A stretch of 64,000 bases of DNA, from contig JBFXLE010000009.1 in NCBI GenBank assembly GCA_050173015.1, positions 1 through 64,000 of the forward strand, in the 5' to 3' direction. The notes beneath the pieces were generated by a model, which ran no database searches, was not told where the DNA came from, and worked only from the letters and a program-made list of their open reading frames with translations. The position numbers were made by a program, and so were the translations under genes. Each line of letters begins with the position of its first letter. The stretch's first letter is position 1. The stretch is from Calditrichaceae bacterium (lineage in GTDB: Bacteria; Calditrichota; Calditrichia; Calditrichales; JBFXGD01). This document shows, one piece after another, positions 1-64,000 of this stretch.

Positions 1-58
1 AATAATCCAAATTTTCCTTGTAATTGCTCTTTGGACTATTTAACATTGAGGTGTTCAT
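1..58 (-). CDS. 5' end of a gene running off the left edge (MNTSMLNSPKSNYKENLDY...), product unknown
   Basis: Minus strand reads AAGGAG (65-70), 6 nt, then ATG at 58 with an open frame to base 1. Too short to identify. Confidence 0.5.
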   Translation of the reverse strand, partial: MNTSMLNSPKSNYKENLDY

Positions 59-153
59 AAGGGTCTCCTTTCTTTTTTGAGATGTCATATTACAAATGTA
101 TTTCATACATTTCTACACCATTAAAGACTGTGAGACCTTTTTCTCAATTTACC

Positions 154-266
154 GACACATCTGTATTTATTGTCAGGTGCGGGCGCCTAAATTGTGACGC
201 CCCTACGCTTAACTCTTAACTCTTTTCTCTTAACGCTCTTAAATTCTAACTTCCCACTTCCTACTT
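154..266 (-). repeat. 113-bp repeat, copy 1 (inverted relative to 2930-3042)
   Basis: Reverse complement aligns without gaps to 2930-3042 with 3 mismatches. Contains heptamer runs and a GTAG-type REP-like hairpin (177-206). Confidence 0.95.
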
Positions 267-376
267 ATTTTCCCACCCGGAATATAATTTAGTGATTGAT
301 CTGTTAAATAGGAAAAACGTATATTGTACCAGCCATCGTTTTGTTTTGATCTGATCTTATTCTGAAAGGAATCCCG

Positions 377-985
377 ATGTCGGTTAAACGCGGTGCTCTG
401 ATTTTTCTCACCTTTTTTTTATTTGTTTTTTGTTCCGGTCAGGGCGATGAAAATAAGCCTTCTGATGATGAATTATATTTTAATATCGACAAAAACCTGC
501 TCGGGGAGGCTGAAAAACCCGATGAATATCGTTTTAGTCTGAATCCGCCCAAAAACTGGCTCGCGGTTAATGAAGAATTGTTTGCCGCTTTGGTCAAAGA
601 GACAACTAAGTTGGCTGATAATGAGTTGAATATCGAATACAAACCGCTAAAGATTTTTTTTGATGAAAATTACGGAAGCCTTCTTTCGGTGATTCATGTG
701 AAAGCCGGGAATGATACCTTGTCCGGAAATGCGTTTGAGCAAGCGTATCTTGCCATGCTGGATCAGAGTTTTCCATCAGGAAATCCGCAAAAAGGCAGTT
801 TTACAAAAAATAACAAACGTTTTACACAATATCTGATTCAGGATGATAAACGCGTGGCATTTAAACTCATTTTTCTCAATCAGTCCGGTCAGGTAATCCA
901 GTTGGATTATAATGTTGACGCGAATCGGTATATTCATGAATTAAAGGCCATTGAGTCTTCCATAGGCTCTGTTTCATTGTATTAA
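377..985 (+). CDS. Hypothetical exported protein / lipoprotein
   Basis: 202-aa ORF, AAGGA RBS upstream, basic N-terminus and hydrophobic stretch ending in ...FVFC. Confidence 0.75.
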   Translation: MSVKRGALIFLTFFLFVFCSGQGDENKPSDDELYFNIDKNLLGEAEKPDEYRFSLNPPKNWLAVNEELFAALVKETTKLADNELNIEYKPLKIFFDENYGSLLSVIHVKAGNDTLSGNAFEQAYLAMLDQSFPSGNPQKGSFTKNNKRFTQYLIQDDKRVAFKLIFLNQSGQVIQLDYNVDANRYIHELKAIESSIGSVSLY

Positions 986-1007
986 TTCTATTCTGAGGGG
1001 AGGAATT

Positions 1008-1301
1008 ATGTATCGCAAAATCACTTCTGTTTTACTCGTGTTTGCGTTTGTTCTCATCGCCGGATGCGCCGCCCATACTCATAAGGTCGGGCAGGGCGGT
1101 TTGACAGGCGATGTTGTTGAAGGTCGGCAGTGGTATATTCTATTTGGGCTGGTCCCACTGAATACGGTAGACACAAGACAAATGGTGGGAGATGAGACCA
1201 ATTATACCATCAGAACGGAATCATCCGCTCTGGATGTGATCATGAATATTTTCACCGGCTATATCACTGTCACGTCCAGGACCGTGACCGTTACAAAATA
1301 A
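1008..1301 (+). CDS. Bor/TRL-like small outer-membrane lipoprotein
   Basis: Lipobox IAGC, GGAGG RBS, 97 aa with a W-Y-x-L-F-G-L-V-P motif and terminal RTVTVTK resembling Bor-family lipoproteins. Confidence 0.7.
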   Translation: MYRKITSVLLVFAFVLIAGCAAHTHKVGQGGLTGDVVEGRQWYILFGLVPLNTVDTRQMVGDETNYTIRTESSALDVIMNIFTGYITVTSRTVTVTK

Positions 1302-1387
1302 TGTAATGAGCAATATCCGGTAACTGGAGACCAATGGCCCTTTTTATATCCACTAACCGGATAGTTTTCATTTTTCAGCCCTCCTTT

Positions 1388-1424
1388 GGCGGCTTTAACG
1401 CTTCATAATCAAAGCCGCCGTTTG
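1388..1424 (+). terminator. Possible weak intrinsic terminator after the Bor-like gene
   Basis: GGCGGCTTT (1388-1396) pairs with AAAGCCGCC (1411-1419), followed by GTTTGT. Poor U-tract. Confidence 0.4.
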
Positions 1425-1493
1425 TCCAAAATTGATTAAAATAGTTCAATCGGATCCGCTTTTAATTTAATTTTATACCAATGTGCCTTAAAT

Positions 1494-1526
1494 TAATGGA
1501 ATAGAACAGCATTAGACGTTGTCTAA
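1494..1526 (+). promoter_or_regulatory. Candidate ECF sigma promoter (autoregulatory)
   Basis: taatGGAATA-N17-GTCTAA directly upstream of the ECF gene; the same motif recurs at 3556-3588. Confidence 0.7.
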
Positions 1527-1552
1527 TTAAAAAACACAAGGAATATTCCTGA

Positions 1553-2104
1553 TTGAATGACGCTGAATTGCTTGTTGAAGCTAAACACGGTAACCCCAAT
1601 GCCTGCAGGGATCTTGTCAGGCGATTTGAATCGAGGGTTGCGGCGACGGTTATTGGTATGCTGGGCAACACTCCCGAGGCGGATGATGTGGGACAGGAAA
1701 CCTTTATCCGGTTTTTCAATTCATTGCACTCATTCCGCGGGGATGCTGAAATCAGCACATATCTGACACGTATTGCCATAAATTTATCTTTAAATGAAAT
1801 AAAACGCCGAAAACGGAAGTCGTTTCTGGAATTCAGGGACCTCAATGAAAGCGATCTCAGTGATGAGGATAATCAGTCTGTCGCGCATCAGAATGAAGAC
1901 AACGAGCTGATATACGGAGCCATACAGAACTTAAAACCCGATTTCCGGGCGGTTGTGGTTTTACGTTTAATTGATGGTTATAGCACATCGGAGACAGCGG
2001 AAATATTGAAGATTCCCGTCGGGACGGTTTTGTCCCGGCTTGCCAGGGCACAGGAGAAACTAAAACAAATGTTATCACCATATTTTGAGGTGGGGGATGA
2101 ATAA
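1553..2104 (+). CDS. ECF (sigma-70 group 4) RNA polymerase sigma factor
   Basis: Region 2 (ADDVGQETFIRFF...STYLTRIAIN) and region 4.2 (GYSTSETAEILKIPVGTVLSRLARA). TTG start after AAGGA. Confidence 0.95.
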   Translation: MNDAELLVEAKHGNPNACRDLVRRFESRVAATVIGMLGNTPEADDVGQETFIRFFNSLHSFRGDAEISTYLTRIAINLSLNEIKRRKRKSFLEFRDLNESDLSDEDNQSVAHQNEDNELIYGAIQNLKPDFRAVVVLRLIDGYSTSETAEILKIPVGTVLSRLARAQEKLKQMLSPYFEVGDE

Positions 2105-2525
2105 GAAAAAAATTTTAAAACTGTTGTACCGTTCATTTGATGAACAACTTTCACCAAAGGATGAAAAAATTCTTGCGGATTATCTGAAAGATTCGGAATG
2201 GCTTCGTTCCGAACACAAACGTACTGAGAGAATTCGTCAGAAAGTCATTTCCGCGGGCAGCCGCAATTTTAAACCGTTTTTCGCGGAAAGGGTGCTGCGC
2301 AGGCTGGATGAAGTCTCGGAGAAAGACCGGGCCTTTGATATATTGGGAAATGAATTGTCCCTGGTTTTTAAACGTGTCACTTTCGCGGCGGCCCTGCTTA
2401 TTGTTGGCTTAATTTCATGGAACATCACAAAAAGCGACCATCTTTCATTGCGGAATGCCTTTTCGGTTCCGGAGATTACCATCGAAAAGGTTTTTGAGCC
2501 CTTTAACCAGCTAGGAACGGAGTAG
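2097..2525 (+). CDS. Putative single-pass anti-sigma factor
   Basis: Overlaps the ECF stop. Soluble N-terminal helical domain, then one TM segment (VTFAAALLIVGLISW). ATG at 2097 preferred over GTG at 2085. Confidence 0.7.
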   Translation: MNKKKILKLLYRSFDEQLSPKDEKILADYLKDSEWLRSEHKRTERIRQKVISAGSRNFKPFFAERVLRRLDEVSEKDRAFDILGNELSLVFKRVTFAAALLIVGLISWNITKSDHLSLRNAFSVPEITIEKVFEPFNQLGTE

Positions 2526-2529
2526 AATT

Positions 2530-2928
2530 ATGACAGTCAAAACAAAATCAACCGTTATAATTCTTTCCACACTGATCATCGGAATGCTTCTCGGAGCATT
2601 GATATTTGGTGTAATCGTCCGGAATCAGATCGCGGAAATAAACGGATTGAGAACAACTGATGGGTTCATCTCATTTTTTGATGATATCATTGAACCTGAG
2701 GCTGAACAGAAAGCCGGGATTGACAGTGTTTTAGCCAAACACGCGAAGGTGTTTTACACGACCAGCACCGGATGTCTTGGAAAAGTGCTGGCGATTGTAA
2801 ATACGATGGAAAATGATTTAAGCTCTGAACTGACTCCCGCTCAAATGATACGGCTCAAAAACAGACTGGATACCGTCAGATCGAGGGTCACGGTGAAAAT
2901 CGAGACACAGGCGGAGGAAGAGAAGTAA
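2530..2928 (+). CDS. Membrane-anchored periplasmic helical protein (LTxxQ-like; third gene of ECF cassette)
   Basis: N-terminal TM helix, LTPAQ motif, 4 bp after the anti-sigma-like gene. Confidence 0.65.
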   Translation: MTVKTKSTVIILSTLIIGMLLGALIFGVIVRNQIAEINGLRTTDGFISFFDDIIEPEAEQKAGIDSVLAKHAKVFYTTSTGCLGKVLAIVNTMENDLSSELTPAQMIRLKNRLDTVRSRVTVKIETQAEEEK

Positions 2929-2929
2929 G

Positions 2930-3042
2930 AAGTAGGAAGTAGGAAGTAAGAATTTAAGAGCGTTAAGAGAAAAGAGTTAAGAGTTAAGCGTAGGGGCGTC
3001 ACAATTTAGGCGCCCGCACCTGACAATAAACACAGATGTGTC
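2930..3042 (+). repeat. 113-bp repeat, copy 2
   Basis: 110/113 identical to the reverse complement of 154-266. Confidence 0.95.
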
Positions 3043-3210
3043 ATCCAGGAGGGATCTTCTGCTCTCTTGGGAAATAATGCGGTTAGTCCTAAATGGATCG
3101 TTTGGATTCTTCGGGGCGAATTTTCTGTCCGAGTGAAAAATTTAGAAAAACAGATTAAAGTAACACGAGTTAAAATTCGCCAGGGCTTTTTGCTACTTTT
3201 TGGCCTTCAA

Positions 3211-3315
3211 AAAGTAGGGAGAGAAGAGAAGTAGGAAGTGAGAAGTAGGAAGTAGGAAGTAGGAAGTAGGAAGTATAAGAAAAAAGATAAAAGAAAAAAG
3301 AAAAAAGAGAAAGAA
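3211..3315 (+). repeat. Heptamer tandem repeats ((A/G)GAAGTA)n grading into (AAAAAAG)-like units
   Basis: gtaggaa-gtgagaa-gtaggaa x4 seen directly; similar runs at 2921-2950 and about 3458-3500. Confidence 0.85.
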
Positions 3316-3555
3316 CGGGTTATGCGGACCAGCCGGAAGATTCCTGCGGAATGACATGACTTGGCACAGTCGATTCACACGGATGTCATCTCCAATAAAT
3401 CCGATTGATAAAATCAGATTAATCATTTAATCACACGAATCAGAGTTCAGACAATACAGGAAGTAAGAAGTTAGAAGTAGGAACGTTAGGAGTTAAGAGG
3501 GGCATGGGGTGCCATTCGATCTTGAAAGAATAAAAAAATAATTTTTTTTTTAAAA

Positions 3556-3588
3556 TAATGGAATAAGATGTGTTTTTCGGTTGTCTAA
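3556..3588 (+). promoter_or_regulatory. Candidate ECF sigma promoter for the Spy-like gene
   Basis: taatGGAATA-N17-GTCTAA, with flanks (taat, gtt) and spacing identical to 1494-1526. Confidence 0.7.
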
Positions 3589-3663
3589 CGTGCAAACACA
3601 GAACAGATTAGACTCACTATTGTGAAATTTGTTACTGACAATTGAAATTATAAGGAGTTCCAA

Positions 3664-4269
3664 ATGTTTACTAAAACGATATCCGCGTTTATTACAATGA
3701 TTCTGTTATCCGCCGTCCTCTTATTCGCGCAGGACGCCGATAAGCATATCGACGCCAGAGTAGGAGCGATGAAACAGAAACTTAATCTGACAGATGATCA
3801 GGCTGTGCAGGTAAAGGATATTATTATTGAGATTCACGAACTGACCGACAAGGATCGCGCTCAGTATAAAGGCGACAAAGACGCGCTACTAAAGGCAGCG
3901 AATGAAAGAAACGAACTTAAACTTTCTAAAATCAACGCCATTCTTGATGAAGATCAAAAAGCGGTCTATGCCGGAATGAATGCCGGTAAACAGATGGAAG
4001 AAAAAATTGTTTATATGAGTGAACGCCTGAATTTAAATTGTGATCAGCAGGACAAAATAGCGGTTATCCTCAAAGAAGCGCCATCAGATGAAGAAGCGCT
4101 TGAAACCCGCAAATCAAATAATCCGATCAAAATGCTCGGACTAAAAAGCAGAACCGGGAAAATTCACGGTGAAATCGAATCTCTGCTAAACGATGAGCAA
4201 AAAGCTGAATTTAAAAAGATGCAGGAAGAGAAAAAAGCAAGAATGGATAAATTGCTGGAAGAGAATTAA
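3664..4269 (+). CDS. Exported Spy/CpxP-like LTxxQ-repeat protein
   Basis: Signal peptide (...LLFAQ), AAGGAG RBS, repeated LNLTDDQ / ILDEDQ / LNLNCDQ / LLNDEQ motifs, charged helical composition. Confidence 0.7.
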   Translation: MFTKTISAFITMILLSAVLLFAQDADKHIDARVGAMKQKLNLTDDQAVQVKDIIIEIHELTDKDRAQYKGDKDALLKAANERNELKLSKINAILDEDQKAVYAGMNAGKQMEEKIVYMSERLNLNCDQQDKIAVILKEAPSDEEALETRKSNNPIKMLGLKSRTGKIHGEIESLLNDEQKAEFKKMQEEKKARMDKLLEEN

Positions 4270-4307
4270 CAGCAACATAATTTTTTGATAAAACAAGCTT
4301 ACACACT

Positions 4308-4350
4308 CCGAAAGAGGGAAGGTCCAATCGTCAGGCCGTCCCTTTTTTGG
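4308..4350 (+). terminator. Intrinsic terminator between convergent Spy-like gene and cydC
   Basis: CCGAAAGAGGGAAGGTC pairs with GGCCGTCCCTTTTTTGG (G-U pairs, one mismatch), with a T6 run. Confidence 0.65.
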
Positions 4351-4395
4351 GTTTTAGGGCAGCGCCTCCATAGCTCTTCACAAAACACGAATTGA

Positions 4396-6153
4396 TTAAT
4401 GCGTTTGATTCCCCATCATCTCAACCACGGAATGTTCATTCTGCAGGACTTTCATCCGCCGGTAAATACTGTCCTGTTTAATTAACTCATCATGCGGGCC
4501 GCGTTCGGCGATCCTGCCGGATTTTAATACGATGATCTCATTCACCTTTTCCAGGCCGTTCAGGTTGTGTGTAATAAGCAGGGTCGTTTTGTCGCGGCTT
4601 AATTCACGGAAGGACTCAAGAACCTTCTGCTCCGTGAACACATCGAGATTAGCCGTGGGTTCATCCAGAATCAGAACCGGCGCGTTTTTCAGATAGGCCC
4701 GGGCAATCGCTATTCTCTGACGCTCACCTCCGCTTAAGCGGTGGCCCTGTTCGCCTGTATAGGTTTGGTATCCATCCGGCAGCCGCGTGATAAAATCATG
4801 TATTTGAGCCAATTTCGCGGCCCGGATGATCTCGCTATCGGTGGCCTCCGGTCTGGCGAGTGCGATGTTCTGTTTTATGGATTCATTAAATAGATAGGTG
4901 TTTTGCGAGATCACGCTGAAAAATTTTCTAAGCTCCTCCTGATTAAACTGTCCGATTTCCTTTCCTCCAAGGCGGATATTTCCTTCTGTGTAGTCCCAAA
5001 ATCGTAATAACAAATTAATCAATGTTGATTTTCCGGCTCCGCTGGGCCCTACAATCGCAAGAGTCCCGCCTTCAGGAATGTTAAATGAAATGTCCGTCAG
5101 CGCGGGTTCATCGTTTGTGCCATACCTGAAAGAAAGATTTTTTACAGACAGGTCAAAAGCGGAAGCGGTGATTTCTCCCGTTGGAGGATCGGCAATTTCA
5201 GCGCGGGTTTCGGTCATTTCAAAAACCCGGCCGGAGGCTTCCAGGCTGTTTGAAAGATACTGCAGGGATTCAGGCAACGGCGTGACGGCTTCGAAGGCGG
5301 CCATAACCCCCAGAATGAGAACAGAAAGATAGACGCCGTCAAGCAAAGCTAATTCAACCATCGGAATGGCAATATACATCATTAGGATGACAGAAAAATT
5401 CATTAAAAGCGCTGTTAATGACTCATGAAGCGCATTGATACGGGCCATTTTTCGCTGCAGCCGGAGATAGTCTTTGTTTAGTTCGTTGAATTCGTAAAAA
5501 TGATTATCCGCCTGTCCAAAGGAGAGTAACTCCGTGATGCCCTGAACACCGTCAATGATGTTTTCATTCAGAGTGGATCTGACCGAAATAAGCTGTCTGC
5601 CGTACCTGCGGCTCAGGAAATGAGTCAACAACGGTATTCCAACGCCTGCCAGAATCATGCACAAAGTAAATGCCAGGGCAAAGATCAGATCGAACATGCC
5701 AAACAAAATCCACATGAGCAGAGTAATCAAAAAAGCGACCACCGGGGGGGTGATGACACGGACATAAATATGTTCAAGACTCTCAATATCCGATACGATA
5801 CGATTTAACAGATCTCCGCTTTTGTACCGCATAAGACTTGCCGGGGCGAGCGGTTCGATGGATTTATAAAACCACACCCTGAATTTAGCCAGTAGTCTGA
5901 AAGTGATGTCATGGGAAACCAGGCGTTCGAGATACCGGAATACCCCGCGGGAAATCCCGAAAAATCTCACACCGACAATTCCCACCTGCAGATAAGCGAT
6001 GGAGGGGTGCAGAGCGGCCTTCGCGATGATATAAGCGGAGGTCATCATCAGTCCTATCCCGGATCCGACCGTTAGAAATCCGAGCAGGACAGACAATAAA
6101 AACAACCGTTTGAATGAAAACGCGAAGCGGATCAGTTTTATAAAATTTTTCAT
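4396..6153 (-). CDS. cydC: Thiol reductant ABC exporter subunit CydC
   Basis: VRFFGISRGVFRYLERLVSHD motif, TMD plus NBD (GPSGAGKST, LSGGE, DEPT). Overlaps cydD. Confidence 0.93.
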   Translation of the reverse strand: MKNFIKLIRFAFSFKRLFLLSVLLGFLTVGSGIGLMMTSAYIIAKAALHPSIAYLQVGIVGVRFFGISRGVFRYLERLVSHDITFRLLAKFRVWFYKSIEPLAPASLMRYKSGDLLNRIVSDIESLEHIYVRVITPPVVAFLITLLMWILFGMFDLIFALAFTLCMILAGVGIPLLTHFLSRRYGRQLISVRSTLNENIIDGVQGITELLSFGQADNHFYEFNELNKDYLRLQRKMARINALHESLTALLMNFSVILMMYIAIPMVELALLDGVYLSVLILGVMAAFEAVTPLPESLQYLSNSLEASGRVFEMTETRAEIADPPTGEITASAFDLSVKNLSFRYGTNDEPALTDISFNIPEGGTLAIVGPSGAGKSTLINLLLRFWDYTEGNIRLGGKEIGQFNQEELRKFFSVISQNTYLFNESIKQNIALARPEATDSEIIRAAKLAQIHDFITRLPDGYQTYTGEQGHRLSGGERQRIAIARAYLKNAPVLILDEPTANLDVFTEQKVLESFRELSRDKTTLLITHNLNGLEKVNEIIVLKSGRIAERGPHDELIKQDSIYRRMKVLQNEHSVVEMMGNQTH

Positions 6154-7892
6154 ACCGCCGCTCCATCAAAAGTTCGGATCATCCTGCTATAAATGCCGTT
6201 CTGACTCATTAATTCATCGTGTGAACCGAATTCATGGATTTCCCCGTTCGTCATGACAAATATGTGATCTGCCTGCCGGACAGTTGTCAGTCTGTGGGCG
6301 ATATACAGAGTTGTTTTGTTCAAGGTTAATTTTCTGATAGATTCCTGAATTTGATTTTCCAGTTCGGGATCGAGATTGGATGTCGGTTCATCAAGGATCA
6401 ATATTGGAGCGTCTTTTAAGAACGCCCTGGCAAGAGCGATTCTTTGGGCTTGTCCACCGCTGAGTCGCGCTCCTTTTTCACCGATCACCGTATCATAACC
6501 CATTGGAAGGGATCGCGCGAAATCGTGAAGCAGGGAGTGTCCGGCCGCTTCCATGATCTCCGCCCGGGTGGCGCCGGGTTTGGCCAGAGAGATATTTTCG
6601 GCGATAGTTTTGTGGAATAGATAGGGAGACTGAGGAACGTAAGCGATTAGCTCCCGCCATTTTTCAATATTAAAGTTATGAATATCTTGTCCGCCATACC
6701 GAACAGTTCCCTGAGCAGGGGAGAGAAATCTGAGCAGCAGATTGGCGATGGTGGTTTTTCCTGACCCGCTTGGCCCGACAATGGCCGCTCTTTCTCCGGG
6801 GCTGATATCAAACGAAATATCTTTGAGAACGGGGCGCTGACCATTTTCATAGGCGAAGGAAATGTGGTTGAATGAAATAGTCTGACTTATTCCGGTGGGT
6901 ATGGGCGTTTCATTTGATGTCACCGGATGCTGTTGCCGGGTGTCCGTATCCAGAATTTCAAAAATCCGTCCGGCCGTGGTGACACCCTCCATTCCCGCGT
7001 GAAAACGGGCGCCAAGCTGACGAAGCGGCTGGTAAAACTCAGGGGCGAGTATCAGAATAAACAGAGCATCCCGGAAAGCCATCTTTGCATAGAGCAGACG
7101 CAGTCCAACTTCAACGGCAATGATCGCGGTGCTCAGTGTGGCGGCCATTTCAAGCACGAGCGCGGAGAGAAAAGCGATTTTTAATACGCTCATCGTCGTA
7201 AGACGGAATTCTTTACTGATCCGGGCGATGGTATCACTCTGATCTTTGCTGCGTCCGAACAGTTTTAATGTGGTTAATCCCTGAAGAACATCAAGAAAAT
7301 GAGCGCTCATTCGGCTTAGCGATTTCCATTGCCTTTTTGTTTTCGATTCAGCCATCTGACCGATGAGAATCATAAATACGGGAATAATAGGCGCCGTAAT
7401 CAGCAAAACCACCCCGGATAACAGATCGGCCGGAAATACAAAGAATAATACGGCAACAGGTATCAGAACGGATAAAAATAACTGTGGGATATATTTGCTA
7501 AAATAGGCGTCAAGAGCATCGACTCCGTTCAAAATTGTGTTGCTCAATTCGCCGCTGCGCTCGCCAATTACATAGGATGGACCGGCAGTTATGATTTTTT
7601 CGCCAAGCTTATTCCGCAGCCTGGTTTTTATAAATAGGGCAATACGATTAGCTTCGCTCTGGCTGAACCAGACAAAAAAGGCGCGCAGAATACTTATCGC
7701 GGCAAAAATGAAAAGCAGATCGGTGACACCGGAGAGACTTATGCTTTTCAGAAATACGTCATCGATGATCATGCTGATGTACTTTGCCTGACCGATGGTC
7801 AGTATTCCCGCTGATAATCCGAAAAAGATTGTCAGAAACAGCGGAAGACGCGCTTCGGATAAAAATTTTAGTAATCGTTTGTCAAATTTCAT
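6150..7892 (-). CDS. cydD: Thiol reductant ABC exporter subunit CydD
   Basis: APIIPVFMILIG, FLDVLQGLTTLKLFGR and LAPEFYQPLRQLGARFHA motifs; ABC NBD; downstream of cydB. Confidence 0.95.
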   Translation of the reverse strand: MKFDKRLLKFLSEARLPLFLTIFFGLSAGILTIGQAKYISMIIDDVFLKSISLSGVTDLLFIFAAISILRAFFVWFSQSEANRIALFIKTRLRNKLGEKIITAGPSYVIGERSGELSNTILNGVDALDAYFSKYIPQLFLSVLIPVAVLFFVFPADLLSGVVLLITAPIIPVFMILIGQMAESKTKRQWKSLSRMSAHFLDVLQGLTTLKLFGRSKDQSDTIARISKEFRLTTMSVLKIAFLSALVLEMAATLSTAIIAVEVGLRLLYAKMAFRDALFILILAPEFYQPLRQLGARFHAGMEGVTTAGRIFEILDTDTRQQHPVTSNETPIPTGISQTISFNHISFAYENGQRPVLKDISFDISPGERAAIVGPSGSGKTTIANLLLRFLSPAQGTVRYGGQDIHNFNIEKWRELIAYVPQSPYLFHKTIAENISLAKPGATRAEIMEAAGHSLLHDFARSLPMGYDTVIGEKGARLSGGQAQRIALARAFLKDAPILILDEPTSNLDPELENQIQESIRKLTLNKTTLYIAHRLTTVRQADHIFVMTNGEIHEFGSHDELMSQNGIYSRMIRTFDGAAV

Positions 7893-7920
7893 GAATTCTA
7901 ATTGCTATAAAAGGTTTTAG

Positions 7921-7959
7921 ATAAAAATTTGCGGTATGAAAAAATCATACCGCAAATTT
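7921..7959 (-). terminator. Intra-operon hairpin/terminator between cydB and cydD
   Basis: Perfect 15-bp stem (7925-7939 / 7945-7959) with a 5-nt loop, T-rich tail on the minus strand. Confidence 0.65.
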
Positions 7960-8050
7960 CAGTGAATCCCAATCCATATGAACGGGGCTTCGTTTTTCAA
8001 TATTAATGCCATGCATTGGTTGTCATTCAGAAATTGAATTTATGCCATGA

Positions 8051-9064
8051 TCAATATTCAAGATCCGACTGATGGCTGATCCTTTTTCTGAACACCCAAT
8101 ATGTCCATCCCTGATACAACAGAACCACGGGAACAAAAAACAGCGCGATAATGCTCATAATTTTCAGGGTGTATGGTGTCGATGACGCGTTGTATATGGT
8201 TAATGAAAAGGTGTCGCTTATGCTCGAAACCATTACTCTGGGGAAAAGTCCCATAAAAATTGTCACGGTTGAAAACACAATGGTCATTCCTGTCATGACA
8301 AAAGCCCATCCGCCATTATTATTTTTCAGAAACCAGTAGCTGAATAAAAGCGCGGAGCCGGCGATGACGGGGCTGACGCCGGGATTGATTCCCAGCCTGG
8401 TGAACATATCTGTTTCGAAATAACCCAGAATTACAAAAAACAAAAGAATGATTACGGCCGGCAGCCAAAGTCTCATGGCGAATTTTCGGGTGCGTTCGCG
8501 CAGATCATCCGTCGTTTTCAGATTCAGGTAAATCGCTCCGTGAAGGGCAAAAAGTGAGAGAGAAGCGAGTCCGCCCACAAGAGCATAGGGATTGAGCAAG
8601 TCCAGGAAACCACCAACATAATTTTTCGTGGCGTCAATCGGAACACCCCGTATCAGATTTGCCATGGCGACTCCCCATAACAGAGCCGGTACAAAACTGC
8701 CGGTAAACAACATCCAGTCCCAGGTCGCGCGCCAGGCGGGATTTTTATCTTTGCTGCGGAATTCAAAAGCAACACCGCGGACAATCAATGCAACGAGCAT
8801 AAGAACAAGCGCGAGATAAAATCCGCTGAACATAGTGGCGTACCAGTGCGGAAAAGCGGCAAACATGGCTCCGCCCGCGGTAATCAGCCAGACTTCATTA
8901 CCGTCCCAGAATGGACCGATTGTGTTGATTACCACCCGGCGTGTTCGATCGTCTTTCGCGATAAAGGGGAGAAGAATACCGACGCCGTAATCAAATCCTT
9001 CGAGAAAAAAGAAGCCGATAAACAGGATGGCTATCAATAAAAACCAAATTATATTAAGATCCAT
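8051..9064 (-). CDS. cydB: Cytochrome bd ubiquinol oxidase subunit II
   Basis: EGFDYGVG, GPFWDGNEVWLI, RGVAFEFR and YQGWTYWVF motifs. Confidence 0.97.
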   Translation of the reverse strand: MDLNIIWFLLIAILFIGFFFLEGFDYGVGILLPFIAKDDRTRRVVINTIGPFWDGNEVWLITAGGAMFAAFPHWYATMFSGFYLALVLMLVALIVRGVAFEFRSKDKNPAWRATWDWMLFTGSFVPALLWGVAMANLIRGVPIDATKNYVGGFLDLLNPYALVGGLASLSLFALHGAIYLNLKTTDDLRERTRKFAMRLWLPAVIILLFFVILGYFETDMFTRLGINPGVSPVIAGSALLFSYWFLKNNNGGWAFVMTGMTIVFSTVTIFMGLFPRVMVSSISDTFSLTIYNASSTPYTLKIMSIIALFFVPVVLLYQGWTYWVFRKRISHQSDLEY

Positions 9065-9077
9065 CGATTTTTCCTCC

Positions 9078-10430
9078 CTATTCGTGATGGTTTAATTTTT
9101 TTGTGCCGGACAGAGCGAATTTTTTAAGTAAATAAATATCCGCGGCCATTAGTGCGCCATATAACAAGGTAAAAACAATCAGGGAGAATAAAACCTCTCC
9201 GGCGGTCACCATCGGTGAAACGGCATCGGCGGTTTTCATTAATCCGAACACCACCCATGGCTGGCGTCCGACTTCGGTCAGTATCCAGCCCGCGGAGTTC
9301 GCGATATAGGGAAGGAAAAGCGACAGTATAAAAATCTTGAGATAAAGCGGTTTGAAATCAAACCGTCTGTTAAGAACAAAATAAAGCGCATAGAGTATGA
9401 TCAATATCATAACGGTACCGGCTCCGACCATTATTCGGAATGTCCAGTATGTAATAATTACAGGAGGAACGTAATCTCCCGGCCCGTATTTTTGTTCATA
9501 TTCCGCTTGCAGATTTTTAATTCCTTTTACTTCACCGTCAAAACTGTTATAGGCGAGAATGGAAAGCAAGTTCGGAACATGAATGGCGAAGATATCTTTC
9601 TTTTCTTGTTCATCACCGACGGTGAATAAAGAAAGGGACGCGGGATTCGCGGTCTCCCATAAAGCTTCGGCGGCCGCGACTTTCATCGGTTGTTCGACCA
9701 CCATGTGCTGCATCTGAGTATGACCGAGCAGGGCGACCATGACGGAGCCAATTAATCCATAAACAACACTCATATTAAAAGATTTCTTAAATACTTCGAT
9801 ATCGTCGCTCTTTTTAAGCAAATGGTAGGCGCTTATACCAAGAACAAAAAACGCGGCGGTGGAGACTCCGGCAAAAAACACATGCGGAAACTGAACCCAG
9901 ACATGAGGATTGACGATGAGCGCGAAAAAATCAACCATCTCGGCCCGGCCGTTCCGGATAACATAACCGACCGGCTCCTGCATAAAAGAATTGGCGATCA
10001 ATATCCATAGAGCGGAGAGATTTGATCCGAATGCAACAATCCACATGATCGCGGCATGCAGTTTTTTAGAAAGTTTATCCCACCCGAAAATCCAGACACC
10101 AAGAAAAGTGGATTCCAGAAAGAATGCCAGCAGCGCCTCGATGGCCAGGGGAGCGCCGAAAATATCCCCGACAAATCTGGAGTATTCGGACCAGTTCATG
10201 CCGAACTGAAATTCCTGCACAAGTCCCGTAACAACTCCCATGACGAAATTGATCAGGAATAATTTACCCCAGAATTTTGTCATTCGCAGGTAAACTTCAT
10301 TTCCGGTCCGGACATACATGGTTTCCATAATGGCGACCAGTATAGACAGACCAAGCGTTAAAGGCACAAAGAAAAAATGATAAACAGTGGTGACCGCAAA
10401 CTGCCAGCGGGACAGCATGAGAACATCCAT
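9078..10430 (-). CDS. cydA: Cytochrome bd ubiquinol oxidase subunit I
   Basis: YHFFFVPLT, QEFQFGMNWS, QPMKVAAAE and EVGRQPW motifs. Confidence 0.97.
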   Translation of the reverse strand: MDVLMLSRWQFAVTTVYHFFFVPLTLGLSILVAIMETMYVRTGNEVYLRMTKFWGKLFLINFVMGVVTGLVQEFQFGMNWSEYSRFVGDIFGAPLAIEALLAFFLESTFLGVWIFGWDKLSKKLHAAIMWIVAFGSNLSALWILIANSFMQEPVGYVIRNGRAEMVDFFALIVNPHVWVQFPHVFFAGVSTAAFFVLGISAYHLLKKSDDIEVFKKSFNMSVVYGLIGSVMVALLGHTQMQHMVVEQPMKVAAAEALWETANPASLSLFTVGDEQEKKDIFAIHVPNLLSILAYNSFDGEVKGIKNLQAEYEQKYGPGDYVPPVIITYWTFRIMVGAGTVMILIILYALYFVLNRRFDFKPLYLKIFILSLFLPYIANSAGWILTEVGRQPWVVFGLMKTADAVSPMVTAGEVLFSLIVFTLLYGALMAADIYLLKKFALSGTKKLNHHE

Positions 10431-10467
10431 TTTGCCTCCTTTCAGTGTTTAATAGGAAGTAGATTTT

Positions 10468-10911
10468 TTAACGGCATACGGATTTTTCAGTTGATAAATC
10501 TTTATTTGAAAAAGCCAGTTCATCCAATTTTTTATCTTTGAAATTATCAAGCAGCATGACTTCCTGACGGACAAAAAAATTATGAATTTTGCAATTATTG
10601 CTGAGAGGACATGCTGTCATGTTTTCGACACATTCATTGATATGATGATCAAATCCCATTGAGATAAGTATGTCATATACGGATAATTTATGCGAATCGC
10701 GGGCCAGATAGATTCCGCCATATTTTCCCTGAACCGATGCCAGAACCTGCTTTTTTATGAGTTGGTGAACGATTTTGCTGGCGAACGGCCGGGAAATAAA
10801 GAGTCTTCTTGAGATTTCAGATAGCGGCACAATCGTCTCGGGCGCCTGGCCGGCAAGGTAAGCGCAGATCCGAATCGCGTAATCATATTCCTTTTTAATG
10901 AATGATGTCAT
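10468..10911 (-). CDS. Rrf2-family transcriptional regulator with three Cys (likely Fe-S binding)
   Basis: DYAIR N-terminus, winged helix with SVQGKYGGIYLAR, C-x6-C-x5-C cluster; first gene of the cyd operon. Confidence 0.9.
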   Translation of the reverse strand: MTSFIKKEYDYAIRICAYLAGQAPETIVPLSEISRRLFISRPFASKIVHQLIKKQVLASVQGKYGGIYLARDSHKLSVYDILISMGFDHHINECVENMTACPLSNNCKIHNFFVRQEVMLLDNFKDKKLDELAFSNKDLSTEKSVCR

Positions 10912-11102
10912 ATATAATACCTGTAGAGTACTGTATTACTTAAATGATAATATATTACCGGAACGGTTTAATATAAAAACAATAATGTTTGTGAAACAAG
11001 TAATTTTTTATTTTTTTTTCAACAGGGAGAATGGACAGTTATATCACCATCCGGGCGTTGATTGTTTTGTACCGAGATGCTCTTGTGCGCGCTTAATTTT
11101 AG

Positions 11103-11142
11103 AAAAAAAATCTGCCCCGTGTTTTTATCAAACAGGGGCAGA
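11103..11142 (-). terminator. Intrinsic terminator of the 11195-11782 gene
   Basis: Minus strand TCTGCCCCTGTTT-loop-AAACACGGGGCAGA followed by T8. Confidence 0.8.
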
Positions 11143-11194
11143 CATTGATTCGCCATCAAGAATATATCTTCGAGAATTCTATTGATGAATCCTG

Positions 11195-11782
11195 TCAGGA
11201 GGTTTTTTTGATTTTAAATGTATTGATAAACTTTTCAAAAGTCGGTCGCCAGTAATCAACGGTTTCCTGAGGTCCGGTGACCTTAAAAAACCAGGGGCCG
11301 TTTGCAGTTTCGACGATTGCCGCGAGCATGGCGTAACCGGGAAGCTCGTCAACCGGTCCGCCCATCATCATTCCGGAGCTGGATTTCATGTAGGTTCCTG
11401 TCACATAAACCGTGGTTACATGTAAATTTCCAACCGTAGATTTTTTTGTTTCTGCCTTTGCGGATGTTGAGGATCCGTCCGGCTGCATTATCTGCCCGTA
11501 CCAGCGGTCTAAATTATCCTGTACCGAGCCGCCGGTACCGGGAAAGAAGAACACGCCCAAATCCGCCGCATCTTTGCCTTCAACACCGGGGAGTGAGTAT
11601 TCCGCTTTTCTGAAAGAACTGCTCGGAGTTTGCGCTAACCAGCCCTGAGGCGCGGTATAAATGATTTCACCATCGGGCGCCGATGTCATTGATGGGGCGG
11701 ATTCGGTTTTTTCTTTCGTACCGCATGACATTAAAACCAGTAAGCTCAGCAGCGTAAGGGTCGATAGCCTTAATAATTGCAT
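11195..11782 (-). CDS. Hypothetical lipoprotein
   Basis: Lipobox LMSC, GGAG RBS, 195 aa; no function recognised. Confidence 0.75.
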   Translation of the reverse strand: MQLLRLSTLTLLSLLVLMSCGTKEKTESAPSMTSAPDGEIIYTAPQGWLAQTPSSSFRKAEYSLPGVEGKDAADLGVFFFPGTGGSVQDNLDRWYGQIMQPDGSSTSAKAETKKSTVGNLHVTTVYVTGTYMKSSSGMMMGGPVDELPGYAMLAAIVETANGPWFFKVTGPQETVDYWRPTFEKFINTFKIKKTS

Positions 11783-12017
11783 GAATTTGATCTCCGGTTA
11801 ATAATTATAATTTCATTTATTTAGTTTTAATAAACAATTTAGAGAAATGAACCATACTTGCAAGTGAATTTATTCCGGCCATTTTCATTAATATACAAAA
11901 GTTGTTTTAAATAGTAAAATTCTTATTTAGTTGCAATATTTTATATTTTTCTTAAATTGGAGCTCAAAAAATTTTTCCGGATTTTCATCATTATTAATAA
12001 TGACCTTATGGAGAAAC

Positions 12018-12899
12018 ATGAAAAAGCTGTATTTATATTTTATATCCATTTTAATTTTAACCGGATCCCCTATAAACGCTTTCGCGCAAACAAGGTATGT
12101 GACATCCATTCATCCGTTTGCCGAAATTATCCGTGAGATTTCGGGTGAGAGAGAAGCGGTTACCGCTTTGTTGCCCGCAGGGGCATCGCCTCACACGTTT
12201 GAACTGCGTCCGTCGCATTTGAGGCAGATTGAAAAAGCAACGGCGCTCATTTACGGTTCACCTGAGCTGGACGGCTGGGTTTCAAAGGTTCCGTCAGAAA
12301 ACAAGATTCAATTACTGGATTTTTTACCCGAATCTTATCGCCTCAGAATGATTATGCGCGACCATGATCATGATCATGGTCAATCGGGGGACATTGATCC
12401 TCATTTCTGGCTCGATCCGCTGGCCGTGAAGGCCCTGCTTCCGTCACTGACGGCAAAACTTTCGGAGCTTAATCCTCAGGGAAAAGAGAAATACAGGGCT
12501 AACGCGGAACGATTTGCAGCTGAACTCGATTCCCTGAATTCGGAAATCACGGTTATGCTTAAACCGGTCAAAGGTGAAAATATTCTTATTGCTCATCCTT
12601 TTATGCAGTATTTCTGCAACCGGTATCAAATTGTTATCGCCGGAGCCATAGAAACCATTCCGGGGAAAGAACCGACGCCAAAAACGCTGAAGGGTGTGAT
12701 TTCACTAATGCAAAAGGAACGCATCCGCTTAATTCTGACGCAAAAACAGCTGCCAAACCGAGCGGCTGAGGTGGTGGCGGAATCCACCGGCGGAAAGATA
12801 GTATATCTTGATCCACTGGGTGGTATTGAAGGCCGTGTCAGGTATTCAGATTTAATCCGGTATAACGCGAAGGCGCTGTTGGAGGCTTTAAGTGAATAA
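12018..12899 (+). CDS. znuA: Zn/Mn ABC transporter substrate-binding protein (ZnuA-like)
   Basis: SPHTFE, short His-rich loop HDHDHG, DPHFWLDP. Start moved to ATG 12018 (GGAG RBS, signal peptide MKKLYL...AFA). Confidence 0.85.
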   Translation: MKKLYLYFISILILTGSPINAFAQTRYVTSIHPFAEIIREISGEREAVTALLPAGASPHTFELRPSHLRQIEKATALIYGSPELDGWVSKVPSENKIQLLDFLPESYRLRMIMRDHDHDHGQSGDIDPHFWLDPLAVKALLPSLTAKLSELNPQGKEKYRANAERFAAELDSLNSEITVMLKPVKGENILIAHPFMQYFCNRYQIVIAGAIETIPGKEPTPKTLKGVISLMQKERIRLILTQKQLPNRAAEVVAESTGGKIVYLDPLGGIEGRVRYSDLIRYNAKALLEALSE

Positions 12900-13647
12900 A
12901 CCGGTGCTGGAAATTAACGACTTATCCGTAAGAATGAGCAATTTGGCCATACTTGAAGAAATCAATCTGACCGTGCGAGCGGATGAATTTATTGCCATCA
13001 TCGGCCCGAACGGCGCGGGGAAATCCACTTTTCTAAAAGTTTTACTCGGTATCATTCCTGTAGCGTCAGGCAGCATCAGACTATTTGGAAATTCTGTTCA
13101 GGATATTTCTCCGGAATGGATCGGTTATGTACCGCAAATCAAAACCATGGACAGAAACTTTCCCTCCATGTCCATTGAGCTGGTGATGACGGGATTAAAT
13201 CAGCGCTGGCCCTGGAGATATAAATCGAAAAAATCCGCTTTGGCCATCGACGCTCTTGAACGGGTTGGCGCGTCGCATCTGGCTTACCGTCCGTTAAATA
13301 AGCTTTCGGGAGGGGAACTGCAGCGGGTATTTCTGGCGAGAAGTCTTGCCCGTGAGCCAAAACTTATCATGCTTGATGAACCGGCGACCGGTATCGATGT
13401 AACGGGAGAAGCCGATTTATACCGAGTTCTGGATAATTATCAGAAGGAAAGCAAATGCACCATTTTGATGATCACTCATGACTGGGAAGCTGTTCAGCAT
13501 CATGTGAGTCATGTGATGATTCTGAACAGAAAATTGGTGGGATACGGTCCGCCGGAAAAAGCCTTGACAGAGGAATGCCTGCGACGGGCTTTCGGTCATA
13601 TTGGCCATGAACACGCTTTTAACCAGAGGTTTAAAGATAATGTTTGA
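12892..13647 (+). CDS. znuC: Zn/Mn ABC transporter ATP-binding protein (ZnuC-like)
   Basis: GPNGAGKST, IGYVPQ, LSGGELQRV, DEPATGID, THD. Confidence 0.85.
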   Translation: MNKPVLEINDLSVRMSNLAILEEINLTVRADEFIAIIGPNGAGKSTFLKVLLGIIPVASGSIRLFGNSVQDISPEWIGYVPQIKTMDRNFPSMSIELVMTGLNQRWPWRYKSKKSALAIDALERVGASHLAYRPLNKLSGGELQRVFLARSLAREPKLIMLDEPATGIDVTGEADLYRVLDNYQKESKCTILMITHDWEAVQHHVSHVMILNRKLVGYGPPEKALTEECLRRAFGHIGHEHAFNQRFKDNV

Positions 13648-14434
13648 ATTCCTGAGTATGCCGTTCATGCAGCGCGCTCTGATTGCCGGGGCCCTGGTTG
13701 GTGTGATGGCAAGTTATTACGGAGTATTTGTTGTTCAAAGGGGCCTGAGTTTTCTCGGGAGCGGGCTGGCGCACGCCGCCTTTGGAGGGGTGGCGCTGGG
13801 TTTACTGCTCGGAACGGAACCGTTATGGATCGCTGCTCCGTTTACTGTTTTTGTGGCCATAGCAATCGTATGGGTCCGGGAACAAACCGCCCTGGGAAAT
13901 GATACATCCGTGGGGATATTTTTTGCGGTTTCTGTCGCGCTGGGTGTTGTCTTCCTTTCATTGAAGCAGGAATATACGGTCGACGCGTTCGCGTATTTAT
14001 TCGGCTCCATTCTGTCAGTTAAGAAAATAGATTTGTGGGTCACTGCAGGCGCCTTCGCAATTTCTTTGTTCACGCTGCCATTATGGAGAAGGTGGGCATA
14101 CGCGACTTTTGACCGTGAACTCGCGATCGCCGACAGGCTTCCGGTGCAGCGGGATGACTATTTTTTATCAATACTGATCGCCATTACCGTTGTTGTTGCC
14201 GTTAAGGTAGTCGGGATTATACTTATCGCCGCGTTTCTGGTAATACCGGCGGCAACGGCAAGACTTATAGCTCCGAGTTTCCGACGAATGACATGGGTAT
14301 CGATGAGCATTGGTCTTTTAAGCGCTGTCGCGGGGCTGTTTACTTCATACTGGCTTGATCTTCCGAGCGGAGCGACAATCATCCTGATTCAGGCGGTTAT
14401 ATTTTTTCTGACAATGATATCCGCCAGAAACTGA
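13640..14434 (+). CDS. znuB: Zn/Mn ABC transporter permease (ZnuB-like)
   Basis: FMQRAL, LAHAAFGG, YLFGSIL, DLPSGATII. Start at ATG 13640, overlapping the ATPase stop. Confidence 0.85.
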   Translation: MFEFLSMPFMQRALIAGALVGVMASYYGVFVVQRGLSFLGSGLAHAAFGGVALGLLLGTEPLWIAAPFTVFVAIAIVWVREQTALGNDTSVGIFFAVSVALGVVFLSLKQEYTVDAFAYLFGSILSVKKIDLWVTAGAFAISLFTLPLWRRWAYATFDRELAIADRLPVQRDDYFLSILIAITVVVAVKVVGIILIAAFLVIPAATARLIAPSFRRMTWVSMSIGLLSAVAGLFTSYWLDLPSGATIILIQAVIFFLTMISARN

Positions 14435-14490
14435 GATTACTGATATATTGAAAAGATTAAATTCGTAGGTTAAAAATTAACGGAACAGAT

Positions 14491-14919
14491 ATGGATGTAA
14501 ACTACGCTGGCGCCGAGTTAAAAAAAATTGGCCAAAAATTAACACCTCAGCGAATAGCCATATTAAAATTATTGATGGCGTCCGACAAGCCATTAACCGC
14601 CAAAGAAATTTACGGGCAGGTCAGGGCGGATCATCCAAATATAAGCCTTGATACGGTTTACCGGAATCTGAGCATGCTTTCGGTATCCGGTGTGGCGGGA
14701 CAGGTCAACCTGCAAAATAAAGAAGCGGCACAATTCAAATACTTCGGAAAACTTCATCATCATCACGCCATCTGTCTTTCGTGCGGGAAGATCATCTGTC
14801 TCTCTGAATGCGATATAAAAAGAGAGATGCCGCTTGTAGGGGATGACCTGAATTTCAAAGTGATTAGTCACGCGTTTGAGATATATGGTTATTGCTCTGA
14901 ATGCCAGCAACAGATATAA
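14491..14919 (+). CDS. Fur-family regulator, probably Zur
   Basis: LTPQR, SLDTVYRNL, HHHHAICLSCG, C-terminal CSEC; adjacent to znuACB-like genes. Confidence 0.88.
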   Translation: MDVNYAGAELKKIGQKLTPQRIAILKLLMASDKPLTAKEIYGQVRADHPNISLDTVYRNLSMLSVSGVAGQVNLQNKEAAQFKYFGKLHHHHAICLSCGKIICLSECDIKREMPLVGDDLNFKVISHAFEIYGYCSECQQQI

Positions 14920-14951
14920 AAAAAATCCCCGGCTGTAAACCGGGGATTTTC
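14918..14951. terminator. Bidirectional intrinsic terminator
   Basis: AAAATCCCCGG (14922-14932) / CCGGGGATTTT (14940-14950) between convergent genes. Confidence 0.85.
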
Positions 14952-14965
14952 CGCTTTTCGGGTTA

Positions 14966-17173
14966 TTATTTCAGCATCATCATCGATCTTGTCTGAACCA
15001 GATTGTCCGATTTGAACTGATAGAAATATAATCCTGAAGAAACCAATTTCGCGTTTTCATCTCTGCCGTCCCATACAAAATTACGGGTACCGCTTTCCAA
15101 TACGCCGTTATAGAGTACACGAACTTTCTGACCAAGGATATTATAAACGGTCAGTGAAACCCGTTCGGTTTTAACCATATCAATACGAATGGTGGTTGAC
15201 GGGTTGAATGGATTAGGATAAGCGTTATGAAGCATATTTGTCTTTATCACTCCGGTAAGCGGATTATCTCCCACAGATGTTACCTGAAGGTTGAAATCAA
15301 CTTTGACAGCATTACCGGTCTGTTCATTGATTTCAATATTGTTCTTGGTTACATCCTGATAATTCTGAGATGTCAGTTTCATGTCATATATGCCGTATGA
15401 TTCAACCGGCAGGGTGAACGAGCCGTCAGCTTTCACATAGGCCGCGTTTGTCCATTCATTCGTTCCGCTTTTCTTCAGATAGATGGTTGCTCCCTCAATG
15501 GACGAAGCCGTTGTCTTATTCGTTGAATTCACGGACACAATACCTGTAATCTGACCGAAAGGAATCCGGAGTTTTGCTTTTTGCAGGGTGAAATCTGCTA
15601 TTTTATCTTCTGTCATACGCAGGGTATCCGCATCTTCCCAGCTGGTTTTGCCGTCATAAATCACCGGAACATAACCATAGCCTGCCCATGCCTGAAGAAC
15701 TACATAGCTGCCTTCGACAAAAATACTACCGAAATCATAATTGCCCAAAGAATCCGCGTGTGTGTAAACTACCCCCGCGCTGGGAGCCGTGCTGTACGCG
15801 GTGACCTGGGCGCGATAGACTGGATTACCTTCATCATCAATAACTTTTCCGGAAATCTTATATCCGATGTCCGTATCAATTGAATCAAGCGCGAAATCGA
15901 TTCCAGATACGGTGTAGTTCTCGCTTCCGTCCGGCTCGATGATGATTGGATCTGCTGTGTGATAGGTGGGCTGATCATCATAGAATTTCGCGAAGAACCC
16001 GTCTTTATATGAGAATGCAATTAAAGAGTCCCTGTTCATAAATGTGTGGGCCGAGATCGAATAATTTCCATCGGCATCGGTTTTTGCTTCATAGGTGTTA
16101 AATACATAATTCAGGAAGTTGGCTGTAAAGAAATCGACAGTCGCGTCCATAAGAGGTTTGCCGCTGGTCGCGCTGGAGACATTACCGGTAATGGTCACCG
16201 GTTTCAGGTCAGCAGAGGTCGGCAGAACAAAATCGATTCCGGAAACATCATCAAATACATCGATTTGCGCGGCTTCTTTGGTCGTGAACACACCGTCATA
16301 AAATACGGTATAGACATGATTCAATTCCTGCATAAAACCTTCCGCTCTGAAAATGTACGTATCCGGAGCGACTTTCAGTTCATAGGAACCGTCCTCGTTT
16401 GTGGGGAAAATATTGGCCATAAACGGTTTTCCAGAATTGACCGAATAAGCCCAGATCACCACAAAATCGAATTCACCAAAATTGGTAACCACACCGGTCA
16501 CGCGTTTGAATTCCTGTAATTTGATTTCACCAAGATCCAGGGTCTTATCTTTCCCGACGGATACATCAATGTTCCAATAGGGTAGATAACCTTCATCGTC
16601 ATCGCCGGGGATATGCATAAAGTACGTCCCCGAAAGCACCGGCTGTTCAAATTTTCCTTCGGAGTCGGTGACCGCCTGATATGGAACAAGCATCAAATCC
16701 TGCATTTTGAAATTTCCTGTCTCCAGGTCTTCAATATCTGTGTTCTCCGGTCCCAGTTTTAGAAAATAAACCGTCACGCCGGCCATCGGAGTTCCCTTAA
16801 ACGTAACAAGACCGGTGATTTTCGCGTCCTGCGGCCGGTGCGTCAAACTGAAATCCAGAATTGTAGGCTGAAATGATTTAATAATCTGCACTTCTTCCGA
16901 GGTAAAATGCCAGTAGTTCATGGTATCGACATTGCTCACCGTATAAGTGCCCGGAGGCGCGACAAACGCATAATTACCATCCGCGCCGCTGATGGAAACA
17001 AAAGAAGTGTCCTGATTTGAGAGACGAAGAGGCGTCATTTCTATCCCTACTCCGTCGGCGCTAACGGTCCCTGTTAAATAACCGAGATTTGGAATCTGCG
17101 CAAATCCCGGCATAGCCAACGCGAAAATAACTAATAAAACCGGTATAAGATGGAACCGTCTAAAATGAATCAT
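14966..17173 (-). CDS. Large secreted protein with repeated carboxypeptidase-regulatory-like beta domains and a C-terminal T9SS-type/FlgD-Ig domain
   Basis: Signal peptide; repeated (I/T)xG.V...G.P...A.V...TD..G.Y/F units; C-terminal AYPNPFNPSTTI...VYNILGQKV...WDGRDE...SSGLYFY...MMMLK. Confidence 0.85.
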   Translation of the reverse strand: MIHFRRFHLIPVLLVIFALAMPGFAQIPNLGYLTGTVSADGVGIEMTPLRLSNQDTSFVSISGADGNYAFVAPPGTYTVSNVDTMNYWHFTSEEVQIIKSFQPTILDFSLTHRPQDAKITGLVTFKGTPMAGVTVYFLKLGPENTDIEDLETGNFKMQDLMLVPYQAVTDSEGKFEQPVLSGTYFMHIPGDDDEGYLPYWNIDVSVGKDKTLDLGEIKLQEFKRVTGVVTNFGEFDFVVIWAYSVNSGKPFMANIFPTNEDGSYELKVAPDTYIFRAEGFMQELNHVYTVFYDGVFTTKEAAQIDVFDDVSGIDFVLPTSADLKPVTITGNVSSATSGKPLMDATVDFFTANFLNYVFNTYEAKTDADGNYSISAHTFMNRDSLIAFSYKDGFFAKFYDDQPTYHTADPIIIEPDGSENYTVSGIDFALDSIDTDIGYKISGKVIDDEGNPVYRAQVTAYSTAPSAGVVYTHADSLGNYDFGSIFVEGSYVVLQAWAGYGYVPVIYDGKTSWEDADTLRMTEDKIADFTLQKAKLRIPFGQITGIVSVNSTNKTTASSIEGATIYLKKSGTNEWTNAAYVKADGSFTLPVESYGIYDMKLTSQNYQDVTKNNIEINEQTGNAVKVDFNLQVTSVGDNPLTGVIKTNMLHNAYPNPFNPSTTIRIDMVKTERVSLTVYNILGQKVRVLYNGVLESGTRNFVWDGRDENAKLVSSGLYFYQFKSDNLVQTRSMMMLK

Positions 17174-17222
17174 AAATACCCCCCAAGGTTTGTTATGTTA
17201 ATGGTTAACATTCTTATACAAC

Positions 17223-17236
17223 GCAATTAATGTGCC
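17223..17236 (-). promoter_or_regulatory. Sigma54 (-24/-12) promoter
   Basis: Minus strand GGCACATTAATTGC: GG-N10-GC matching TGGCAC-N5-TTGC, 50 bp upstream of ATG 17173; a sigma54 activator gene is nearby. Confidence 0.75.
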
Positions 17237-17353
17237 GTTAAATGTCAGTCGGGAAGAAAATGAATATCTGTTTTTTAAACTGTTGTTAATTATAATGTTA
17301 GATTGTTAGAATATTTAGCCTGCGGCAAATGCCCGATAGCTTTTTAAGCCGCG

Positions 17354-17390
17354 ACTATGAATATTTTGCGTAACTATGAAAAATATGCAT
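17354..17390. promoter_or_regulatory. Candidate tandem upstream activator sites for the sigma54 activator
   Basis: ACTATGAATATTTTGCGT and ACTATGAAAAATATGCAT (14/18 identical, 19-bp period), about 120-150 bp upstream of the -24 box. Confidence 0.5.
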
Positions 17391-17393
17391 GGT

Positions 17394-18167
17394 TCACCAG
17401 CGTTTTTGTATTTGAAATACGATTGATTTGTTGGATTTTGTTTTTACATCCAATGAAAAGGTGAGATCATTGCCGTGAGTGTAAAAATCATAAAACGAAT
17501 ATAAATTTAGTAATAAATATGACAATATAAATGTATTTCTCGTCTTATAGCTATCATTATATCGATTGTAAAGATAATCAAAATCATTGTTGCCGCGCGC
17601 GTTTATGTAATCATCATGGTATCCGGATGTCTGTATGGAGTAGTAGGTGATGCCGCCAATGATTATAGTTGAAATACCTGAATAGATATATCCCTTTGTC
17701 TTATTTGGTGTGAAGAAGTAACCTGAGCCCGGAATGATGATATTCGCCAGCATGGCTTTAAATGCGGGCCTGGTATTGTAGGAGATGGATTCCGCGGGCT
17801 CTTCAATCTTAACGTTAACGGTTTCCTTTCTGATCTCTTCAAAAAAATTAATAATTTTGGGTGAAATGATTTTAGGATTTAGCTTAAACCCGGGCGAACA
17901 TCCTAATATTTGTTTTGAAATTTTTCTTGCCTCTGTTGTATCGTTTAATGAAGATGCGGCCTGAAGCATATATTGGAATATGGTCAGGCTGTCCTCTTTG
18001 CTGATGAACGAATCAGAAAGCAGATAATTTCCTTTCTCAAGCACGCGTTCATAGCGGAACTGCCGAAGATCCTCCTCGAGCGTACCGATTTCCACGCTCA
18101 GGTTCTGCGAATATAGCGGGATAGCTATAAAAATAAGAATGAAAATAAATTTAATTTTCATCATCAT
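17394..18167 (-). CDS. Hypothetical exported/membrane protein (helical N-terminal domain, C-terminal hydrophobic segments)
   Basis: Signal peptide, IIPGSGYFF..KTKG motif followed by hydrophobic helices; 8 bp downstream of the kinase. Confidence 0.75.
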   Translation of the reverse strand: MMMKIKFIFILIFIAIPLYSQNLSVEIGTLEEDLRQFRYERVLEKGNYLLSDSFISKEDSLTIFQYMLQAASSLNDTTEARKISKQILGCSPGFKLNPKIISPKIINFFEEIRKETVNVKIEEPAESISYNTRPAFKAMLANIIIPGSGYFFTPNKTKGYIYSGISTIIIGGITYYSIQTSGYHDDYINARGNNDFDYLYNRYNDSYKTRNTFILSYLLLNLYSFYDFYTHGNDLTFSLDVKTKSNKSIVFQIQKRW

Positions 18168-18175
18168 TACCTTTT

Positions 18176-19732
18176 TTAATTAGGCGGTGGTATTTCCCGG
18201 AGCATAATATTTTTGACAATTTTATGCTCACCGTTCCAGATCACTGAGTCCCTGTGTGTTATATAATATTTATTTTTAACAGTAATGGAATGATTCGCCC
18301 GGGTTAGATAGATCGGATCGGTCAGCGGACTGGTTCCGCGGTATTGCCCGTCGATATACACTTCTCCCCATGGATTTATCTGCAGATCAAGCTGGAGGAA
18401 GAGAGAGTCGAGATTAAAAATGAATGAATTGTTTATTCCCGTTTTAACGGTAATACTGTCTGACCATGAAGGATAAAGCGGATGCTGTAATGAGATCAGA
18501 TATTTACCGGGATTAAAATCAATCGGTTCTGACATGGGTGTGATATCGATTTCACGGTAATCAATGTAAACTTTAGCCCAGGGCCATGTGTTGATCAGCA
18601 GAGTGGTCGGTTTTATAACTTTTTTTGAGTGATCCGGCTGATAATCCTTTGTGGATGGCACATTTTTTTCATTGGACACGGACATCACTTTTTCCGATGA
18701 AATAATTTCATCGGGCTTAAGTTCAATCGCGTTCAGGTCAGGACCTGAATTTTCGGCAAATATGACACTGTCTGCGGAGGGGGATTGTGAAATGTCCGGT
18801 TTACCCGCCGGAATATATATTGATCTAAAGTAAAAAAGAATCATTACTCCTATGAGGACAGCGGGCACGACGATAAAGAGTTTCATAGACCTGATTTTTT
18901 CCGTTTTTGAGGCATTTGTAACCCTTGAAGGGAATATGTCCGGATTCATTTTTTGCAAAAATAATGCATACCGTCGCGCGTCGGGCGGCCTTTTGTCAGG
19001 GTCCTTACTCAATAGTAACCCGATGGATTCGCTAAACCATCCGGGAAGGTCAGGGCAGAGTGTGTTTACGGGAGGCGGGTCATAACTTAATATTTTTGAA
19101 AATATTTCGCCGTATCGCGACGCTTCAAAAGGATGAACACCTGTGGACAGCTGATACAATATTGTACCGAGCGCGAACATATCCGCGCTGAATGAAACAG
19201 GCAGATTGTTTATTTGTTCGGGGGATAGATACAACGGTGTGCCGATAAGCGATCCTTCCTCTGTAATCCGGTTTGCGGATTCATGAATGCTGATGCCGAA
19301 ATCAGTTAATTTGATATTCATCTTCTTATCAATCAGTATGTTTTCGGGTTTCAGATCACGGTGAATGTATCCTTTGCCGTGAATTACGGCGAGTCCACGT
19401 GTTATTTTTGACGCTATAGCGATAATATTCTCAGTTTCAGGTATCCCGTTTGCCATATATTCAGCCAGCGAACATCCTTCGACATATTCCATCGATATAT
19501 AAAACAGTCCCTCGACTTTTCCGAAGTCATATACGGAAACAATCGACTCATCATTCAGGTCCGCTACAATCCGCGCCTCCCGTTCAAATCGCTGTATCAG
19601 CAGATCATCTCCGCCGAGATAGACTTTTAGTAAAGTTTTCCGGTCAAGCACTTTATGACGGGCTTCATAGACGCGATTTTGACCTTTTTCTGAAATGGTC
19701 CTGAGAATTTCGTAGTTACCGATTGAATTCAT
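18176..19732 (-). CDS. Membrane-spanning Hanks-type Ser/Thr kinase with extracytoplasmic PEGA-like repeats
   Basis: HRDLKPEN, DFG, GTPLYLSPE, one TM helix, two PW(A/G)xVYID...TP/SP repeats. Confidence 0.92.
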   Translation of the reverse strand: MNSIGNYEILRTISEKGQNRVYEARHKVLDRKTLLKVYLGGDDLLIQRFEREARIVADLNDESIVSVYDFGKVEGLFYISMEYVEGCSLAEYMANGIPETENIIAIASKITRGLAVIHGKGYIHRDLKPENILIDKKMNIKLTDFGISIHESANRITEEGSLIGTPLYLSPEQINNLPVSFSADMFALGTILYQLSTGVHPFEASRYGEIFSKILSYDPPPVNTLCPDLPGWFSESIGLLLSKDPDKRPPDARRYALFLQKMNPDIFPSRVTNASKTEKIRSMKLFIVVPAVLIGVMILFYFRSIYIPAGKPDISQSPSADSVIFAENSGPDLNAIELKPDEIISSEKVMSVSNEKNVPSTKDYQPDHSKKVIKPTTLLINTWPWAKVYIDYREIDITPMSEPIDFNPGKYLISLQHPLYPSWSDSITVKTGINNSFIFNLDSLFLQLDLQINPWGEVYIDGQYRGTSPLTDPIYLTRANHSITVKNKYYITHRDSVIWNGEHKIVKNIMLREIPPPN

Positions 19733-21201
19733 GACTCATTACCGACGATTTCTTTAACTTTTAATTGAAGATATCGCAAAGATATGCCGAGACTTTTTGC
19801 CGCCCGGGTTTTATTGCCTTTAAATTGATGAAGTCTTTCGATAATCAGTTTGTTTTTAAACTCGTCAAGGGTGCCCATGAAGGGTCCGGACTCAACACAG
19901 TCAAACTCAAAATCATCAGGCCCGATGGATTCATTCTGCGTGAGCACGACCGCCCTTTTAACCGCGTTTTCCAATTGCCGCACGTTTCCGGGCCACGGGT
20001 AGTCCATCAGTTTCTGTATGGCGGCTTTCCTGATCTTGATATGTTTGCCGGGGCTGTGTTTATCCAGAAAATGTTCGACGAGAAGGGGAATATCATCAAG
20101 CCTTTCTCTCAGGGCCGGAACATTGATGTTGATGACACTCAAACGGTAGTACAAATCTTCCCTGAATTTACCCTGGCGGACCATGAGTGATAAATCCTGA
20201 TGAGTCGCCGCGATGATCCGGACATCAACTTTTCTTACTACATTTTCACCCAGTCGTTTGATTTCATTGTTTTGAAGGACACGCAGGAGTTTTGTCTGAA
20301 GTTCCATGCTGAGATCACCGATTTCGTCCAGAAAAAGCGTGCCTCCGCTAACCGCCTCGAACAAACCGGGTTTATCCTTATCCGCTCCGGTGAACGCGCC
20401 CTTCTTGTAACCAAATAGCTCGCTCTCAAGGATACCGGCCGGAATATTGCCGACGTATTGGGCAAGATAGGGTTTATCATTTCTTTTACTGAGATCATGG
20501 ATAGCGAGGGCGACAAGTTCTTTTCCGGTACCGTTTTCACCGGTGATGACGACGGAAACATCGGATGGAGCCACCTTTCTGATCAGTTTGCACATTTGCT
20601 CCATCACATCTGTTTCACCGATCATCGAAGGAATTCCGGCCTCCTGATCCAGACGTGATTTTAAAATGATGTTTTCATTCCGCACATCCCTACGGCTCAA
20701 AACCTGTTCTAGTGTCAGGGATGCGATAGGAGCAAAAAAGGAGAGCAACTGTCTTGAAGTTTCATTAAAATGCTGCCTGTTTTTTCTGCTGTCAAAATAC
20801 ATGACACCATAAACCTGATCCATAATCATCAAGGGAAACGCGAGGATGGCATGAATATCATTGATGATGATGCTGTCCCGACTTTTAATGCTGTCATCAT
20901 TGTTTGTATCAAAAAGTAAAAGCGCTTCCTTGGAATCAAGTACTTTTCTGAATACGGTTTGCGAAAAACTTATTTTCCCTGAATTTTTTGGATCAGCGGA
21001 TACCACATTTCTTGTTTCAAACTTATCTTCGGCCCGGTCGTAATAAACAAACGCGCCGACTTCCGCTCCGGTCTGGCCCATTAATTCGGATAATATCATG
21101 TTAAGGATATCGGTTTCATCATCCATACTGGCCATGGATTTGGTCATTTTAAAGATAGCCTGTAAATGATCATTCCTGATTTTGCTGTACGAAAGATTCA
21201 A
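19729..21201 (-). CDS. Sigma54-dependent enhancer-binding protein (GAF-AAA+-Fis HTH)
   Basis: N-terminal GAF (ILAFPL...GVMYFDSR), Walker A GENGTGKE, GAFTGA, LFLDEIG, WPGNVRQL, GNKTRAAKSLGIS. Confidence 0.95.
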   Translation of the reverse strand: MNLSYSKIRNDHLQAIFKMTKSMASMDDETDILNMILSELMGQTGAEVGAFVYYDRAEDKFETRNVVSADPKNSGKISFSQTVFRKVLDSKEALLLFDTNNDDSIKSRDSIIINDIHAILAFPLMIMDQVYGVMYFDSRKNRQHFNETSRQLLSFFAPIASLTLEQVLSRRDVRNENIILKSRLDQEAGIPSMIGETDVMEQMCKLIRKVAPSDVSVVITGENGTGKELVALAIHDLSKRNDKPYLAQYVGNIPAGILESELFGYKKGAFTGADKDKPGLFEAVSGGTLFLDEIGDLSMELQTKLLRVLQNNEIKRLGENVVRKVDVRIIAATHQDLSLMVRQGKFREDLYYRLSVININVPALRERLDDIPLLVEHFLDKHSPGKHIKIRKAAIQKLMDYPWPGNVRQLENAVKRAVVLTQNESIGPDDFEFDCVESGPFMGTLDEFKNKLIIERLHQFKGNKTRAAKSLGISLRYLQLKVKEIVGNES

Positions 21202-21211
21202 GAGCGCGCCC

Positions 21212-22186
21212 CTATTTAAAATATTGAAAACTCACGGCCTGAGACTGGCAGATATTGCCGATCTGATCTTCAACCTCCAGTGTCCAGAGATACCATCCGT
21301 TTGTGATGCCGGCCAGAACAACGGGATCATCTAAAACATATTGGTCATTATCGGATGGGATATTGTCAAAAGCGCCAATTTTTACGACGGGATTCTGCAG
21401 TCTGAAAAGAATAATTCTGTAATGATGCGGATATGGCAAATCAAGTTTTGTCCAGGTAAATCGAATATCACCTGATTCCGGCCGGTCCACGCTTGGCAAT
21501 TTCAATGTCAGGGCTCTATTGATTACTCGTCGTATATTGTAGCCACCGGACTGCAGGCTGTCTCCGTTAAGATTTCTGGCTGTCAGGCCGAAATTTATTT
21601 CCGGTATTGTTTCCGGTATCAACCCTGATGAAATATCATCCGATTTGACTTTAACAAAGTACATATCGTCGGAATCTGTAACATGAGGAAGAGAAATTTT
21701 AAAGTTTTTTTCAGATACTTCAATATAAATATCGTCAATATCCGTCATGCCGTCAGGATCCGTTACCTGAGCTTCAGCGACAATATATGTTTTACTGTCA
21801 GTGTTGTTGTACACCGAATAAAGCGAGACGTTCTCAATGACCGGCATGGCGTTCAAATATATATTGATGAGGGTATGATCATCAGAGCCTGGATATGAGC
21901 CGGATTGCGTAAAATAACCGTCTCTGAATGTCACAAGATGAATAGAGTCGGAAGGCGGATGGTACCATTGTATGATCCCTTCGGAACCTGTTTTGCCGTA
22001 AAAACCGAGTTTATCTTCCGTTACAATTACATCTTTTAAAACCGTATTCGGTGGATAAAGTCTCTGCACTTTGATCTCAGTCAGCGATTGCCGCAAATAA
22101 TTATCCGCGTTTGGATCAAAGGGATTCTGCCTGGGAGCGTCACAGGCAACAATGGCTAATGCCAGAATCAGAAATATTTTTTTCAT
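21212..22186 (-). CDS. Hypothetical lipoprotein with beta-rich domains
   Basis: MKKIFLILALAIVAC lipobox followed by DAPRQNPFDP; first gene of the signalling operon. Confidence 0.8.
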   Translation of the reverse strand: MKKIFLILALAIVACDAPRQNPFDPNADNYLRQSLTEIKVQRLYPPNTVLKDVIVTEDKLGFYGKTGSEGIIQWYHPPSDSIHLVTFRDGYFTQSGSYPGSDDHTLINIYLNAMPVIENVSLYSVYNNTDSKTYIVAEAQVTDPDGMTDIDDIYIEVSEKNFKISLPHVTDSDDMYFVKVKSDDISSGLIPETIPEINFGLTARNLNGDSLQSGGYNIRRVINRALTLKLPSVDRPESGDIRFTWTKLDLPYPHHYRIILFRLQNPVVKIGAFDNIPSDNDQYVLDDPVVLAGITNGWYLWTLEVEDQIGNICQSQAVSFQYFK

Positions 22187-22289
22187 ATTTCTCATAGCCA
22201 AATGGTCCCGCTAATGAATGTATAGTTAAACGATCAATCATTGTAATTGATCAGTAATTTTCCAATTTATACCGGAATCCAGTTCCGGA

Positions 22290-23021
22290 TTATGATCCCG
22301 ATAAACGGAATTCATATGGTCTCGCGTTTACCGCCAGCGCCGCGATATAACCGTGAGGCACCGTGAGTGAATCTAACTGCCAATCGCAGACAGAAGACGG
22401 ATCATGTCTGCATTCAATGATTTTGGCCGGTTCTCCGGGTTTGAGTGTGACATCAAATTCATTAAGGGGGATTGAAAGCCCCTTACCACATGCCTTTATA
22501 TATGCTTCCTTTCTGGTCCAGCAATTATAAAACGCTTCTTTTTGTTGATTTTGCGGTAAATTAATGAGTTGTCTGTATTCATGCTGAGAGAAAAAATTTC
22601 TGGCGATTTGAAGCGGTTCAGTATTTAATCGCATAAACTCAATATCAACCCCAATCTGGGAATCACCTGAAATCGCGATTAAAGCCAGATTATTGGAATG
22701 GGATACGTTAAAATAGGGGCCGGATACAGGGGAAACCAGATATGGCTTTCCGTAGAGATTGTATCCAAATTGCAATTTGCCCGGACTCATCCCTGTAGAT
22801 TGAGCGAGCAATATTCTTAGCTGACCACGGCAGGCGATATAGTGAATACGGTCTTTTTGGAACATAAAGCGGTTTGCCCGATCGAGCTCATCCGGAGAGA
22901 GCAGGTTTTCCAGCATCTCGATCACTTTAATCTGGATATTCAATCTTACACGCCAGACCTGAACATCACCATCAACGATTAAAGTCTGCTCACAATAATT
23001 TTTCCATGTTGTAAAATTCAT
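22290..23021 (-). CDS. Sfp-type 4'-phosphopantetheinyl transferase
   Basis: YGKPYL, FNVSHS, IGVDIE and WTRKEAYIKA motifs. Confidence 0.96.
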   Translation of the reverse strand: MNFTTWKNYCEQTLIVDGDVQVWRVRLNIQIKVIEMLENLLSPDELDRANRFMFQKDRIHYIACRGQLRILLAQSTGMSPGKLQFGYNLYGKPYLVSPVSGPYFNVSHSNNLALIAISGDSQIGVDIEFMRLNTEPLQIARNFFSQHEYRQLINLPQNQQKEAFYNCWTRKEAYIKACGKGLSIPLNEFDVTLKPGEPAKIIECRHDPSSVCDWQLDSLTVPHGYIAALAVNARPYEFRLSGS

Positions 23022-23821
23022 AGGATACGCCTTTGTAATATATTCAAGTTAAAATGAGCATTTATATCTCTGGTGATTGTACTGAGCAGAATCTGTTGGT
23101 GATCATTTAGATAAAAATGATCACCCGGGAACATTCTTAAAAAGAATGGACCGTTTGTCTGCGCGTTCCAGGGCTCAAGCGTTTCTTTGGCAATATGCTG
23201 GTCCTGTAAGCCGCCCAAAACAGATATCGGGCAATCAAGCGGTGTTCTTGCTTCATAAGTGTATGTTTCACACAGTTTAAAATCGGCGCGCAGAATGGGA
23301 ATCATCAGTTTGAGCAGATCCTGATGTTCAAATACCTCATCCGGAGTTCCGTTAAGTTTTTTTATCTCTGCCAGAAATTCAGTCTCGGGAAGATTATAAA
23401 TCAGTTTTTTATCGGATTCTAATTGAGGAGCCTTTGTTCCGGAAAGGAACAGATGCACCGGTTTGAGACCGAAATTGTTTTTGAGATGATGGGCTATTTC
23501 AAACCCGAGAATAGCGCCCAGACTATGCCCAAATAGGGCGAAAGGCCGGTCAATGCTGTTTTTTATTTCCAGTGACAATTCAGCGACAAGCGTTTCTATT
23601 CTCTGGCTTAGCGGTTCGTTGATGCGCTGCCCTCTGCCCGGTATCTCCACCGCGCAAACTTCCACGGTATCGGGCATGTGTTTTGGCCAGGAGCGGAAAA
23701 TGGCGCTGCTGCCTCCCGCAAATGGCAGACAAAATAACTTGATTTTAGCATGCTGAACCGGTTTTGGAATGATGATTCCCGATCCCGGCCGGCTCAGTAA
23801 AGTCGTTTTCATTTTATCCAT
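23018..23821 (-). CDS. Type II (editing) thioesterase
   Basis: CLPFAGGS, GHSLG, LRADF and GDHFYL motifs. Confidence 0.95.
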   Translation of the reverse strand: MDKMKTTLLSRPGSGIIIPKPVQHAKIKLFCLPFAGGSSAIFRSWPKHMPDTVEVCAVEIPGRGQRINEPLSQRIETLVAELSLEIKNSIDRPFALFGHSLGAILGFEIAHHLKNNFGLKPVHLFLSGTKAPQLESDKKLIYNLPETEFLAEIKKLNGTPDEVFEHQDLLKLMIPILRADFKLCETYTYEARTPLDCPISVLGGLQDQHIAKETLEPWNAQTNGPFFLRMFPGDHFYLNDHQQILLSTITRDINAHFNLNILQRRIL

Positions 23822-23877
23822 AGTTTACCTGATCATTCGTTTCACATAAATGAACTTGTGTTGCTGATCAAAAATAA

Positions 23878-24111
23878 TCATGATTGCTTCCTTGTTTTAT
23901 CTATTTCTTCCATTTTTTTTCTCAGACTCAGCGGCCGCATATCCGTCCAGACTTCATTGATATAGGACAGGCATTCTTCTTTTGTACCGTTTTTACCGGC
24001 GTCGCGCCAGCCAAGCGGATTTTCGCGGTCTGCCGGCCAAATTGAATATTGTTCTTCATGATTTAAAACAACTTTGTAAATTGTTTTATCCTCGCGTTCA
24101 TCAGCACTCAT
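23878..24111 (-). CDS. MbtH-like NRPS accessory protein
   Basis: [10 protein letters not shown]...PLGW...[18 protein letters not shown]. Confidence 0.98.
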
Positions 24112-24125
24112 CTTTACCTCCTAAG

Positions 24126-25463
24126 TTATTTGTTAATATCAATATATGTTGCTTCATCGTGACCCCAGATTTTAATTTTGTACGTGAACCCTTCAGGATC
24201 GAGTTTTGTTTTCGGTTCATAGGCAAGAAATTTTCTGTAATGCCTGCTAAAGGATATCAATATGGATAATACGGCCATGATCACGCCGCATATCATGTAG
24301 ATCAGCGGAATATTTTGACCCGTAAGATCCCCGGCCACTCCTCCGAGGAGCATGCCGAGAGGCGCGATACTGCCCGATAGCGTAGTGAGCACTCCGAATA
24401 CTCTTCCCCTGATCGCGCTTGGTGTGGATAATTGCAAAATAGTTATAATGGTGACCATTATGAATCCGTTAAACATGCCGCCGATAAAAGCGAGAAACAC
24501 TGCCAGCGGGGCAGAGGTAACCAATCCCAAAATCCCATATCCCCCGGATTCAATAATAGTAAAGATGATGAACATCTTTGAACGCGGTTTGCCGTGGAGA
24601 TTGAAAATTCCAACCGAGATGTATCCGAATAAAATTCCGATCCCATGGGATGCAAGGAAGAAACTATACCAGTCAACCGAAACTTTTAAAAAATTATCCA
24701 CATAAAAGGGGAGAAGTACAATTACCGGCATCGTAAAGAAATTGATAAATATTGAAACAAAGAGGAGCATTTTTAATCCGGTATTCTCTTTAATGTATAC
24801 AATCCCTTCCCACAAATCATTTTTAAACGATTGGTACTGGCCTTTTAAATCTTTTTCTTTTTCAGGGAAAACCTGCGGAATCTTTATAAATAATTCACTG
24901 ATTGCCGAAAACAAATAGCTGATCCCGTCGATCAGAACCACGATAGGGGCGCCGAGAATTTTAAACAATGTACTTCCGATTCCCTGGCCGAGGAAAAGAG
25001 ACACCTGTTCCGCGAATTGTGACATGGAGTTGGCGGCAGATAATTTTTCTTCAGGAACAAGGTCCGGAATTGAGGCGGAAATGGCCGGGCCGAAAAATGA
25101 ATTTACCGTAGAAGCTAATATGGTAATGCTAAATAACCAGACGGCGATTAATATGGTCGCTTCAGGCGCGGTGAACATAACGGCGGCCAGGCTGAGGGTC
25201 GCCAATCCATTGATCAGATCACTGAAAATGATGATATTGCGCCTCGAGTAACGATCTGCAAACACGCCTCCGATGGCGCTGAAAAGAACCACCGGCACGG
25301 CGGCGGATGTCCAGAGCAACCCGATCAGCGTTGCGGATTCAAAGGCATTTTTCATCCACCATACCATGGCAATCAAATAAATATGCGTTCCCAGTTTGCT
25401 TACAAACTGGCCCTGCCAGAGCAGCATGAAGTTTTTGTTTGTCAGTTTTACAGGCTTTTCCAA
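24126..25463 (-). CDS. MFS efflux transporter (DHA3/macrolide-efflux-like), probable product exporter
   Basis: About 12 TM helices, NFMLLWQGQFVS N-terminus, GVFADRYSRR motif A, RGRVFG; lies inside the NRPS cluster. Confidence 0.9.
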   Translation of the reverse strand: MEKPVKLTNKNFMLLWQGQFVSKLGTHIYLIAMVWWMKNAFESATLIGLLWTSAAVPVVLFSAIGGVFADRYSRRNIIIFSDLINGLATLSLAAVMFTAPEATILIAVWLFSITILASTVNSFFGPAISASIPDLVPEEKLSAANSMSQFAEQVSLFLGQGIGSTLFKILGAPIVVLIDGISYLFSAISELFIKIPQVFPEKEKDLKGQYQSFKNDLWEGIVYIKENTGLKMLLFVSIFINFFTMPVIVLLPFYVDNFLKVSVDWYSFFLASHGIGILFGYISVGIFNLHGKPRSKMFIIFTIIESGGYGILGLVTSAPLAVFLAFIGGMFNGFIMVTIITILQLSTPSAIRGRVFGVLTTLSGSIAPLGMLLGGVAGDLTGQNIPLIYMICGVIMAVLSILISFSRHYRKFLAYEPKTKLDPEGFTYKIKIWGHDEATYIDINK

Positions 25464-25472
25464 TTTTCCACC

Positions 25473-28400
25473 TTATTCCTTTTTATCTACATCCAGGTTG
25501 TCCAGCAGCAAACCGATCTTTTCCGCGAGTATTTTTACGTTTGGTTTGGTCATCATTGTAATATGGTCGCCGGGTACATTGATAATATCAACGCCTTTAC
25601 CGGCATATTTTTTCCAACCCAAATCATCAGGGAGATTATCGTAGTCCCGGTTTTCATCCGCCCTGAAAAGGGTGATTTTCCCGTTAAAATTGAGCGGTTT
25701 GTACTTTCTCCAGGCGCCGGTCTGAATTTTATTGATATGTACATAAAGTTTAAACTGATTTTGTCTGATAAATCTTGGAAGCACTTTTTCCTTTTTCGCG
25801 ATTTTGAGCACAAATTTCAGCTGCTCATCATATTCCATTTCACGAAGCATTTCCGCGTCGAGTTCAAAATGAGAGGAGAACATTTTTTGTAATAGCTCGC
25901 TGTCATCTTTTGGCTCCTCCTGGTGGGGGATATACGGACCGGAATCGAGAATACCCAGAAATCCCACTTCCTGATTCATTTCAGAGAACTGCCTGCCCAT
26001 CTCAAAAGCCACGATCACACCAAAGGACCATCCGGCAAGAAAATACGGTCCTTCCGGTTGTTGCCGGCGTACCGCGTCCACATAGTAGGATGCCATGGAT
26101 TCAATAGTCGTATGAAGATCCAGTTTACCATCAAATCCCCGCGCCTGAATCCCGTAAACCGGCCGGCGCGTATGAAGCAATTCAGCAAGCTGAATATACC
26201 AGTGAGCGCTTCCGCCTGTGGGATGAATAAAATATACCGGTTCAGATGCCGTTCCCTTTTTTAATTCCACAAGCGGATTAAAATTATCTGACTTCACTTC
26301 CTGAGTGAGCAGTTTTGCCAGATTCTCAATGGTCGGATCGGAGAAAAGGCTCACTAAAGGAATCTCTCTGTCAAATTCCTGCTGAATTTTATCAATAACC
26401 CTGATTGCCAGAAGAGAATGTCCGCCCAGATCAAAGAAATTATCCGTGATACCAACAATCGGTATATTTAGAATTTCCCGCCAAATCCGAACCAGTTTTA
26501 GCTCAATGCTGCCGCGGGGCGCGATATGGTCTTCATCAATCCTTATTTCGTCCAGCTCCGGCGATGGCAACGCTTTTCTGTTAACTTTACCGTTTGGCAG
26601 CAGCGGAAATTTTTCCAGACGGATCAACGCTCCGGGAATCATGAATTCGGGCAGATCATTTTTGAGCGCGTTTCTTATCTGCTGTGTGGAAATATCCGAA
26701 TTGTCTTTTATAATTATGTATGCCGTCAGACGCTTATCTCCGGGTGAATCTTCCCGTACAATCACCGCAGAATCGGTCACCCCCGGCACTTTTCTGAGCA
26801 AGGACTCAATTTCGCCGAGTTCAATGCGGAAACCGCGGATTTTTATCTGATTGTCAATTCGATCCAGATATTCAATATCTCCACCATCCAGGTAGCGTAC
26901 CAGGTCACCCGTGCGGTATAACCGGCTGCCGGGGATTTGATCAAACGGATTCGGCACAAATTTCTCCGCGGTAAGATGCGGCTTGTCCAGGTAACCGCGC
27001 GCCAGCCCTGGGCCGCCGATATAGAGTTCTCCCGGTATGCCCACCGGAAGCGGGTTCATAAACGGATCAAGAACATAAAGACGGATATTGTCAATGGGTC
27101 TGCCAATGGGAATCGCATCGCTGTCAGGTAATTCACTGACCCGGTGATAGGCGGCAACTATCGTTGATTCCGTGGGGCCGTATCCGTTAATAAAGATTCT
27201 GTTTTTATACCAGCGGCTCGCAATTCCGCGTGTACACGCTTCGCCGCCGGATACAATGGTTTTAAGTGACGGCATGGGATCTTCAGGTAAAATACTAAGC
27301 AGAGAAGGCGGAAGCAGCACTTTTGATATTTTTTCGGAGTTTATCAATTTGATAAATTCCGCCGGCGCCAGAAGCGATTCTCTGTTGACGATAATCAGGC
27401 ACCCGCCCGAACAAATAGTGGCGAAGACTTCCTCAACCGAGGCGTCAAAACTGAATGACGCGAACTGAAGCACCCGGCTTTTTGGGGTGTAAGAAAATTT
27501 ATCAATCAGAGAGTGGATAGTGTTGCAAAGTCCGCCGTGGTGCAGCATAGTGCCCTTGGGTTTACCTGTGGATCCGGATGTGTAAATCACATAGGCCATG
27601 TTCTCGGGAAAAACAGGCAGATTAATATTTTCGCTGCTCTCGTCACTGATGATGTCCCAGATTTCATCCATGTAGATGCGATGACCAAGATTCTCGGGCA
27701 GACCTGCGGCCAAAGATCGTTCCGTCAGTAAAATATTGGCTTTGGCATCTTCAAGCATATAGGAAATTCGTTCCTTGGGATACGCCGGATCGATCGGTAC
27801 ATACGCGCCGCCCGCTTTCAGAATCGCAAGAGCGGCGATAACCATTTCAACAGAACGGTTGAGACATATTCCGACCAATTCTTCCCTTTTGACGGATTGC
27901 TTTATCAGATAACGTCCAAGCTGATTAGCTTTGGCGTTAAGCGCGGAATAAGTTATTTCATAATCCCCAAATTTTACCGCGATGGCCTCGGGACTTTTTT
28001 CAACCTGAGCTTCGAACCAGAGATGAATCGAAACCATGTCGGGAAAATATTTCCCTGTTTGATTCCATTCAGAAACCATTGTTTGGGTTTCCGATGGTGT
28101 CAAAATCGGTATTTCGGATAGTTTTAGGTTTGGATTGGAAGCCATGGAGCTGAAAATGGTTTCCAGATGTCCGAGCATGCGTTTTATGACCGTTTTACTA
28201 AACAAATGGCTTTGATATGCCGCTTCCACGGCTAAATGATCTCCGGGAGAGGCGACGATGGTAAGCGGATAATTTGTTCTTTCAAATGATTCGATCTCAC
28301 TTATCTCAAGCGCGTTTTGATGCCGGTTCATTGATGTATTCACGGGAAAATTTTCAAAAACAACAATACTCTCAAACAAAGGCAGTCCCCGCGGCACTTC

Positions 28401-31400
28401 GGTCCAACCCTGAATATCTACCAGAGGGGTGAATTCATACTGTCTCATCTCAGCCTGCTGAGACTGGATTTTTTGCAGCCATTCAACCAGGGTGTCTGAT
28501 TGGTTTAAGAAAATTCTGACGGGGAGGGTGTTGATAAACAAGCCAACCATTGATTCCACACCGGGTATTTCCGCCGGCCGGCCGGAAACGGTTGCCCCGA
28601 ATACGACGTCATTCTCACTACTGTACCTGTTCAGCAGCAATGACCAGGCGCCCTGAATCAGGGTAAACATGGTCAACTGATTTTCTCTCGCTAATTTTCC
28701 TAATGATTCAGAAAGTCGGGGAGAGAGTAATACGCGTTCCTTTGAATAGCCATAGGGGGAATCAGACTTATGCATCTTAACCGGTAAAGGCGTGGGGGAA
28801 GTGAATCCAGCCAGTTGTGTTTTCCAGAAAGTTTTTGCCAGTTCCATATCCCTTTTCTGCAGCCACGAAATGTATTCACGATAGGGAGTTGAAAGTTCCT
28901 GACTGACAGGTTCTTTCTTTGATAAAGATTCGTAGAGCTCAAATATCTCTTTTAGTATGATTTGTGTGCCCCAACCGTCAAATAGAAGATGATGATGACT
29001 CCATACAAAATAATGTGTATTCTTGTCCAGTCTTATCAGGCCGATTCGCATCAGAGGCGCGTTTGCCATAGAAGTGATTTCTTTCAATTCGCCGCTCAGA
29101 AAATCATACATCAGGGATTTTTGTTTATCTGCGGAATCACCGCTCCAGTCTAAAATTGTGAACGGAATATCGATTGTTTTATATACAATCTGAAGCGGGC
29201 GATCGAGTCCTTTCCATATATAAGCGCTTCTCAGAACCTCATGTCTTTCGGATACCTTCTGCCAGGCGAATTTAAACATCTCCGGATCCAGTTCTCCGGT
29301 GAATTTGCAACTAAGCTGTTCGCTGTAAACTTCTGTTTCCGGGGACATCAAGGAATGAAAAAGCATTCCCTGCTGCATGGGTGAGAGGGGATAGATGTCT
29401 TCAATCAGAGGATTCGCTTCATAAATTCGGTCCAGATAAGCCTGATCGATCGAGGCAAGCGGGAAATCGGATGGGGATACTCCGCCGGCTGCCGCTGACA
29501 GGCAGTGAGAAATTATATCTTTAAGCGTTGTCAGATATCGGTTTGCCACATCTTCAATAGTTGATTTTTTATGAAAATTCCTGCTGTAACTCCATTCTAG
29601 TTGAAGCCTGCCCCCCGCGATTGTAGCGGTGATATCTATAAGATGGGAACGCGTGTTCGATGGGCTTCGTTCGGCTCCGCGGTTTTCCCCGGCCATCAAG
29701 AACATATTATTATCAGATGATCCGGAATGCTGGTCAAATTGTCCGAGATAGTTAAAACTGATTTTTGGCGATTGATTTCGGTCGTACTCTATATCCTTAT
29801 TCTGCGTTAAATACCGTAAAACCCCATAATTCATGGATCTTGAACGAAGTTCATGCAGTTGTTCTTTGATGGATTTAATCAATCGGCCTTTATCCGCCGT
29901 ATCGGGAGGGCAAGAGATATATACAGGATAAATATTGGTAAACCAACCGACCGTGCGGGATAAATCAACATCATCAAAAAGAGATTCCCTTCCGTGACTT
30001 TCCAGATCGACCGATACGGTAGTTTCACCCATCCATTCAGATAATACAACGGCAAGGGAAGTCAGAAGAATGTCATCAATCCCTGTCCGGTAAACCGACA
30101 GTACTTTTTTGAGCAATGATTCCGTATCATTCTCCGGTAGTGATACGCTGACCGTTTGAACGGATTTCTCATCATTTGCGCCGTTTGAAAAATCAATTAC
30201 AGGTTCACCTGCTTTTTTGGCGCGCTGTTCTAACCAGAATTCGGAATCCTTAACAGCCGGATCTGAAGAAGCGTAACTGTTCACTTTCTCTGCCCAGGAC
30301 TTAAATGATGTCGTCTTTCCGGGAAGATCAGAATGCCCGTTCTGAAGATGCTGAGTGTAAACCGACTGAAAATCATCCATCAGTATTCGCCACGAAACAC
30401 CGTCAACCGCCAGGTGATGGATGACCATTAACAATCGGTCATTACTGTCTGCAGCTCCTGAAAAATAAACGGCTTTCAAAACAGGACCCGTAGATATCTC
30501 AAGTGACGCTTGAGCTTTTTCGCATAAATGGTGAAGTTCAGCTTTAAATTGCTTTTTGTCGAGAGTTGATAAATCGATGTATTCAAACGGAATATTTTTA
30601 TCAGGCTCCGCGATTGATCCTTTCCAGCCTGTTCCTTCATTGACAAATCGTAATCGCAGGGCATCATGATGATGTATCAGGGTATCAATCGTCTTTGATA
30701 AAATATCCGGATCAAGCTTTTCACTGACCTCCAGCAGCAGCGACTGATTGTAATGATTCGGATGACTCAAATTTTGTTCAAAAAACCAATGAAGTATCGG
30801 AGTTAAGGGCACCTGACCGGTGACCACTCCCTGCTCAGCGTCAATTTTAACGCCGCTGTCAGCTACTGACGCAAGTTTTTCGATTGTCGGATACTGGAAA
30901 AATTGTCTCGGAGAAAGCCTGATTCCCGCCTGGTTAGCTCTCGCGATGACCTGAATGCTAATGATCGAATCCCCGCCGAGTTCAAAGAAATTATCCCGGG
31001 TACTCACTTCATTTAAGCCCAAAACATCTTTCCATATTTCAGCGAGAATTACTTCTTTTTCACTCACGGGCCGGATAAACTCATGCTCAACCATTTTACG
31101 ATCAATTTCAGGAATGGGCAGCGCTTTTCTGTCCACTTTCCCGTTAAGAGTCAGCGGGATTTCAGATACCGAAATGAAATACGAAGGGATCATATATTCA
31201 GGCAGTGTACCTGCAAGAAATTCCCTTAATTCAGTGATTGACGGCGGATTTGAGTTTTTACAGGTGAAATAGGCTACAAGTCTTTTTTTACCGGGTTCAT
31301 CTTCACGGGCAAGGACCGTTATTTCATCAATGGATTTATGCTGAAGCAGGACAGCTTCAATTTCTCCCGGTTCGATCCTGTAGCCCCGAATTTTAACCTG

Positions 31401-34400
31401 GTCGTCCAGCCGGCCGATAAATTCCAGGTTACCGTTTCGCAAATATCTGACCCGGTCACCGGTTTTATATAATCTTTCTCCCGGTAAGCCTGAAAACGCA
31501 TCCGGTATAAATCGCGCGGCCGTCAGATCCGGTCTGTAGAGATAGCCTCTGGCTACTCCTTCACCACCGATATAAAGTTCACCTGATATTCCCGCCGGTA
31601 CGGGATTCAGGAACTCATCCAGGACATATACCCGCGCGTTGCTGATGGCTTGCCCGATGGGAACGGATCCGGTACCGCGCCATTTTTGAGCCTCAAAAAC
31701 AACGCAGCCCACAACTGTTTCCGTTGGACCATACTCATTCAGGAGCAAAGTATCCGGCGCGTTTTTCTGCCAGAACGCGATTTGCCCAGAGGTTAAATTT
31801 TCCCCTCCAATGACGAATGCCCGGGTCAAACCCGCCGCCTGCATGGGATCAATCTGATGACTTAACAGATCCAGATGAGCGGGAGTGATTTTTATGAGGC
31901 TAAAGTCTTTATACGCGATCAGCGCCTTTGACAGATCTTCCAGATCCGTGTCATCAGGCAGAAGCGTTATTGTTTTTCCTGTTAACAATGGTGTGAAAAC
32001 CGCCGTTACCGTCGCGTCGAAAGCAAGGGTGGAGTGTACCAGTGATCCCCGGCCATCGGTCAGCGGATAGGCTTCAATACACCAGTTTAGATAATTGGTC
32101 AAACCACGGTGGGTTATCAATGTGCCCTTGGGTTTGCCTGTTGAACCGGAGGTATAGATCAGATAAGCCAGATGATCTGCATACACATTTACGTCCGGTG
32201 CAGAAAGATCCTGAGACGAAATCAGCTCCTTTTCAGAATCAAGGCAAACAACTTTTAATATATGTTTTGATAACCGGGGAAGCAGCGCGCTGTGAGTCAG
32301 CAGAATAGGCACACCGGAGTCTTCAATGATAAATGCCAGCCGGTCTTCAGGATAAGACGGATCTATGGGAACATAAGCGCCGCCCGCTTTAAGCACTCCA
32401 AGAACAGAAACGATCAGATCTGTCGAACGCTTCATGCACAATCCAACCGGAACATCGGGGCCGACACCGAGGGATATCAGATAATTCGCGAGACGGTTAC
32501 TCGCCTCATGAAGCTGCCGGTAAGTAAATGTTTCCAGCTCACCGAGTTCAAGGGCAATTTGATCAGGCGTGTTCATGACCTGACCGGAAAAAATTTGATG
32601 AACCGGTAAATCTGTCTTAAGCGGATTCTCCTTACCATTCCATTTGAAGAGCAACTGATCATGTTCGCGCTCCGATATCATGTTGATCCGGCCAACCTGT
32701 TCGTCCGGATTGGTTGTCAAACCGTTTAGCAAGTTTTGAAAATGATCCAGCATAACCGAAATCGTCGATTCGTCAAATAAATCGGTGTTATATTCCAGAG
32801 CGCCGCTAAAACGATCTTTTTCTTCGGTGATAAACATCGTGATGTCAAACTTTGAAGTACCGCTGTGGGCCTCGATCGGACTGATGATAAGATCAGATGA
32901 CTCATTTTCCGATTTCTCGGGCAGGTTAAGAATGACAAACATTACCTGGAAAAGAGGGGAATGACTCGTATTACGCTCCGGCTGCACTGCGTCGACGATC
33001 TTTTCGAACGGTACATCCTGATGGGCATAGGCGCCCAGGGCCGTTTCCCTGACATTTTGAATCAGCTGCCGGTAAGAAATCTCCCCGGAAAGATTCGCGC
33101 GCATCACAAGTGTATTGACAAAAAAGCCGACAATTCCTTCAATTTCAGGACGGTTCCGGTTAGCGATGGGGGTACCGACACAAATATTTTTCTCATTGGT
33201 ATAGCGGTACAGGAGAGTCTGAAAAGCCGCGAGTAATACCATAAATAAAGTGGCGTTCTCATCATGGGAAAGTTTTTTGACACGATCCGCGATATTTTTA
33301 TCAATGCTAAACGGCAGATATGCCCCCTTAAATGTCGGCATTGCGGATCTCGGCCGGTCTGTCGGCAGCTCAAGAACAGGAGGAATGCCGGTAAGCTGCT
33401 TTTCCCAGTATTTCAATTGCTCATCGAGTATATCTCCTTTAAGCCAGCCGCGCTGCCAGTGGGCGAAATCGGCATACTGAAGCTTTACTTCCGCAAGAGG
33501 CGATGGCCTTTTATTTAAAAAGGCATCATATATAATGGATAATTCACGCATCATCACCTGCGATGACCAATTGTCTGATATGATATGATGAATCACCAGG
33601 ATCACGGCGAAATCCTTATTGGCGATCTTTAATAATTCAATATGAAACAGAGGCAGTTTATCAATTGAAATAGGCTCTAGAGATTTTTCCCGAGCGATAC
33701 GTAGTATTTCTGTCTCTTTCCCGGCGGATTTCATATGTTTTAAATCCGTGATTTTCATGGATATCCGGTATTCATCGAAAATTTTTTGCGTCGGCGAGCC
33801 GTTCTCAGTTATAAATACCGTTCTCAGCGATTCATGCCGGCGGATAATTTCATTAAAACTTGCTTCGAAGACTTTGATATTCAGATCGCCTTTTATCCGG
33901 TAGGTTTCCGGTATGTTGTAAAAGGGGCTGTCGGGTTCGAGCTGATCCAGAAACCAAAGACGCTGCTGGGCAAAAGAGAGCGGAAGTTCCCGGTCTCTCG
34001 ACACGGGAAGGATAGGTGGGGCGATGATCTGTTCACCGGCCAACCGCGCCTCATCGACACAAAGGGCAAGACCAGAGACCGCAGGAAATTCAAATACTTT
34101 CCTCAGGGGAAATTCGATGTCGAATGTCTTTTTAATCCTGGAGACGAGCTGTGTCGCCAGTAAGGAATGTCCACCCAGATCAAAGAAATTATGCTGAGAG
34201 CCTACCTCATCAATATTCAGGAGATCTCCGACGATCACGGCAATCTTTTTCTCCGTGTCAGTTTTCGGTTCTACATATTCCGTTGTAAGCTGTTCAAGAA
34301 TCTGATTCTGATCGGGATTTGGCAAGGCGCGCCGATCGATTTTTCCGTTTGGTGTAAGCGGCAGCTTTTCGAGGGAAATATAGGCGGCCGGAATCATATA

Positions 34401-37277
34401 ATCGGGAAGCAGGTTGGCGAGATACTCTTTTAACACCGTTGCTGAGACGGTGGCATCAGAGTCGGTCACATAGTAGGCAATCAATCTTTTGTCGCCATTG
34501 GAGTCCTCCCGCAGGCTCACCGCCGCGGTCTTAATCCGGTCATAATCCTGCAAAGCGGTTTCAATTTCGCCTAATTCCACCCGGAATCCGCGAATTTTGA
34601 CCTGATTATCGCTTCGGCCAAGAAATTCTATGTTTCCGTCCGGCAGATAACGTCCTACATCACCGGTGCGATAAAATCGTTCACCCGGCATGCCGTAAGG
34701 ATACGGTATAAAACGATCCGCTGTTAGGTCCGGCCGGTTAAGATAGCCCCTGACAACACCTGCTCCACCCACGAATATTTCACCCCTGACTCCCACCGGA
34801 ACCGGTTCAAAATGGTTGTCAAGAATGTATAGCGTCATATTGGCAAAAGGACGTCCGATGGGCACCAGTCGGTCACCGGGAAGGTCCAGCTCTTTTGTCT
34901 CGAAATATGAACTGTCGATAGTCGCCTCGGTCAGTCCAAAGGAATTTATCAACCGGGTTTCGGTTCCCGCGACGCGATTAAATCTCCTGTATTCTTCCAC
35001 ATACCAGATATCCGATCCCGCGATCAGATTTCTTAAAAAATTCAGATTTTTATCATTTTCTTCGAGAAAATCAGCCAGATTTCTCAATACGGCCGGGACG
35101 AATTCCGCGGTGTCGATATTTTCTTTTATCATTAAATCATATAGCCGCGTCGCTTCCAGCAATATTTCACGGGGCGCCAGCACCAATTTACCCCCGGAAC
35201 ACAAAGCGCGTGTCCAGTCACCGGCAAACACATCAAATGAAAAACTGGCCATCTGCAGATGATTCCGGGCGCGGCTTTTGAGTTCATACGCGTCTTCCCA
35301 GGCAAGATAGGCGTTGATCAAATTCGCGTGTGAAACCATGACACCTTTTGATTTTCCGGTAGAACCGGAGGTGTAGATAAGATAGACCAAATTTTCCGGT
35401 CCGGCAGTATTCTTCGGATTGCAGGCCGGTTCATCCGCTAAAATATTTTCAGCCGTGTTCAGTTCAAAAATTTCTCCCGGGTAATCATTAATAATATTTT
35501 TAAGATGATCATCACAAATCAGCATGGGTGCATTCGCGTCCTCAAGCATATATCTTAGGCGATCGCCGGGGTAGGACGGGTCAAGAGGCAGATAGGCGGC
35601 TCCGGACTTCAGAACACCGAGCACGGCGATCATCAGTTCACACGACCGTTCCATAAGTATAGCAACCGGCGTGTCGGGGCCAATCCGCTTTTTTTTCAAA
35701 TAATGAGCAAGCCGGTTTGCCTTTTTGTTCAATTCCTCATAGCTGATCGATTTTTCCCGGAATACCACAGCTGTAGATGCCGGGGATTCGTTGACGCGAC
35801 TTTCAAATATTTGGTGAATCCCATTGAATTCTTCGTGTTCCGCTGAAGTCGCGTTCCATTCCCGCAATATTCTGTTTCTTTCTTCACTTTCCAATATGGG
35901 TATATTCGCTATGGATATATCCGGGTTGGCTGAAACAGAAATTAATAAATTCCTGAAATGAGACAGCATGCGCTCAATAGTCGATTTATCAAATATATCG
36001 GTATTAAATTCCGCCGCCACGTTCAGACCGGCTTCACTCTCCGCGATACTGAAAGTCAGATCAAAGGTTGATGTACCCATATCGACGCTGATCATTTCAA
36101 GTGTGAGTTCACCCACGGGCTGCAAAGAAACGGGTGTGTTTTGCAAAATAAACATCACCTGAAAAAGCGGTGATATCCGCATATCTCGTTCCGGTTGAAG
36201 CGCGTCAACAAGGTACTCAAAAGGCAGATCCTGATTTTCATAAGCGTCAAGAGTGCTCGCTTTGGTCCTGCCAACAAATTCCCGGAAAGTCGGCAGGTCG
36301 TCAAAATTTGTTCTTAAAACAAGGGTATTTATGAACAATCCGATCACGCCTTCGACTTCACCGCGCGTACGGTTGGCGATCGGGGTGCCGACACAAATAT
36401 CGGTTTGCCCTGAATATCGGTATAAAAGGGCATTGAATGCGGATAGGAGCGTCATAAACATCGTCACACCTTCCCGCCGGTTAAGACGATGCAACTTTTC
36501 TAAAGTATTACTTGAGATTGAAATTGATGCTGATGATCCCTCATTGGTTATCACAGGAGGTCTCGAACGGTCAGTCGGCAGTTCAAGCACCGGCGGATTG
36601 CTTCCCAGGTGATTTTTCCAGTAATCCAGCTGTTTTTGAAGCAAATCGCCGCGCATGTATTCCTTTTGCCAGCTTGCATAATCAGCGTATTGAATGGGCA
36701 GCTCCGGCAAGGGTGAAGGCCTGTTTTTCGAGAAGGCTTCATACAGGGTGGTGATTTCACTGACCAGAATACCCATTGACCATCCGTCTGAAATTATATG
36801 GTGAAGGGTTAATAGGGCGATGATTTCCAGATCGGATTTTTTTAGCACGGTAATCCTGATAAGCGGTCCCTTTTCCAGATTAAAAGGGCGTCTCGCTTCT
36901 TCGGTGGCGAGTCTTATAATCTGTTCTTCATGCTCACCGGAAACTGTCTTATCCAGAGAAATAACGGGCATGGGAATTTTCATTTGTTTTGTAATCACCT
37001 GCATCGGCTGTCCGTCAACAGCCGTAAAAGTCGTTCGAAGGGATTCGTGACGCAAGACGATCTCATCGATAACTTTTTTAAGGATTTTCAGATCGACGCT
37101 TCCTTTAAGCCGGAAAGCTATCGGTATATTGTAATAAGGACTCCCGGGTTCGAACTGATCCAGAAACCAGAGACGCTGTTGGCCGAAAGAAGCGGGGAAT
37201 ACATAAACTTCATCACCGTTCATGTCCGGCTGACCTGCGTTTAATACCTCAGGTTTTTGTAGTATTGTTTCATCCAT
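25473..37277 (-). CDS. Terminal NRPS: C-A(Orn)-T-C-A(Asn)-T-E-C(DCL)-A(unknown)-T-TE
   Basis: Three HHxxxDG-type C sites (the second reads HHIISDNW), three YTSGSTG A domains, T motifs GGHS/GGDS/GGHS, E motif HHLAVDGVSW, TE GWSFG...GDH. Codes by eye: DVGEIGSIDK, DATKVGEVGK, DAELVGGIVK. Confidence 0.95.
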   Translation of the reverse strand: MDETILQKPEVLNAGQPDMNGDEVYVFPASFGQQRLWFLDQFEPGSPYYNIPIAFRLKGSVDLKILKKVIDEIVLRHESLRTTFTAVDGQPMQVITKQMKIPMPVISLDKTVSGEHEEQIIRLATEEARRPFNLEKGPLIRITVLKKSDLEIIALLTLHHIISDGWSMGILVSEITTLYEAFSKNRPSPLPELPIQYADYASWQKEYMRGDLLQKQLDYWKNHLGSNPPVLELPTDRSRPPVITNEGSSASISISSNTLEKLHRLNRREGVTMFMTLLSAFNALLYRYSGQTDICVGTPIANRTRGEVEGVIGLFINTLVLRTNFDDLPTFREFVGRTKASTLDAYENQDLPFEYLVDALQPERDMRISPLFQVMFILQNTPVSLQPVGELTLEMISVDMGTSTFDLTFSIAESEAGLNVAAEFNTDIFDKSTIERMLSHFRNLLISVSANPDISIANIPILESEERNRILREWNATSAEHEEFNGIHQIFESRVNESPASTAVVFREKSISYEELNKKANRLAHYLKKKRIGPDTPVAILMERSCELMIAVLGVLKSGAAYLPLDPSYPGDRLRYMLEDANAPMLICDDHLKNIINDYPGEIFELNTAENILADEPACNPKNTAGPENLVYLIYTSGSTGKSKGVMVSHANLINAYLAWEDAYELKSRARNHLQMASFSFDVFAGDWTRALCSGGKLVLAPREILLEATRLYDLMIKENIDTAEFVPAVLRNLADFLEENDKNLNFLRNLIAGSDIWYVEEYRRFNRVAGTETRLINSFGLTEATIDSSYFETKELDLPGDRLVPIGRPFANMTLYILDNHFEPVPVGVRGEIFVGGAGVVRGYLNRPDLTADRFIPYPYGMPGERFYRTGDVGRYLPDGNIEFLGRSDNQVKIRGFRVELGEIETALQDYDRIKTAAVSLREDSNGDKRLIAYYVTDSDATVSATVLKEYLANLLPDYMIPAAYISLEKLPLTPNGKIDRRALPNPDQNQILEQLTTEYVEPKTDTEKKIAVIVGDLLNIDEVGSQHNFFDLGGHSLLATQLVSRIKKTFDIEFPLRKVFEFPAVSGLALCVDEARLAGEQIIAPPILPVSRDRELPLSFAQQRLWFLDQLEPDSPFYNIPETYRIKGDLNIKVFEASFNEIIRRHESLRTVFITENGSPTQKIFDEYRISMKITDLKHMKSAGKETEILRIAREKSLEPISIDKLPLFHIELLKIANKDFAVILVIHHIISDNWSSQVMMRELSIIYDAFLNKRPSPLAEVKLQYADFAHWQRGWLKGDILDEQLKYWEKQLTGIPPVLELPTDRPRSAMPTFKGAYLPFSIDKNIADRVKKLSHDENATLFMVLLAAFQTLLYRYTNEKNICVGTPIANRNRPEIEGIVGFFVNTLVMRANLSGEISYRQLIQNVRETALGAYAHQDVPFEKIVDAVQPERNTSHSPLFQVMFVILNLPEKSENESSDLIISPIEAHSGTSKFDITMFITEEKDRFSGALEYNTDLFDESTISVMLDHFQNLLNGLTTNPDEQVGRINMISEREHDQLLFKWNGKENPLKTDLPVHQIFSGQVMNTPDQIALELGELETFTYRQLHEASNRLANYLISLGVGPDVPVGLCMKRSTDLIVSVLGVLKAGGAYVPIDPSYPEDRLAFIIEDSGVPILLTHSALLPRLSKHILKVVCLDSEKELISSQDLSAPDVNVYADHLAYLIYTSGSTGKPKGTLITHRGLTNYLNWCIEAYPLTDGRGSLVHSTLAFDATVTAVFTPLLTGKTITLLPDDTDLEDLSKALIAYKDFSLIKITPAHLDLLSHQIDPMQAAGLTRAFVIGGENLTSGQIAFWQKNAPDTLLLNEYGPTETVVGCVVFEAQKWRGTGSVPIGQAISNARVYVLDEFLNPVPAGISGELYIGGEGVARGYLYRPDLTAARFIPDAFSGLPGERLYKTGDRVRYLRNGNLEFIGRLDDQVKIRGYRIEPGEIEAVLLQHKSIDEITVLAREDEPGKKRLVAYFTCKNSNPPSITELREFLAGTLPEYMIPSYFISVSEIPLTLNGKVDRKALPIPEIDRKMVEHEFIRPVSEKEVILAEIWKDVLGLNEVSTRDNFFELGGDSIISIQVIARANQAGIRLSPRQFFQYPTIEKLASVADSGVKIDAEQGVVTGQVPLTPILHWFFEQNLSHPNHYNQSLLLEVSEKLDPDILSKTIDTLIHHHDALRLRFVNEGTGWKGSIAEPDKNIPFEYIDLSTLDKKQFKAELHHLCEKAQASLEISTGPVLKAVYFSGAADSNDRLLMVIHHLAVDGVSWRILMDDFQSVYTQHLQNGHSDLPGKTTSFKSWAEKVNSYASSDPAVKDSEFWLEQRAKKAGEPVIDFSNGANDEKSVQTVSVSLPENDTESLLKKVLSVYRTGIDDILLTSLAVVLSEWMGETTVSVDLESHGRESLFDDVDLSRTVGWFTNIYPVYISCPPDTADKGRLIKSIKEQLHELRSRSMNYGVLRYLTQNKDIEYDRNQSPKISFNYLGQFDQHSGSSDNNMFLMAGENRGAERSPSNTRSHLIDITATIAGGRLQLEWSYSRNFHKKSTIEDVANRYLTTLKDIISHCLSAAAGGVSPSDFPLASIDQAYLDRIYEANPLIEDIYPLSPMQQGMLFHSLMSPETEVYSEQLSCKFTGELDPEMFKFAWQKVSERHEVLRSAYIWKGLDRPLQIVYKTIDIPFTILDWSGDSADKQKSLMYDFLSGELKEITSMANAPLMRIGLIRLDKNTHYFVWSHHHLLFDGWGTQIILKEIFELYESLSKKEPVSQELSTPYREYISWLQKRDMELAKTFWKTQLAGFTSPTPLPVKMHKSDSPYGYSKERVLLSPRLSESLGKLARENQLTMFTLIQGAWSLLLNRYSSENDVVFGATVSGRPAEIPGVESMVGLFINTLPVRIFLNQSDTLVEWLQKIQSQQAEMRQYEFTPLVDIQGWTEVPRGLPLFESIVVFENFPVNTSMNRHQNALEISEIESFERTNYPLTIVASPGDHLAVEAAYQSHLFSKTVIKRMLGHLETIFSSMASNPNLKLSEIPILTPSETQTMVSEWNQTGKYFPDMVSIHLWFEAQVEKSPEAIAVKFGDYEITYSALNAKANQLGRYLIKQSVKREELVGICLNRSVEMVIAALAILKAGGAYVPIDPAYPKERISYMLEDAKANILLTERSLAAGLPENLGHRIYMDEIWDIISDESSENINLPVFPENMAYVIYTSGSTGKPKGTMLHHGGLCNTIHSLIDKFSYTPKSRVLQFASFSFDASVEEVFATICSGGCLIIVNRESLLAPAEFIKLINSEKISKVLLPPSLLSILPEDPMPSLKTIVSGGEACTRGIASRWYKNRIFINGYGPTESTIVAAYHRVSELPDSDAIPIGRPIDNIRLYVLDPFMNPLPVGIPGELYIGGPGLARGYLDKPHLTAEKFVPNPFDQIPGSRLYRTGDLVRYLDGGDIEYLDRIDNQIKIRGFRIELGEIESLLRKVPGVTDSAVIVREDSPGDKRLTAYIIIKDNSDISTQQIRNALKNDLPEFMIPGALIRLEKFPLLPNGKVNRKALPSPELDEIRIDEDHIAPRGSIELKLVRIWREILNIPIVGITDNFFDLGGHSLLAIRVIDKIQQEFDREIPLVSLFSDPTIENLAKLLTQEVKSDNFNPLVELKKGTASEPVYFIHPTGGSAHWYIQLAELLHTRRPVYGIQARGFDGKLDLHTTIESMASYYVDAVRRQQPEGPYFLAGWSFGVIVAFEMGRQFSEMNQEVGFLGILDSGPYIPHQEEPKDDSELLQKMFSSHFELDAEMLREMEYDEQLKFVLKIAKKEKVLPRFIRQNQFKLYVHINKIQTGAWRKYKPLNFNGKITLFRADENRDYDNLPDDLGWKKYAGKGVDIINVPGDHITMMTKPNVKILAEKIGLLLDNLDVDKKE

Positions 37278-37339
37278 ACAGGAAATCCTTTTTTTTATTT
37301 AAAACTCACCATACACGCGAAAAATATCTTACTCGCGCG

Positions 37340-40300
37340 CTAGGCAAGATCCGATTTTTTCATTGTAACCGCTGTCCTTGATACACGTTTAATGACAGGA
37401 GTATCACTTTCCTGTTCACCCTGTGTTTCCAGGGTCTTCATAATGGCTCCCGCGATACCCGCGGAGGTCGGTTGCTCAAACAGTACCCTTAGGGGTAATT
37501 CCACTTTAAAACGCTCTCTCAAACGCGAAAGGAACTGTGTCGCGAGCAGCGAATGACCGCCAAGATCAAAAAAGTTATCATTAATGCCCACTTTTTCTCT
37601 GTTTAAGAGTTGACCGACAATCTCCACTACTTTTAATTCGGTTTCATTACGCGGAGCCACGTATTCGCTTTCGAGATGATCACTAATGCCGGACGGGGCC
37701 GGAAGCGCTTTGCGGTCAATTTTACCGTTTGGCGTAAGCGGCAGCCGGTCCAATTTGAGTATTGAGGGAGGAATCATGTAATCAGGCAGCCGTTCGCGTA
37801 AATAGGTCAAAATTTCCGGTATTTCCAAATTCTTATCTTCTTTGACCACGAAATACGCGGCCAGCGCTTTACTTCCGGGCAGATCATCTCTGGCAATGAC
37901 AACCACATCGCTTATGTCTTTGTGTAGTTTCAGGACAGATTCTATTTCGCCCAATTCAATCCGGAATCCGCGTATTTTGACCTGCTGATCAATCCTTCCC
38001 ATAAACCCGATATTACCGTCCGGGAGATATCGCGCGAGATCACCGCTGCAGTACAACCGGTCACCGGGTTCTTCGGAGAATGGATTTGGAATAAATTTTT
38101 CGGCGGTCTGTCCCGGGCGGTTCAAATAACCCCTGGCAAGGCCGACGCCCGCGATACAAAGCTCACCGGGGACACCCATCGGGACCGGCTGTTTATATTC
38201 ATCCAGAATAAAGATTTTAAAATTGGATATAGGCATACCGATAGGTGGCCCCGAAGGATATTTACCTGAACAAAGATGCATGGAGGCGCACACCGTGGTC
38301 TCAGTCGGTCCGTAAGCGTTAAAAAATTTCCGTCCTTTCCTCCACCGTTCAACCAGCTCACCGGAAACGGCTTCACCGGCTGTGATGATCACACGAAGAT
38401 CGGGCAGTGGAGTTTCAGGCAGCACCGCCAGAACGGACGGTGGCAGTGTTATTGTTGTGATTTGCTCGTCGCGCAGCAGTTTCACTAATGCGTTACCGTC
38501 GACAATCGTCTCACGGGAAGTAAGACAGATGGCGGCGCCGCAGAGTAACGCCATGGTAAATTCCCAAACCGACGCGTCGAAGCTGAGAGATGAAAACTGC
38601 ATGATTTTGCTGTCTTTACCGACATCGAATTCTTTTATCTGAGTACTGGCAAGATTACATAAGCCACGGTGTCTGAGCATGGTGCCCTTCGGTCTCCCCG
38701 TTGATCCCGATGTGTAGATGATATAGGCAAGATTGTCCGGGTCGATGGTGACAGCAGGATTATCATCATTTTCAGTATTTATTTCTGACAATTCCCGGTC
38801 AATAACGATGGATTTGGTTTCAGCGGGAAGCATACCTCGTGTCCTTTCCTGCGCGATAACCACCGGGAGTCCTGAGTCTTCAACCATGTACGCGATTCGA
38901 TCCGCGGGATAGGCCGGATCGATTGGCAGAAACGCGTTGCCTGATTTTAAAACGGCAAGAATGGCTACAATCATATCAATAGACCGGTCCATACAGATTC
39001 CAACCGGTTTTTCCACACCGATGTCAAGGTTTAGAAGATAGCGCGCGAGTCGGTTAGACCTCGAATTTAATTCGGAGTATGTTAATTGTTCTGAACCGGA
39101 GTCGCTGTTAGCCCTGAAGATGACCGCGGGAGCATCCGGTTGCTTTTTGGCATTTAATTCAAACCACTCATGGACGCAAATCTCCGCCGGAAATTCAGAT
39201 TTTGTCTGATTCCATTGGTTAGTGATTTGTTGAGTGTCCTTTGTGGTTAAAAGCTGGAGTGATCCTACCGGATAAGATGGATCCAATGCGACGCTTGTTA
39301 ATAAAGTTTTAAAATGATCCAGCATATTTTTAACGGTTTCCGAATTGAATAAATCGGTATTATACTCCATAATGCCCAGCAGACCGGCCTCTCCTTCAAT
39401 CATGGTCAGGGTCATGTCGTATTTTGATGTAATGGTTTCGGTTTCATAAGGAGTGATAACCAGATCAGATAGCTCAATGGAGGAAACGGGTAAATTTTGC
39501 AGAACAAACGCGACCTGAAACAGGGGAGAATGACTCATATCCCTGGTTGGGTGAAGCTCTTCAACCAGTTTTTCAAAGGGCAGATCCTGATATGAATAGG
39601 CTTTCAGCGCCGTCTCACGAATCTGTTTCATTAATTCGATAAAATCCGGATCATCGTCAAAATCGGCTCTGAAGACAAGCGTGTTGACAAAAAAGCCGAT
39701 TAAACGTTCAATTTCGGGGTGTGTGCGATTAGCGATCGGAGAGCCCACAAGTATGGTTTTCTGGCGGCTGTAACGGTGTAATAGCGTTTGAAACGCGGCC
39801 AGAAGTGTCATAAACAGGGTACAATTTTCTCGCCGGCTAAGCTTGATAAGTTTACCGGTCAAGTCTTCCGATATTTCAATTGTTTCCGTGGCACCGTTAA
39901 ATGTCTGGACAGCGGGTCTTGGTCTGTCCGTTGGCAACTCCAATAATGGGGGGCTTCCGCCTAATTTCTCTTTCCAGTAGGCGATCTGTTGTTCAAGAAC
40001 ATCATCTTTGAGCCAGCCCTGCTGCCATTGGGCAAAGTCGGCATATTGAACCGGTAAATCTGAAAGCAATGGTTCATGGCCTGATGTATAAGCATCATAG
40101 CAGACGGCAATTTCATCAATTAGTAGTTTTACCGACCAGCCATCGGCAATAATGTGATGAAGTGCGAAGACAGACAGATGGCTTTGTTCCGAAAGTTTGA
40201 TTATAAGTACTCTGAATAGCGGTCCGCTTGTTAAATCGAATGATTTTTTAGCCTCCTTTGTGGCAAGATCTTTTGCTTGTTGCGATTTTACGGGTTCATC

Positions 40301-43300
40301 GATTGATGAAAGATCGACCGCTTTCAGTCTGAATTTTGAATCCTGGAGAATAATCTGTTCAGGTTTGCCGTCAATTGTTTTAAAGACGGTCCGTAATGAT
40401 TCATGCCGCGAGATAATGGTCTGAACGCTTTTTTCAAGCGCGTTCAAATCCAGTCTTCCCTTTAGCACAAGCGCTGAAGGAATGTTGTAGAATATATTGC
40501 CGGGTTCGAGCTGGTCTAAAAACCACAAACGTTGTTGCGCGAAAGAAAGGGGAATACCCGCCTTTCGTTCCGTAGGCGCCAGCGGTGGGGCAGCTGAAGA
40601 ACTGTTTTTTACGCTTATCTCTGACAAGGCCTCCGCTAAATCAGAAATGACAGGATGCTCAAACAGGATTCGCAAAGGGATATCTGTCTTGAAGGCGTCC
40701 CGGATGCGCGATACCGCCTGAGTGGCCATTAGAGAATGACCGCCAAGTTCAAAAAAGCTGTTTGTTCTGCCGACTTTTTCAAGTCCAAGAATGTCGGCAA
40801 AGATTCCCGCCAGAATTTCTTCATTTTGATTTGCCGGAGCGACGAATGATCCGGATTCAATAAAGTCGGATTTTTCAGGGGCGGGCAATGCTTTTCTATC
40901 TATTTTTCCGCTGGAATTAAGCGGAAATTTGTCCAGTCGAACAAACACAGACGGAATCATAAACTCAGCCAGCCAGTTTTTTAATTTTTCTCTGATCTCC
41001 GATACTAAAAAGTCAGTCGCTTTCTCAGGTATGATATAGGCGGTAATCCGTTTATCACCTTCCATATCCTCTCTGATGATCACCGTAGCGTCATTAACCG
41101 ATTCTATTCTTTTTAACGCGGATTCAATTTCTTCCAGTTCAACTCTAAATCCGCGCAGCTTAACCTGAAAATCCACCCGCCCCATAAACTCGATATTGCC
41201 GTCGGACAGGAATCTTCCAAGATCTCCGGTTCGGTATAGCCTGCCTCCGTGATTACCATGAAATGGATCGGGCAGAAATTTTTCCGCCGTCAGGTCCGCT
41301 CGATTGTGATATCCCCGGGCGATACCCGGTCCGCCAAGAAAAATTTCACCTGTACAGCCGATCGGGACCGGATTCATATTTTTATCTAGGAGATAGAGAA
41401 GGGTGTTATCCAATGGTTTTCCAATCGGAACGGTTTGGCTGTCCGCATCGAGATCATCCACCTTATAAAGGACGCTTCCGATGGTCACTTCGGTGGGACC
41501 GTATCCATTTATAAATTCATGATCGGTGTGCCATCGTTTTGCGAGATCCCATGAACAACTGTCACCGACTGAAACCAATGTCCGAACCGTCTTCAGCATG
41601 TCAGGCGGTACTGCTGATAATAAAGAAGGGGGCAGTGTCGCGAAAGTGATATTGTGCTTCTCTGCAAATTCATCAAGAGATTCAGGCGATAAAAATACTT
41701 CTTTTCTTGCAAGAAAAAGTGTGGCTCCGGAGAGTAACGCGATAAAAATTTCGGCAACTGACGCGTCAAAGCTCAGCGATGAGAATTGCAGAATATTGGA
41801 ATTATTGTCAATAGATAATTTGTTTGCCATCGCCTGAACGAAATTGCACAATCCCTGATGCTGCAGCAAGACGCCTTTTGGCTGACCTGTAGAACCGGAT
41901 GTATAAATGATGTAGGCCAGATGATGCGGTAATAAAATCGGTTCCGGATTTTCTGCAGGCATATCATCGATTTCCTCATCGATGTCAATGATAGTTAAAC
42001 GATTAATATCCGTTCCGGAAGGGGGAGTTTGATCGGTAATCAAAATCTTCAATCCGGAATCTTTTATCATAAAGTTAATTCGCTCCGCAGGATAATCGGG
42101 ATCGATTGGCACATAGGCCCCGCCTGCTTTAAGTATCCCCAGAATCGCGATGATCATTTGGGTTGATTTATTCATGCAGATTCCGACAAGCTTCTCCGGA
42201 CTAACGCCTTTTTTTATTAAGAAGCGCGCCACTTGATTGGCTTTCCGGTTTAATTCATCATAAGTAAGCGTTTCATTTTCAAAAACGATGGCCTGCTTAT
42301 CCGGTGTGATTTTTACCTGTTCTTCAAACCATTTAGGTATAGTCCGGGTATCCGGGTAGGGTTTTTTGCTCTGATTCCAGGCCTGAAGAAGCAGAGAACG
42401 TTCTTTTTTGGAAAGAATATTCAAATCACCGATCTTTAGTTCTGGATTTTCACAGATGTTTTCAAGTACAAGAACAAGATGTTCAAACATCCTGTCGATG
42501 ATGTTTTCATCAAAGAATTTTTCCTCATAGGCCAGATCGATTCCGATCAGTTTGCCGGGGGAGATGACCAGAGTTATTGGATAATTTGTGCGTTCAAATG
42601 ATTGAACCGATTCAATCCGGATAGAACTTTCCTGATTAATCAGAGAATCGTCTATCGGGTAATTCTCAAATACCATAATAGATTCAAATAATTGAGAGCC
42701 GCGCGGTATTTCGCTGACGGACTGAATTTCCACCAGGGGCGTGAAATCATACTGCAGCAGCTCTGAATGAGTAAATTGCACATTTTCCAGTAGTTTCAGA
42801 ATTTTTTCAGCAGCCTTTAGCTGAATTCGTATGGGAACGGTATTGATAAATAAGCCGACCATTGATTCAACGCCTGTCAGGTCAGCGGGGCGGCCGGACA
42901 CCGTAATGCCGAAAACAACATCATCATTATTGCTGTAACGGCTTAACAAGATAGTCCACGCGCCCTGGAAAAGCGTGTTGAGAGTAAATTTGTTGGCTTT
43001 TGAGAAGGCGGACAATGATTCCGACAATTTTTCGGATAAAGTCAGAGATTTTTTAGCGTATCCGGTCTCAGCCGATTGCTTTCGTTTGCTAATGCCCAAT
43101 AGAGCGGTATTTGTAAATCCGTTGAGCAGTTTCTTCCAGAATTGTTTTGCTTCTTCAATATCACGGGCTTTTAGCCAGGCGATATAATCGCTATATGGAT
43201 AAACCGGTTCAAGAGTTACTTTCCTGTTTTTGCTGAGCGCCTCATACAGAGTGAAAACTTCCTTCAGTATGATTCCCAATCCCCAGCCGTCAAATAAAAG

Positions 43301-43726
43301 GTGGTGATAGTTCCATATAAAACAGGACCTATCTGTTGACAGTCGAATCAGGGTGATGTTCATTAATGGCGCCAGGGACAAATCTATCCTGTTTTTCCGG
43401 TCATCCGCCGTAACATCGCGGATCATTTTGTCAGTATTTTTTGTATCGTGCTCTGTCCAGTCCAAAACACGGAAATTCAATGACACATTTTTATGGACAA
43501 CCTGTAAAGGTTCATCCAGATCTTCCCAGATAAAGGAGCTTCGAAGAATATCCTGTCTTTCAATAACTTTTTCCCATGCCTGCCTGAAAGCTTCAAGAAG
43601 TAATTCTCCGGATATAATGCAGGAGAGTTGTTCGCTGTAAACCTCGGTTTCGGGTGACAGCAATGTATGGAACAACATACCCTGTTGCATGGGGGACAAT
43701 GGATAAATGTTCTGAATATTCTTCAT
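37340..43726 (-). CDS. NRPS: C(DCL)-A(unknown)-T-C(LCL)-A(Phe)-T
   Basis: N-terminal IYPLSPMQQGMLFH...HHLLFDGWG (DCL), internal LSFAQQRLWFL (LCL). Codes DAATVVGIGK and DAWTIAAVCK. Confidence 0.95.
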   Translation of the reverse strand: MKNIQNIYPLSPMQQGMLFHTLLSPETEVYSEQLSCIISGELLLEAFRQAWEKVIERQDILRSSFIWEDLDEPLQVVHKNVSLNFRVLDWTEHDTKNTDKMIRDVTADDRKNRIDLSLAPLMNITLIRLSTDRSCFIWNYHHLLFDGWGLGIILKEVFTLYEALSKNRKVTLEPVYPYSDYIAWLKARDIEEAKQFWKKLLNGFTNTALLGISKRKQSAETGYAKKSLTLSEKLSESLSAFSKANKFTLNTLFQGAWTILLSRYSNNDDVVFGITVSGRPADLTGVESMVGLFINTVPIRIQLKAAEKILKLLENVQFTHSELLQYDFTPLVEIQSVSEIPRGSQLFESIMVFENYPIDDSLINQESSIRIESVQSFERTNYPITLVISPGKLIGIDLAYEEKFFDENIIDRMFEHLVLVLENICENPELKIGDLNILSKKERSLLLQAWNQSKKPYPDTRTIPKWFEEQVKITPDKQAIVFENETLTYDELNRKANQVARFLIKKGVSPEKLVGICMNKSTQMIIAILGILKAGGAYVPIDPDYPAERINFMIKDSGLKILITDQTPPSGTDINRLTIIDIDEEIDDMPAENPEPILLPHHLAYIIYTSGSTGQPKGVLLQHQGLCNFVQAMANKLSIDNNSNILQFSSLSFDASVAEIFIALLSGATLFLARKEVFLSPESLDEFAEKHNITFATLPPSLLSAVPPDMLKTVRTLVSVGDSCSWDLAKRWHTDHEFINGYGPTEVTIGSVLYKVDDLDADSQTVPIGKPLDNTLLYLLDKNMNPVPIGCTGEIFLGGPGIARGYHNRADLTAEKFLPDPFHGNHGGRLYRTGDLGRFLSDGNIEFMGRVDFQVKLRGFRVELEEIESALKRIESVNDATVIIREDMEGDKRITAYIIPEKATDFLVSEIREKLKNWLAEFMIPSVFVRLDKFPLNSSGKIDRKALPAPEKSDFIESGSFVAPANQNEEILAGIFADILGLEKVGRTNSFFELGGHSLMATQAVSRIRDAFKTDIPLRILFEHPVISDLAEALSEISVKNSSSAAPPLAPTERKAGIPLSFAQQRLWFLDQLEPGNIFYNIPSALVLKGRLDLNALEKSVQTIISRHESLRTVFKTIDGKPEQIILQDSKFRLKAVDLSSIDEPVKSQQAKDLATKEAKKSFDLTSGPLFRVLIIKLSEQSHLSVFALHHIIADGWSVKLLIDEIAVCYDAYTSGHEPLLSDLPVQYADFAQWQQGWLKDDVLEQQIAYWKEKLGGSPPLLELPTDRPRPAVQTFNGATETIEISEDLTGKLIKLSRRENCTLFMTLLAAFQTLLHRYSRQKTILVGSPIANRTHPEIERLIGFFVNTLVFRADFDDDPDFIELMKQIRETALKAYSYQDLPFEKLVEELHPTRDMSHSPLFQVAFVLQNLPVSSIELSDLVITPYETETITSKYDMTLTMIEGEAGLLGIMEYNTDLFNSETVKNMLDHFKTLLTSVALDPSYPVGSLQLLTTKDTQQITNQWNQTKSEFPAEICVHEWFELNAKKQPDAPAVIFRANSDSGSEQLTYSELNSRSNRLARYLLNLDIGVEKPVGICMDRSIDMIVAILAVLKSGNAFLPIDPAYPADRIAYMVEDSGLPVVIAQERTRGMLPAETKSIVIDRELSEINTENDDNPAVTIDPDNLAYIIYTSGSTGRPKGTMLRHRGLCNLASTQIKEFDVGKDSKIMQFSSLSFDASVWEFTMALLCGAAICLTSRETIVDGNALVKLLRDEQITTITLPPSVLAVLPETPLPDLRVIITAGEAVSGELVERWRKGRKFFNAYGPTETTVCASMHLCSGKYPSGPPIGMPISNFKIFILDEYKQPVPMGVPGELCIAGVGLARGYLNRPGQTAEKFIPNPFSEEPGDRLYCSGDLARYLPDGNIGFMGRIDQQVKIRGFRIELGEIESVLKLHKDISDVVVIARDDLPGSKALAAYFVVKEDKNLEIPEILTYLRERLPDYMIPPSILKLDRLPLTPNGKIDRKALPAPSGISDHLESEYVAPRNETELKVVEIVGQLLNREKVGINDNFFDLGGHSLLATQFLSRLRERFKVELPLRVLFEQPTSAGIAGAIMKTLETQGEQESDTPVIKRVSRTAVTMKKSDLA

Positions 43727-46700
43727 CGGTTTCCTTTTGTATGATTAAGCCTGTCAAGGACTTTGTTTAATTTCTCATCGGATAATCCGGCGAGTTTAAA
43801 ATCCGACGCCGTGTAGTCACCGGCATCGGGTGACTGACAGTGAATGATTAACTTCCTTAATTCATTAATAAAATTGGCGGAAAACTGCCGGATTGTTTCT
43901 TCCCGGTGCAGGTTAATGCTGTAATTAAATAAGAATTTTAGAGTGTTCCCGCTGATAGTCCCGATAATGTCAATCATTGTGGCTCTCGGGTTGTTTGGTC
44001 CGCGCTCGGATCCGCTTTGTTCATCTGCCGGCATAAATGGAGTGTCTTTTGAAAAATTTTGATCGAATTGTCCCAGATAATTGAATGATATCGGGCAATT
44101 TTCGATGGCTTTCAATTGTTGTTTTACAGAATCAGTATCATCTAAATATCGTAATAAACCATAACTCAATCCTGCTCGTGGTATTTTTCTAAGCTGCTCC
44201 TTGACCGATTTGATACAATCCCCGGGTGTGACTGATTTACCAAGTTCAAGATGAACGGGAAAGAGACTCGTAAACCAGCCGAGTGTTCTCGAAATATCAA
44301 TGTCTTCAAACAATGATTCCCGGCCGTGTCCTTCCATGGTGATCCAAACGGATCTTTTACCTGTCCGGGCGGAGTAAGACAAAGCCAGCGCGGTTAAAAG
44401 GATATCGTTGATCTGTGTATTATATACAGCAGGCACAACCTGGAGCAGCGCGCGTGTTTCATCCTGATTCAATGATACCTGAACACCGGAAACGGAACTT
44501 TCGGTATTGGCGCCATCAGGAAAATCAACAGGAATTGTGTTCAACGGTACTTTAGATAAGTTCAACCAGTACTTTAAATCGCTTTCAGATACTTTGTCTG
44601 ATGTGAAGGAGCGCAATCGTTTCGACCATTCCCTGAACGATGTGGTTTTTGCCGGCAGTTGTATTTCCCCGCCGTTGATGATTTGCCCGTAGGCGGTTTG
44701 CAGGTCATCCAGTAATATCCGCCATGAGATACCGTCAATGATAAGATGGTGAACGATCATCAATAGTTTTCCGGCGGTTTCGCCTGTTTCAAACCAACCG
44801 AACCGGAAAACCGGACCGGTTTCGATATTCAGCGATGCTTGTAACAAAGCTGATTTGGATTCAATAAAGTTCTTTTGTTCCTTGACAGACAGATCTGAAA
44901 TTTTGAATAATGAAAATGGTATTTCGGAGCAGGGATCGTCAAATCTCGCTTCATGGCTATCATCGGTTTTATAAAATTTAAGCCTTAGAACATCATGATG
45001 GTTAACGAGCGTGGTTAACGCTTTTTTTAACGACACAATATCAACTTTTTGAGAAGAGCTTAATAATACCGACTGATTCCAGTGATTAAATTCGGGAAAT
45101 TTCTGTTCAAAAAACCACTTTTGCGCGGGAGTCAAAGACAGTGTACCGGTCACCGGGCCTTGTTCCGCCTGCGTAAATGCCGTAGCTGACGCCACATTGG
45201 CCAGTTGAGCTATTGTCTGATACCGGAAAAACTGCACGGGTGTTATATTCAATCCTTTTTGCTTTGCTTTTGCCGCGATTTGGATGATGATTATGGAATC
45301 CCCGCCAAGCTCAAAAAAGTTATCATGTATGCCTATCTTTTTTAATCCAAGTAGTTCCTGCCAGATCTCCGCGAGAATAATCTGATTGTCGTTTTCAGGA
45401 GCCGCGTATTTCTTCCCGGTGTGTAACTGCTGATCATCGGGTTTTGGCAAAGCTTTCCGGTCAACTTTTCCGTTTGCTGTGAGGGGAATACCGTCCACAT
45501 GAATAAAATGGGCCGGAATCATATACTCAGGCAGCATATCTTCAAGAAAACTTCTCAGTTCACTTAATGAAGGAGGCTGTTGCTCACCGCATACCATATA
45601 AGCCGCAAGCTGTTTTTTACCGGGTTTGTCTTCCCGTGAAATGACCACACACTCAACAATCGATGGATGCCGGTTGACACACGCTTCGATCTCGGCCGGC
45701 TCAATCCGATATCCTCTGATCTTTATCTGGTCATCAGTTCGACCCAGAAATTCCATCAATCCGTTTTTTAAATACCTTACCTGGTCGCCCGTTTTATAGA
45801 GACGTTCACCGGATTTCCCTGAGATCGGATCGGGAACAAACCTTTCGGCTGTCAGATCAGGTCGGTTCAGGTAGCCCCTGGCCACACCGGCCCCGCCGAT
45901 GTACAGTTCGCCACGCGCTCCGGTAGGGACGGTGTTGAAGTATCGGTCTAACGCGTACACTCTTGTGTTGAGAATGGCTTGTCCGATAGGCACTGATCCT
46001 GAACCGTTCCACTCACGGGCTTCATAAACCACGCATCCGACCACGGTTTCGGTCGGGCCGTATTCATTAAACAGCAGAGTCTCAGGAGCGTTTTTTTGCC
46101 AGAACGCGATTTGATCCGTTGTGAGATTTTCGCCGCCGATCACAAACGCTTTGGTGATGCCGGCCGCTTCCGCCGGAGCGATTTGATGCTTAAGAAGATC
46201 CAGATGGGCCGGAGTGATTTTAATGACATTAAAATTTTTATACTCTGTCAGCGCTTTGGACAATGATTCCAGGTCTGAATTGTCAGGCAGAAGCGTAACG
46301 GTACTGCCTGTTAAAATAGGTGTGAACACGGCCGTAACCGTCGCGTCAAACGCGATAGTGGAATGTACCAAAGAACCGCGTCCCTTGCTGAGCGGATAGG
46401 CCTCCATGCACCAATTAAGATAATTTGTCAGACCACGATGAGTGATCATTGTTCCTTTAGGATTTCCGGTCGAACCCGAAGTATATATCATGTATGCGAG
46501 ATGATCCGGTTCGACAGAAACGGATGGATTCGAAGTAGGATTCGATTGAATCACGTTTTTATCACTATCGAGAGCAATGATTTTTCCCTGGAAATCGGGA
46601 AGCTCCCGCAAAAATCCGGATTTGGTGAGCAGAACCGGAACATTGGAATCATCCAGGATATAGGCAAGACGCTCTTTTGGATAAGATGGATCTATAGGCA

Positions 46701-49700
46701 CATACGCGCCGCCCGATTTTAATATACCGAGGATGCTGATGATCATTTCCGCGGAGCGTTCCATGCATATTCCCACAAGCCGGTCCGGACCGATTCCAAG
46801 ATCTTTCAGATAAAAAGCAAGTTGATTGGATACTTCATTTAGCTGTTTGTATGATAGACGTATCGCGCCGATTTCCAGTGCGATTTGATCCGGTATCCGT
46901 CGCGCCTGTTCTTCAAAGACGCGGTGAACGGGAAGATCGAGCGTAAGACGCTTGTCAATGCCATTCCAACCGGTAAGCAGATTGTGTTTTTCATTTTCCG
47001 GGATCATGTTGAGCCGGTTGATTTTTTCAGCAGGATTCCGGGCGATACTTTCCAGTAAATTCTGAAAGTGGATCAGGATCAAATCGATGGTCGATTCATC
47101 GAATAAATCGGTATTAAATTCCATCGCTCCGCTTATACGATCATTATCTTCAAGCATAAAAAGCGTCAGATCGAATTTTGCGGTCCCCGAGTGTGAAACG
47201 ATGGGGGTGAGTTCTAAATCAATATCCATCTTCTCCGGTTTCGGAGTATTCTGGAGAGCGAACATCACCTGAAATAGCGGCGTATGATTGGTATTACGCT
47301 CGGGATGCAGAGCATCGACTATCTTTTCAAAGGGTATCTCCTGATGACTAAAGGCATTTAATGCGGTTTCGCGGACCTGTCTGAGCATGTCAGTGAATGC
47401 CGGATTATTTATGAGATTAATTCTCAGAACAATCGTGTTTACAAAGAATCCGATTAAATGCTCCGTCTCTGTTCTGTCTCGGTTCGCGACCGGACTTCCG
47501 ATGGAAATATCTTCCTGACCGGAATAACGGTTTAGAAGCACGGAAAACGCGCTCAACAAGATCATGAACATGGTAGAATTTTCATTCTCTGCGATTTGCT
47601 TTAACTTCCGGGCAATCGATTCCGATAACTCAAATTTTTTGAAGGATCCCTTTCCGCTGGGAACGGCAGGTCTTTGACGGTCCACCGGAAGATCGATAAC
47701 CGGTTCGCTACCAGAAAGGTTTGAAATCCAATAATCAAGCCCTTTCTTAAAATATTCTTCAGTCAACTGATGCTGCTGCCAATGGGCGTAGTCCGCGTAT
47801 TGTATGGGAAGATCAGGTAAATCCGGATTTAAATTTAAAAGCCCGGCCCGATAGATTCTGGTTAATTCAGTGATAAAAATGGACATGGACCATCCATCCG
47901 ATATGATATGATGAAAGGTCAAAATGACGCGGTGAATGTTCTTCTCAAGACGGATCAGCATGGTTCGGAACAGAGGGGCGGTAGCGAGATCAAATGGCGT
48001 GGAAGCCTCATGCAATGTCAGTTGATCAGCCTCCGCGGCCTTTCCGGCTGAATCGGCTGCCATCAAATCGATAAATTGAATATCCGGCTTTGTATTTTCA
48101 TAAATCCGTAAAGATGCTTTCCCATCCAAATTTACTATGCCCGTCCGGAGTGTTTCATGTCTTTGCATGATCTCTTTCAGAGAAGCCTCAAATAAATCTT
48201 TCCGGAATTCCCCCTTAATTTCGTAAACGGATTGAAGATTATATGAAGGATTATCTGGCATTAATTGATCGATAAACCATAATCGCGTTTGGGAAAATGA
48301 GAGCGGCAGGTTTTCGGTCCTGGGAACCCTGTTGATTGAAAGATGATGCCCGGATGATCCATTCATATCAAGTGATTTCGCCAGATTTCGGATGTCCGGG
48401 TTTTCAAAAATAGTCCTGAGCGGTATCTCAACGCCAAATTCATCCCGGATTCGGGAAATAAGTCGCGTGGCAAAAAGTGAATGCCCGCCCAGATCAAAGA
48501 AATCATCATTCGCGCCCGCTTTCTCCACTCCTAAAATTTCTGAGTATATTTCCGCCAGCTTCTGCTCAGATCCGCTTCCCGGAGGAATATATTCAGCTCC
48601 GGAACCTTTAACGGATTCATCCGGTTCGGGCAGCGCGAAGCGGTCAATTTTACCGTTTGGCGTCCTGGGAAACTCATCCAGCCAGACAAAAAGGTTTGGC
48701 AGCATATAATCCGGCAACTTTCGTTTTAGAAAATCTCTAAGATCCGGTACCGTTGGTTTGCTGACATTTTTCGGGATCAGATACGCGGTAATTTGTTTGT
48801 CACCGGTGACACTTTCCCTGACCACAACGACCGCATCCTTCACATCGGTATGGGCAGCGATATTATTTTCAATCTCACCAAGTTCTATCCTGAATCCTCG
48901 TACTTTTACCTGATGATCAATCCTGCCGATAAAATCAATGCTTCCGTCACTTCTGTAACGCGCCAGATCGCCTGTTTTGTACATGCGGGATCCGGGCTCA
49001 ACCGAAAACGGATCCGGCACAAATTTTTCACCGGTTAACGATGGTCTCGCGAGATATCCTCTTGCCAGACCTTCGCCCCCGATATACAATTCTCCGGCGG
49101 CACCGATCGGGACAGGTTGATTGTTAGCGTCAAGTATGTAGAATCTGGCATTCACGATAGGTTTACCGATTGTAGGCTGTGATTTGAATGACCTGACGGG
49201 ACAAATGGTTGAATCGACCGTACATTCCGTCGGGCCATACATATTAAATGTTTCCGTAACCGGTAATTCCGCCAGCATTTTCCATGTCGTCTCATCGATA
49301 GCTTCCCCGCCCGGAAGAAGCGCGGATGGTTTCCATTCCGGATCATTGAGGAGGCCGGCTGAGATTAATAATTTAAGTTGCGATGGAACGCAGTCAAGAA
49401 GGTCAACCCGCTCATTTTTCAGATAAGACACCATTAATCTGCCATCACCGCGTACTTCTTCGGGTATGATGACAAGGCTATGTCCGCTGAACATCATGAC
49501 CAGTTGCTGAACAGAAGCGTCAAAGGAGATTGGCGCGTTTAGGCTTATATTCATCCGGTTTTTGCCAAAAGACTCGTATATTGATTTGTCAAGGTTCTTC
49601 ATTAGATTTATAGCTGAACGGTGCTGAATCATGACGCCTTTTGGTTGTCCCGTTGTTCCTGAGGTATATATGATATAAGCGAGATTCGCCGAATCCATTT

Positions 49701-51588
49701 TGATTACGGGATTTAGGCTCTCCCCGTGCTGATCCTCTTCAGGAATCTCATCGATATTGACAGACAGGATTTTTTCATCCTTAAACTTTTCCGCAAAATG
49801 CTCATTTGTGATTAAAATATTCGCGCCCGAATCTTTGAGCATAAAAGCAATACGTTCATCCGGATAAGAAGGATCGAGTGGTAAATAGGCGCCGCCGGAT
49901 TTAAGGATTCCCAGAATGCTGATGATCATTTCCGGTGAACGCCGCATACTGAAGGCAATAATACTTTCGGGGCCTGCTCCCAGTTTTTGCAGATGACGCG
50001 CCAGCCGGTTAGCCTTCGAGTTTAATTCATCAAATGTCATCTTATCGTTACCGGAAATAACCGCGAATTGATCAGGATTTGCCTCAGCGGATGTCTCAAA
50101 AATCTGGTGCAGACATAGATTTCTCGGAAACTCTACGGTATGACCATTCCAATCATGTGTAAGAGTTTTAATTTCAGATTCTGAAAGAACGGGTAGTTTA
50201 GAAATATTCTGATCCGGATTTTGGAGAAATTCCAGCAGTAATAGCTGATAATGGCTAAGCATTCGTTTGATGGTATCCGGCAGAAAAAGATCCGTATCAA
50301 ATTCGAATGATAGGGAGAGATATCCGTTAGATTCCGCGGCTGTGAACGACAGATCAAACTTGGCGTTGTCACCGTCAATCGTGATGGACTTCATGCTCAA
50401 TCCGGGGAGCTCCATACTGACCGAAATTTCATTCTGGTATGTGAACATCACCTGAAAAAGTGGTGTATGATTCATGCTTCTTTCGGGATGAAGTTCTTCA
50501 ACAAGCATCTCAAAAGGCAGATCCTGATGATTAAAAGCTCCCATGACAGCGCTTTTAACTTTTTGCAACAGATCTCCGCCGGTGTCCGAATTTGACAGGG
50601 ATGCGCGGATGACAAGAGTATTTACAAAAAATCCTATTAAATTTTCTGTTTCAGCCCTGTTGCGATTCGCTATTGGCGTGCCGACTGTTATGTCCGCCTG
50701 ATTTGTGTATCGGTGCATAAGCAAATAAAATACGGTCAGCAGCGATATGTAAGGAGTTATACTGTTTTCTGATGAGAATTTTTTTACCTTGTTTAATATA
50801 TCCCGATTCAGTATGATTTCCTGGCGGGATCCGTTATAACTCTTTACGGCCGGTCGCGCAAAATCTGTTGGAAACTGTAACACGGGGACATGATTTCCCA
50901 GGACGGATTTCCAGTAATGAAGTAGCTCATCCCGATCCTTTCCATCAAGACGATCGCGCTGCCACTTGGCAAAATCAACATATTGAATGTTTAGTTCCGG
51001 AAGGTGGCAGGGACTTTCTTCGACAAAATGTCTGTAATATGCTGAAAACTCTTTTAAAAATAGTCCGATGGACCAGCCGTCAGCTATGATGTGATGCATC
51101 ACGAAAAACAGGGCATAATCCGTATCAGAAAGCCGGAAAAGGGATATTCTCCGGAGAGGTCCTTTGTTTAAATCAAAAGGGATTCTGCTTTCGTTGGTAA
51201 TTTTTTCCATCAGTATGGATTCTTTTTTGTCCTCCGGATATTGGCTAAGATCTACAATTACTAAATTCTTAACCGGGCTGTCTGATACGACCTGCATCGG
51301 AGTGCCGTTAACAGTAGTGAAAGTGGTGCGTAATATTTCGTGTCTGCCAATGATGGAATCGATACTTTTTTCAAGAGCATTGAGATCCGGTTTGCCCTTT
51401 AATCTCAACGCGGCGGGAATATTATAGGCGCTGCTCCCGGGCTCGAACTGATAAAGAAACCAGAGACGTTGCTGTGAGTAGGAGAGGGGAAAAGCATTAG
51501 AAAGGGCGAACTTTTCCTTTAATTTTAGCTCCAGAAGCTTTCGTTTTTCAGGCGAAAGAGATTCAATCAATTTTGAAAGGTCAGCCAT
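43723..51588 (-). CDS. NRPS: C-A(Gln/Glu)-T-C-A(Asn)-T-E
   Basis: Two LCL C domains, T motifs GGHS then GGDS, E motif HHLIIDGISW, C-terminal YTASDF. Codes DAQDLGMVDK and DATKVGEVGK. Confidence 0.95.
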   Translation of the reverse strand: MADLSKLIESLSPEKRKLLELKLKEKFALSNAFPLSYSQQRLWFLYQFEPGSSAYNIPAALRLKGKPDLNALEKSIDSIIGRHEILRTTFTTVNGTPMQVVSDSPVKNLVIVDLSQYPEDKKESILMEKITNESRIPFDLNKGPLRRISLFRLSDTDYALFFVMHHIIADGWSIGLFLKEFSAYYRHFVEESPCHLPELNIQYVDFAKWQRDRLDGKDRDELLHYWKSVLGNHVPVLQFPTDFARPAVKSYNGSRQEIILNRDILNKVKKFSSENSITPYISLLTVFYLLMHRYTNQADITVGTPIANRNRAETENLIGFFVNTLVIRASLSNSDTGGDLLQKVKSAVMGAFNHQDLPFEMLVEELHPERSMNHTPLFQVMFTYQNEISVSMELPGLSMKSITIDGDNAKFDLSFTAAESNGYLSLSFEFDTDLFLPDTIKRMLSHYQLLLLEFLQNPDQNISKLPVLSESEIKTLTHDWNGHTVEFPRNLCLHQIFETSAEANPDQFAVISGNDKMTFDELNSKANRLARHLQKLGAGPESIIAFSMRRSPEMIISILGILKSGGAYLPLDPSYPDERIAFMLKDSGANILITNEHFAEKFKDEKILSVNIDEIPEEDQHGESLNPVIKMDSANLAYIIYTSGTTGQPKGVMIQHRSAINLMKNLDKSIYESFGKNRMNISLNAPISFDASVQQLVMMFSGHSLVIIPEEVRGDGRLMVSYLKNERVDLLDCVPSQLKLLISAGLLNDPEWKPSALLPGGEAIDETTWKMLAELPVTETFNMYGPTECTVDSTICPVRSFKSQPTIGKPIVNARFYILDANNQPVPIGAAGELYIGGEGLARGYLARPSLTGEKFVPDPFSVEPGSRMYKTGDLARYRSDGSIDFIGRIDHQVKVRGFRIELGEIENNIAAHTDVKDAVVVVRESVTGDKQITAYLIPKNVSKPTVPDLRDFLKRKLPDYMLPNLFVWLDEFPRTPNGKIDRFALPEPDESVKGSGAEYIPPGSGSEQKLAEIYSEILGVEKAGANDDFFDLGGHSLFATRLISRIRDEFGVEIPLRTIFENPDIRNLAKSLDMNGSSGHHLSINRVPRTENLPLSFSQTRLWFIDQLMPDNPSYNLQSVYEIKGEFRKDLFEASLKEIMQRHETLRTGIVNLDGKASLRIYENTKPDIQFIDLMAADSAGKAAEADQLTLHEASTPFDLATAPLFRTMLIRLEKNIHRVILTFHHIISDGWSMSIFITELTRIYRAGLLNLNPDLPDLPIQYADYAHWQQHQLTEEYFKKGLDYWISNLSGSEPVIDLPVDRQRPAVPSGKGSFKKFELSESIARKLKQIAENENSTMFMILLSAFSVLLNRYSGQEDISIGSPVANRDRTETEHLIGFFVNTIVLRINLINNPAFTDMLRQVRETALNAFSHQEIPFEKIVDALHPERNTNHTPLFQVMFALQNTPKPEKMDIDLELTPIVSHSGTAKFDLTLFMLEDNDRISGAMEFNTDLFDESTIDLILIHFQNLLESIARNPAEKINRLNMIPENEKHNLLTGWNGIDKRLTLDLPVHRVFEEQARRIPDQIALEIGAIRLSYKQLNEVSNQLAFYLKDLGIGPDRLVGICMERSAEMIISILGILKSGGAYVPIDPSYPKERLAYILDDSNVPVLLTKSGFLRELPDFQGKIIALDSDKNVIQSNPTSNPSVSVEPDHLAYMIYTSGSTGNPKGTMITHRGLTNYLNWCMEAYPLSKGRGSLVHSTIAFDATVTAVFTPILTGSTVTLLPDNSDLESLSKALTEYKNFNVIKITPAHLDLLKHQIAPAEAAGITKAFVIGGENLTTDQIAFWQKNAPETLLFNEYGPTETVVGCVVYEAREWNGSGSVPIGQAILNTRVYALDRYFNTVPTGARGELYIGGAGVARGYLNRPDLTAERFVPDPISGKSGERLYKTGDQVRYLKNGLMEFLGRTDDQIKIRGYRIEPAEIEACVNRHPSIVECVVISREDKPGKKQLAAYMVCGEQQPPSLSELRSFLEDMLPEYMIPAHFIHVDGIPLTANGKVDRKALPKPDDQQLHTGKKYAAPENDNQIILAEIWQELLGLKKIGIHDNFFELGGDSIIIIQIAAKAKQKGLNITPVQFFRYQTIAQLANVASATAFTQAEQGPVTGTLSLTPAQKWFFEQKFPEFNHWNQSVLLSSSQKVDIVSLKKALTTLVNHHDVLRLKFYKTDDSHEARFDDPCSEIPFSLFKISDLSVKEQKNFIESKSALLQASLNIETGPVFRFGWFETGETAGKLLMIVHHLIIDGISWRILLDDLQTAYGQIINGGEIQLPAKTTSFREWSKRLRSFTSDKVSESDLKYWLNLSKVPLNTIPVDFPDGANTESSVSGVQVSLNQDETRALLQVVPAVYNTQINDILLTALALSYSARTGKRSVWITMEGHGRESLFEDIDISRTLGWFTSLFPVHLELGKSVTPGDCIKSVKEQLRKIPRAGLSYGLLRYLDDTDSVKQQLKAIENCPISFNYLGQFDQNFSKDTPFMPADEQSGSERGPNNPRATMIDIIGTISGNTLKFLFNYSINLHREETIRQFSANFINELRKLIIHCQSPDAGDYTASDFKLAGLSDEKLNKVLDRLNHTKGNR

Positions 51589-54500
51589 TATTTGTCATAT
51601 CCCGTTTTTTAGATTTCAACTTTTGATTTAACATTGATTTTGTCTCATCTTCTGACAATTTATCGATGCTTAATAGCAAGGCTTCCAAATCCTCGCCATC
51701 CCGGTCAATCCGTTCTATCTTAGCGGGTTTACCGTTCTCTTCTGATGCGGATATTTTGATGATTTCCCTTGATAGCGCGGCCACGGTAGGTTTCTCGAAT
51801 AACAGACTCAATGGCAGGTCAATCGCAAATTGCTCCCGGATTTGCGACATGAACTGAGTGGCGAGCAGAGAATGACCGCCAAGTTCGAAAAAATTATCGT
51901 GAATGCCGGTTTTGTCTAAATTCAGTAGTTCTGTGACAATTCCAGATAGTTTTTCTTCGGTTTCGTTTGTCGGCGCGGCGTATTCAGAACGAAGGCTCTC
52001 GCGTGAAAATTCCGGTTCGGGCAATGCTTTCCTGTCAATTTTTCCGTTAGGAGTGAGCGGCATCGCGTTGAGCATCACAAAAGAGGACGGAATCATATAG
52101 CCCGGCAAGCGTTCACTCAATTTTGATTTTAATACAGGTAAATCAGGTTCATGGCTGTTCTCAGTCACAATGTATGCCACCAGTCTTTTATCACCGGGTG
52201 AATCTTCCCGTACCATGACAAATGTTTCCTTTACCTCGTCAATTTCATCAATGATCGTTTCAATTTCTCCAGGTTCGACGCGGAATCCCCTTATCTTCAC
52301 CTGCTGATCGATACGGCCGAGAAATTCTATATTTCCGTCCGGTAAATATCTGACAAGATCACCGCTTTTATAAAGTCTGCCTCCCAATGTTTGGCTAAAA
52401 GGATCCGGAATAAATTTTTCAGCGGTTAGTCCGGGCCGGTTGAGATAACCTCTCGCCAGACCGACTCCGCCGATATGCAATTCACCCGCCGCGCCTGTAG
52501 GTAATGGCTGTAATGACTTGTCCAGTATGTAAAGACGGAAGTTGTCTATGGGCTTTCCTATCGGTGGCGCAATGCTTACATCAGGCGTAACCGCGTACAT
52601 TGATGCGCAAACAGTGGTCTCTGTGGGACCGTAGGCGTTAAAAAATGATCTTCCTTCCGACCAGCGTCGCGCCAGATCGATGGTGCATTTTTCTCCGGCG
52701 GTTATAATTGTCTGAAGATCCGGAAGAGGCCCATCCGGCATTACCGCCAATACGGAAGGCGGCAGTGTTACGGTGGTGATTTTTTCGTTTTTGAGAATGT
52801 CATATAGATTTTGACCGGTGAGCAGCTCCTCCTCACCGGCGAGACAGAGTGTGCCCCCGTTCAGCAGCGCCATGACCATCTCCCAGACCGAGGCGTCAAA
52901 GCTGAGTGACGCGAACTGAAGTATTCTGGCGCCCCGGCGGATTCCAAACGCTTTTTTTTGCGCGTTTGCAAGATTTAGTAGTCCCCTGTGATGCAATAAG
53001 GTCCCTTTCGGTCTGCCCGTGGAACCAGATGTGTAAATGACATAGGCGAGATTGTCCGCATTCAGATCACTGTGCTGATTTTCTTTTGAAGCCACCGACA
53101 ATTGTTCATCTTCTTTATCCGGAAGAATCGTATGAATATTTATATCAGGCAGAGTATTCAGGATCGATTCATGGGTTATTAGCGCTGAAATACCCGAATC
53201 TTTAATCATATATTCAATCCGGTCTTTTGGATATATTGGGTCAATTGGAAGAAAGGCGCCACCCGCCTTTAATATTGCCAAAACCGATACAGGGATATTC
53301 ATTGCGCGGGGTAGACAAATTCCGATAATTTTATCCGCGCCAATGCCATGATTTTTGAGCCGGCGCGCCAGTTGATTGGCTTTCTCATTTAATTCTCTAT
53401 AGGTCAGCGATTGTTTTTCCTGAATTACGGCGATTGTATCCGGAAACTCATTTACTTTTTGTTCAAACCATTGCGGGACAGTCGCGGCGTCGGGATAGGC
53501 AGTTTTAGTATCATTCCATTCGGAAAGCATCAATTTAAGTTCATCTTTTCCGGAGATGCTTATTTCAGAAACACGTTTATCGGGATTGTCAATAATTTCA
53601 GTTAAAATATTCTCAAAATGAGTCTGCATTCTCAAAATGGTTGCAGGTTCAAAAAGATCGGTGTTAAATTCAAAATAGCAATCCATCCCCTCCATGGTTT
53701 TGGCAATTGTCAAAGTAAGATCGTATTTTGCCGTCAGGTTTTCCGTCTCGATCGGGATGATATTAAATTCAGGCAGATCCACCATTTCAAACGGGGTGTT
53801 CTGTAAAACAAAAGCAACCTGAAACAGAGGAGAATGACTCATGTCGCGTTCAGGCTGGAGCGCTTCGACCAGATATTCGAATGGTAAATCCTGATGCATA
53901 AACGCGTTTAATGTCGTTTCGCGGACCTGTCTCAAAAGCTGCTTGAAGGTGGGCATATCCCCAAATTCCGCTTTCAGAACCAAGGTATTTACAAAAAAAC
54001 CGATGAGATTTTCCAGTTCGGATCGTGTACGGCCGGCAATGGGAGATCCCACTAAAATTTCTTCCTGTCCTGTGTAGCGGTGCAGAAGTGTCTGAAAAGC
54101 CGCGAGAAGTGTCATGAAAAGTGTGGTTCCTTCTTTTCGGCTGAGCTGTATCAGATTCCCGGCAAGATTGTCCGAAAGATGCAGTTTTATCGTCTGACCG
54201 TTAAAAGACTGTGTCGCGGGACGCGGATGATCGGCAGGAAGCTCGAGAACAGGAGGATTGATCCCGATCGTATTTTTCCAGTATTCAAGCTCTTCCTTAA
54301 GTTTTTCACCCTGCAGCCGTTGTCGCTGCCATATAGAAAAATCTGCATACTGGATCGGTAAGCCGGCAAGCTGTGATGTTTTCCTGGTTGAAAAATCCTG
54401 ATACAGGGTAGCGAACTCATTCAGAAGTACCCCAATTGACCAGCCGTCCGCAATAATATGATGGATGGTTATCAGGAGAATGTGATCGTCGGGTTTTAAT

Positions 54501-57500
54501 ATAATTATTTTTACTCTTAATAACGGCCCCGATTCAAGATTGAATGGTTGACGGGCCTCATCAGCCGTAATTTTTTTAGTTTTCAGAAACATTTCTTCTT
54601 CAGAACTTCCGCTTAGGTCCAAAGACGCAATCTTTATTTTTAGTTCGGGTAAAACAACCTGATGCGGATGCCCTTTTTCGCTTTTAAAAACGGTTCGAAG
54701 AATCTCGTGTCTGATAATAATTTGATTCAGACTGCGTTTAATAACTCCGATATCGACATGTCCATGCAGACGAAGCGCGGATGGGATATTATAATATGCA
54801 TTTCCGGGCGCCAACTGATCCAGAAACCATAATCTTTGTTGTGAAAAAGAAAGCGGTATTTCAGAATTCCTTTTTTTAGGCGCAAGGGTAGGGATATCCT
54901 TATTCATTCGCTCATCGCCGGTTGTCCCGATCAGTTTTGCGAGGGCAGCGATTGTCGGATTTGAGAAAAAATCGGGTAGTGAGATCTCAACCGCGAATAT
55001 ATCTCTGATTCTCGATGCAAGCCTGGTGGCGGTTAATGAATGTCCGCCCAGATCAAAAAAATTATCATGAATACCTATTTTCTCGATACCTAAAATTTTG
55101 CTCCAGATACCGGTTAACAGTTCGTCGATCTGATTTCCGGGCGCGGTAAATTCCTCATCACGACTCAAATCCGCCCCTTCGGGTAAGGGCAGGGATGATC
55201 TGTCAATTTTTCCACTTGAAGAAACCGGAAACTGATCCATGAAAACATAATAGACAGGTATCATATATTCCGGAAGATGTTTCTTGAGAAAGATTTTTAA
55301 TAATTCGGTATCAGGATTTTTATCGGGCTCCGGCATGTAATAGGCGATCAGTACTTTTTCACCGGGAGTCATTTCACGGGCCGTCACAACAACTTTTTTG
55401 AGATCTTTATGGTTTGAAAGTACTGATTCGATCTCCCCCGGTTCGACACGGAATCCGCGGATTTTAACCTGATCGTCAATCCTGCCGACGAATGCCAGAT
55501 TCCCGTCTCCGATGGATCGGGCAATATCACCGCTCCTGTAAAGTCTCGCGCCGGGTTGATCCGAAAACGGATCAGGTATAAATTTTTCAGCGGTTAGTCC
55601 GGGATTATTTAAATACCCCCGGGCAATTCCCGGACTGCTTAAGCATAACTCACCCGGTACTCCCCGCGGCTGAGGGTGAAACTGTTCGTCAAGGACGTAT
55701 GCCCGGACATTATCTATTGGTTTTCCTATGGGAATATTGTCGGTTAACGGTAAATCCTCATGGATGGGATTAACCGTAGCGCAAACCGTCACTTCGGTAG
55801 GTCCGTATCCATTGATAAAATGCCGTCCGATTCTCCAGCGGGACGCAGTATCCCTGGTGCATGGCTCACCGACTGAGCCAACCACCTCGAGATCCGGTAA
55901 ATCATTTTCTGACAAAATCGCGAGTAGGGAAGGCGGTGCAACAAATGTATTTACTTTTTGATCTCTTAATAATCCGGTTAGTTTATCTTCAGAAAGCAAG
56001 GTATCCCGGTCGGATATGATGAGACATCCACCCGATAAAAGGGTGCTGAATATTTCCACTACGGACGCGTCGAACGAAAGTGAAGCGAGCTGAAAGAATC
56101 GTTTGCCGGCTGAAATATGAAAAACCTTCGCGAGAGCCAGGGCGGTATTCACCGCACCGAGATGCTGCAACCATGTTCCTTTCGGACGTCCGGTAGAACC
56201 GGATGTATATATGATATAGGCAAGATGTTCAGAAGACACGACGCCTTCCGGATCTTCACCGGACTCATTGGAAATAAGATCATCAGAATTTTGAATGTTT
56301 ATCACCCGCAAATCGCTGTTTGGCAGATTTTGTATCAGGCTGTTTTCAGAAATAATAAGATTGACACCGGAATCTTTCATGATATATTTCAAACGTTCAT
56401 CCGGAGTGGATGGATCTATGGGCAGGTACGCGCCACCTGCCTTCAAAATTGCCAGAACAGTGATAATCATCTCCGGGGAGCGATTGAGATAGACCGCCAC
56501 GAGAAATTCGGGAACCACACCTTCTCCTTTTAGTATCGCGGCCAGCTGATTTGATCGTTTATTTAAATCCGAGTAGGTTAAGATTGTATCTCCGAACCGT
56601 ACAGCGTGAAAATCAGGATGCTCCTTTGCCTGTTTTTGGAATATCTCATGCAGGCATTTGTTTTTTGGGAATTCAGTTTGTGTTTTATTCCATTCCCTGA
56701 TGATTGAATCAAGTTCAGGGTTTGTCAGCAGCTTTATCTCCGAGACGGTTTTATCCGATCTGATTAGCATTGAAGTCATTATCACTTCAAGATGCCCCAG
56801 CATCCGGCTTATTGTCTCGGCATCGAATCGATCTGTCTGATAGGCGATTTCCAGAACGATATCTTCATGCGCTGATCCCACTATCGTAAGGGGATAGTTG
56901 GTCTGCTCTATGGCGTTGATGTCAAATATGCTGATGCTGTTGTTCAGCTCCTTGACGGAAGAGCTGACCGGATAGTTTTCGAACACCACGATGCTTTCAA
57001 AGAGCGGTACATTACCCCGGATTCCACTCTGTTTTTGAACTTCCGCCAGCGAACTGAACTCAAACTGACGCATTCCGGCAGACTGCTGATGAATCTCTTT
57101 CAAAAATGTCATAATCTTTTGTCCGGGCGATACCCTGATTCTCATGGGAAGCGTATTTATGAACAGGCCGATCATGGATTCGACCCCGTCCAGTTCAGGC
57201 GGGCGCCCCGAGACAGTGACGCCGAAAACAACATCCTTCTCGCTGCTGTATCTGCTCAGAAGGACAGACCAGGCGGCCTGGATCATTGTACTGATCGTAA
57301 GGTGATTGCTCCTCGTAAAGCGGGTGATGTTCTCGGACAACGACGCGGATAATCGTCTCATGGATTTCGCGTAGCCGCCGGATTTCCCGGATCCGCTGAC
57401 AGGAATATCGACCGTTAATGGAGTCGGTGCCGTGACGTCACTTAACTTATCCCGCCAATATTCTTCCGCGGCTTGCGCATCCTGCTGATTGAGCCAGTTA

Positions 57501-58048
57501 ATATAATCCCGGTATGGACGGGTTCTTTCGAGCCGGACAGCCTTGTTTGAGGCGATGGAATCATACAGGGAAAATATTTCTTTAAACAGCAAAGGAAGCG
57601 ACCAGCCGTCGATCAGGCTATGATGATTACTCCACACCATCTGCCAGACTTGCTTCTTAACTCTGATGACCGTCAAACGCAACAAAGGAGCTTTTGACAG
57701 GTTGAATCCTTTCGCCCGGTCATTTTTTAGAAAATCCGTGAATTTTGCGTCAATCTGATTTTCTGAAAATTCTATCCAATCAAGCTCTTCGATCGGAACT
57801 TCAACCGATTTATGTACAACCTGAAGCATTTTTTCAATCTTTTTGAAAACAAAGGATGTTCTCAGAACCGGATTTCTCTTTACTGCTTCTTTAACCGACT
57901 CTTTGAACGCCGCGATATTAAATTCACCGGATATCTTAAATGTTGTTTGTTCAAAATATACACTGCTTTCAGTCGAATATATGCTGTGAAAAATCATTCC
58001 CTGCTGCATGGGGGAAAGTGTGTATACGGACTCTATATTTTTATCCAT
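51581..58048 (-). CDS. NRPS: C(DCL)-A(unknown)-T-C(LCL)-A(Phe)-T
   Basis: N-terminal VYTLSPMQQGMIFH...HHSLIDGWS, internal LSFSQQRLWFL. Codes DAVVGVGVCK and DAWTIAAVCK. Confidence 0.95.
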   Translation of the reverse strand: MDKNIESVYTLSPMQQGMIFHSIYSTESSVYFEQTTFKISGEFNIAAFKESVKEAVKRNPVLRTSFVFKKIEKMLQVVHKSVEVPIEELDWIEFSENQIDAKFTDFLKNDRAKGFNLSKAPLLRLTVIRVKKQVWQMVWSNHHSLIDGWSLPLLFKEIFSLYDSIASNKAVRLERTRPYRDYINWLNQQDAQAAEEYWRDKLSDVTAPTPLTVDIPVSGSGKSGGYAKSMRRLSASLSENITRFTRSNHLTISTMIQAAWSVLLSRYSSEKDVVFGVTVSGRPPELDGVESMIGLFINTLPMRIRVSPGQKIMTFLKEIHQQSAGMRQFEFSSLAEVQKQSGIRGNVPLFESIVVFENYPVSSSVKELNNSISIFDINAIEQTNYPLTIVGSAHEDIVLEIAYQTDRFDAETISRMLGHLEVIMTSMLIRSDKTVSEIKLLTNPELDSIIREWNKTQTEFPKNKCLHEIFQKQAKEHPDFHAVRFGDTILTYSDLNKRSNQLAAILKGEGVVPEFLVAVYLNRSPEMIITVLAILKAGGAYLPIDPSTPDERLKYIMKDSGVNLIISENSLIQNLPNSDLRVINIQNSDDLISNESGEDPEGVVSSEHLAYIIYTSGSTGRPKGTWLQHLGAVNTALALAKVFHISAGKRFFQLASLSFDASVVEIFSTLLSGGCLIISDRDTLLSEDKLTGLLRDQKVNTFVAPPSLLAILSENDLPDLEVVGSVGEPCTRDTASRWRIGRHFINGYGPTEVTVCATVNPIHEDLPLTDNIPIGKPIDNVRAYVLDEQFHPQPRGVPGELCLSSPGIARGYLNNPGLTAEKFIPDPFSDQPGARLYRSGDIARSIGDGNLAFVGRIDDQVKIRGFRVEPGEIESVLSNHKDLKKVVVTAREMTPGEKVLIAYYMPEPDKNPDTELLKIFLKKHLPEYMIPVYYVFMDQFPVSSSGKIDRSSLPLPEGADLSRDEEFTAPGNQIDELLTGIWSKILGIEKIGIHDNFFDLGGHSLTATRLASRIRDIFAVEISLPDFFSNPTIAALAKLIGTTGDERMNKDIPTLAPKKRNSEIPLSFSQQRLWFLDQLAPGNAYYNIPSALRLHGHVDIGVIKRSLNQIIIRHEILRTVFKSEKGHPHQVVLPELKIKIASLDLSGSSEEEMFLKTKKITADEARQPFNLESGPLLRVKIIILKPDDHILLITIHHIIADGWSIGVLLNEFATLYQDFSTRKTSQLAGLPIQYADFSIWQRQRLQGEKLKEELEYWKNTIGINPPVLELPADHPRPATQSFNGQTIKLHLSDNLAGNLIQLSRKEGTTLFMTLLAAFQTLLHRYTGQEEILVGSPIAGRTRSELENLIGFFVNTLVLKAEFGDMPTFKQLLRQVRETTLNAFMHQDLPFEYLVEALQPERDMSHSPLFQVAFVLQNTPFEMVDLPEFNIIPIETENLTAKYDLTLTIAKTMEGMDCYFEFNTDLFEPATILRMQTHFENILTEIIDNPDKRVSEISISGKDELKLMLSEWNDTKTAYPDAATVPQWFEQKVNEFPDTIAVIQEKQSLTYRELNEKANQLARRLKNHGIGADKIIGICLPRAMNIPVSVLAILKAGGAFLPIDPIYPKDRIEYMIKDSGISALITHESILNTLPDINIHTILPDKEDEQLSVASKENQHSDLNADNLAYVIYTSGSTGRPKGTLLHHRGLLNLANAQKKAFGIRRGARILQFASLSFDASVWEMVMALLNGGTLCLAGEEELLTGQNLYDILKNEKITTVTLPPSVLAVMPDGPLPDLQTIITAGEKCTIDLARRWSEGRSFFNAYGPTETTVCASMYAVTPDVSIAPPIGKPIDNFRLYILDKSLQPLPTGAAGELHIGGVGLARGYLNRPGLTAEKFIPDPFSQTLGGRLYKSGDLVRYLPDGNIEFLGRIDQQVKIRGFRVEPGEIETIIDEIDEVKETFVMVREDSPGDKRLVAYIVTENSHEPDLPVLKSKLSERLPGYMIPSSFVMLNAMPLTPNGKIDRKALPEPEFSRESLRSEYAAPTNETEEKLSGIVTELLNLDKTGIHDNFFELGGHSLLATQFMSQIREQFAIDLPLSLLFEKPTVAALSREIIKISASEENGKPAKIERIDRDGEDLEALLLSIDKLSEDETKSMLNQKLKSKKRDMTNNG

Positions 58049-61000
58049 TTATTCATCCCGGTTATCATTTAATTCTGACAACATATTATCAAGCTCCTCC
58101 TGATCTAAATTGACGTCAAGAAAGTCGGATGGTGTGTAATCACCGGAAGCGGTTTTCTCACAATGGTCAATTAATTGCTGAAGTTCATCCATGATATTTG
58201 TTAAGAACCGTCTGACCGTCTCTTCTTTGATTAAATTACCGCTGTAATCAATGGAGAGATTAAGACTGTCGTTTACAATCGTACCGCTGATATCCAGCAG
58301 GTGTGTTCTTTTAGCGTTTGGGGCGCGTTCGGCGCCGGTATTGGGATCAATTTCATCGAAAATGTCACCGGAATCCCGCAAACCGAACTGTCCGAGATAA
58401 TTGAATGAAATTTCCGGAACAGGGGCCGCCTTGAACCGCTTTCGGATGATCATGTCATCGCTTAAATAACGGAGCAATCCGAATCCTATGCCGTGATTAG
58501 GAATCATTCTCATCTGCTCTTTTACAGTTTTAAGCGTATCCTGAATTTGAATCGTTCCATTCATGTACAGCGACACCGGATACGCCGCCGTAAACCAACC
58601 AACTGTCCTTGAGAGATCAACATCATCAAAAAGATCTTCCCGGCCGTGACCTTCAAGCTGAATATACATATGATGTTTTCCGGTCCATTTAGCGTGGGAC
58701 CGGATTATGGCCGTGAGCAGATTTTCCTGTATTTGCGTATTGTACAAAGACGGTACGGATTTTAAGAGTTTTTGTGTTTGTCGCGCTTCCAATATGGAAC
58801 TTAATCTCTGTGTGGACGATTCACTGTTCCTGCCGTCCGGAAAATCAACGGGCAACAATTGTTTTTCCACCGGGAATTGATTCTGCCAGAAAGGTACTTC
58901 TTGCGGATTTATTTTATCATTCGCGAATTTCTTTAGTTTTTCTGTCCATGTTTTGAATGAAGTTGTTTTTGGAGGAAGTTCAATTGTTCTCCCTGATTGA
59001 CTCCAATGATACGCGGAAACGAGATCTTCCAGCAGAATTCTCCAGGAAATTCCGTCCATCGCCAGGTGATGAATTGCAATAAATAATCTGTCGGATAGTG
59101 TTGGATCCAACCTGAAATAGGCCGCGTTTATGAGAGTCCCGGAGGAAAGATTAATACCGGCCTGCAGCATATTGCACTCATCTGTTATTCGTTTTGTTTG
59201 ATGCTCAACGGGAATATCTGTTAAATCAATGACTGAAAATGGGATATCCTTCGGATTATCAGAAAATGATTGGAGAATTGTTTTATTCTCTAAGACAATT
59301 TTTAATCTAAGAGCGTCATGATGGCTGATAAGCTCCCGGAATACATTCTCCAGAGATCCGGTATCCATCCTGTTAGTTGTCTTAAGGAGTACAGACTGAT
59401 TCCAATGATGCTTTTCGATAAAATCCTGCTCAAAGAACCACTTCTGAATCGGGGATAATTCCGCCGTACCGGTGACGATTCCCTGATCAGTGATTATTTC
59501 CTTTTTTGTTACCGCTACGGATGCCAGAAATTCAATGGTCGGGTTTTCAAAAAGCTGCCGGGGTGAAAGGATCAGACCGGCATTTTTTGCTCTGGCGATC
59601 GCCTGAATGCTGAGAATTGAATCACCGCCAAGTTCGAAAAAGTTATCTTTTATGCCGATTTTATCAATACCCAATAATTCCCGCCAGATTTTTACAAGGA
59701 TTTCTTCGCGCTCACTACCGGGGGCGATGTAACCTGTTTTTAAATCAGACCGGCTGATTTCAGGTTCAGGCAGGGATTTTCGGTCCACCTTTCCTGTCGC
59801 GGCTACCGGCATCTTATCCAGAAACATAAACATGGCCGGAATCATGTAGTCAGGCAGTGTAGATTTCAGATAGGCTTTTAGTTGTTCGGTGGATACCTTA
59901 TCCCGATCGGCCGGAACGATATAGGCAATCAACTGCCTGTTTCCCGCCACTTCTTTACTCATGACGATGGCTTCTTCAACTTCATCATGAAGCAGCAGGG
60001 AGGACTCTATTTCGCCAAGTTCAATCCTGAACCCGCGGATTTTGACCTGATTGTCGATTCGCCCAAGAAATTCGATGTTTCCATCCGGAAGAAATCTAGT
60101 CAGATCACCGCTTTTATACATGCGGCTTCCTCCATCCGGGTTGAAAGGATCGGGTATGAATTTTCCCGCTGTCAAATCGGGTCTGTTCAAATACCCTCTG
60201 GCCAGCCCTTCGCCTCCTATATGCATTTCTCCGGGTATCCCTTCCGGCACCGGTTGCAGGTCCTTGTCCAGAATATAAATTCTGTAATTCGGGAGGGGGC
60301 GCCCGATGGGAATATTATTTCTTTCCGCGGATAATTTTTCTGTCAGATACCAGGAAGCGGCAACGGTTGTCTCGGTGGGGCCGTAGGCATTGTAAAATTG
60401 GCGTCCGCGTGACCATCGGTCCACAATTTCTCTGGTGCATACATCTCCCCCGGAGGCCAGGGTATCAAGATCGGGGAATTGGTCGCCATCGATCACGGAC
60501 AGGACGGATGGCGGAAGAACAGCATTGGTTATCTGACCCTGTTTCATCAGTTTTACAAATCCTTCTCCCGGCAGCATTGAGTCCTGACTGGTAAGATAAA
60601 GAGTCGCGCCCGATGTTAAAGCCGTAAATATATCGGCGACTGATCCGTCAAAGCTGTAGGAAAAGAACTGTATAACGCGTCGATTCTTATGGATATTAAA
60701 TTTTTTCTGATAAGCCAGAGCCAGATTCAGAACACTGCGGTGCCGAATGGTAACACCTTTTGGACGGCCGGTCGAACCTGAAGTGAATATTACATATGCC
60801 AGATTGAGTTCACAGACATCCGTTTTTGGATTTTTAGCACTTTCGGCAGCAAAATAGTCAGAATCACTGTCAAAACTGATCAATTCTGTATTTGTACCGG
60901 GAAAACCGTCTAAAAAACGATCCTGTGTCAGTATATATTTTATTCCACAGTCCCGAATGGCAAATGCCAGTCTTTCACGTGGATAATATGGATCAAGAGG

Positions 61001-64000
61001 TACATAAGCAGCCCCCGATTTAAGTATTCCCAGGATTCCTGCTATCATTTCAATCGAACGCTCTACCGAAAGACCAATAAATTGTTCGGGGCCCGCGCCT
61101 TTTTTGATCAGATAATTTGCGATCTGATTGGCGCGATTATTCAATTCCCGGTATGTGATGCGTGTGTCTTCAAATACAAGGGCGATTGTATCGGGTGTTT
61201 TTTCTGCCTGCTGCTCAAAATATTGATGAATTGTTACGTCACGCGGATAATCGCCTGAAATGTTGTTCCAGCCATGTATAATTTTATTAAAATCAGTCGT
61301 TGAGAGCAGGGGATAGGTCGAAATCCTGCTTTCAGGCTGATCAATGACAGCGGTCAGTACATTTTCAAAATGAGTATGCATCCTCATGATCGTGGCTTCA
61401 TGAAATAAATCGGCGCAATATTCCCAGCTGCAGTCGTATTGCTCTTTATTGTCCGTTATGTTCAGGGTAAGATCGAATTTTGATGTTCGCGTATTGATTT
61501 CAACCGATTCGATATTCAGGCCCTCCAGATTCAGTGACTGAATTGATTGTTGCTGATAGGCGAACATGACTTGAAAAATCGGTGAGTGACTCAGTCTTCG
61601 CTCGATTTCCAGACCGTCCACAATCTTCTCGAACGGAATATCCTGATGGGCAAGCACATTTAATGTGGTTTGTTTTATCCGGTTCAGGTATTCACCGAAA
61701 GTGGGATTATCATCAAAATCTCCCCGAACAATGAGGGTATTGACAAAGAAACCGATTAAATTTTCGATTTCCCTATGATTCCTGTTAGCGACCGGAGTCC
61801 CTACCAGAACCGTATTTTGGCCCGAATACCGGTGTAATATCACCTGAAAGACCGAGAGAAGAACCATAAATGGTGTGGTTTCCGTTTTCTTGCTGAACAA
61901 TCGGATTTTATCAGTCAGTCCCACGGGTAAGCTGAAATGAATCACATTCCCGTTGAAAGACTGCACAGCTTTCCTCGGCCTGTCCGTTGGCAGTTCCAGA
62001 ATTGTGGAAGCGCCGAGAAGCTGTTTTTTCCAAAAATTGATTTCCCTTTGGATACGATCCTTTGACATCCATTCTTTTTGCCATACCGCGAAATCAGAAT
62101 ATTGAACATCAAGTTCAGGCAGTTCGGGTGTTTCATCCTTAAGATAAGCGTTATATAACACATTTATTTCTTTCATAAGCACCTCCATCGACCATCCGTC
62201 AGAAATGATATGGTGCATATTCCAGAAAAATGTGTGCTGTTCTTCGGTCAGCTTAATAAGTTTTGTTGTAAACAGCGGTACGGCGGACAAATCGAACGAA
62301 TATTGTGCTTCCTTTTCAAGGATATCAAAAAGAATTTTTTCTTTTTCCGGGTTATCGGAGAGATCGATTTCCGGCAGATCGATATTTAGCCGGTCATATA
62401 CCTGGAGACGCGCGATACCGTCGATCGTTTGAAACGCGGATCTGAGAATATTATGCCGGTTCACGGTAAACCGGATGCTCTTTAGTAGTGCCTCTTTATC
62501 TAATTTTCCCGTAAGCCTGATTGCGGCGGCGATGTTATAGTTATGATTACCCGGTTCAAACTGATCAATAAACCAGAGTCTCTCCTGCGCGAAAGAAAGT
62601 ATTGGCGTGACCTTCTCCGGCGCGGGCCGGATGACCGAATATTTTTCTGTTTGTTCCACAGTCCCGCCAGTCTCCGCGTTAATTGTATAGGATGAAATTA
62701 TCTCTTTGCCAAATAATCGTCCGGTAGTTTCTTCAAAATGACGGCTTAAATACGCGGCATATTGACCAATGGTAGGATAGATGAACGCTGTCCGGACCGA
62801 TAAGGACTCATCAAGTTTTTCCTGAATCCTGTTTATTAAAACCGCGGCCTGAAGTGAATTACCGCCGGATTCAAAAAAGTTGTCATGAATACCGCCAGGG
62901 GTTCGTTCCAGTACGTTTTCCCAGACTGAAAAAAGGAATCGTTCAAGGGAATTACGGGGTGGAACGTTTTCTGCTGATTCTGTGGAAGATTGATAGGGAT
63001 CCGGAAGGGAATTCCGGTCAATTTTTCCGTTTGGTGTCAACGGAAATTTTTCCAGCTTCCTCAGAACGGATGGTACCATATATTCGGGAAGACTATGCAA
63101 TAAAAAGTCCCTCAGAGCCTCCGGAGACGGATTCCCCCCTTTTTTGGGGATATAATAACCAATCAGATTGCCTGCGGTTGAACTGACTACTACCGCCTCG
63201 TCAATTTGATGATGAATTCTCAAATTATATTCAATCTCTCCAAGTTCTATCCTGAAGCCCCTCACCTTTACCTGGTGATCCAGTCGTCCAAGAAATTCGA
63301 CCGTTCCTTCGCTCATGAGACGTACACGGTCGCCGGTACGGTACATTCTGGATCCGGCATTGTCGGAAAAAGGATCGGGAATAAATTTTTCAGCCGTGAG
63401 CGCGGCTTTTTTGTAATATCCGCGTCCGACACCTTCACCCCCAATGAATAATTCACCCGGGATACCCGCGGGCAAAGGATTCATCCATGAATCGAGAATA
63501 TAAAATTTCCCGTTGGCTACCGGTCTTCCGATTGTTGGCCTTTCAGATGTAGGGACGACAGGAAACATGGTGGAATCAACAGTGCATTCAGTAGGACCGT
63601 ACATATTATAAAATTGTGTATCACGGAACTGATGAAGTTTTTGCCAGGTGTCTTCATCGATCGCCTCGCCTCCCGGTAGAACCGCGAGCGGTTTCCATCC
63701 CCGGCCATCGAATAGCCCTGAAAGAATAAGCAGTTTTAGCTGTGACGGTACACAATCCAGAACATCCAGTCTGTTTTTTCTTATAAACGAAACCAATCTG
63801 TCGCCATCGGCCCGGATGTCTTGTGGGATAATAATTATGGAATGTCCGAAGATCAGTGTCAGGATTTGTTGAACAGAAGCATCAAAGGCGATCGGGGCGT
63901 TCAAACTTACCCTCAGGCTTTCTCCATCATATCGTGAATAAACGGTTTCATAAAGGTTCGCGGCGAGATTCAGGGCAGAACGGTGCTGTATCATGGCGCC
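58049..64000 (-). CDS. NRPS truncated by the window edge: ...A(Gln/Glu)-T-C-A(unknown, Phe-clade)-T-E
   Basis: Frame open to base 64000 (...GAMIQH, just after the A3 motif). T motifs GGNS and GGDS, E motif HHLAMDGISW, C-terminal YTPSDF. Codes DAQDLGMVDK and DGAVAGAVAK. Confidence 0.93.
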   Translation of the reverse strand, partial: GAMIQHRSALNLAANLYETVYSRYDGESLRVSLNAPIAFDASVQQILTLIFGHSIIIIPQDIRADGDRLVSFIRKNRLDVLDCVPSQLKLLILSGLFDGRGWKPLAVLPGGEAIDEDTWQKLHQFRDTQFYNMYGPTECTVDSTMFPVVPTSERPTIGRPVANGKFYILDSWMNPLPAGIPGELFIGGEGVGRGYYKKAALTAEKFIPDPFSDNAGSRMYRTGDRVRLMSEGTVEFLGRLDHQVKVRGFRIELGEIEYNLRIHHQIDEAVVVSSTAGNLIGYYIPKKGGNPSPEALRDFLLHSLPEYMVPSVLRKLEKFPLTPNGKIDRNSLPDPYQSSTESAENVPPRNSLERFLFSVWENVLERTPGGIHDNFFESGGNSLQAAVLINRIQEKLDESLSVRTAFIYPTIGQYAAYLSRHFEETTGRLFGKEIISSYTINAETGGTVEQTEKYSVIRPAPEKVTPILSFAQERLWFIDQFEPGNHNYNIAAAIRLTGKLDKEALLKSIRFTVNRHNILRSAFQTIDGIARLQVYDRLNIDLPEIDLSDNPEKEKILFDILEKEAQYSFDLSAVPLFTTKLIKLTEEQHTFFWNMHHIISDGWSMEVLMKEINVLYNAYLKDETPELPELDVQYSDFAVWQKEWMSKDRIQREINFWKKQLLGASTILELPTDRPRKAVQSFNGNVIHFSLPVGLTDKIRLFSKKTETTPFMVLLSVFQVILHRYSGQNTVLVGTPVANRNHREIENLIGFFVNTLIVRGDFDDNPTFGEYLNRIKQTTLNVLAHQDIPFEKIVDGLEIERRLSHSPIFQVMFAYQQQSIQSLNLEGLNIESVEINTRTSKFDLTLNITDNKEQYDCSWEYCADLFHEATIMRMHTHFENVLTAVIDQPESRISTYPLLSTTDFNKIIHGWNNISGDYPRDVTIHQYFEQQAEKTPDTIALVFEDTRITYRELNNRANQIANYLIKKGAGPEQFIGLSVERSIEMIAGILGILKSGAAYVPLDPYYPRERLAFAIRDCGIKYILTQDRFLDGFPGTNTELISFDSDSDYFAAESAKNPKTDVCELNLAYVIFTSGSTGRPKGVTIRHRSVLNLALAYQKKFNIHKNRRVIQFFSYSFDGSVADIFTALTSGATLYLTSQDSMLPGEGFVKLMKQGQITNAVLPPSVLSVIDGDQFPDLDTLASGGDVCTREIVDRWSRGRQFYNAYGPTETTVAASWYLTEKLSAERNNIPIGRPLPNYRIYILDKDLQPVPEGIPGEMHIGGEGLARGYLNRPDLTAGKFIPDPFNPDGGSRMYKSGDLTRFLPDGNIEFLGRIDNQVKIRGFRIELGEIESSLLLHDEVEEAIVMSKEVAGNRQLIAYIVPADRDKVSTEQLKAYLKSTLPDYMIPAMFMFLDKMPVAATGKVDRKSLPEPEISRSDLKTGYIAPGSEREEILVKIWRELLGIDKIGIKDNFFELGGDSILSIQAIARAKNAGLILSPRQLFENPTIEFLASVAVTKKEIITDQGIVTGTAELSPIQKWFFEQDFIEKHHWNQSVLLKTTNRMDTGSLENVFRELISHHDALRLKIVLENKTILQSFSDNPKDIPFSVIDLTDIPVEHQTKRITDECNMLQAGINLSSGTLINAAYFRLDPTLSDRLFIAIHHLAMDGISWRILLEDLVSAYHWSQSGRTIELPPKTTSFKTWTEKLKKFANDKINPQEVPFWQNQFPVEKQLLPVDFPDGRNSESSTQRLSSILEARQTQKLLKSVPSLYNTQIQENLLTAIIRSHAKWTGKHHMYIQLEGHGREDLFDDVDLSRTVGWFTAAYPVSLYMNGTIQIQDTLKTVKEQMRMIPNHGIGFGLLRYLSDDMIIRKRFKAAPVPEISFNYLGQFGLRDSGDIFDEIDPNTGAERAPNAKRTHLLDISGTIVNDSLNLSIDYSGNLIKEETVRRFLTNIMDELQQLIDHCEKTASGDYTPSDFLDVNLDQEELDNMLSELNDNRDE

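Follow-up and report, generated by a model that had tools for sequence, protein, structure and literature searches.

The window, the 64,000-nt stretch of DNA analysed here, carries five NRPS genes, all on the minus strand, which by open reading frame (ORF) call span positions 25473-64000 and which encode 11 modules. They are followed at 22290-25463 by a block with an MFS exporter, an MbtH-like protein, a type II thioesterase and a Sfp-type 4'-phosphopantetheinyl transferase (PPTase), the accessory set that the first-pass annotation had listed for the cluster. From nrpsA to the PPTase gene, intergenic gaps range from -8 to +62 nt: nrpsB runs 8 nt into the start of nrpsC, the MFS gene lies 9 nt after nrpsE and the PPTase gene overlaps the thioesterase stop by 4 nt. 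The best NCBIfam match of the PPTase is HetI (192 bits, under the cut-off of 370), and every NCBIfam match of the exporter (Mef, EntS-like) is likewise under its cut-off. G+C content is 0.42-0.48 in the NRPS genes and 0.41-0.48 in the flanks. Flank proteins without an assigned explanation have their family resemblances in Ignavibacteriota, Bacteroidota and Calditrichota. At 7-10 kb from the cluster, beyond five unrelated genes, there are a Fur-family regulator and a ZnuABC transporter; the nearer of these metal genes are on the other strand.

Table 1. Genes, modules and domains of the cluster, with window coordinates.
Feature	Position	Strand	Evidence or code
nrpsA, 5' end cut by window end	58049-64000	-	ORF, 1983 aa
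nrpsA module 1, partial A + T	62747-64000	-	DAQDLGMVDK
nrpsA module 2, C-A-T	59513-62605	-	DGAVAGAVAK
nrpsA E domain after module 2	58052-59461	-	domain map
nrpsB	51581-58048	-	ORF, 2155 aa
nrpsB module 3, C of post-E subgroup, A, T	54929-58021	-	DAVVGVGVCK
nrpsB module 4, C-A-T	51761-54859	-	DAWTIAAVCK
nrpsC	43723-51588	-	ORF, 2621 aa
nrpsC module 5, C-A-T	48370-51492	-	DAQDLGMVDK
nrpsC module 6, C-A-T	45190-48309	-	DATKVGEVGK
nrpsC E domain after module 6	43726-45144	-	domain map
nrpsD	37340-43726	-	ORF, 2128 aa
nrpsD module 7, post-E-type C, A, T	40625-43705	-	DAATVVGIGK
nrpsD module 8, C-A-T	37442-40555	-	DAWTIAAVCK
nrpsE	25473-37277	-	ORF, 3934 aa
nrpsE module 9, C-A-T	34056-37199	-	DVGEIGSIDK
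nrpsE module 10, C-A-T	30861-33986	-	DATKVGEVGK
nrpsE E domain after module 10	29433-30812	-	domain map
nrpsE module 11, post-E-type C-A-T	26307-29393	-	DAELVGGIVK
nrpsE TE	25515-26240	-	motif GWSFG at residue 3749
MFS transporter, probable exporter	24126-25463	-	MFS_1 E 8.9e-35; MFS_3 'transmembrane secretion effector' E 4.1e-31
MbtH-like protein, 77 aa	23878-24111	-	PF03621, E 5.9e-23, profile 1-53 of 53 matched
Stand-alone type II thioesterase	23018-23821	-	PF00975, E 4.2e-51
Sfp-type 4'-phosphopantetheinyl transferase	22290-23021	-	ACPS + AASDHPPT_N

Pfam places Condensation, AMP-binding, AMP-binding_C and PP-binding domains in all five NRPS proteins, and a Thioesterase in nrpsE. Mapping with phmmer resolves 11 A domains, of which the first is truncated at the window end, as well as 11 carrier domains, one TE and 13 domains of the condensation fold (10 C and three weak-scoring E domains), in the order (A)-T-C-A-T-E / C-A-T-C-A-T / C-A-T-C-A-T-E / C-A-T-C-A-T / C-A-T-C-A-T-E-C-A-T-TE. 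These calls reproduce the earlier count of 11 modules, with an E domain closing each of modules 2, 6 and 10 and a TE at the end of the line. Clustering among the cluster's own domains alone sets apart the three C domains that follow E domains (C3, C7 and C11), which share 39-49% mutual identity and 22-26% with the other seven, themselves 37-51% alike. The condensation/epimerisation His motif is present in 13 of 13 domains, with Asn for Gly in the module 10 C domain (HHIISDNWS, that is, HHxxxDN), and the carrier Ser is kept in all 11 carriers; the motif reads GGDSI in the three carriers before E domains, GGHSL in seven others and GGNS in module 1. A dual E/C motif occurs in none of the five NRPS proteins.

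Among GTDB species genomes, the sole close relative of the cluster is a syntenic one (L001) on contig JBFXGD010000033.1, 'MAG: Calditrichaceae bacterium isolate CA_2019_TPIn_155', which at dS ~0.7 represents another species-level genome. The shared gene order is FAAL/PKS, one-module NRPS, nrpsA, nrpsB and nrpsC, with gap-free protein identities of 83.3-83.5% over the last three. For nrpsA the value is 83.3% over 1983 aa, the L001 homologue being complete (2645 aa, C-A-T-C-A-T-E); for nrpsB it is 83.5% over 2155 aa against L001:17552-24019. The L001 contig stops within nrpsC and the comparison covers up to module 5, with the same codes at modules 0-5; the L001 cluster is uncharacterised and hence gives no product. 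This relative supports the first-pass suggestion of a host outside the usual NRPS-rich phyla, as do the family resemblances of the flank proteins and the NCBI label Calditrichaceae bacterium on two further proteins, P0122 and P0251.

These two proteins bear on the start of the line, which had rightly been placed outside the window. In L001 the upstream region reads FAAL(partial)-ACP-KS-AT-like-KR-ACP, then C-A-T. P0122 (2191 aa) has the Pfam set of the L001 PKS protein and is 77.4% identical to it, and P0251 (1125 aa) is 83.8% identical to its L001 counterpart. Each is recorded on a single contig 167,860 bp long, as is P0002, the database record of nrpsD itself (100%, 2128 aa); with the window ending at 64000, their putative placement upstream of nrpsA is based on this shared contig size and on L001 synteny. 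P0122, P0251 and the L001 start point to a line of 12 amino-acid modules whose acyl cap is extended by a PKS, so that the earlier figure of at least 11 residues stands as a minimum and is refined to 12 by an extra Arg-like module.

The PKS protein combines intact and degenerate parts. Its KS motifs (DTACSS, HSTGT, NIGH), its FAAL and both ACPs are intact, and FAAL, ACPs and KS are all highly conserved. The AT-like domain has GYDSGE (P0122) or GTDSGE (L001) instead of the GHSxGE of acyltransferases, indicating that the Ser nucleophile is absent, and Pfam aligns it to no more than positions 2-116 of a 319-position profile, at a score under the gathering threshold. Ser, Tyr and Asn are retained in the KR-like domain, whose nucleotide loop reads AGSFDKSA against GGTRGIG in PksJ and which scores only 29 bits to its sole PDB relative. 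With both domains in this state, it is uncertain whether the chain is extended at all and at which oxidation level the acyl cap ends up.

The specificity codes were read in three ways. MAFFT alignment by motif anchors and HMM-column extraction each returned exactly the eleven ten-residue codes of the first-pass annotation; pairwise extraction agreed on ten, module 10 being off through a one-column alignment shift. In GrsA numbering, the pocket stretch of module 8 aligns to 1amu_A 233-389 from query residue 1, and positions 235, 236, 239, 278, 299, 301, 322, 330 and 331 were read, with Lys at 517; the mapping is arithmetic and assumes that the first 99 residues are gap-free. DVGEIGSIDK is given as Orn (PMC3992020) and DAWTIAAVCK matches the GrsA Phe code at nine of ten positions (PMC4831472). 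The Asn assignment of DATKVGEVGK holds, but not its description as one change from an Asn code, since it is itself reported as one (PMC3547906, Table 2). DAQDLGMVDK shares nine of ten positions with DAQDLGVVDK, which PMC12283262 reports for both Glu and Gln, so that the label Glx was the right caution. By the same source, the extra upstream module (DAENIGAITK) matches an Arg consensus at nine of ten positions. No known match was found for the codes of modules 2, 3, 7 and 11, which leaves a third of the peptide sequence unpredicted.

Taken together, the locus is likely to make up the last two thirds of a FAAL/PKS-NRPS hybrid line of an uncultured member of the Calditrichaceae (phylum Calditrichota) that makes a lipo-12-mer. 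As suggested by the sister cluster and P0122/P0251, the FAAL would load a fatty acid onto an ACP and the KS would extend the acyl chain by one C2 unit; malonate would come in trans, given the missing nucleophile of the fused AT-like domain, and the KR-like domain may act on the beta-keto group as a reductase. The extra C-A-T module would add the Arg-like residue ahead of nrpsA, and the eleven C-A-T modules of the five translationally coupled NRPS proteins would continue the chain in colinear order, with putative epimerisation after modules 2, 6 and 10, in each case ahead of a C domain of the distinct subgroup. The TE would release the chain by hydrolysis or macrocyclisation, and the type II thioesterase would serve in editing. 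The product predicted from the order of domains and codes is (3-hydroxy- or 3-oxo-)acyl-(Arg-like)-Glx-D-X-X-Phe-Glx-D-Asn-X-Phe-Orn-D-Asn-X, with a D residue expected at positions 3, 7 and 11 of 12, a regular spacing of four.

Parts of this design recur in known systems. As described in PMC11837247, FAAL-primed hybrid PKS/NRPS lipopeptides of the desmamide type have a reducing first PKS module, and cyanobacterial olefin synthases have the arrangement FAAL-ACP-KS-AT-KR-ACP; both, as here, fuse FAAL, ACP, KS, AT position, KR position and ACP in one protein, and the desmamide type also passes the extended fatty acyl chain on to an NRPS. Unlike either, the AT position here lacks a nucleophilic Ser and the KR position has an atypical nucleotide loop, and unlike the desmamide type the peptide has 12 residues and another composition; this comparison is by description only, and the best non-Calditrichaceae relative of the FAAL/PKS region reaches at most 35% among the matches listed. 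The beta-amino fatty acid lipopeptides mycosubtilin/iturin, puwainaphycins and laxaphycins likewise proceed from FAAL lipoinitiation through a KS to a multimodular NRPS (PMC11837247, excerpts), and laxaphycin B-type peptides share with the predicted product a length of 12 residues and mixed L and D configuration (PMC4699238, excerpts). In contrast to these families, the Pfam sets of P0122 and L001 contain no aminotransferase domain, and a beta-amino acid is therefore not expected. The residue composition presumably differs from theirs as well. The Brevibacillus tyrocidine and gramicidin S synthetases share the Phe code at nine of ten positions (GrsA) and the Orn code exactly. For the A domain of module 8, TycA (453 bits) and GrsA (413 bits) rank among the better PDB hits, but their scores are not far above that of one LgrA A domain (~345 bits), which marks the similarity as generic. 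Unlike their A-T-E initiation module, the line here opens with C domains and a PKS, and it distributes 12 modules over seven proteins. Its residue order presumably differs from both, and we take its E-domain-to-next-protein junctions to resemble COM-type junctions.

The degenerate domains raise the possibility that the PKS module does not lipidate the peptide, the FAAL/PKS being inactive or part of another pathway and the 12-mer plain or differently capped. The AT-like domain without nucleophile and the atypical KR-like loop would fit this, as would their low conservation between the two genomes (52-73% for the AT-like/KR-N region, the least conserved, versus 81-99% for FAAL and KS). However, the C domains that open the extra module and nrpsA require an upstream acyl donor, the FAAL, KS and both ACPs of the PKS protein are intact and highly conserved, 39 nt separate the L001 PKS gene from the co-directional extra module downstream of it, and the PKS C-terminal tail and the next protein's N-terminus resemble the line's other carrier-to-C junctions. 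We regard this alternative as unlikely, and the peptide as very probably N-acylated. Still less plausible, indeed very improbable, is a silent or decaying relic without product: one C domain and one carrier have odd motifs and the AT is degenerate, but the 38.5 kb of NRPS coding sequence contains no stop or frameshift in the ORF and domain maps, every core motif is present, and dN/dS against L001 is 0.12-0.13 at dS 0.68-0.76, indicating long purifying selection. Judged from sequence, the assembly line is probably intact and functional.

Membership of a characterised lipopeptide family, acquired for example from cyanobacteria or Firmicutes, is also quite improbable. It would accord with Phe, Orn, Asn and Glx codes common to classical Bacillales and Streptomyces systems, with a PPTase closest to HetI, with FAAL-PKS lipoinitiation well known from cyanobacterial lipopeptides (PMC11837247, excerpts) and with nearest non-Calditrichaceae homologues that are mostly cyanobacterial among the matches listed. 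Yet those homologues reach at most 45% (119/120), 35% (118/120) and 51% (118/120) in three regions among the matches listed in searches capped at 8000 candidates, leaving out the own records of the window and L001 as well as P0122 and P0251. Such values are usual for NRPSs of different pathways. In addition, five of the six unusual codes occur in none of ~8.4 million full texts; and the G+C content of the NRPS genes fits the flanks. These identities and empty code searches are consistent with an unrecognised peptide, and the product is probably uncharacterised so far. A siderophore, rather than a membrane-active lipopeptide, might be read from the MFS_3/EntS-like exporter, the MbtH gene and the nearby Fur and ZnuABC genes. 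This has very little probability: the window holds no catechol, hydroxamate or heterocyclisation machinery (no Cy, N-hydroxylase, formyl- or acyl-transferase), Phe, Asn and Glx dominate the composition, and five unrelated genes stand between the cluster and the metal genes, the nearer of which are encoded on the opposite strand.

The cluster is a real and probably functional orphan of the hybrid PKS/NRPS lipopeptide type. A cationic amphipathic lipopeptide of the predicted kind would most likely target membranes, in the role of antibiotic or surfactant. Orphan NRPS clusters are common in metagenomes, and this one is a good genome-mining lead.

The minus strand from window position 64000 down to 25473 is filled by five large open reading frames (ORFs), nrpsA to nrpsE, all five of which match the Pfam families Condensation, AMP-binding, AMP-binding_C and PP-binding, and the last of which ends in a Thioesterase domain. 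A phmmer search with a window representative of each domain type located all further copies and mapped 11 adenylation (A) domains, of which the first is truncated at the window end, 11 carrier (T) domains, 13 condensation-fold domains and one thioesterase (TE), the latter a PF00975 match at nrpsE residues 3680–3921 with a GWSFG motif. The condensation-fold domains comprise ten condensation (C) and three epimerization (E) domains, the E assignment following from a weak score against normal C domains, position after a carrier and an FNYLGQ motif. Downstream of nrpsE are four accessory genes separated by gaps of −4 to +56 nt, and because intergenic gaps from nrpsA through the phosphopantetheinyl transferase (PPTase) gene span only −8 to +62 nt, the entire set reads as a single operon. 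The first-pass annotation, which had described this architecture and its pocket codes from the sequence alone, proved real, correct and remarkably exact. G+C content is similar in the cluster and its flanks, no Rfam family or tRNA was found in the window, and a promoter scan yielded no clear signal, with 28 promoter-like sites against 22.5 expected.

Features of the NRPS cluster and its surroundings, in window coordinates
Feature	Coordinates	Strand	Content
nrpsA		minus	(A)-T-C-A-T-E
nrpsB		minus	C-A-T-C-A-T
nrpsC		minus	C-A-T-C-A-T-E
nrpsD		minus	C-A-T-C-A-T
nrpsE		minus	C-A-T-C-A-T-E-C-A-T-TE
Module 1 carrier motif	62848–62862		nrpsA residues 380–384
Module 10 C-domain motif	33564–33590		nrpsE residues 1230–1238
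MFS transporter	24126–25463	minus	downstream of nrpsE
MbtH protein	23878–24111	minus	77 aa
Stand-alone thioesterase	23018–23821	minus	
PPTase	22290–23021	minus	Sfp-type
Lipoprotein-like protein	within 17394–22201	minus	329 aa, CarboxypepD_reg-type look-alikes
Sigma-54 activator	within 17394–22201	minus	GAF domain
Ser/Thr kinase	within 17394–22201	minus	PEGA domain
DUF5683-like protein	within 17394–22201	minus	257 aa, DUF5683-like look-alikes
Sorting-domain protein	14966–17173	minus	735 aa; CarboxypepD_reg repeats, FlgD-Ig domain, C-terminal T9SS type A sorting domain
Metal-uptake genes	11931–14919	plus	ZnuA-like binding protein, ABC ATPase, ABC-3 permease, then Fur-family regulator
Cytochrome bd oxidase locus	4396–10911	minus	Rrf2-family regulator, cydA, cydB, cydD, cydC; complete
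ECF sigma factor and small ORFs	1553–2928	plus	sigma factor, then two overlapping/adjacent ORFs (146 and 132 aa)

Core motifs are preserved throughout. HHxxxD is kept in all 13 condensation and epimerization domains, and the carrier serine in all 11 carriers, which read GGDSI in the three that precede E domains, GGHSL in seven others and GGNS, rather than GGHS or GGDS, in module 1. The C domain of module 10 carries HHIISDNWS, with Asn replacing the usual Gly. The C domains of modules 3, 7 and 11, each following an E domain, form a group of their own with 39–49% mutual identity, versus 22–26% identity to the other seven, which are 37–51% alike. This grouping, drawn within this cluster alone, fits D-specific donor sites, from which we infer the designation DCL. 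A motif check detected no dual E/C motif in the NRPS proteins. Domain content would accordingly place D-configured residues at modules 2, 6 and 10, and with its successive C-A-T modules, whose core motifs are intact, its TE and its post-E subgroup of C domains, the line has the features of a colinear, type A modular NRPS.

Pocket positions were read in three ways: from MAFFT motif anchors across the 11 A domains, pairwise against module 8, and from HMM columns. GrsA numbering was anchored by the alignment of the module 8 pocket stretch, from its first residue, to 1amu_A residues 233–389, with the Lys at 517 and positions mapped by arithmetic on the reported alignment ends. The MAFFT anchors and the HMM columns each reproduced all 11 codes of the first-pass annotation; pairwise extraction agreed for 10 of 11, module 10 differing by a one-column alignment shift. 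DATKVGEVGK appears as an Asn code in Table 2 of PMC3547906, and DVGEIGSIDK as an ornithine code in the text of PMC3992020. DAWTIAAVCK stands one position apart from the GrsA Phe code as quoted in PMC4831472, and DAQDLGMVDK one position apart from DAQDLGVVDK, which serves both Glu and Gln according to PMC12283262, a paper that lists 508 signature sequences.

Modules 2 (DGAVAGAVAK), 3 (DAVVGVGVCK), 7 (DAATVVGIGK) and 11 (DAELVGGIVK) have pockets without a matched substrate. A full-text literature search found none of these four codes, nor DAQDLGMVDK, nor DAENIGAITK, the code of the extra module that precedes nrpsA. Among 1278 A domains of 510 proteins, the best outside match reached seven of ten positions for modules 2 and 11 and six of ten for module 3, and the module 7 code matched only its own record. 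Seven of the 11 residues specified within the window are thus predictable, or 8 of 12 when the Arg-like first module is included. Recurrence of the pattern Glx / D-X / X / Phe raised the possibility of a recent internal duplication, which we rejected: A domains sharing a code are only 55% (A1 and A5), 55% (A4 and A8) and 69% (A6 and A10) identical, so any duplication must be old.

When nrpsA was scanned against the GTDB species genomes, two loci came back, one on a Streptomyces contig at 34% identity and the other a sister cluster, L001, that occupies the entire 27,409-bp contig JBFXGD010000033.1 of the Calditrichaceae metagenome-assembled genome (MAG) CA_2019_TPIn_155. This sister cluster is colinear with the window, with protein identities of 83.3% for nrpsA, 83.5% for nrpsB and 83.5% over the first 1132 residues of nrpsC, and its pocket codes for modules 1–5 are those of the window. 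The dN/dS ratio of 0.12–0.13 at a dS of 0.68–0.76 (Nei–Gojobori) indicates long divergence of both clusters under purifying selection.

The first-pass annotation had placed the start of the line outside the window, and a probable start was recovered through L001 and two database proteins. The nrpsA homologue of L001 is complete (2645 aa, C-A-T-C-A-T-E) and is preceded by two genes on the same strand. The nearer encodes a single C-A-T module (1125 aa) with the code DAENIGAITK, which agrees at 9 of 10 positions with the Arg consensus quoted in PMC12283262. The farther, cut by the contig end, encodes an AMP-binding domain with a DIP2-like C-terminal domain, an acyl carrier protein (ACP) and a ketosynthase (KS), then a KS-AT linker, an acyltransferase (AT)-like stretch, a ketoreductase (KR) N-terminal subdomain, a KR and a second ACP. 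The AMP-binding and DIP2-like domains with the ACP that follows have the predicted arrangement of a fatty acyl-AMP ligase (FAAL). A database search with both L001 starter proteins returned, besides themselves, P0122 and P0251. P0122 (2191 aa) has the same Pfam set as its L001 homologue, to which it is 62% identical over the region used for searching and 77.4% identical overall; P0251 (1125 aa) is 83.8% identical to its counterpart and also carries DAENIGAITK. Each lies on one 167,860-bp contig under the NCBI label Calditrichaceae bacterium, and P0002, the database record of nrpsD, lies on one contig of that length too. Given this shared contig size and the synteny in L001, the genes for P0122 and P0251 very likely sit just beyond base 64000. 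Outside both Calditrichaceae genomes, the exact code DAENIGAITK occurred among the 510 proteins only in a Nostoc sp. protein (P0009, residues 2003–2507); P0422 and P0198 carry the variants DVENIGAITK and DQENIGAITK, respectively, so the pocket type recurs.

The KS of the starter protein retains its condensing Cys-His-His residues (DTACSS and HSTGT by pattern in L001; DTACSS, HSTGT and NIGH in P0122). The AT-like domain departs from the acyltransferase signature GHSxGE, as quoted in PMC3992020: the position reads GTDSGE in L001 (residues about 1225–1232 of the protein at L001:2-6163) and GYDSGE in P0122 (residues about 1210–1260), so that in both genomes an Asp stands at the site of the Ser nucleophile. 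The Pfam AT match covers only the first third of the domain and falls below the gathering score, and the AT-like region shows the lowest conservation across the two genomes (52–73% versus 81–99% for FAAL and KS), which makes it the fastest-evolving part of the protein. Lacking the GHSxGE nucleophile, the domain is not predicted to act as a cis acyltransferase; it may be a remnant with a structural role, malonate being provided in trans. Among solved KRs, the KR-like domain aligned to one, PksJ, at 29 bits, and keeps the Ser, Tyr and Asn residues while reading AGSFDKSA where PksJ has GGTRGIG.

Gene order runs from the PKS through the extra module to nrpsA, B, C, D and E, and protein termini along it fall into two junction types. 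Each of the two proteins ending in an E domain is followed by one that starts M.KNI..(V)Y.LSPMQQGM. Three proteins ending in a carrier have acidic LS.EE-type tails, and their followers start ..LSPEKR.L.EL.L, the full-length nrpsA start being taken from L001. The nrpsD-to-nrpsE junction shows neither terminus pattern. These termini, which may be COM or docking elements, support reading the gene order as the probable protein order.

Collectively, these features describe a hybrid FAAL/PKS–NRPS line, conserved in at least two genomes, for a predicted N-acylated dodecapeptide. Read colinearly, the product would be acyl(C2-extended, 3-OH or 3-oxo)-(Arg-like)-Glx-D-X-X-Phe-Glx-D-Asn-X-Phe-Orn-D-Asn-X, twelve residues long with D residues at positions 3, 7 and 11. 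The TE would release the chain by macrolactonization onto the 3-OH, by lactamization or by hydrolysis. The peptide is likely to be cationic, given Orn, the Arg-like residue and the Glu239-bearing pocket of module 11, and amphipathic, given two Phe residues and the acyl tail; a membrane-active antibiotic or surfactant would therefore be expected.

Two other families of NRPS products were weighed against this reading. The line has its codes for Phe, Orn, Asn and Glx in common with enzymes of the tyrocidine/gramicidin S type, which differ from it in initiation logic and module count: the protein starts seen here all consist of either a C domain or a FAAL, with no A-T-E initiation, and we rejected membership of that family. 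The residue order presumably differs from theirs as well. A siderophore NRPS was likewise rejected, since the chelating-group machinery is absent from the window, where we found no Cy domains and no catechol or hydroxamate tailoring.

By architecture, the closest described systems to the hybrid line appear to be FAAL-primed hybrid lipopeptide lines. Its FAAL-ACP-KS-AT-KR-ACP order is that given for cyanobacterial olefin synthases in PMC11837247, and the predicted transfer of its extended, possibly reduced acyl chain to the NRPS would follow the route proposed there for the desmamides. The beta-amino class (mycosubtilin, puwainaphycins and laxaphycins) has an aminotransferase, whereas no such domain occurs in the Pfam sets of the L001 starter protein and P0122, which puts the line outside that subclass.

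Sequence searches detected no close characterized relative. In three region searches, each scoring the 8000 candidates that shared most words, identity was at most 45% for 119 of 120 listed matches to the nrpsD region (residues 1–480), at most 35% for 118 of 120 to the PKS region and at most 51% for 118 of 120 to the extra module; the rows excluded from these counts are P0002, P0122 and P0251, from the window's own contig, and P0121 and P0241, from L001. Among the matches listed, those with names were mostly from cyanobacteria (Nostoc, Microcoleus), Acidobacteriota and other MAGs. An exhaustive search of representatives with A11-T-TE gave 150 listed matches, all at most 45% identical; it says little about close relatives, because ranking by summed score brings very large multi-module proteins to the top and the list lacks the protein from which the query was taken.

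Directly downstream of the PPTase gene, four genes follow with gaps of 88, 10, −4 and 8 nt, and the 88-nt gap contains no terminator-like site. They could represent cluster regulation or an unrelated FCB-group module. Because two unknown proteins among them resemble widespread FCB-group families, we set the cluster edge at 22290 and rejected the four as cluster members. Next to them, the protein with a T9SS sorting domain marks the secretion system of the FCB superphylum. Farther along, the ZnuA-like gene set forms a metal-uptake operon with the Fur-family regulator as its probable repressor, and CydD and CydC of the oxidase locus exceed NCBIfam cut-offs. The 146-aa and 132-aa ORFs beside the ECF sigma factor matched no family and may be an anti-sigma pair.

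The first-pass annotation had also inferred a host outside the usual NRPS-rich phyla. L001, the T9SS-bearing flank protein and the unexplained flank proteins, whose look-alike families occur most often in Ignavibacteriota, Bacteroidota, Calditrichota and Rhodothermota, bear this out and identify the host as Calditrichaceae. NRPS or PKS–NRPS clusters have been reported in Calditrichota from Shark Bay mats (covered by the review PMC7960500), from cold seeps (PMC11051675) and, with transcripts, from Arctic vent biofilms (PMC13635244), and Antarctic MAGs of the phylum are described as showing 'notable enrichment' of PKS–NRPS hybrids (PMC13476314). In the passages concerned, these surveys merely count clusters, and our literature search, within the text available to it, found neither a compound nor a dissected pathway from the phylum. 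The chances seem to us evenly balanced that this is the first defined Calditrichota natural-product pathway, making a cationic lipododecapeptide of new structure. On that reading, every fourth residue would be D-configured, four residues would be set by pockets without known counterpart and possibly for non-proteinogenic amino acids, and the acyl cap would come from a PKS whose nucleophile-less fused AT has to be served in trans.

This is a well-known kind of system, and our understanding of NRPS systems is unchanged by it; no new principle emerges. The cluster is sufficiently complete for practical work: its module order is readable, its stereochemistry is predicted, and it encodes activation, editing and export functions of its own. 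Given its conservation under purifying selection in two genomes, its predictable residues and these accessory genes, heterologous expression of the cluster or chemical synthesis of the predicted peptide is a realistic prospect. Its value is that of a small case study of four unmatched A-domain pockets and a nucleophile-less AT, and of a tractable lead from a phylum for which the literature search found no natural products.

Follow-up and report, generated by a model that had tools for sequence, protein, structure and literature searches.

We identified in the 64,000 nucleotides analysed here (hereafter the window; positions 1 to 64,000 of contig JBFXLE010000009.1, assembly GCA_050173015.1, from a Calditrichaceae bacterium) five minus-strand genes of a twelve-module non-ribosomal peptide synthetase (NRPS) line which should place a D residue at every fourth position of a lipopeptide, and which we read as a locally remodelled form of a cluster common to one poorly studied bacterial order. 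The architecture, motifs, paralogy and comparative distribution described below were observed directly. The strict period of four is probably a derived state, in which intra-cluster recombination was superimposed on a single ancient duplication of a unit.

Domain maps were drawn with Pfam, phmmer and our own HMMs, and modules were numbered M1 to M12 over the whole line, such that visible modules 2, 6 and 10 of the preliminary description of this DNA, made from the sequence alone, correspond to M3, M7 and M11 (Table 1). The alternation of type A and type B genes that it had noted, with a last gene made of A, half of B and a thioesterase (TE), was recovered in these maps, and the epimerization (E) domains were found on the three modules that it had named. 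The first gene, gC, is truncated at the window edge; its real start lies at contig position 65986 and it encodes 2645 aa. The whole line comprises 12 condensation (C), 12 adenylation (A), 12 carrier (T), 3 E and 1 TE domains, the composition of a modular type I NRPS. The HHxxxD motif is intact in 12/12 C and 3/3 E domains, each of the 12 A domains keeps the A10 lysine, and each T domain the serine motif of carriers. GGDSI is found in the three carrier domains that precede E, GGHSL or GGNSL in the nine others, and LSPMQQGM opens each of the three post-E C domains, and the NGYGPTE signature reported after each DCL domain is indeed carried by M4, M8 and M12. C4, C8 and C12 share 22-27% identity with the LCL domains and 40-49% among themselves, and they were placed among foreign post-E C domains in our trees. 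Three times a GGDSI carrier precedes an E domain with HHxxxD and a DCL-class C domain comes next, the arrangement of E-coupled D-residue incorporation; the meaning of the E, DCL and carrier motifs is assumed here to be that of the published classifications.

Table 1. Features of the cluster, in window positions unless stated otherwise.
Feature	Position	Strand	Content	Evidence
Loader (P0121)	contig 69430-76005, outside the window		FAAL-ACP-KS-AT-KR-ACP, 2191 aa	Pfam
gC, type A (M2, M3)	58049-64000+	-	LCL-A-T-LCL-A-T-E	ORF and domain search
E3 (in gC)	~58067-59494	-		domain search
gD, type B (M4, M5)	51581-58048	-	DCL-A-T-LCL-A-T, 2155 aa	
gE, type A (M6, M7)	43723-51588	-	LCL-A-T-LCL-A-T-E, 2621 aa	
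M7/M11 raised-identity tract	45559-47439	-	from the final third of C7 into A7, most of which it covers	
E7 (in gE)	~43744-45171	-		domain search
gF, type B (M8, M9)	37340-43726	-	DCL-A-T-LCL-A-T, 2128 aa	
gG, terminal gene (M10-M12 and TE)	25473-37277	-	LCL-A-T-LCL-A-T-E-DCL-A-T-TE, 3934 aa	
E11 (in gG)	~29412-30842	-		domain search
DCL12 (in gG)	~28065-29411	-		domain search
TE (in gG)	~25515-26240	-		domain search
MFS transporter	24126-25463	-	immediately downstream of gG	
Type II thioesterase, free-standing	23018-23821	-		Pfam
4'-phosphopantetheinyl transferase (ACPS)	22290-23021	-		Pfam

The period does not continue into upstream modules, a continuation that the preliminary description had considered: beyond the window the contig adds one module only, the C-A-T module M1 encoded by gB, and then the PKS loader. 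In the latter we recovered an AMP-binding and a DIP2-like AMP domain, KS, AT (PF00698), KR and two PP-binding domains; with FAAL, carrier and KS-AT-KR located upstream of the first C domain, the line has the layout of a FAAL-initiated hybrid PKS-NRPS. The larger part of this 50-kb operon, which looks functional, lies in the window. The loader would supply a beta-hydroxy fatty acyl starter, which would be extended by the twelve modules, distributed over six proteins, and released by the terminal TE. Given the one extra module and the lipid loader beyond the window, we expect the product to have twelve residues carrying a beta-hydroxyacyl chain, the third, seventh and eleventh of them D, which makes exactly three tetrads. 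Since M3, M7 and M11 alone among the 12 modules have E, each time followed by DCL, this lipo-dodecapeptide would repeat L-L-D-L three times over, in line with the one D residue per four, as opposed to alternating L and D, that had been deduced from the visible modules. The NRPS accessory set is complete, with the phosphopantetheinyl transferase, the type II thioesterase and the MFS transporter, which is likely the exporter of the product; in relatives, the terminal gene is followed by ORFs of comparable length (458-503 aa), a likeness by size only. FeoB is also encoded near the cluster; its matches hinted weakly at Bacteroidota, a hint outweighed by the source names given below.

Ten-residue substrate codes were taken from an alignment anchored on conserved motifs, with position 278 the least certain, and their numbering is presumed to follow the published GrsA scheme. 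The codes of M2 and M6, of M5 and M9, and of M7 and M11 are identical, as had been noticed for visible modules 1/5, 4/8 and 6/10. They read as Gln-like in M2 and M6, Asn in M7 and M11, Orn in M10 and Phe-like in M5 and M9, the Phe assignment being our assumption. From these codes and the domain order, the substrates and the D configuration inferred for the product would give acyl-X1-Gln2-D-X3-X4 / Phe5-Gln6-D-Asn7-X8 / Phe9-Orn10-D-Asn11-X12. The Asn and Thr code strings match those printed in Table 2 of PMC3547906 and the Orn string one printed in PMC3992020, and the Gln/Glu code printed in PMC12283262 differs from that of M2/M6 at one position.

Of the 37 genomes of the order that do not belong to the window's genus, at least 21 contain full-length B-type genes; among the matches listed, these genes are 42-56% identical, form frames of 2117-2183 aa and often occur twice per genome about 14 kb apart. 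The source names of the closest homologues point to Calditrichota as the phylum of this order; P0127, a loader homologue with 62% identity, is named as coming from Caldithrix abyssi. We mapped the clusters of ten relatives in detail, and the gene order was [A][B][A][B] in six, [A][A][B][A][B] in three and cut by a contig end in one. The window's cluster shares this backbone of a C-A-T module, [A][B][A][B] order and a terminal multimodular gene. The code of M1 is identical in 11/11 genomes and, where the module was seen, the Phe-like code is found at M5 in 11/11 and at M9 in 10/10, the Orn code at M10 in 9/9 and the Asn code at M11 in 8/8; modules 2-4, 6-7 and 12-13 vary across the family. In its majority form, the cluster includes a full reducing PKS and a module M0; T2 and C3 are separated by a sulfotransferase, and the terminal gene has four LCL modules. 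The gC-like gene is 2949-3021 aa long in all ten relatives, its insert being a sulfotransferase in G002, the sole insert scanned. The window's cluster is a derived variant of this family: it has no M0, its T2-C3 linker is just 33 aa long and its terminal gene has three modules with an E-DCL pair. Two further searches returned none of the orthologues: a contig profile search with an alignment of M1 orthologues, which picked generic NRPS motifs, gave among the matches listed unrelated NRPS loci at 40-50% identity, and true orthologues were absent from the best 120 homologues of residues 1-460, where multi-DCL proteins ranked first.

The preliminary description attributed the period to an ancient tandem amplification of a tetrad. 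One old duplication of a unit can be retained from this proposal (see below), but probably not an equally old third repeat. A single ancient amplification into three tetrad copies, of which the present cluster would be the diverged remnant, does find some support. In a self-blastn of the NRPS genes, the strongest diagonal lay at about 14.3 kb, as had been anticipated, with the best three matches at offsets 14,319-14,362 (64-66% nucleotide identity); the 14-kb bin collected 16 of 92 matches, 1730 of 6731 bits and 5854 aligned bases (at most 1830 bases in every other bin), and a second, weaker off-diagonal of eight matches appeared at about 29 kb. All the well-supported sister pairs in the trees of the window's domains were at offset 4, namely A 2-6, 5-9, 7-11 and 8-12, LCL 5-9 and 7-11, DCL 8-12 and E 3-7. 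The window's DCL12 paired with its own DCL8 (85/85), although the AU test did not reject a DCL8-only clade without DCL12 (p 0.445), so that DCL12 might be a third, old paralogue which the other lineages have lost. E11 branched outside E7, as the deepest branch of the family E clade, itself only supported at 81/61; E11-DCL12-A12 is thus not simply a one-piece copy of E7-DCL8-A8. The placement of A12 was conflicting: FastTree made it the sister of A8 (96), whereas a quick IQ-TREE analysis joined it to A4 of the window (86).

Against this threefold amplification stands, first of all, the distribution of the third repeat. The terminal gene consists of four LCL modules, without internal E or DCL, in 8/8 relatives from three other families in which this gene was visible, and the third E-DCL repeat was found only in the window's genus. 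In an RpoB tree (a single marker), the window's genome, G004 and family f2 formed a clade (93/93) that was nested within f3, so that one gain is more parsimonious than at least three losses of the third repeat. In relatives, whose tetrad number the preliminary description had proposed to compare, the two-gene unit is present twice, with gene order and sizes kept, in 9/9 cases with a complete region. Furthermore, the code identities are lineage-specific: M2 = M6 is seen in no genome outside the window's genus except G013, where M2, M3, M4 and M6 all have near-identical Ser-like codes, and M7 = M11 in 5 of 10 genomes. A7 grouped with A11 of the same genome in three lineages, in particular as (G000 A11,(G000 A7, G001 A7)) with a support of 99, G000 being the window's genome and G001 a member of its genus, and the window's LCL7 fell inside the LCL11 clade (support 96 and 99). 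A tract of M7 reaches a peak of 73-83% protein identity with M11, versus 35-50% in its flanks, and we read it as a replacement or conversion probably copied from M11. The shared Gln and Asn codes would likewise stem from later A-domain replacement inside the cluster. Finally, a clustering of domain trees by position modulo 4 had been expected; it was recovered for DCL4/DCL8, E3/E7 and all supported pairs, but identity was not raised between modulo-4 counterparts among the window's LCL (p 0.43) and T (p 0.14) domains. We thus consider the threefold amplification unlikely.

By contrast, the trees argue for one old duplication. With ten relatives and 20 foreign DCL domains included, DCL4 and DCL8 formed sister clades (98/96), the family DCL clade splitting into DCL4 (98/93) and DCL8 plus DCL12 (100/99); with ten relatives and 18 foreign E domains, E3 (93/96) and E7 (99/97) were sisters (91/91). 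This suggests that at least the E domain and the B-gene part were duplicated before the sampled lineages split. In addition, A5 and A9 fell in one clade (support 98, IQ-TREE quick tree) and LCL 5, 9, 12 and 13 formed one group (82 and 96 in two samplings). LCL2 and LCL6 never paired in the LCL trees, and a duplication of the whole unit is therefore not supported by the front half of the A-type genes; deeper LCL groupings depended on sampling, the family LCL being monophyletic in one tree (96) and not in another. The LCL and A relationships come from quick trees only; G023, in which frameshifts or stops split two genes, was left out of the family trees, and the split, too short A12 of G007 out of the A tree.

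These sister clades also bear on a reading without any unit duplication, in which the periodicity would reflect functional constraint and the spacing of four would have arisen by chance. DCL must follow E, gene breaks favour post-E sites, A domains for the same substrate are alike, and in every NRPS it is function that governs how the DCL, E and pre-E carrier classes cluster; the lack of positional signal in the LCL and T domains, and an A-domain likeness that follows substrate, agree with such a reading. It does not account, however, for DCL4 and DCL8 being the closest clades, and E3 and E7 sisters, among so many foreign domains, nor for the conservation of order and gene sizes in the nine complete relatives. 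Moreover, lineage-specific tandem copies of A-type genes were seen directly: E3a and E3b of G012 were sisters (100/99), so tandem duplication of whole A-type genes does occur in the family. Chance and constraint by themselves are therefore quite unlikely. As for a mis-joined or duplicated assembly, NRPS repeats commonly break assemblies and the cluster of G001 is broken at four places, but DNA identity between the paralogous segments does not exceed 66%, a divergence from which the preliminary description had rightly concluded that they are no assembly duplication, the window's contig spans 167,860 bases, the fragments of G001 on four contigs overlap into an identical gene order and domain layout, and the backbone is common to ten other genomes, so that the probability of an artefact is negligible.

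We thus favour the two-layer history, in which the order of events is inferred. In an old, order-wide layer, to which the trees attest, a duplication produced two copies of [..E][DCL-A-T-LCL-A(Phe)-T]. In a young layer, restricted to the window's family or genus, an E domain and a DCL-A module closest to M8 would have replaced two terminal LCL modules, a copy of C11-A11 would have overwritten C7-A7, a Gln-type A domain would have been acquired at A2, and the PKS part and one NRPS module would have been lost by deletion. With an old duplication followed by young remodelling, the strict period of four would be derived.

This family represents an uncharacterised lipopeptide family in Calditrichota, conserved across an order. 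In our literature searches, NRPS clusters from this phylum were mentioned by survey papers alone, which may list these ones in their supplements; we found no described non-ribosomal product from Calditrichota in the literature. The family records side by side whole-gene duplication, C-A or A-domain replacement within the cluster, deletion and the gain of an E-DCL pair, and it is thus a natural data set on assembly-line rewiring. It is tempting, although rather doubtful, to see in the lipopeptide a conserved trait of the order (for instance surfactant, envelope-active or signalling) and not an accessory antibiotic; an invariant scaffold of residue 1, Phe5, X8, Phe9, Orn10 and Asn11, together with the four-spaced D residues, might then adopt a repeating amphipathic fold undescribed for lipopeptides, whose third turn the window's genus would have completed by internal recombination.

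Several known systems resemble this line in part. Tridecaptins of Paenibacillus are linear lipo-tridecapeptides that target membranes and lipid II, with D residues at 4, 8 and 12 among others; they share with the product predicted here a lipopeptide nature and four-spaced D residues, but have further D residues elsewhere and come from a pair of large synthetases that lack a repeated two-gene unit. The fengycin/plipastatin synthetase of Bacillus, which also makes a lipopeptide, has consecutive dimodular C-A-T-C-A-T-E genes and a TE on its last protein. The likeness to our type A genes is one of architecture; in both systems, the repetition of such genes would set D residues at a fixed spacing. 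In fengycin/plipastatin, however, the E-ending genes directly adjoin (period two) and the lipid enters via a starter C domain and no FAAL-PKS loader is involved, whereas in the Calditrichota cluster they alternate with DCL-starting dimodular genes (period four). Cyanobacterial FAAL-PKS-NRPS clusters of the hassallidin type similarly begin with a FAAL-initiated hybrid loader and continue with NRPS modules that contain E/DCL pairs, and cyanobacterial NRPS are among the nearest foreign homologues, including P0112 (39% identity), named at its source for hassallidin biosynthesis. Among the matches listed, foreign proteins are only about 37-45% identical to DCL8; we saw no shared gene order with the cyanobacterial clusters, whose proteins served only as outgroups. 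Finally, the linear gramicidin synthetase LgrA-D is a multimodular NRPS in which E domains also impose a regular L/D pattern, and among solved structures, A7 and A5 matched LgrA chains best. Gramicidin nevertheless alternates L and D at every residue instead of carrying D at every fourth only, and its synthetase has a formylation domain at the start and a reductase at the end, where the line described here starts with FAAL-PKS and ends with TE.

In the ORF scan, the long reading frames at 25473-64000 lay without exception on the minus strand, and Pfam recognized Condensation, AMP-binding and PP-binding in each of them, with a Thioesterase additionally in the last. The window covers the opening 64 kb of its contig, which is 167,860 bases long, and the cluster extends beyond the window end. 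FeoB lies upstream of the PKS loader gene gA, and the start of the cluster was therefore placed at gA. The domain map was obtained with seeded phmmer searches and HMMs built on the window's own domains; the visible modules 1-11 of the preliminary description are M2-M12 of the whole line.

Synthetase genes in transcription order, their neighbours, and features of related loci
Feature	Location	Length	Content	Modules
gA (loader)	beyond window	2191 aa	fatty-acyl-AMP-ligase-type AMP domain, KS, KR, two carrier domains; AT also listed	
gB	precedes gC on contig, beyond window	1127 aa	LCL-A-T (C-A-T)	M1
gC	truncated by window end; true start at contig 65986	2645 aa	LCL-A-T-LCL-A-T-E	M2, M3
gD			DCL-A-T-LCL-A-T	M4, M5
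gE			LCL-A-T-LCL-A-T-E	M6, M7
gF			DCL-A-T-LCL-A-T	M8, M9
gG			LCL-A-T-LCL-A-T-E-DCL-A-T-TE	M10-M12
Downstream genes	downstream of last synthetase		MFS transporter, type II thioesterase, PPTase (Pfam)	
Genes just past PPTase	window 17394-22201 (-)	two ORFs of 329 and 257 aa	sigma-54-dependent activator with GAF domain, Ser/Thr kinase with PEGA domain; the two ORFs without Pfam match	
T9SS-domain protein	window 14966-17173 (-)	735 aa	carboxypeptidase-regulatory-like repeats, C-terminal T9SS sorting domain (Por_Secre_tail, E 2.3e-7)	
ABC exporter pair	window 4396-10430 (-)	585, 580 aa	adjoins cytochrome bd oxidase subunit I and II genes	
T2-C3 insert, relative G002	L035:7804-8913		sulfotransferase domain PF13469, E 1.9e-29	
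Terminal gene end, relative G004	L050:3902-5239		condensation/epimerase-like domain	

The HHxxxD motif is intact in every C and E domain of the cluster, the carrier motif reads GGDSI ahead of E domains and GGHSL or GGNSL in the remaining carriers, and LSPMQQGM opens all three post-E C domains, which share 40-49% identity with each other versus 22-27% with the other nine C domains. The domain map, the motifs and the C-domain classes thus led us to predict the stereo pattern L-L-D-L three times. The cluster is a hybrid PKS-NRPS lipopeptide cluster, a known kind, whose product is predicted from the genes to be a 12-residue peptide of this pattern on a beta-hydroxy acyl chain. Upstream the period stops: gB is the only additional NRPS gene before the loader, and with its M1 counted in, the peptide comes to exactly three tetrads.

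The ten pocket residues of each A domain were taken from MAFFT alignments, with positions fixed by conserved motifs and a numbering that we take to be the GrsA scheme. M5 and M9 share DAWTIAAVCK, presumably a Phe code. M2 and M6 share DAQDLGMVDK, one residue off a code reported for Gln/Glu in PMC12283262; M7 and M11 share DATKVGEVGK, for which Table 2 of PMC3547906 predicts Asn, and DVGEIGSIDK of M10 is given as Orn in PMC3992020. The signature NGYGPTE is present in M4, M8 and M12. All factual statements of the preliminary description on architecture, codes and signature were reproduced.

The off-diagonals expected near 14 kb were found in the DNA self-comparison: the top three matches had offsets of 14,319-14,362 and 64-66% identity, and the 14-kb bin held 16 of the 92 self-matches and 26% of total bits, while no other bin reached more than a third of its aligned length. 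Among A domains, protein identity was highest for A7-A11 (68%), A5-A9 (55%), A2-A6 (51%) and A8-A12 (50%), other pairs ranging from 37 to 49%; LCL pairs ranged from 37 to 50%, with C5-C9 (50) and C7-C11 (47) at the top. In FastTree trees including domains of 120 foreign NRPS proteins, supported sister pairs of window domains occurred at offset 4 only: A 7-11 (100), 2-6 (99), 8-12 (96) and 5-9 (77), LCL 7-11 (99) and 5-9 (97), DCL 8-12 (98) and E 3-7 (93). In a permutation test of identities, pairs at offset 4 or 8 exceeded other pairs for A domains (46.4 vs 42.0, p 0.003), with no such excess for LCL domains (42.4 vs 42.3, p 0.43) or carriers not preceding E (43.9 vs 41.7, p 0.14). In a sliding window, the identity between gE and gG climbed from 35-50% to 73-83% along the last part of C7 and the greater part of A7.

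The cluster of G001, from the same genus, is 78-84% identical to that of the window and has the same layout, spread over four contigs. Searching 86 genomes of the class with gF, we recovered full-length B-type genes (DCL-A-T-LCL-A-T) at 42-56% identity. Leaving aside the window's genus, the order has 37 other genomes, of which at least 21 carry such a gene; among the matches listed, a genome often has two of them spaced by about 14 kb, and a second order has them too. In keeping with the T9SS sorting domain encoded by a neighbouring gene, the names that public sources attach to loader homologues are 'Calditrichaceae bacterium' (88%, G001 contig), 'Caldithrix abyssi' (62%), 'Calditrichaeota bacterium' and 'candidate division KSB1'. 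Ten relatives were fetched and mapped. With A denoting C-A-T-C-A-T-E genes, five (G002, G003, G004, G007 and G010) have C-A-T, A-B-A-B and a terminal gene with four LCL modules, and G013 matches them as far as its contig reaches; G012, G016 and G023 carry one extra A-type gene (A-A-B-A-B), and in G051, from another order, the layout is truncated within the second A-type gene. Thus A-B-A-B recurs, but none of the eight visible terminal genes contains an internal E or DCL, that is, a third E-DCL. In G012, G016 and G023 (loci L134-L147), the second consecutive A-type gene opens with an LCL-type C despite the preceding E, so either the proteins act out of gene order or one E is unused. The terminal gene ends differently in G004 and G007 (condensation/epimerase-like domain) than in G002 (TE), so the family is not uniform in its release chemistry.

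In the careful DCL tree (23 family and 20 foreign rows), the family formed one clade (98/96), splitting into DCL4 (98/93) and DCL8 plus DCL12 (100/99). The window's DCL12 was sister to its own DCL8 (85/85), although an AU test did not reject DCL8 monophyly without DCL12 (p 0.445); DCL12 may be a recent gain or a long-standing sister of DCL8. In the careful E tree, E3 (93/96) and E7 (99/97) were sisters (91/91), followed by the terminal E of G004 and G007 (96/84) and lastly by the window's E11 (81/61). The E domains of the two A-type genes of G012 were sisters (100/99); this pair is a lineage-specific tandem duplication. In the RpoB tree, the window's genome grouped with G004 and family f2 (93/93), nested among family f3, so that one gain of E11-DCL12 needs fewer events than repeated loss.

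In the quick A tree, A5 and A9 fell in a common clade (98). The Asn clade (100) held the window's A11 as sister to the paired A7 domains of the window and G001 (99), as well as A7-A11 pairs of G007 (100) and G002 (100). In the Gln clade (100), the window's A2 and A6 were intermixed with relatives' A3, A4 and A6. A4 and A12 of the window were paired (86) beside the A8 clade (87), and A12 may derive from A4 or from A8. Quick LCL trees gave a separate clade per position, with positions 5, 9, 12 and 13 as one group (82 and 96 in two trees) and unstable deeper groupings; the window's LCL7 lay inside the LCL11 clade (96 and 99), those of G003, G004, G007 and G010 elsewhere.

Codes were invariant wherever the module was seen for M1 (11/11), M5 (Phe-like, 11/11), M9 (10/10), M10 (Orn, 9/9) and M11 (Asn, 8/8), and M8 had a single type (10/10). 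M12 was Tyr-like in 7/7 relatives and differs in the window's genus; M2, M3, M4, M6 and M7 varied among genomes. M7 equalled M11 in five of ten genomes, and M2 equalled M6 only in the window's genus and G013. In G013 (loci L151-L153), M2, M3, M4 and M6 have near-identical Ser-like codes; here, too, a single A-domain type has spread among adjacent modules of one cluster.

We propose that one unit duplication, most evident in the E and DCL domains and in the Phe module, is older than the sampled radiation. The exact repetition in threes, like two of the three shared codes, arose later, by recombination inside the cluster in the lineage of the window. The periodicity itself is confirmed, and its interpretation as ancient tetrad amplification is partly supported: one old duplication stands (E3/E7 and DCL4/DCL8 sisters), but the third repeat appears later and lineage-specific.

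Absent from the window but present in the relatives are a fully reducing PKS module, one further NRPS module (M0) and another PKS gene. Residues 5-1384 of the window's loader match the relatives' first PKS gene and 1389-2188 the end of the second; the loader looks like a deletion fusion of the two. The gC-like gene encodes 2949-3021 aa in 10/10 relatives, about 300-380 aa more than in the window, where the T2-C3 insert is missing; the insert scanned, that of G002, is a sulfotransferase domain, which suggests that the majority form of the family makes a sulfated product.

Our literature searches turned up only surveys that count Calditrichota among phyla with NRPS clusters; neither a product nor a study of this cluster came to light. 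The family is order-wide and untapped and keeps a clear record of module rewiring. Among the neighbours, the genes just past the PPTase may be regulators of the cluster, and the ABC pair looks like part of a cydDC-cydAB set rather than peptide exporters.
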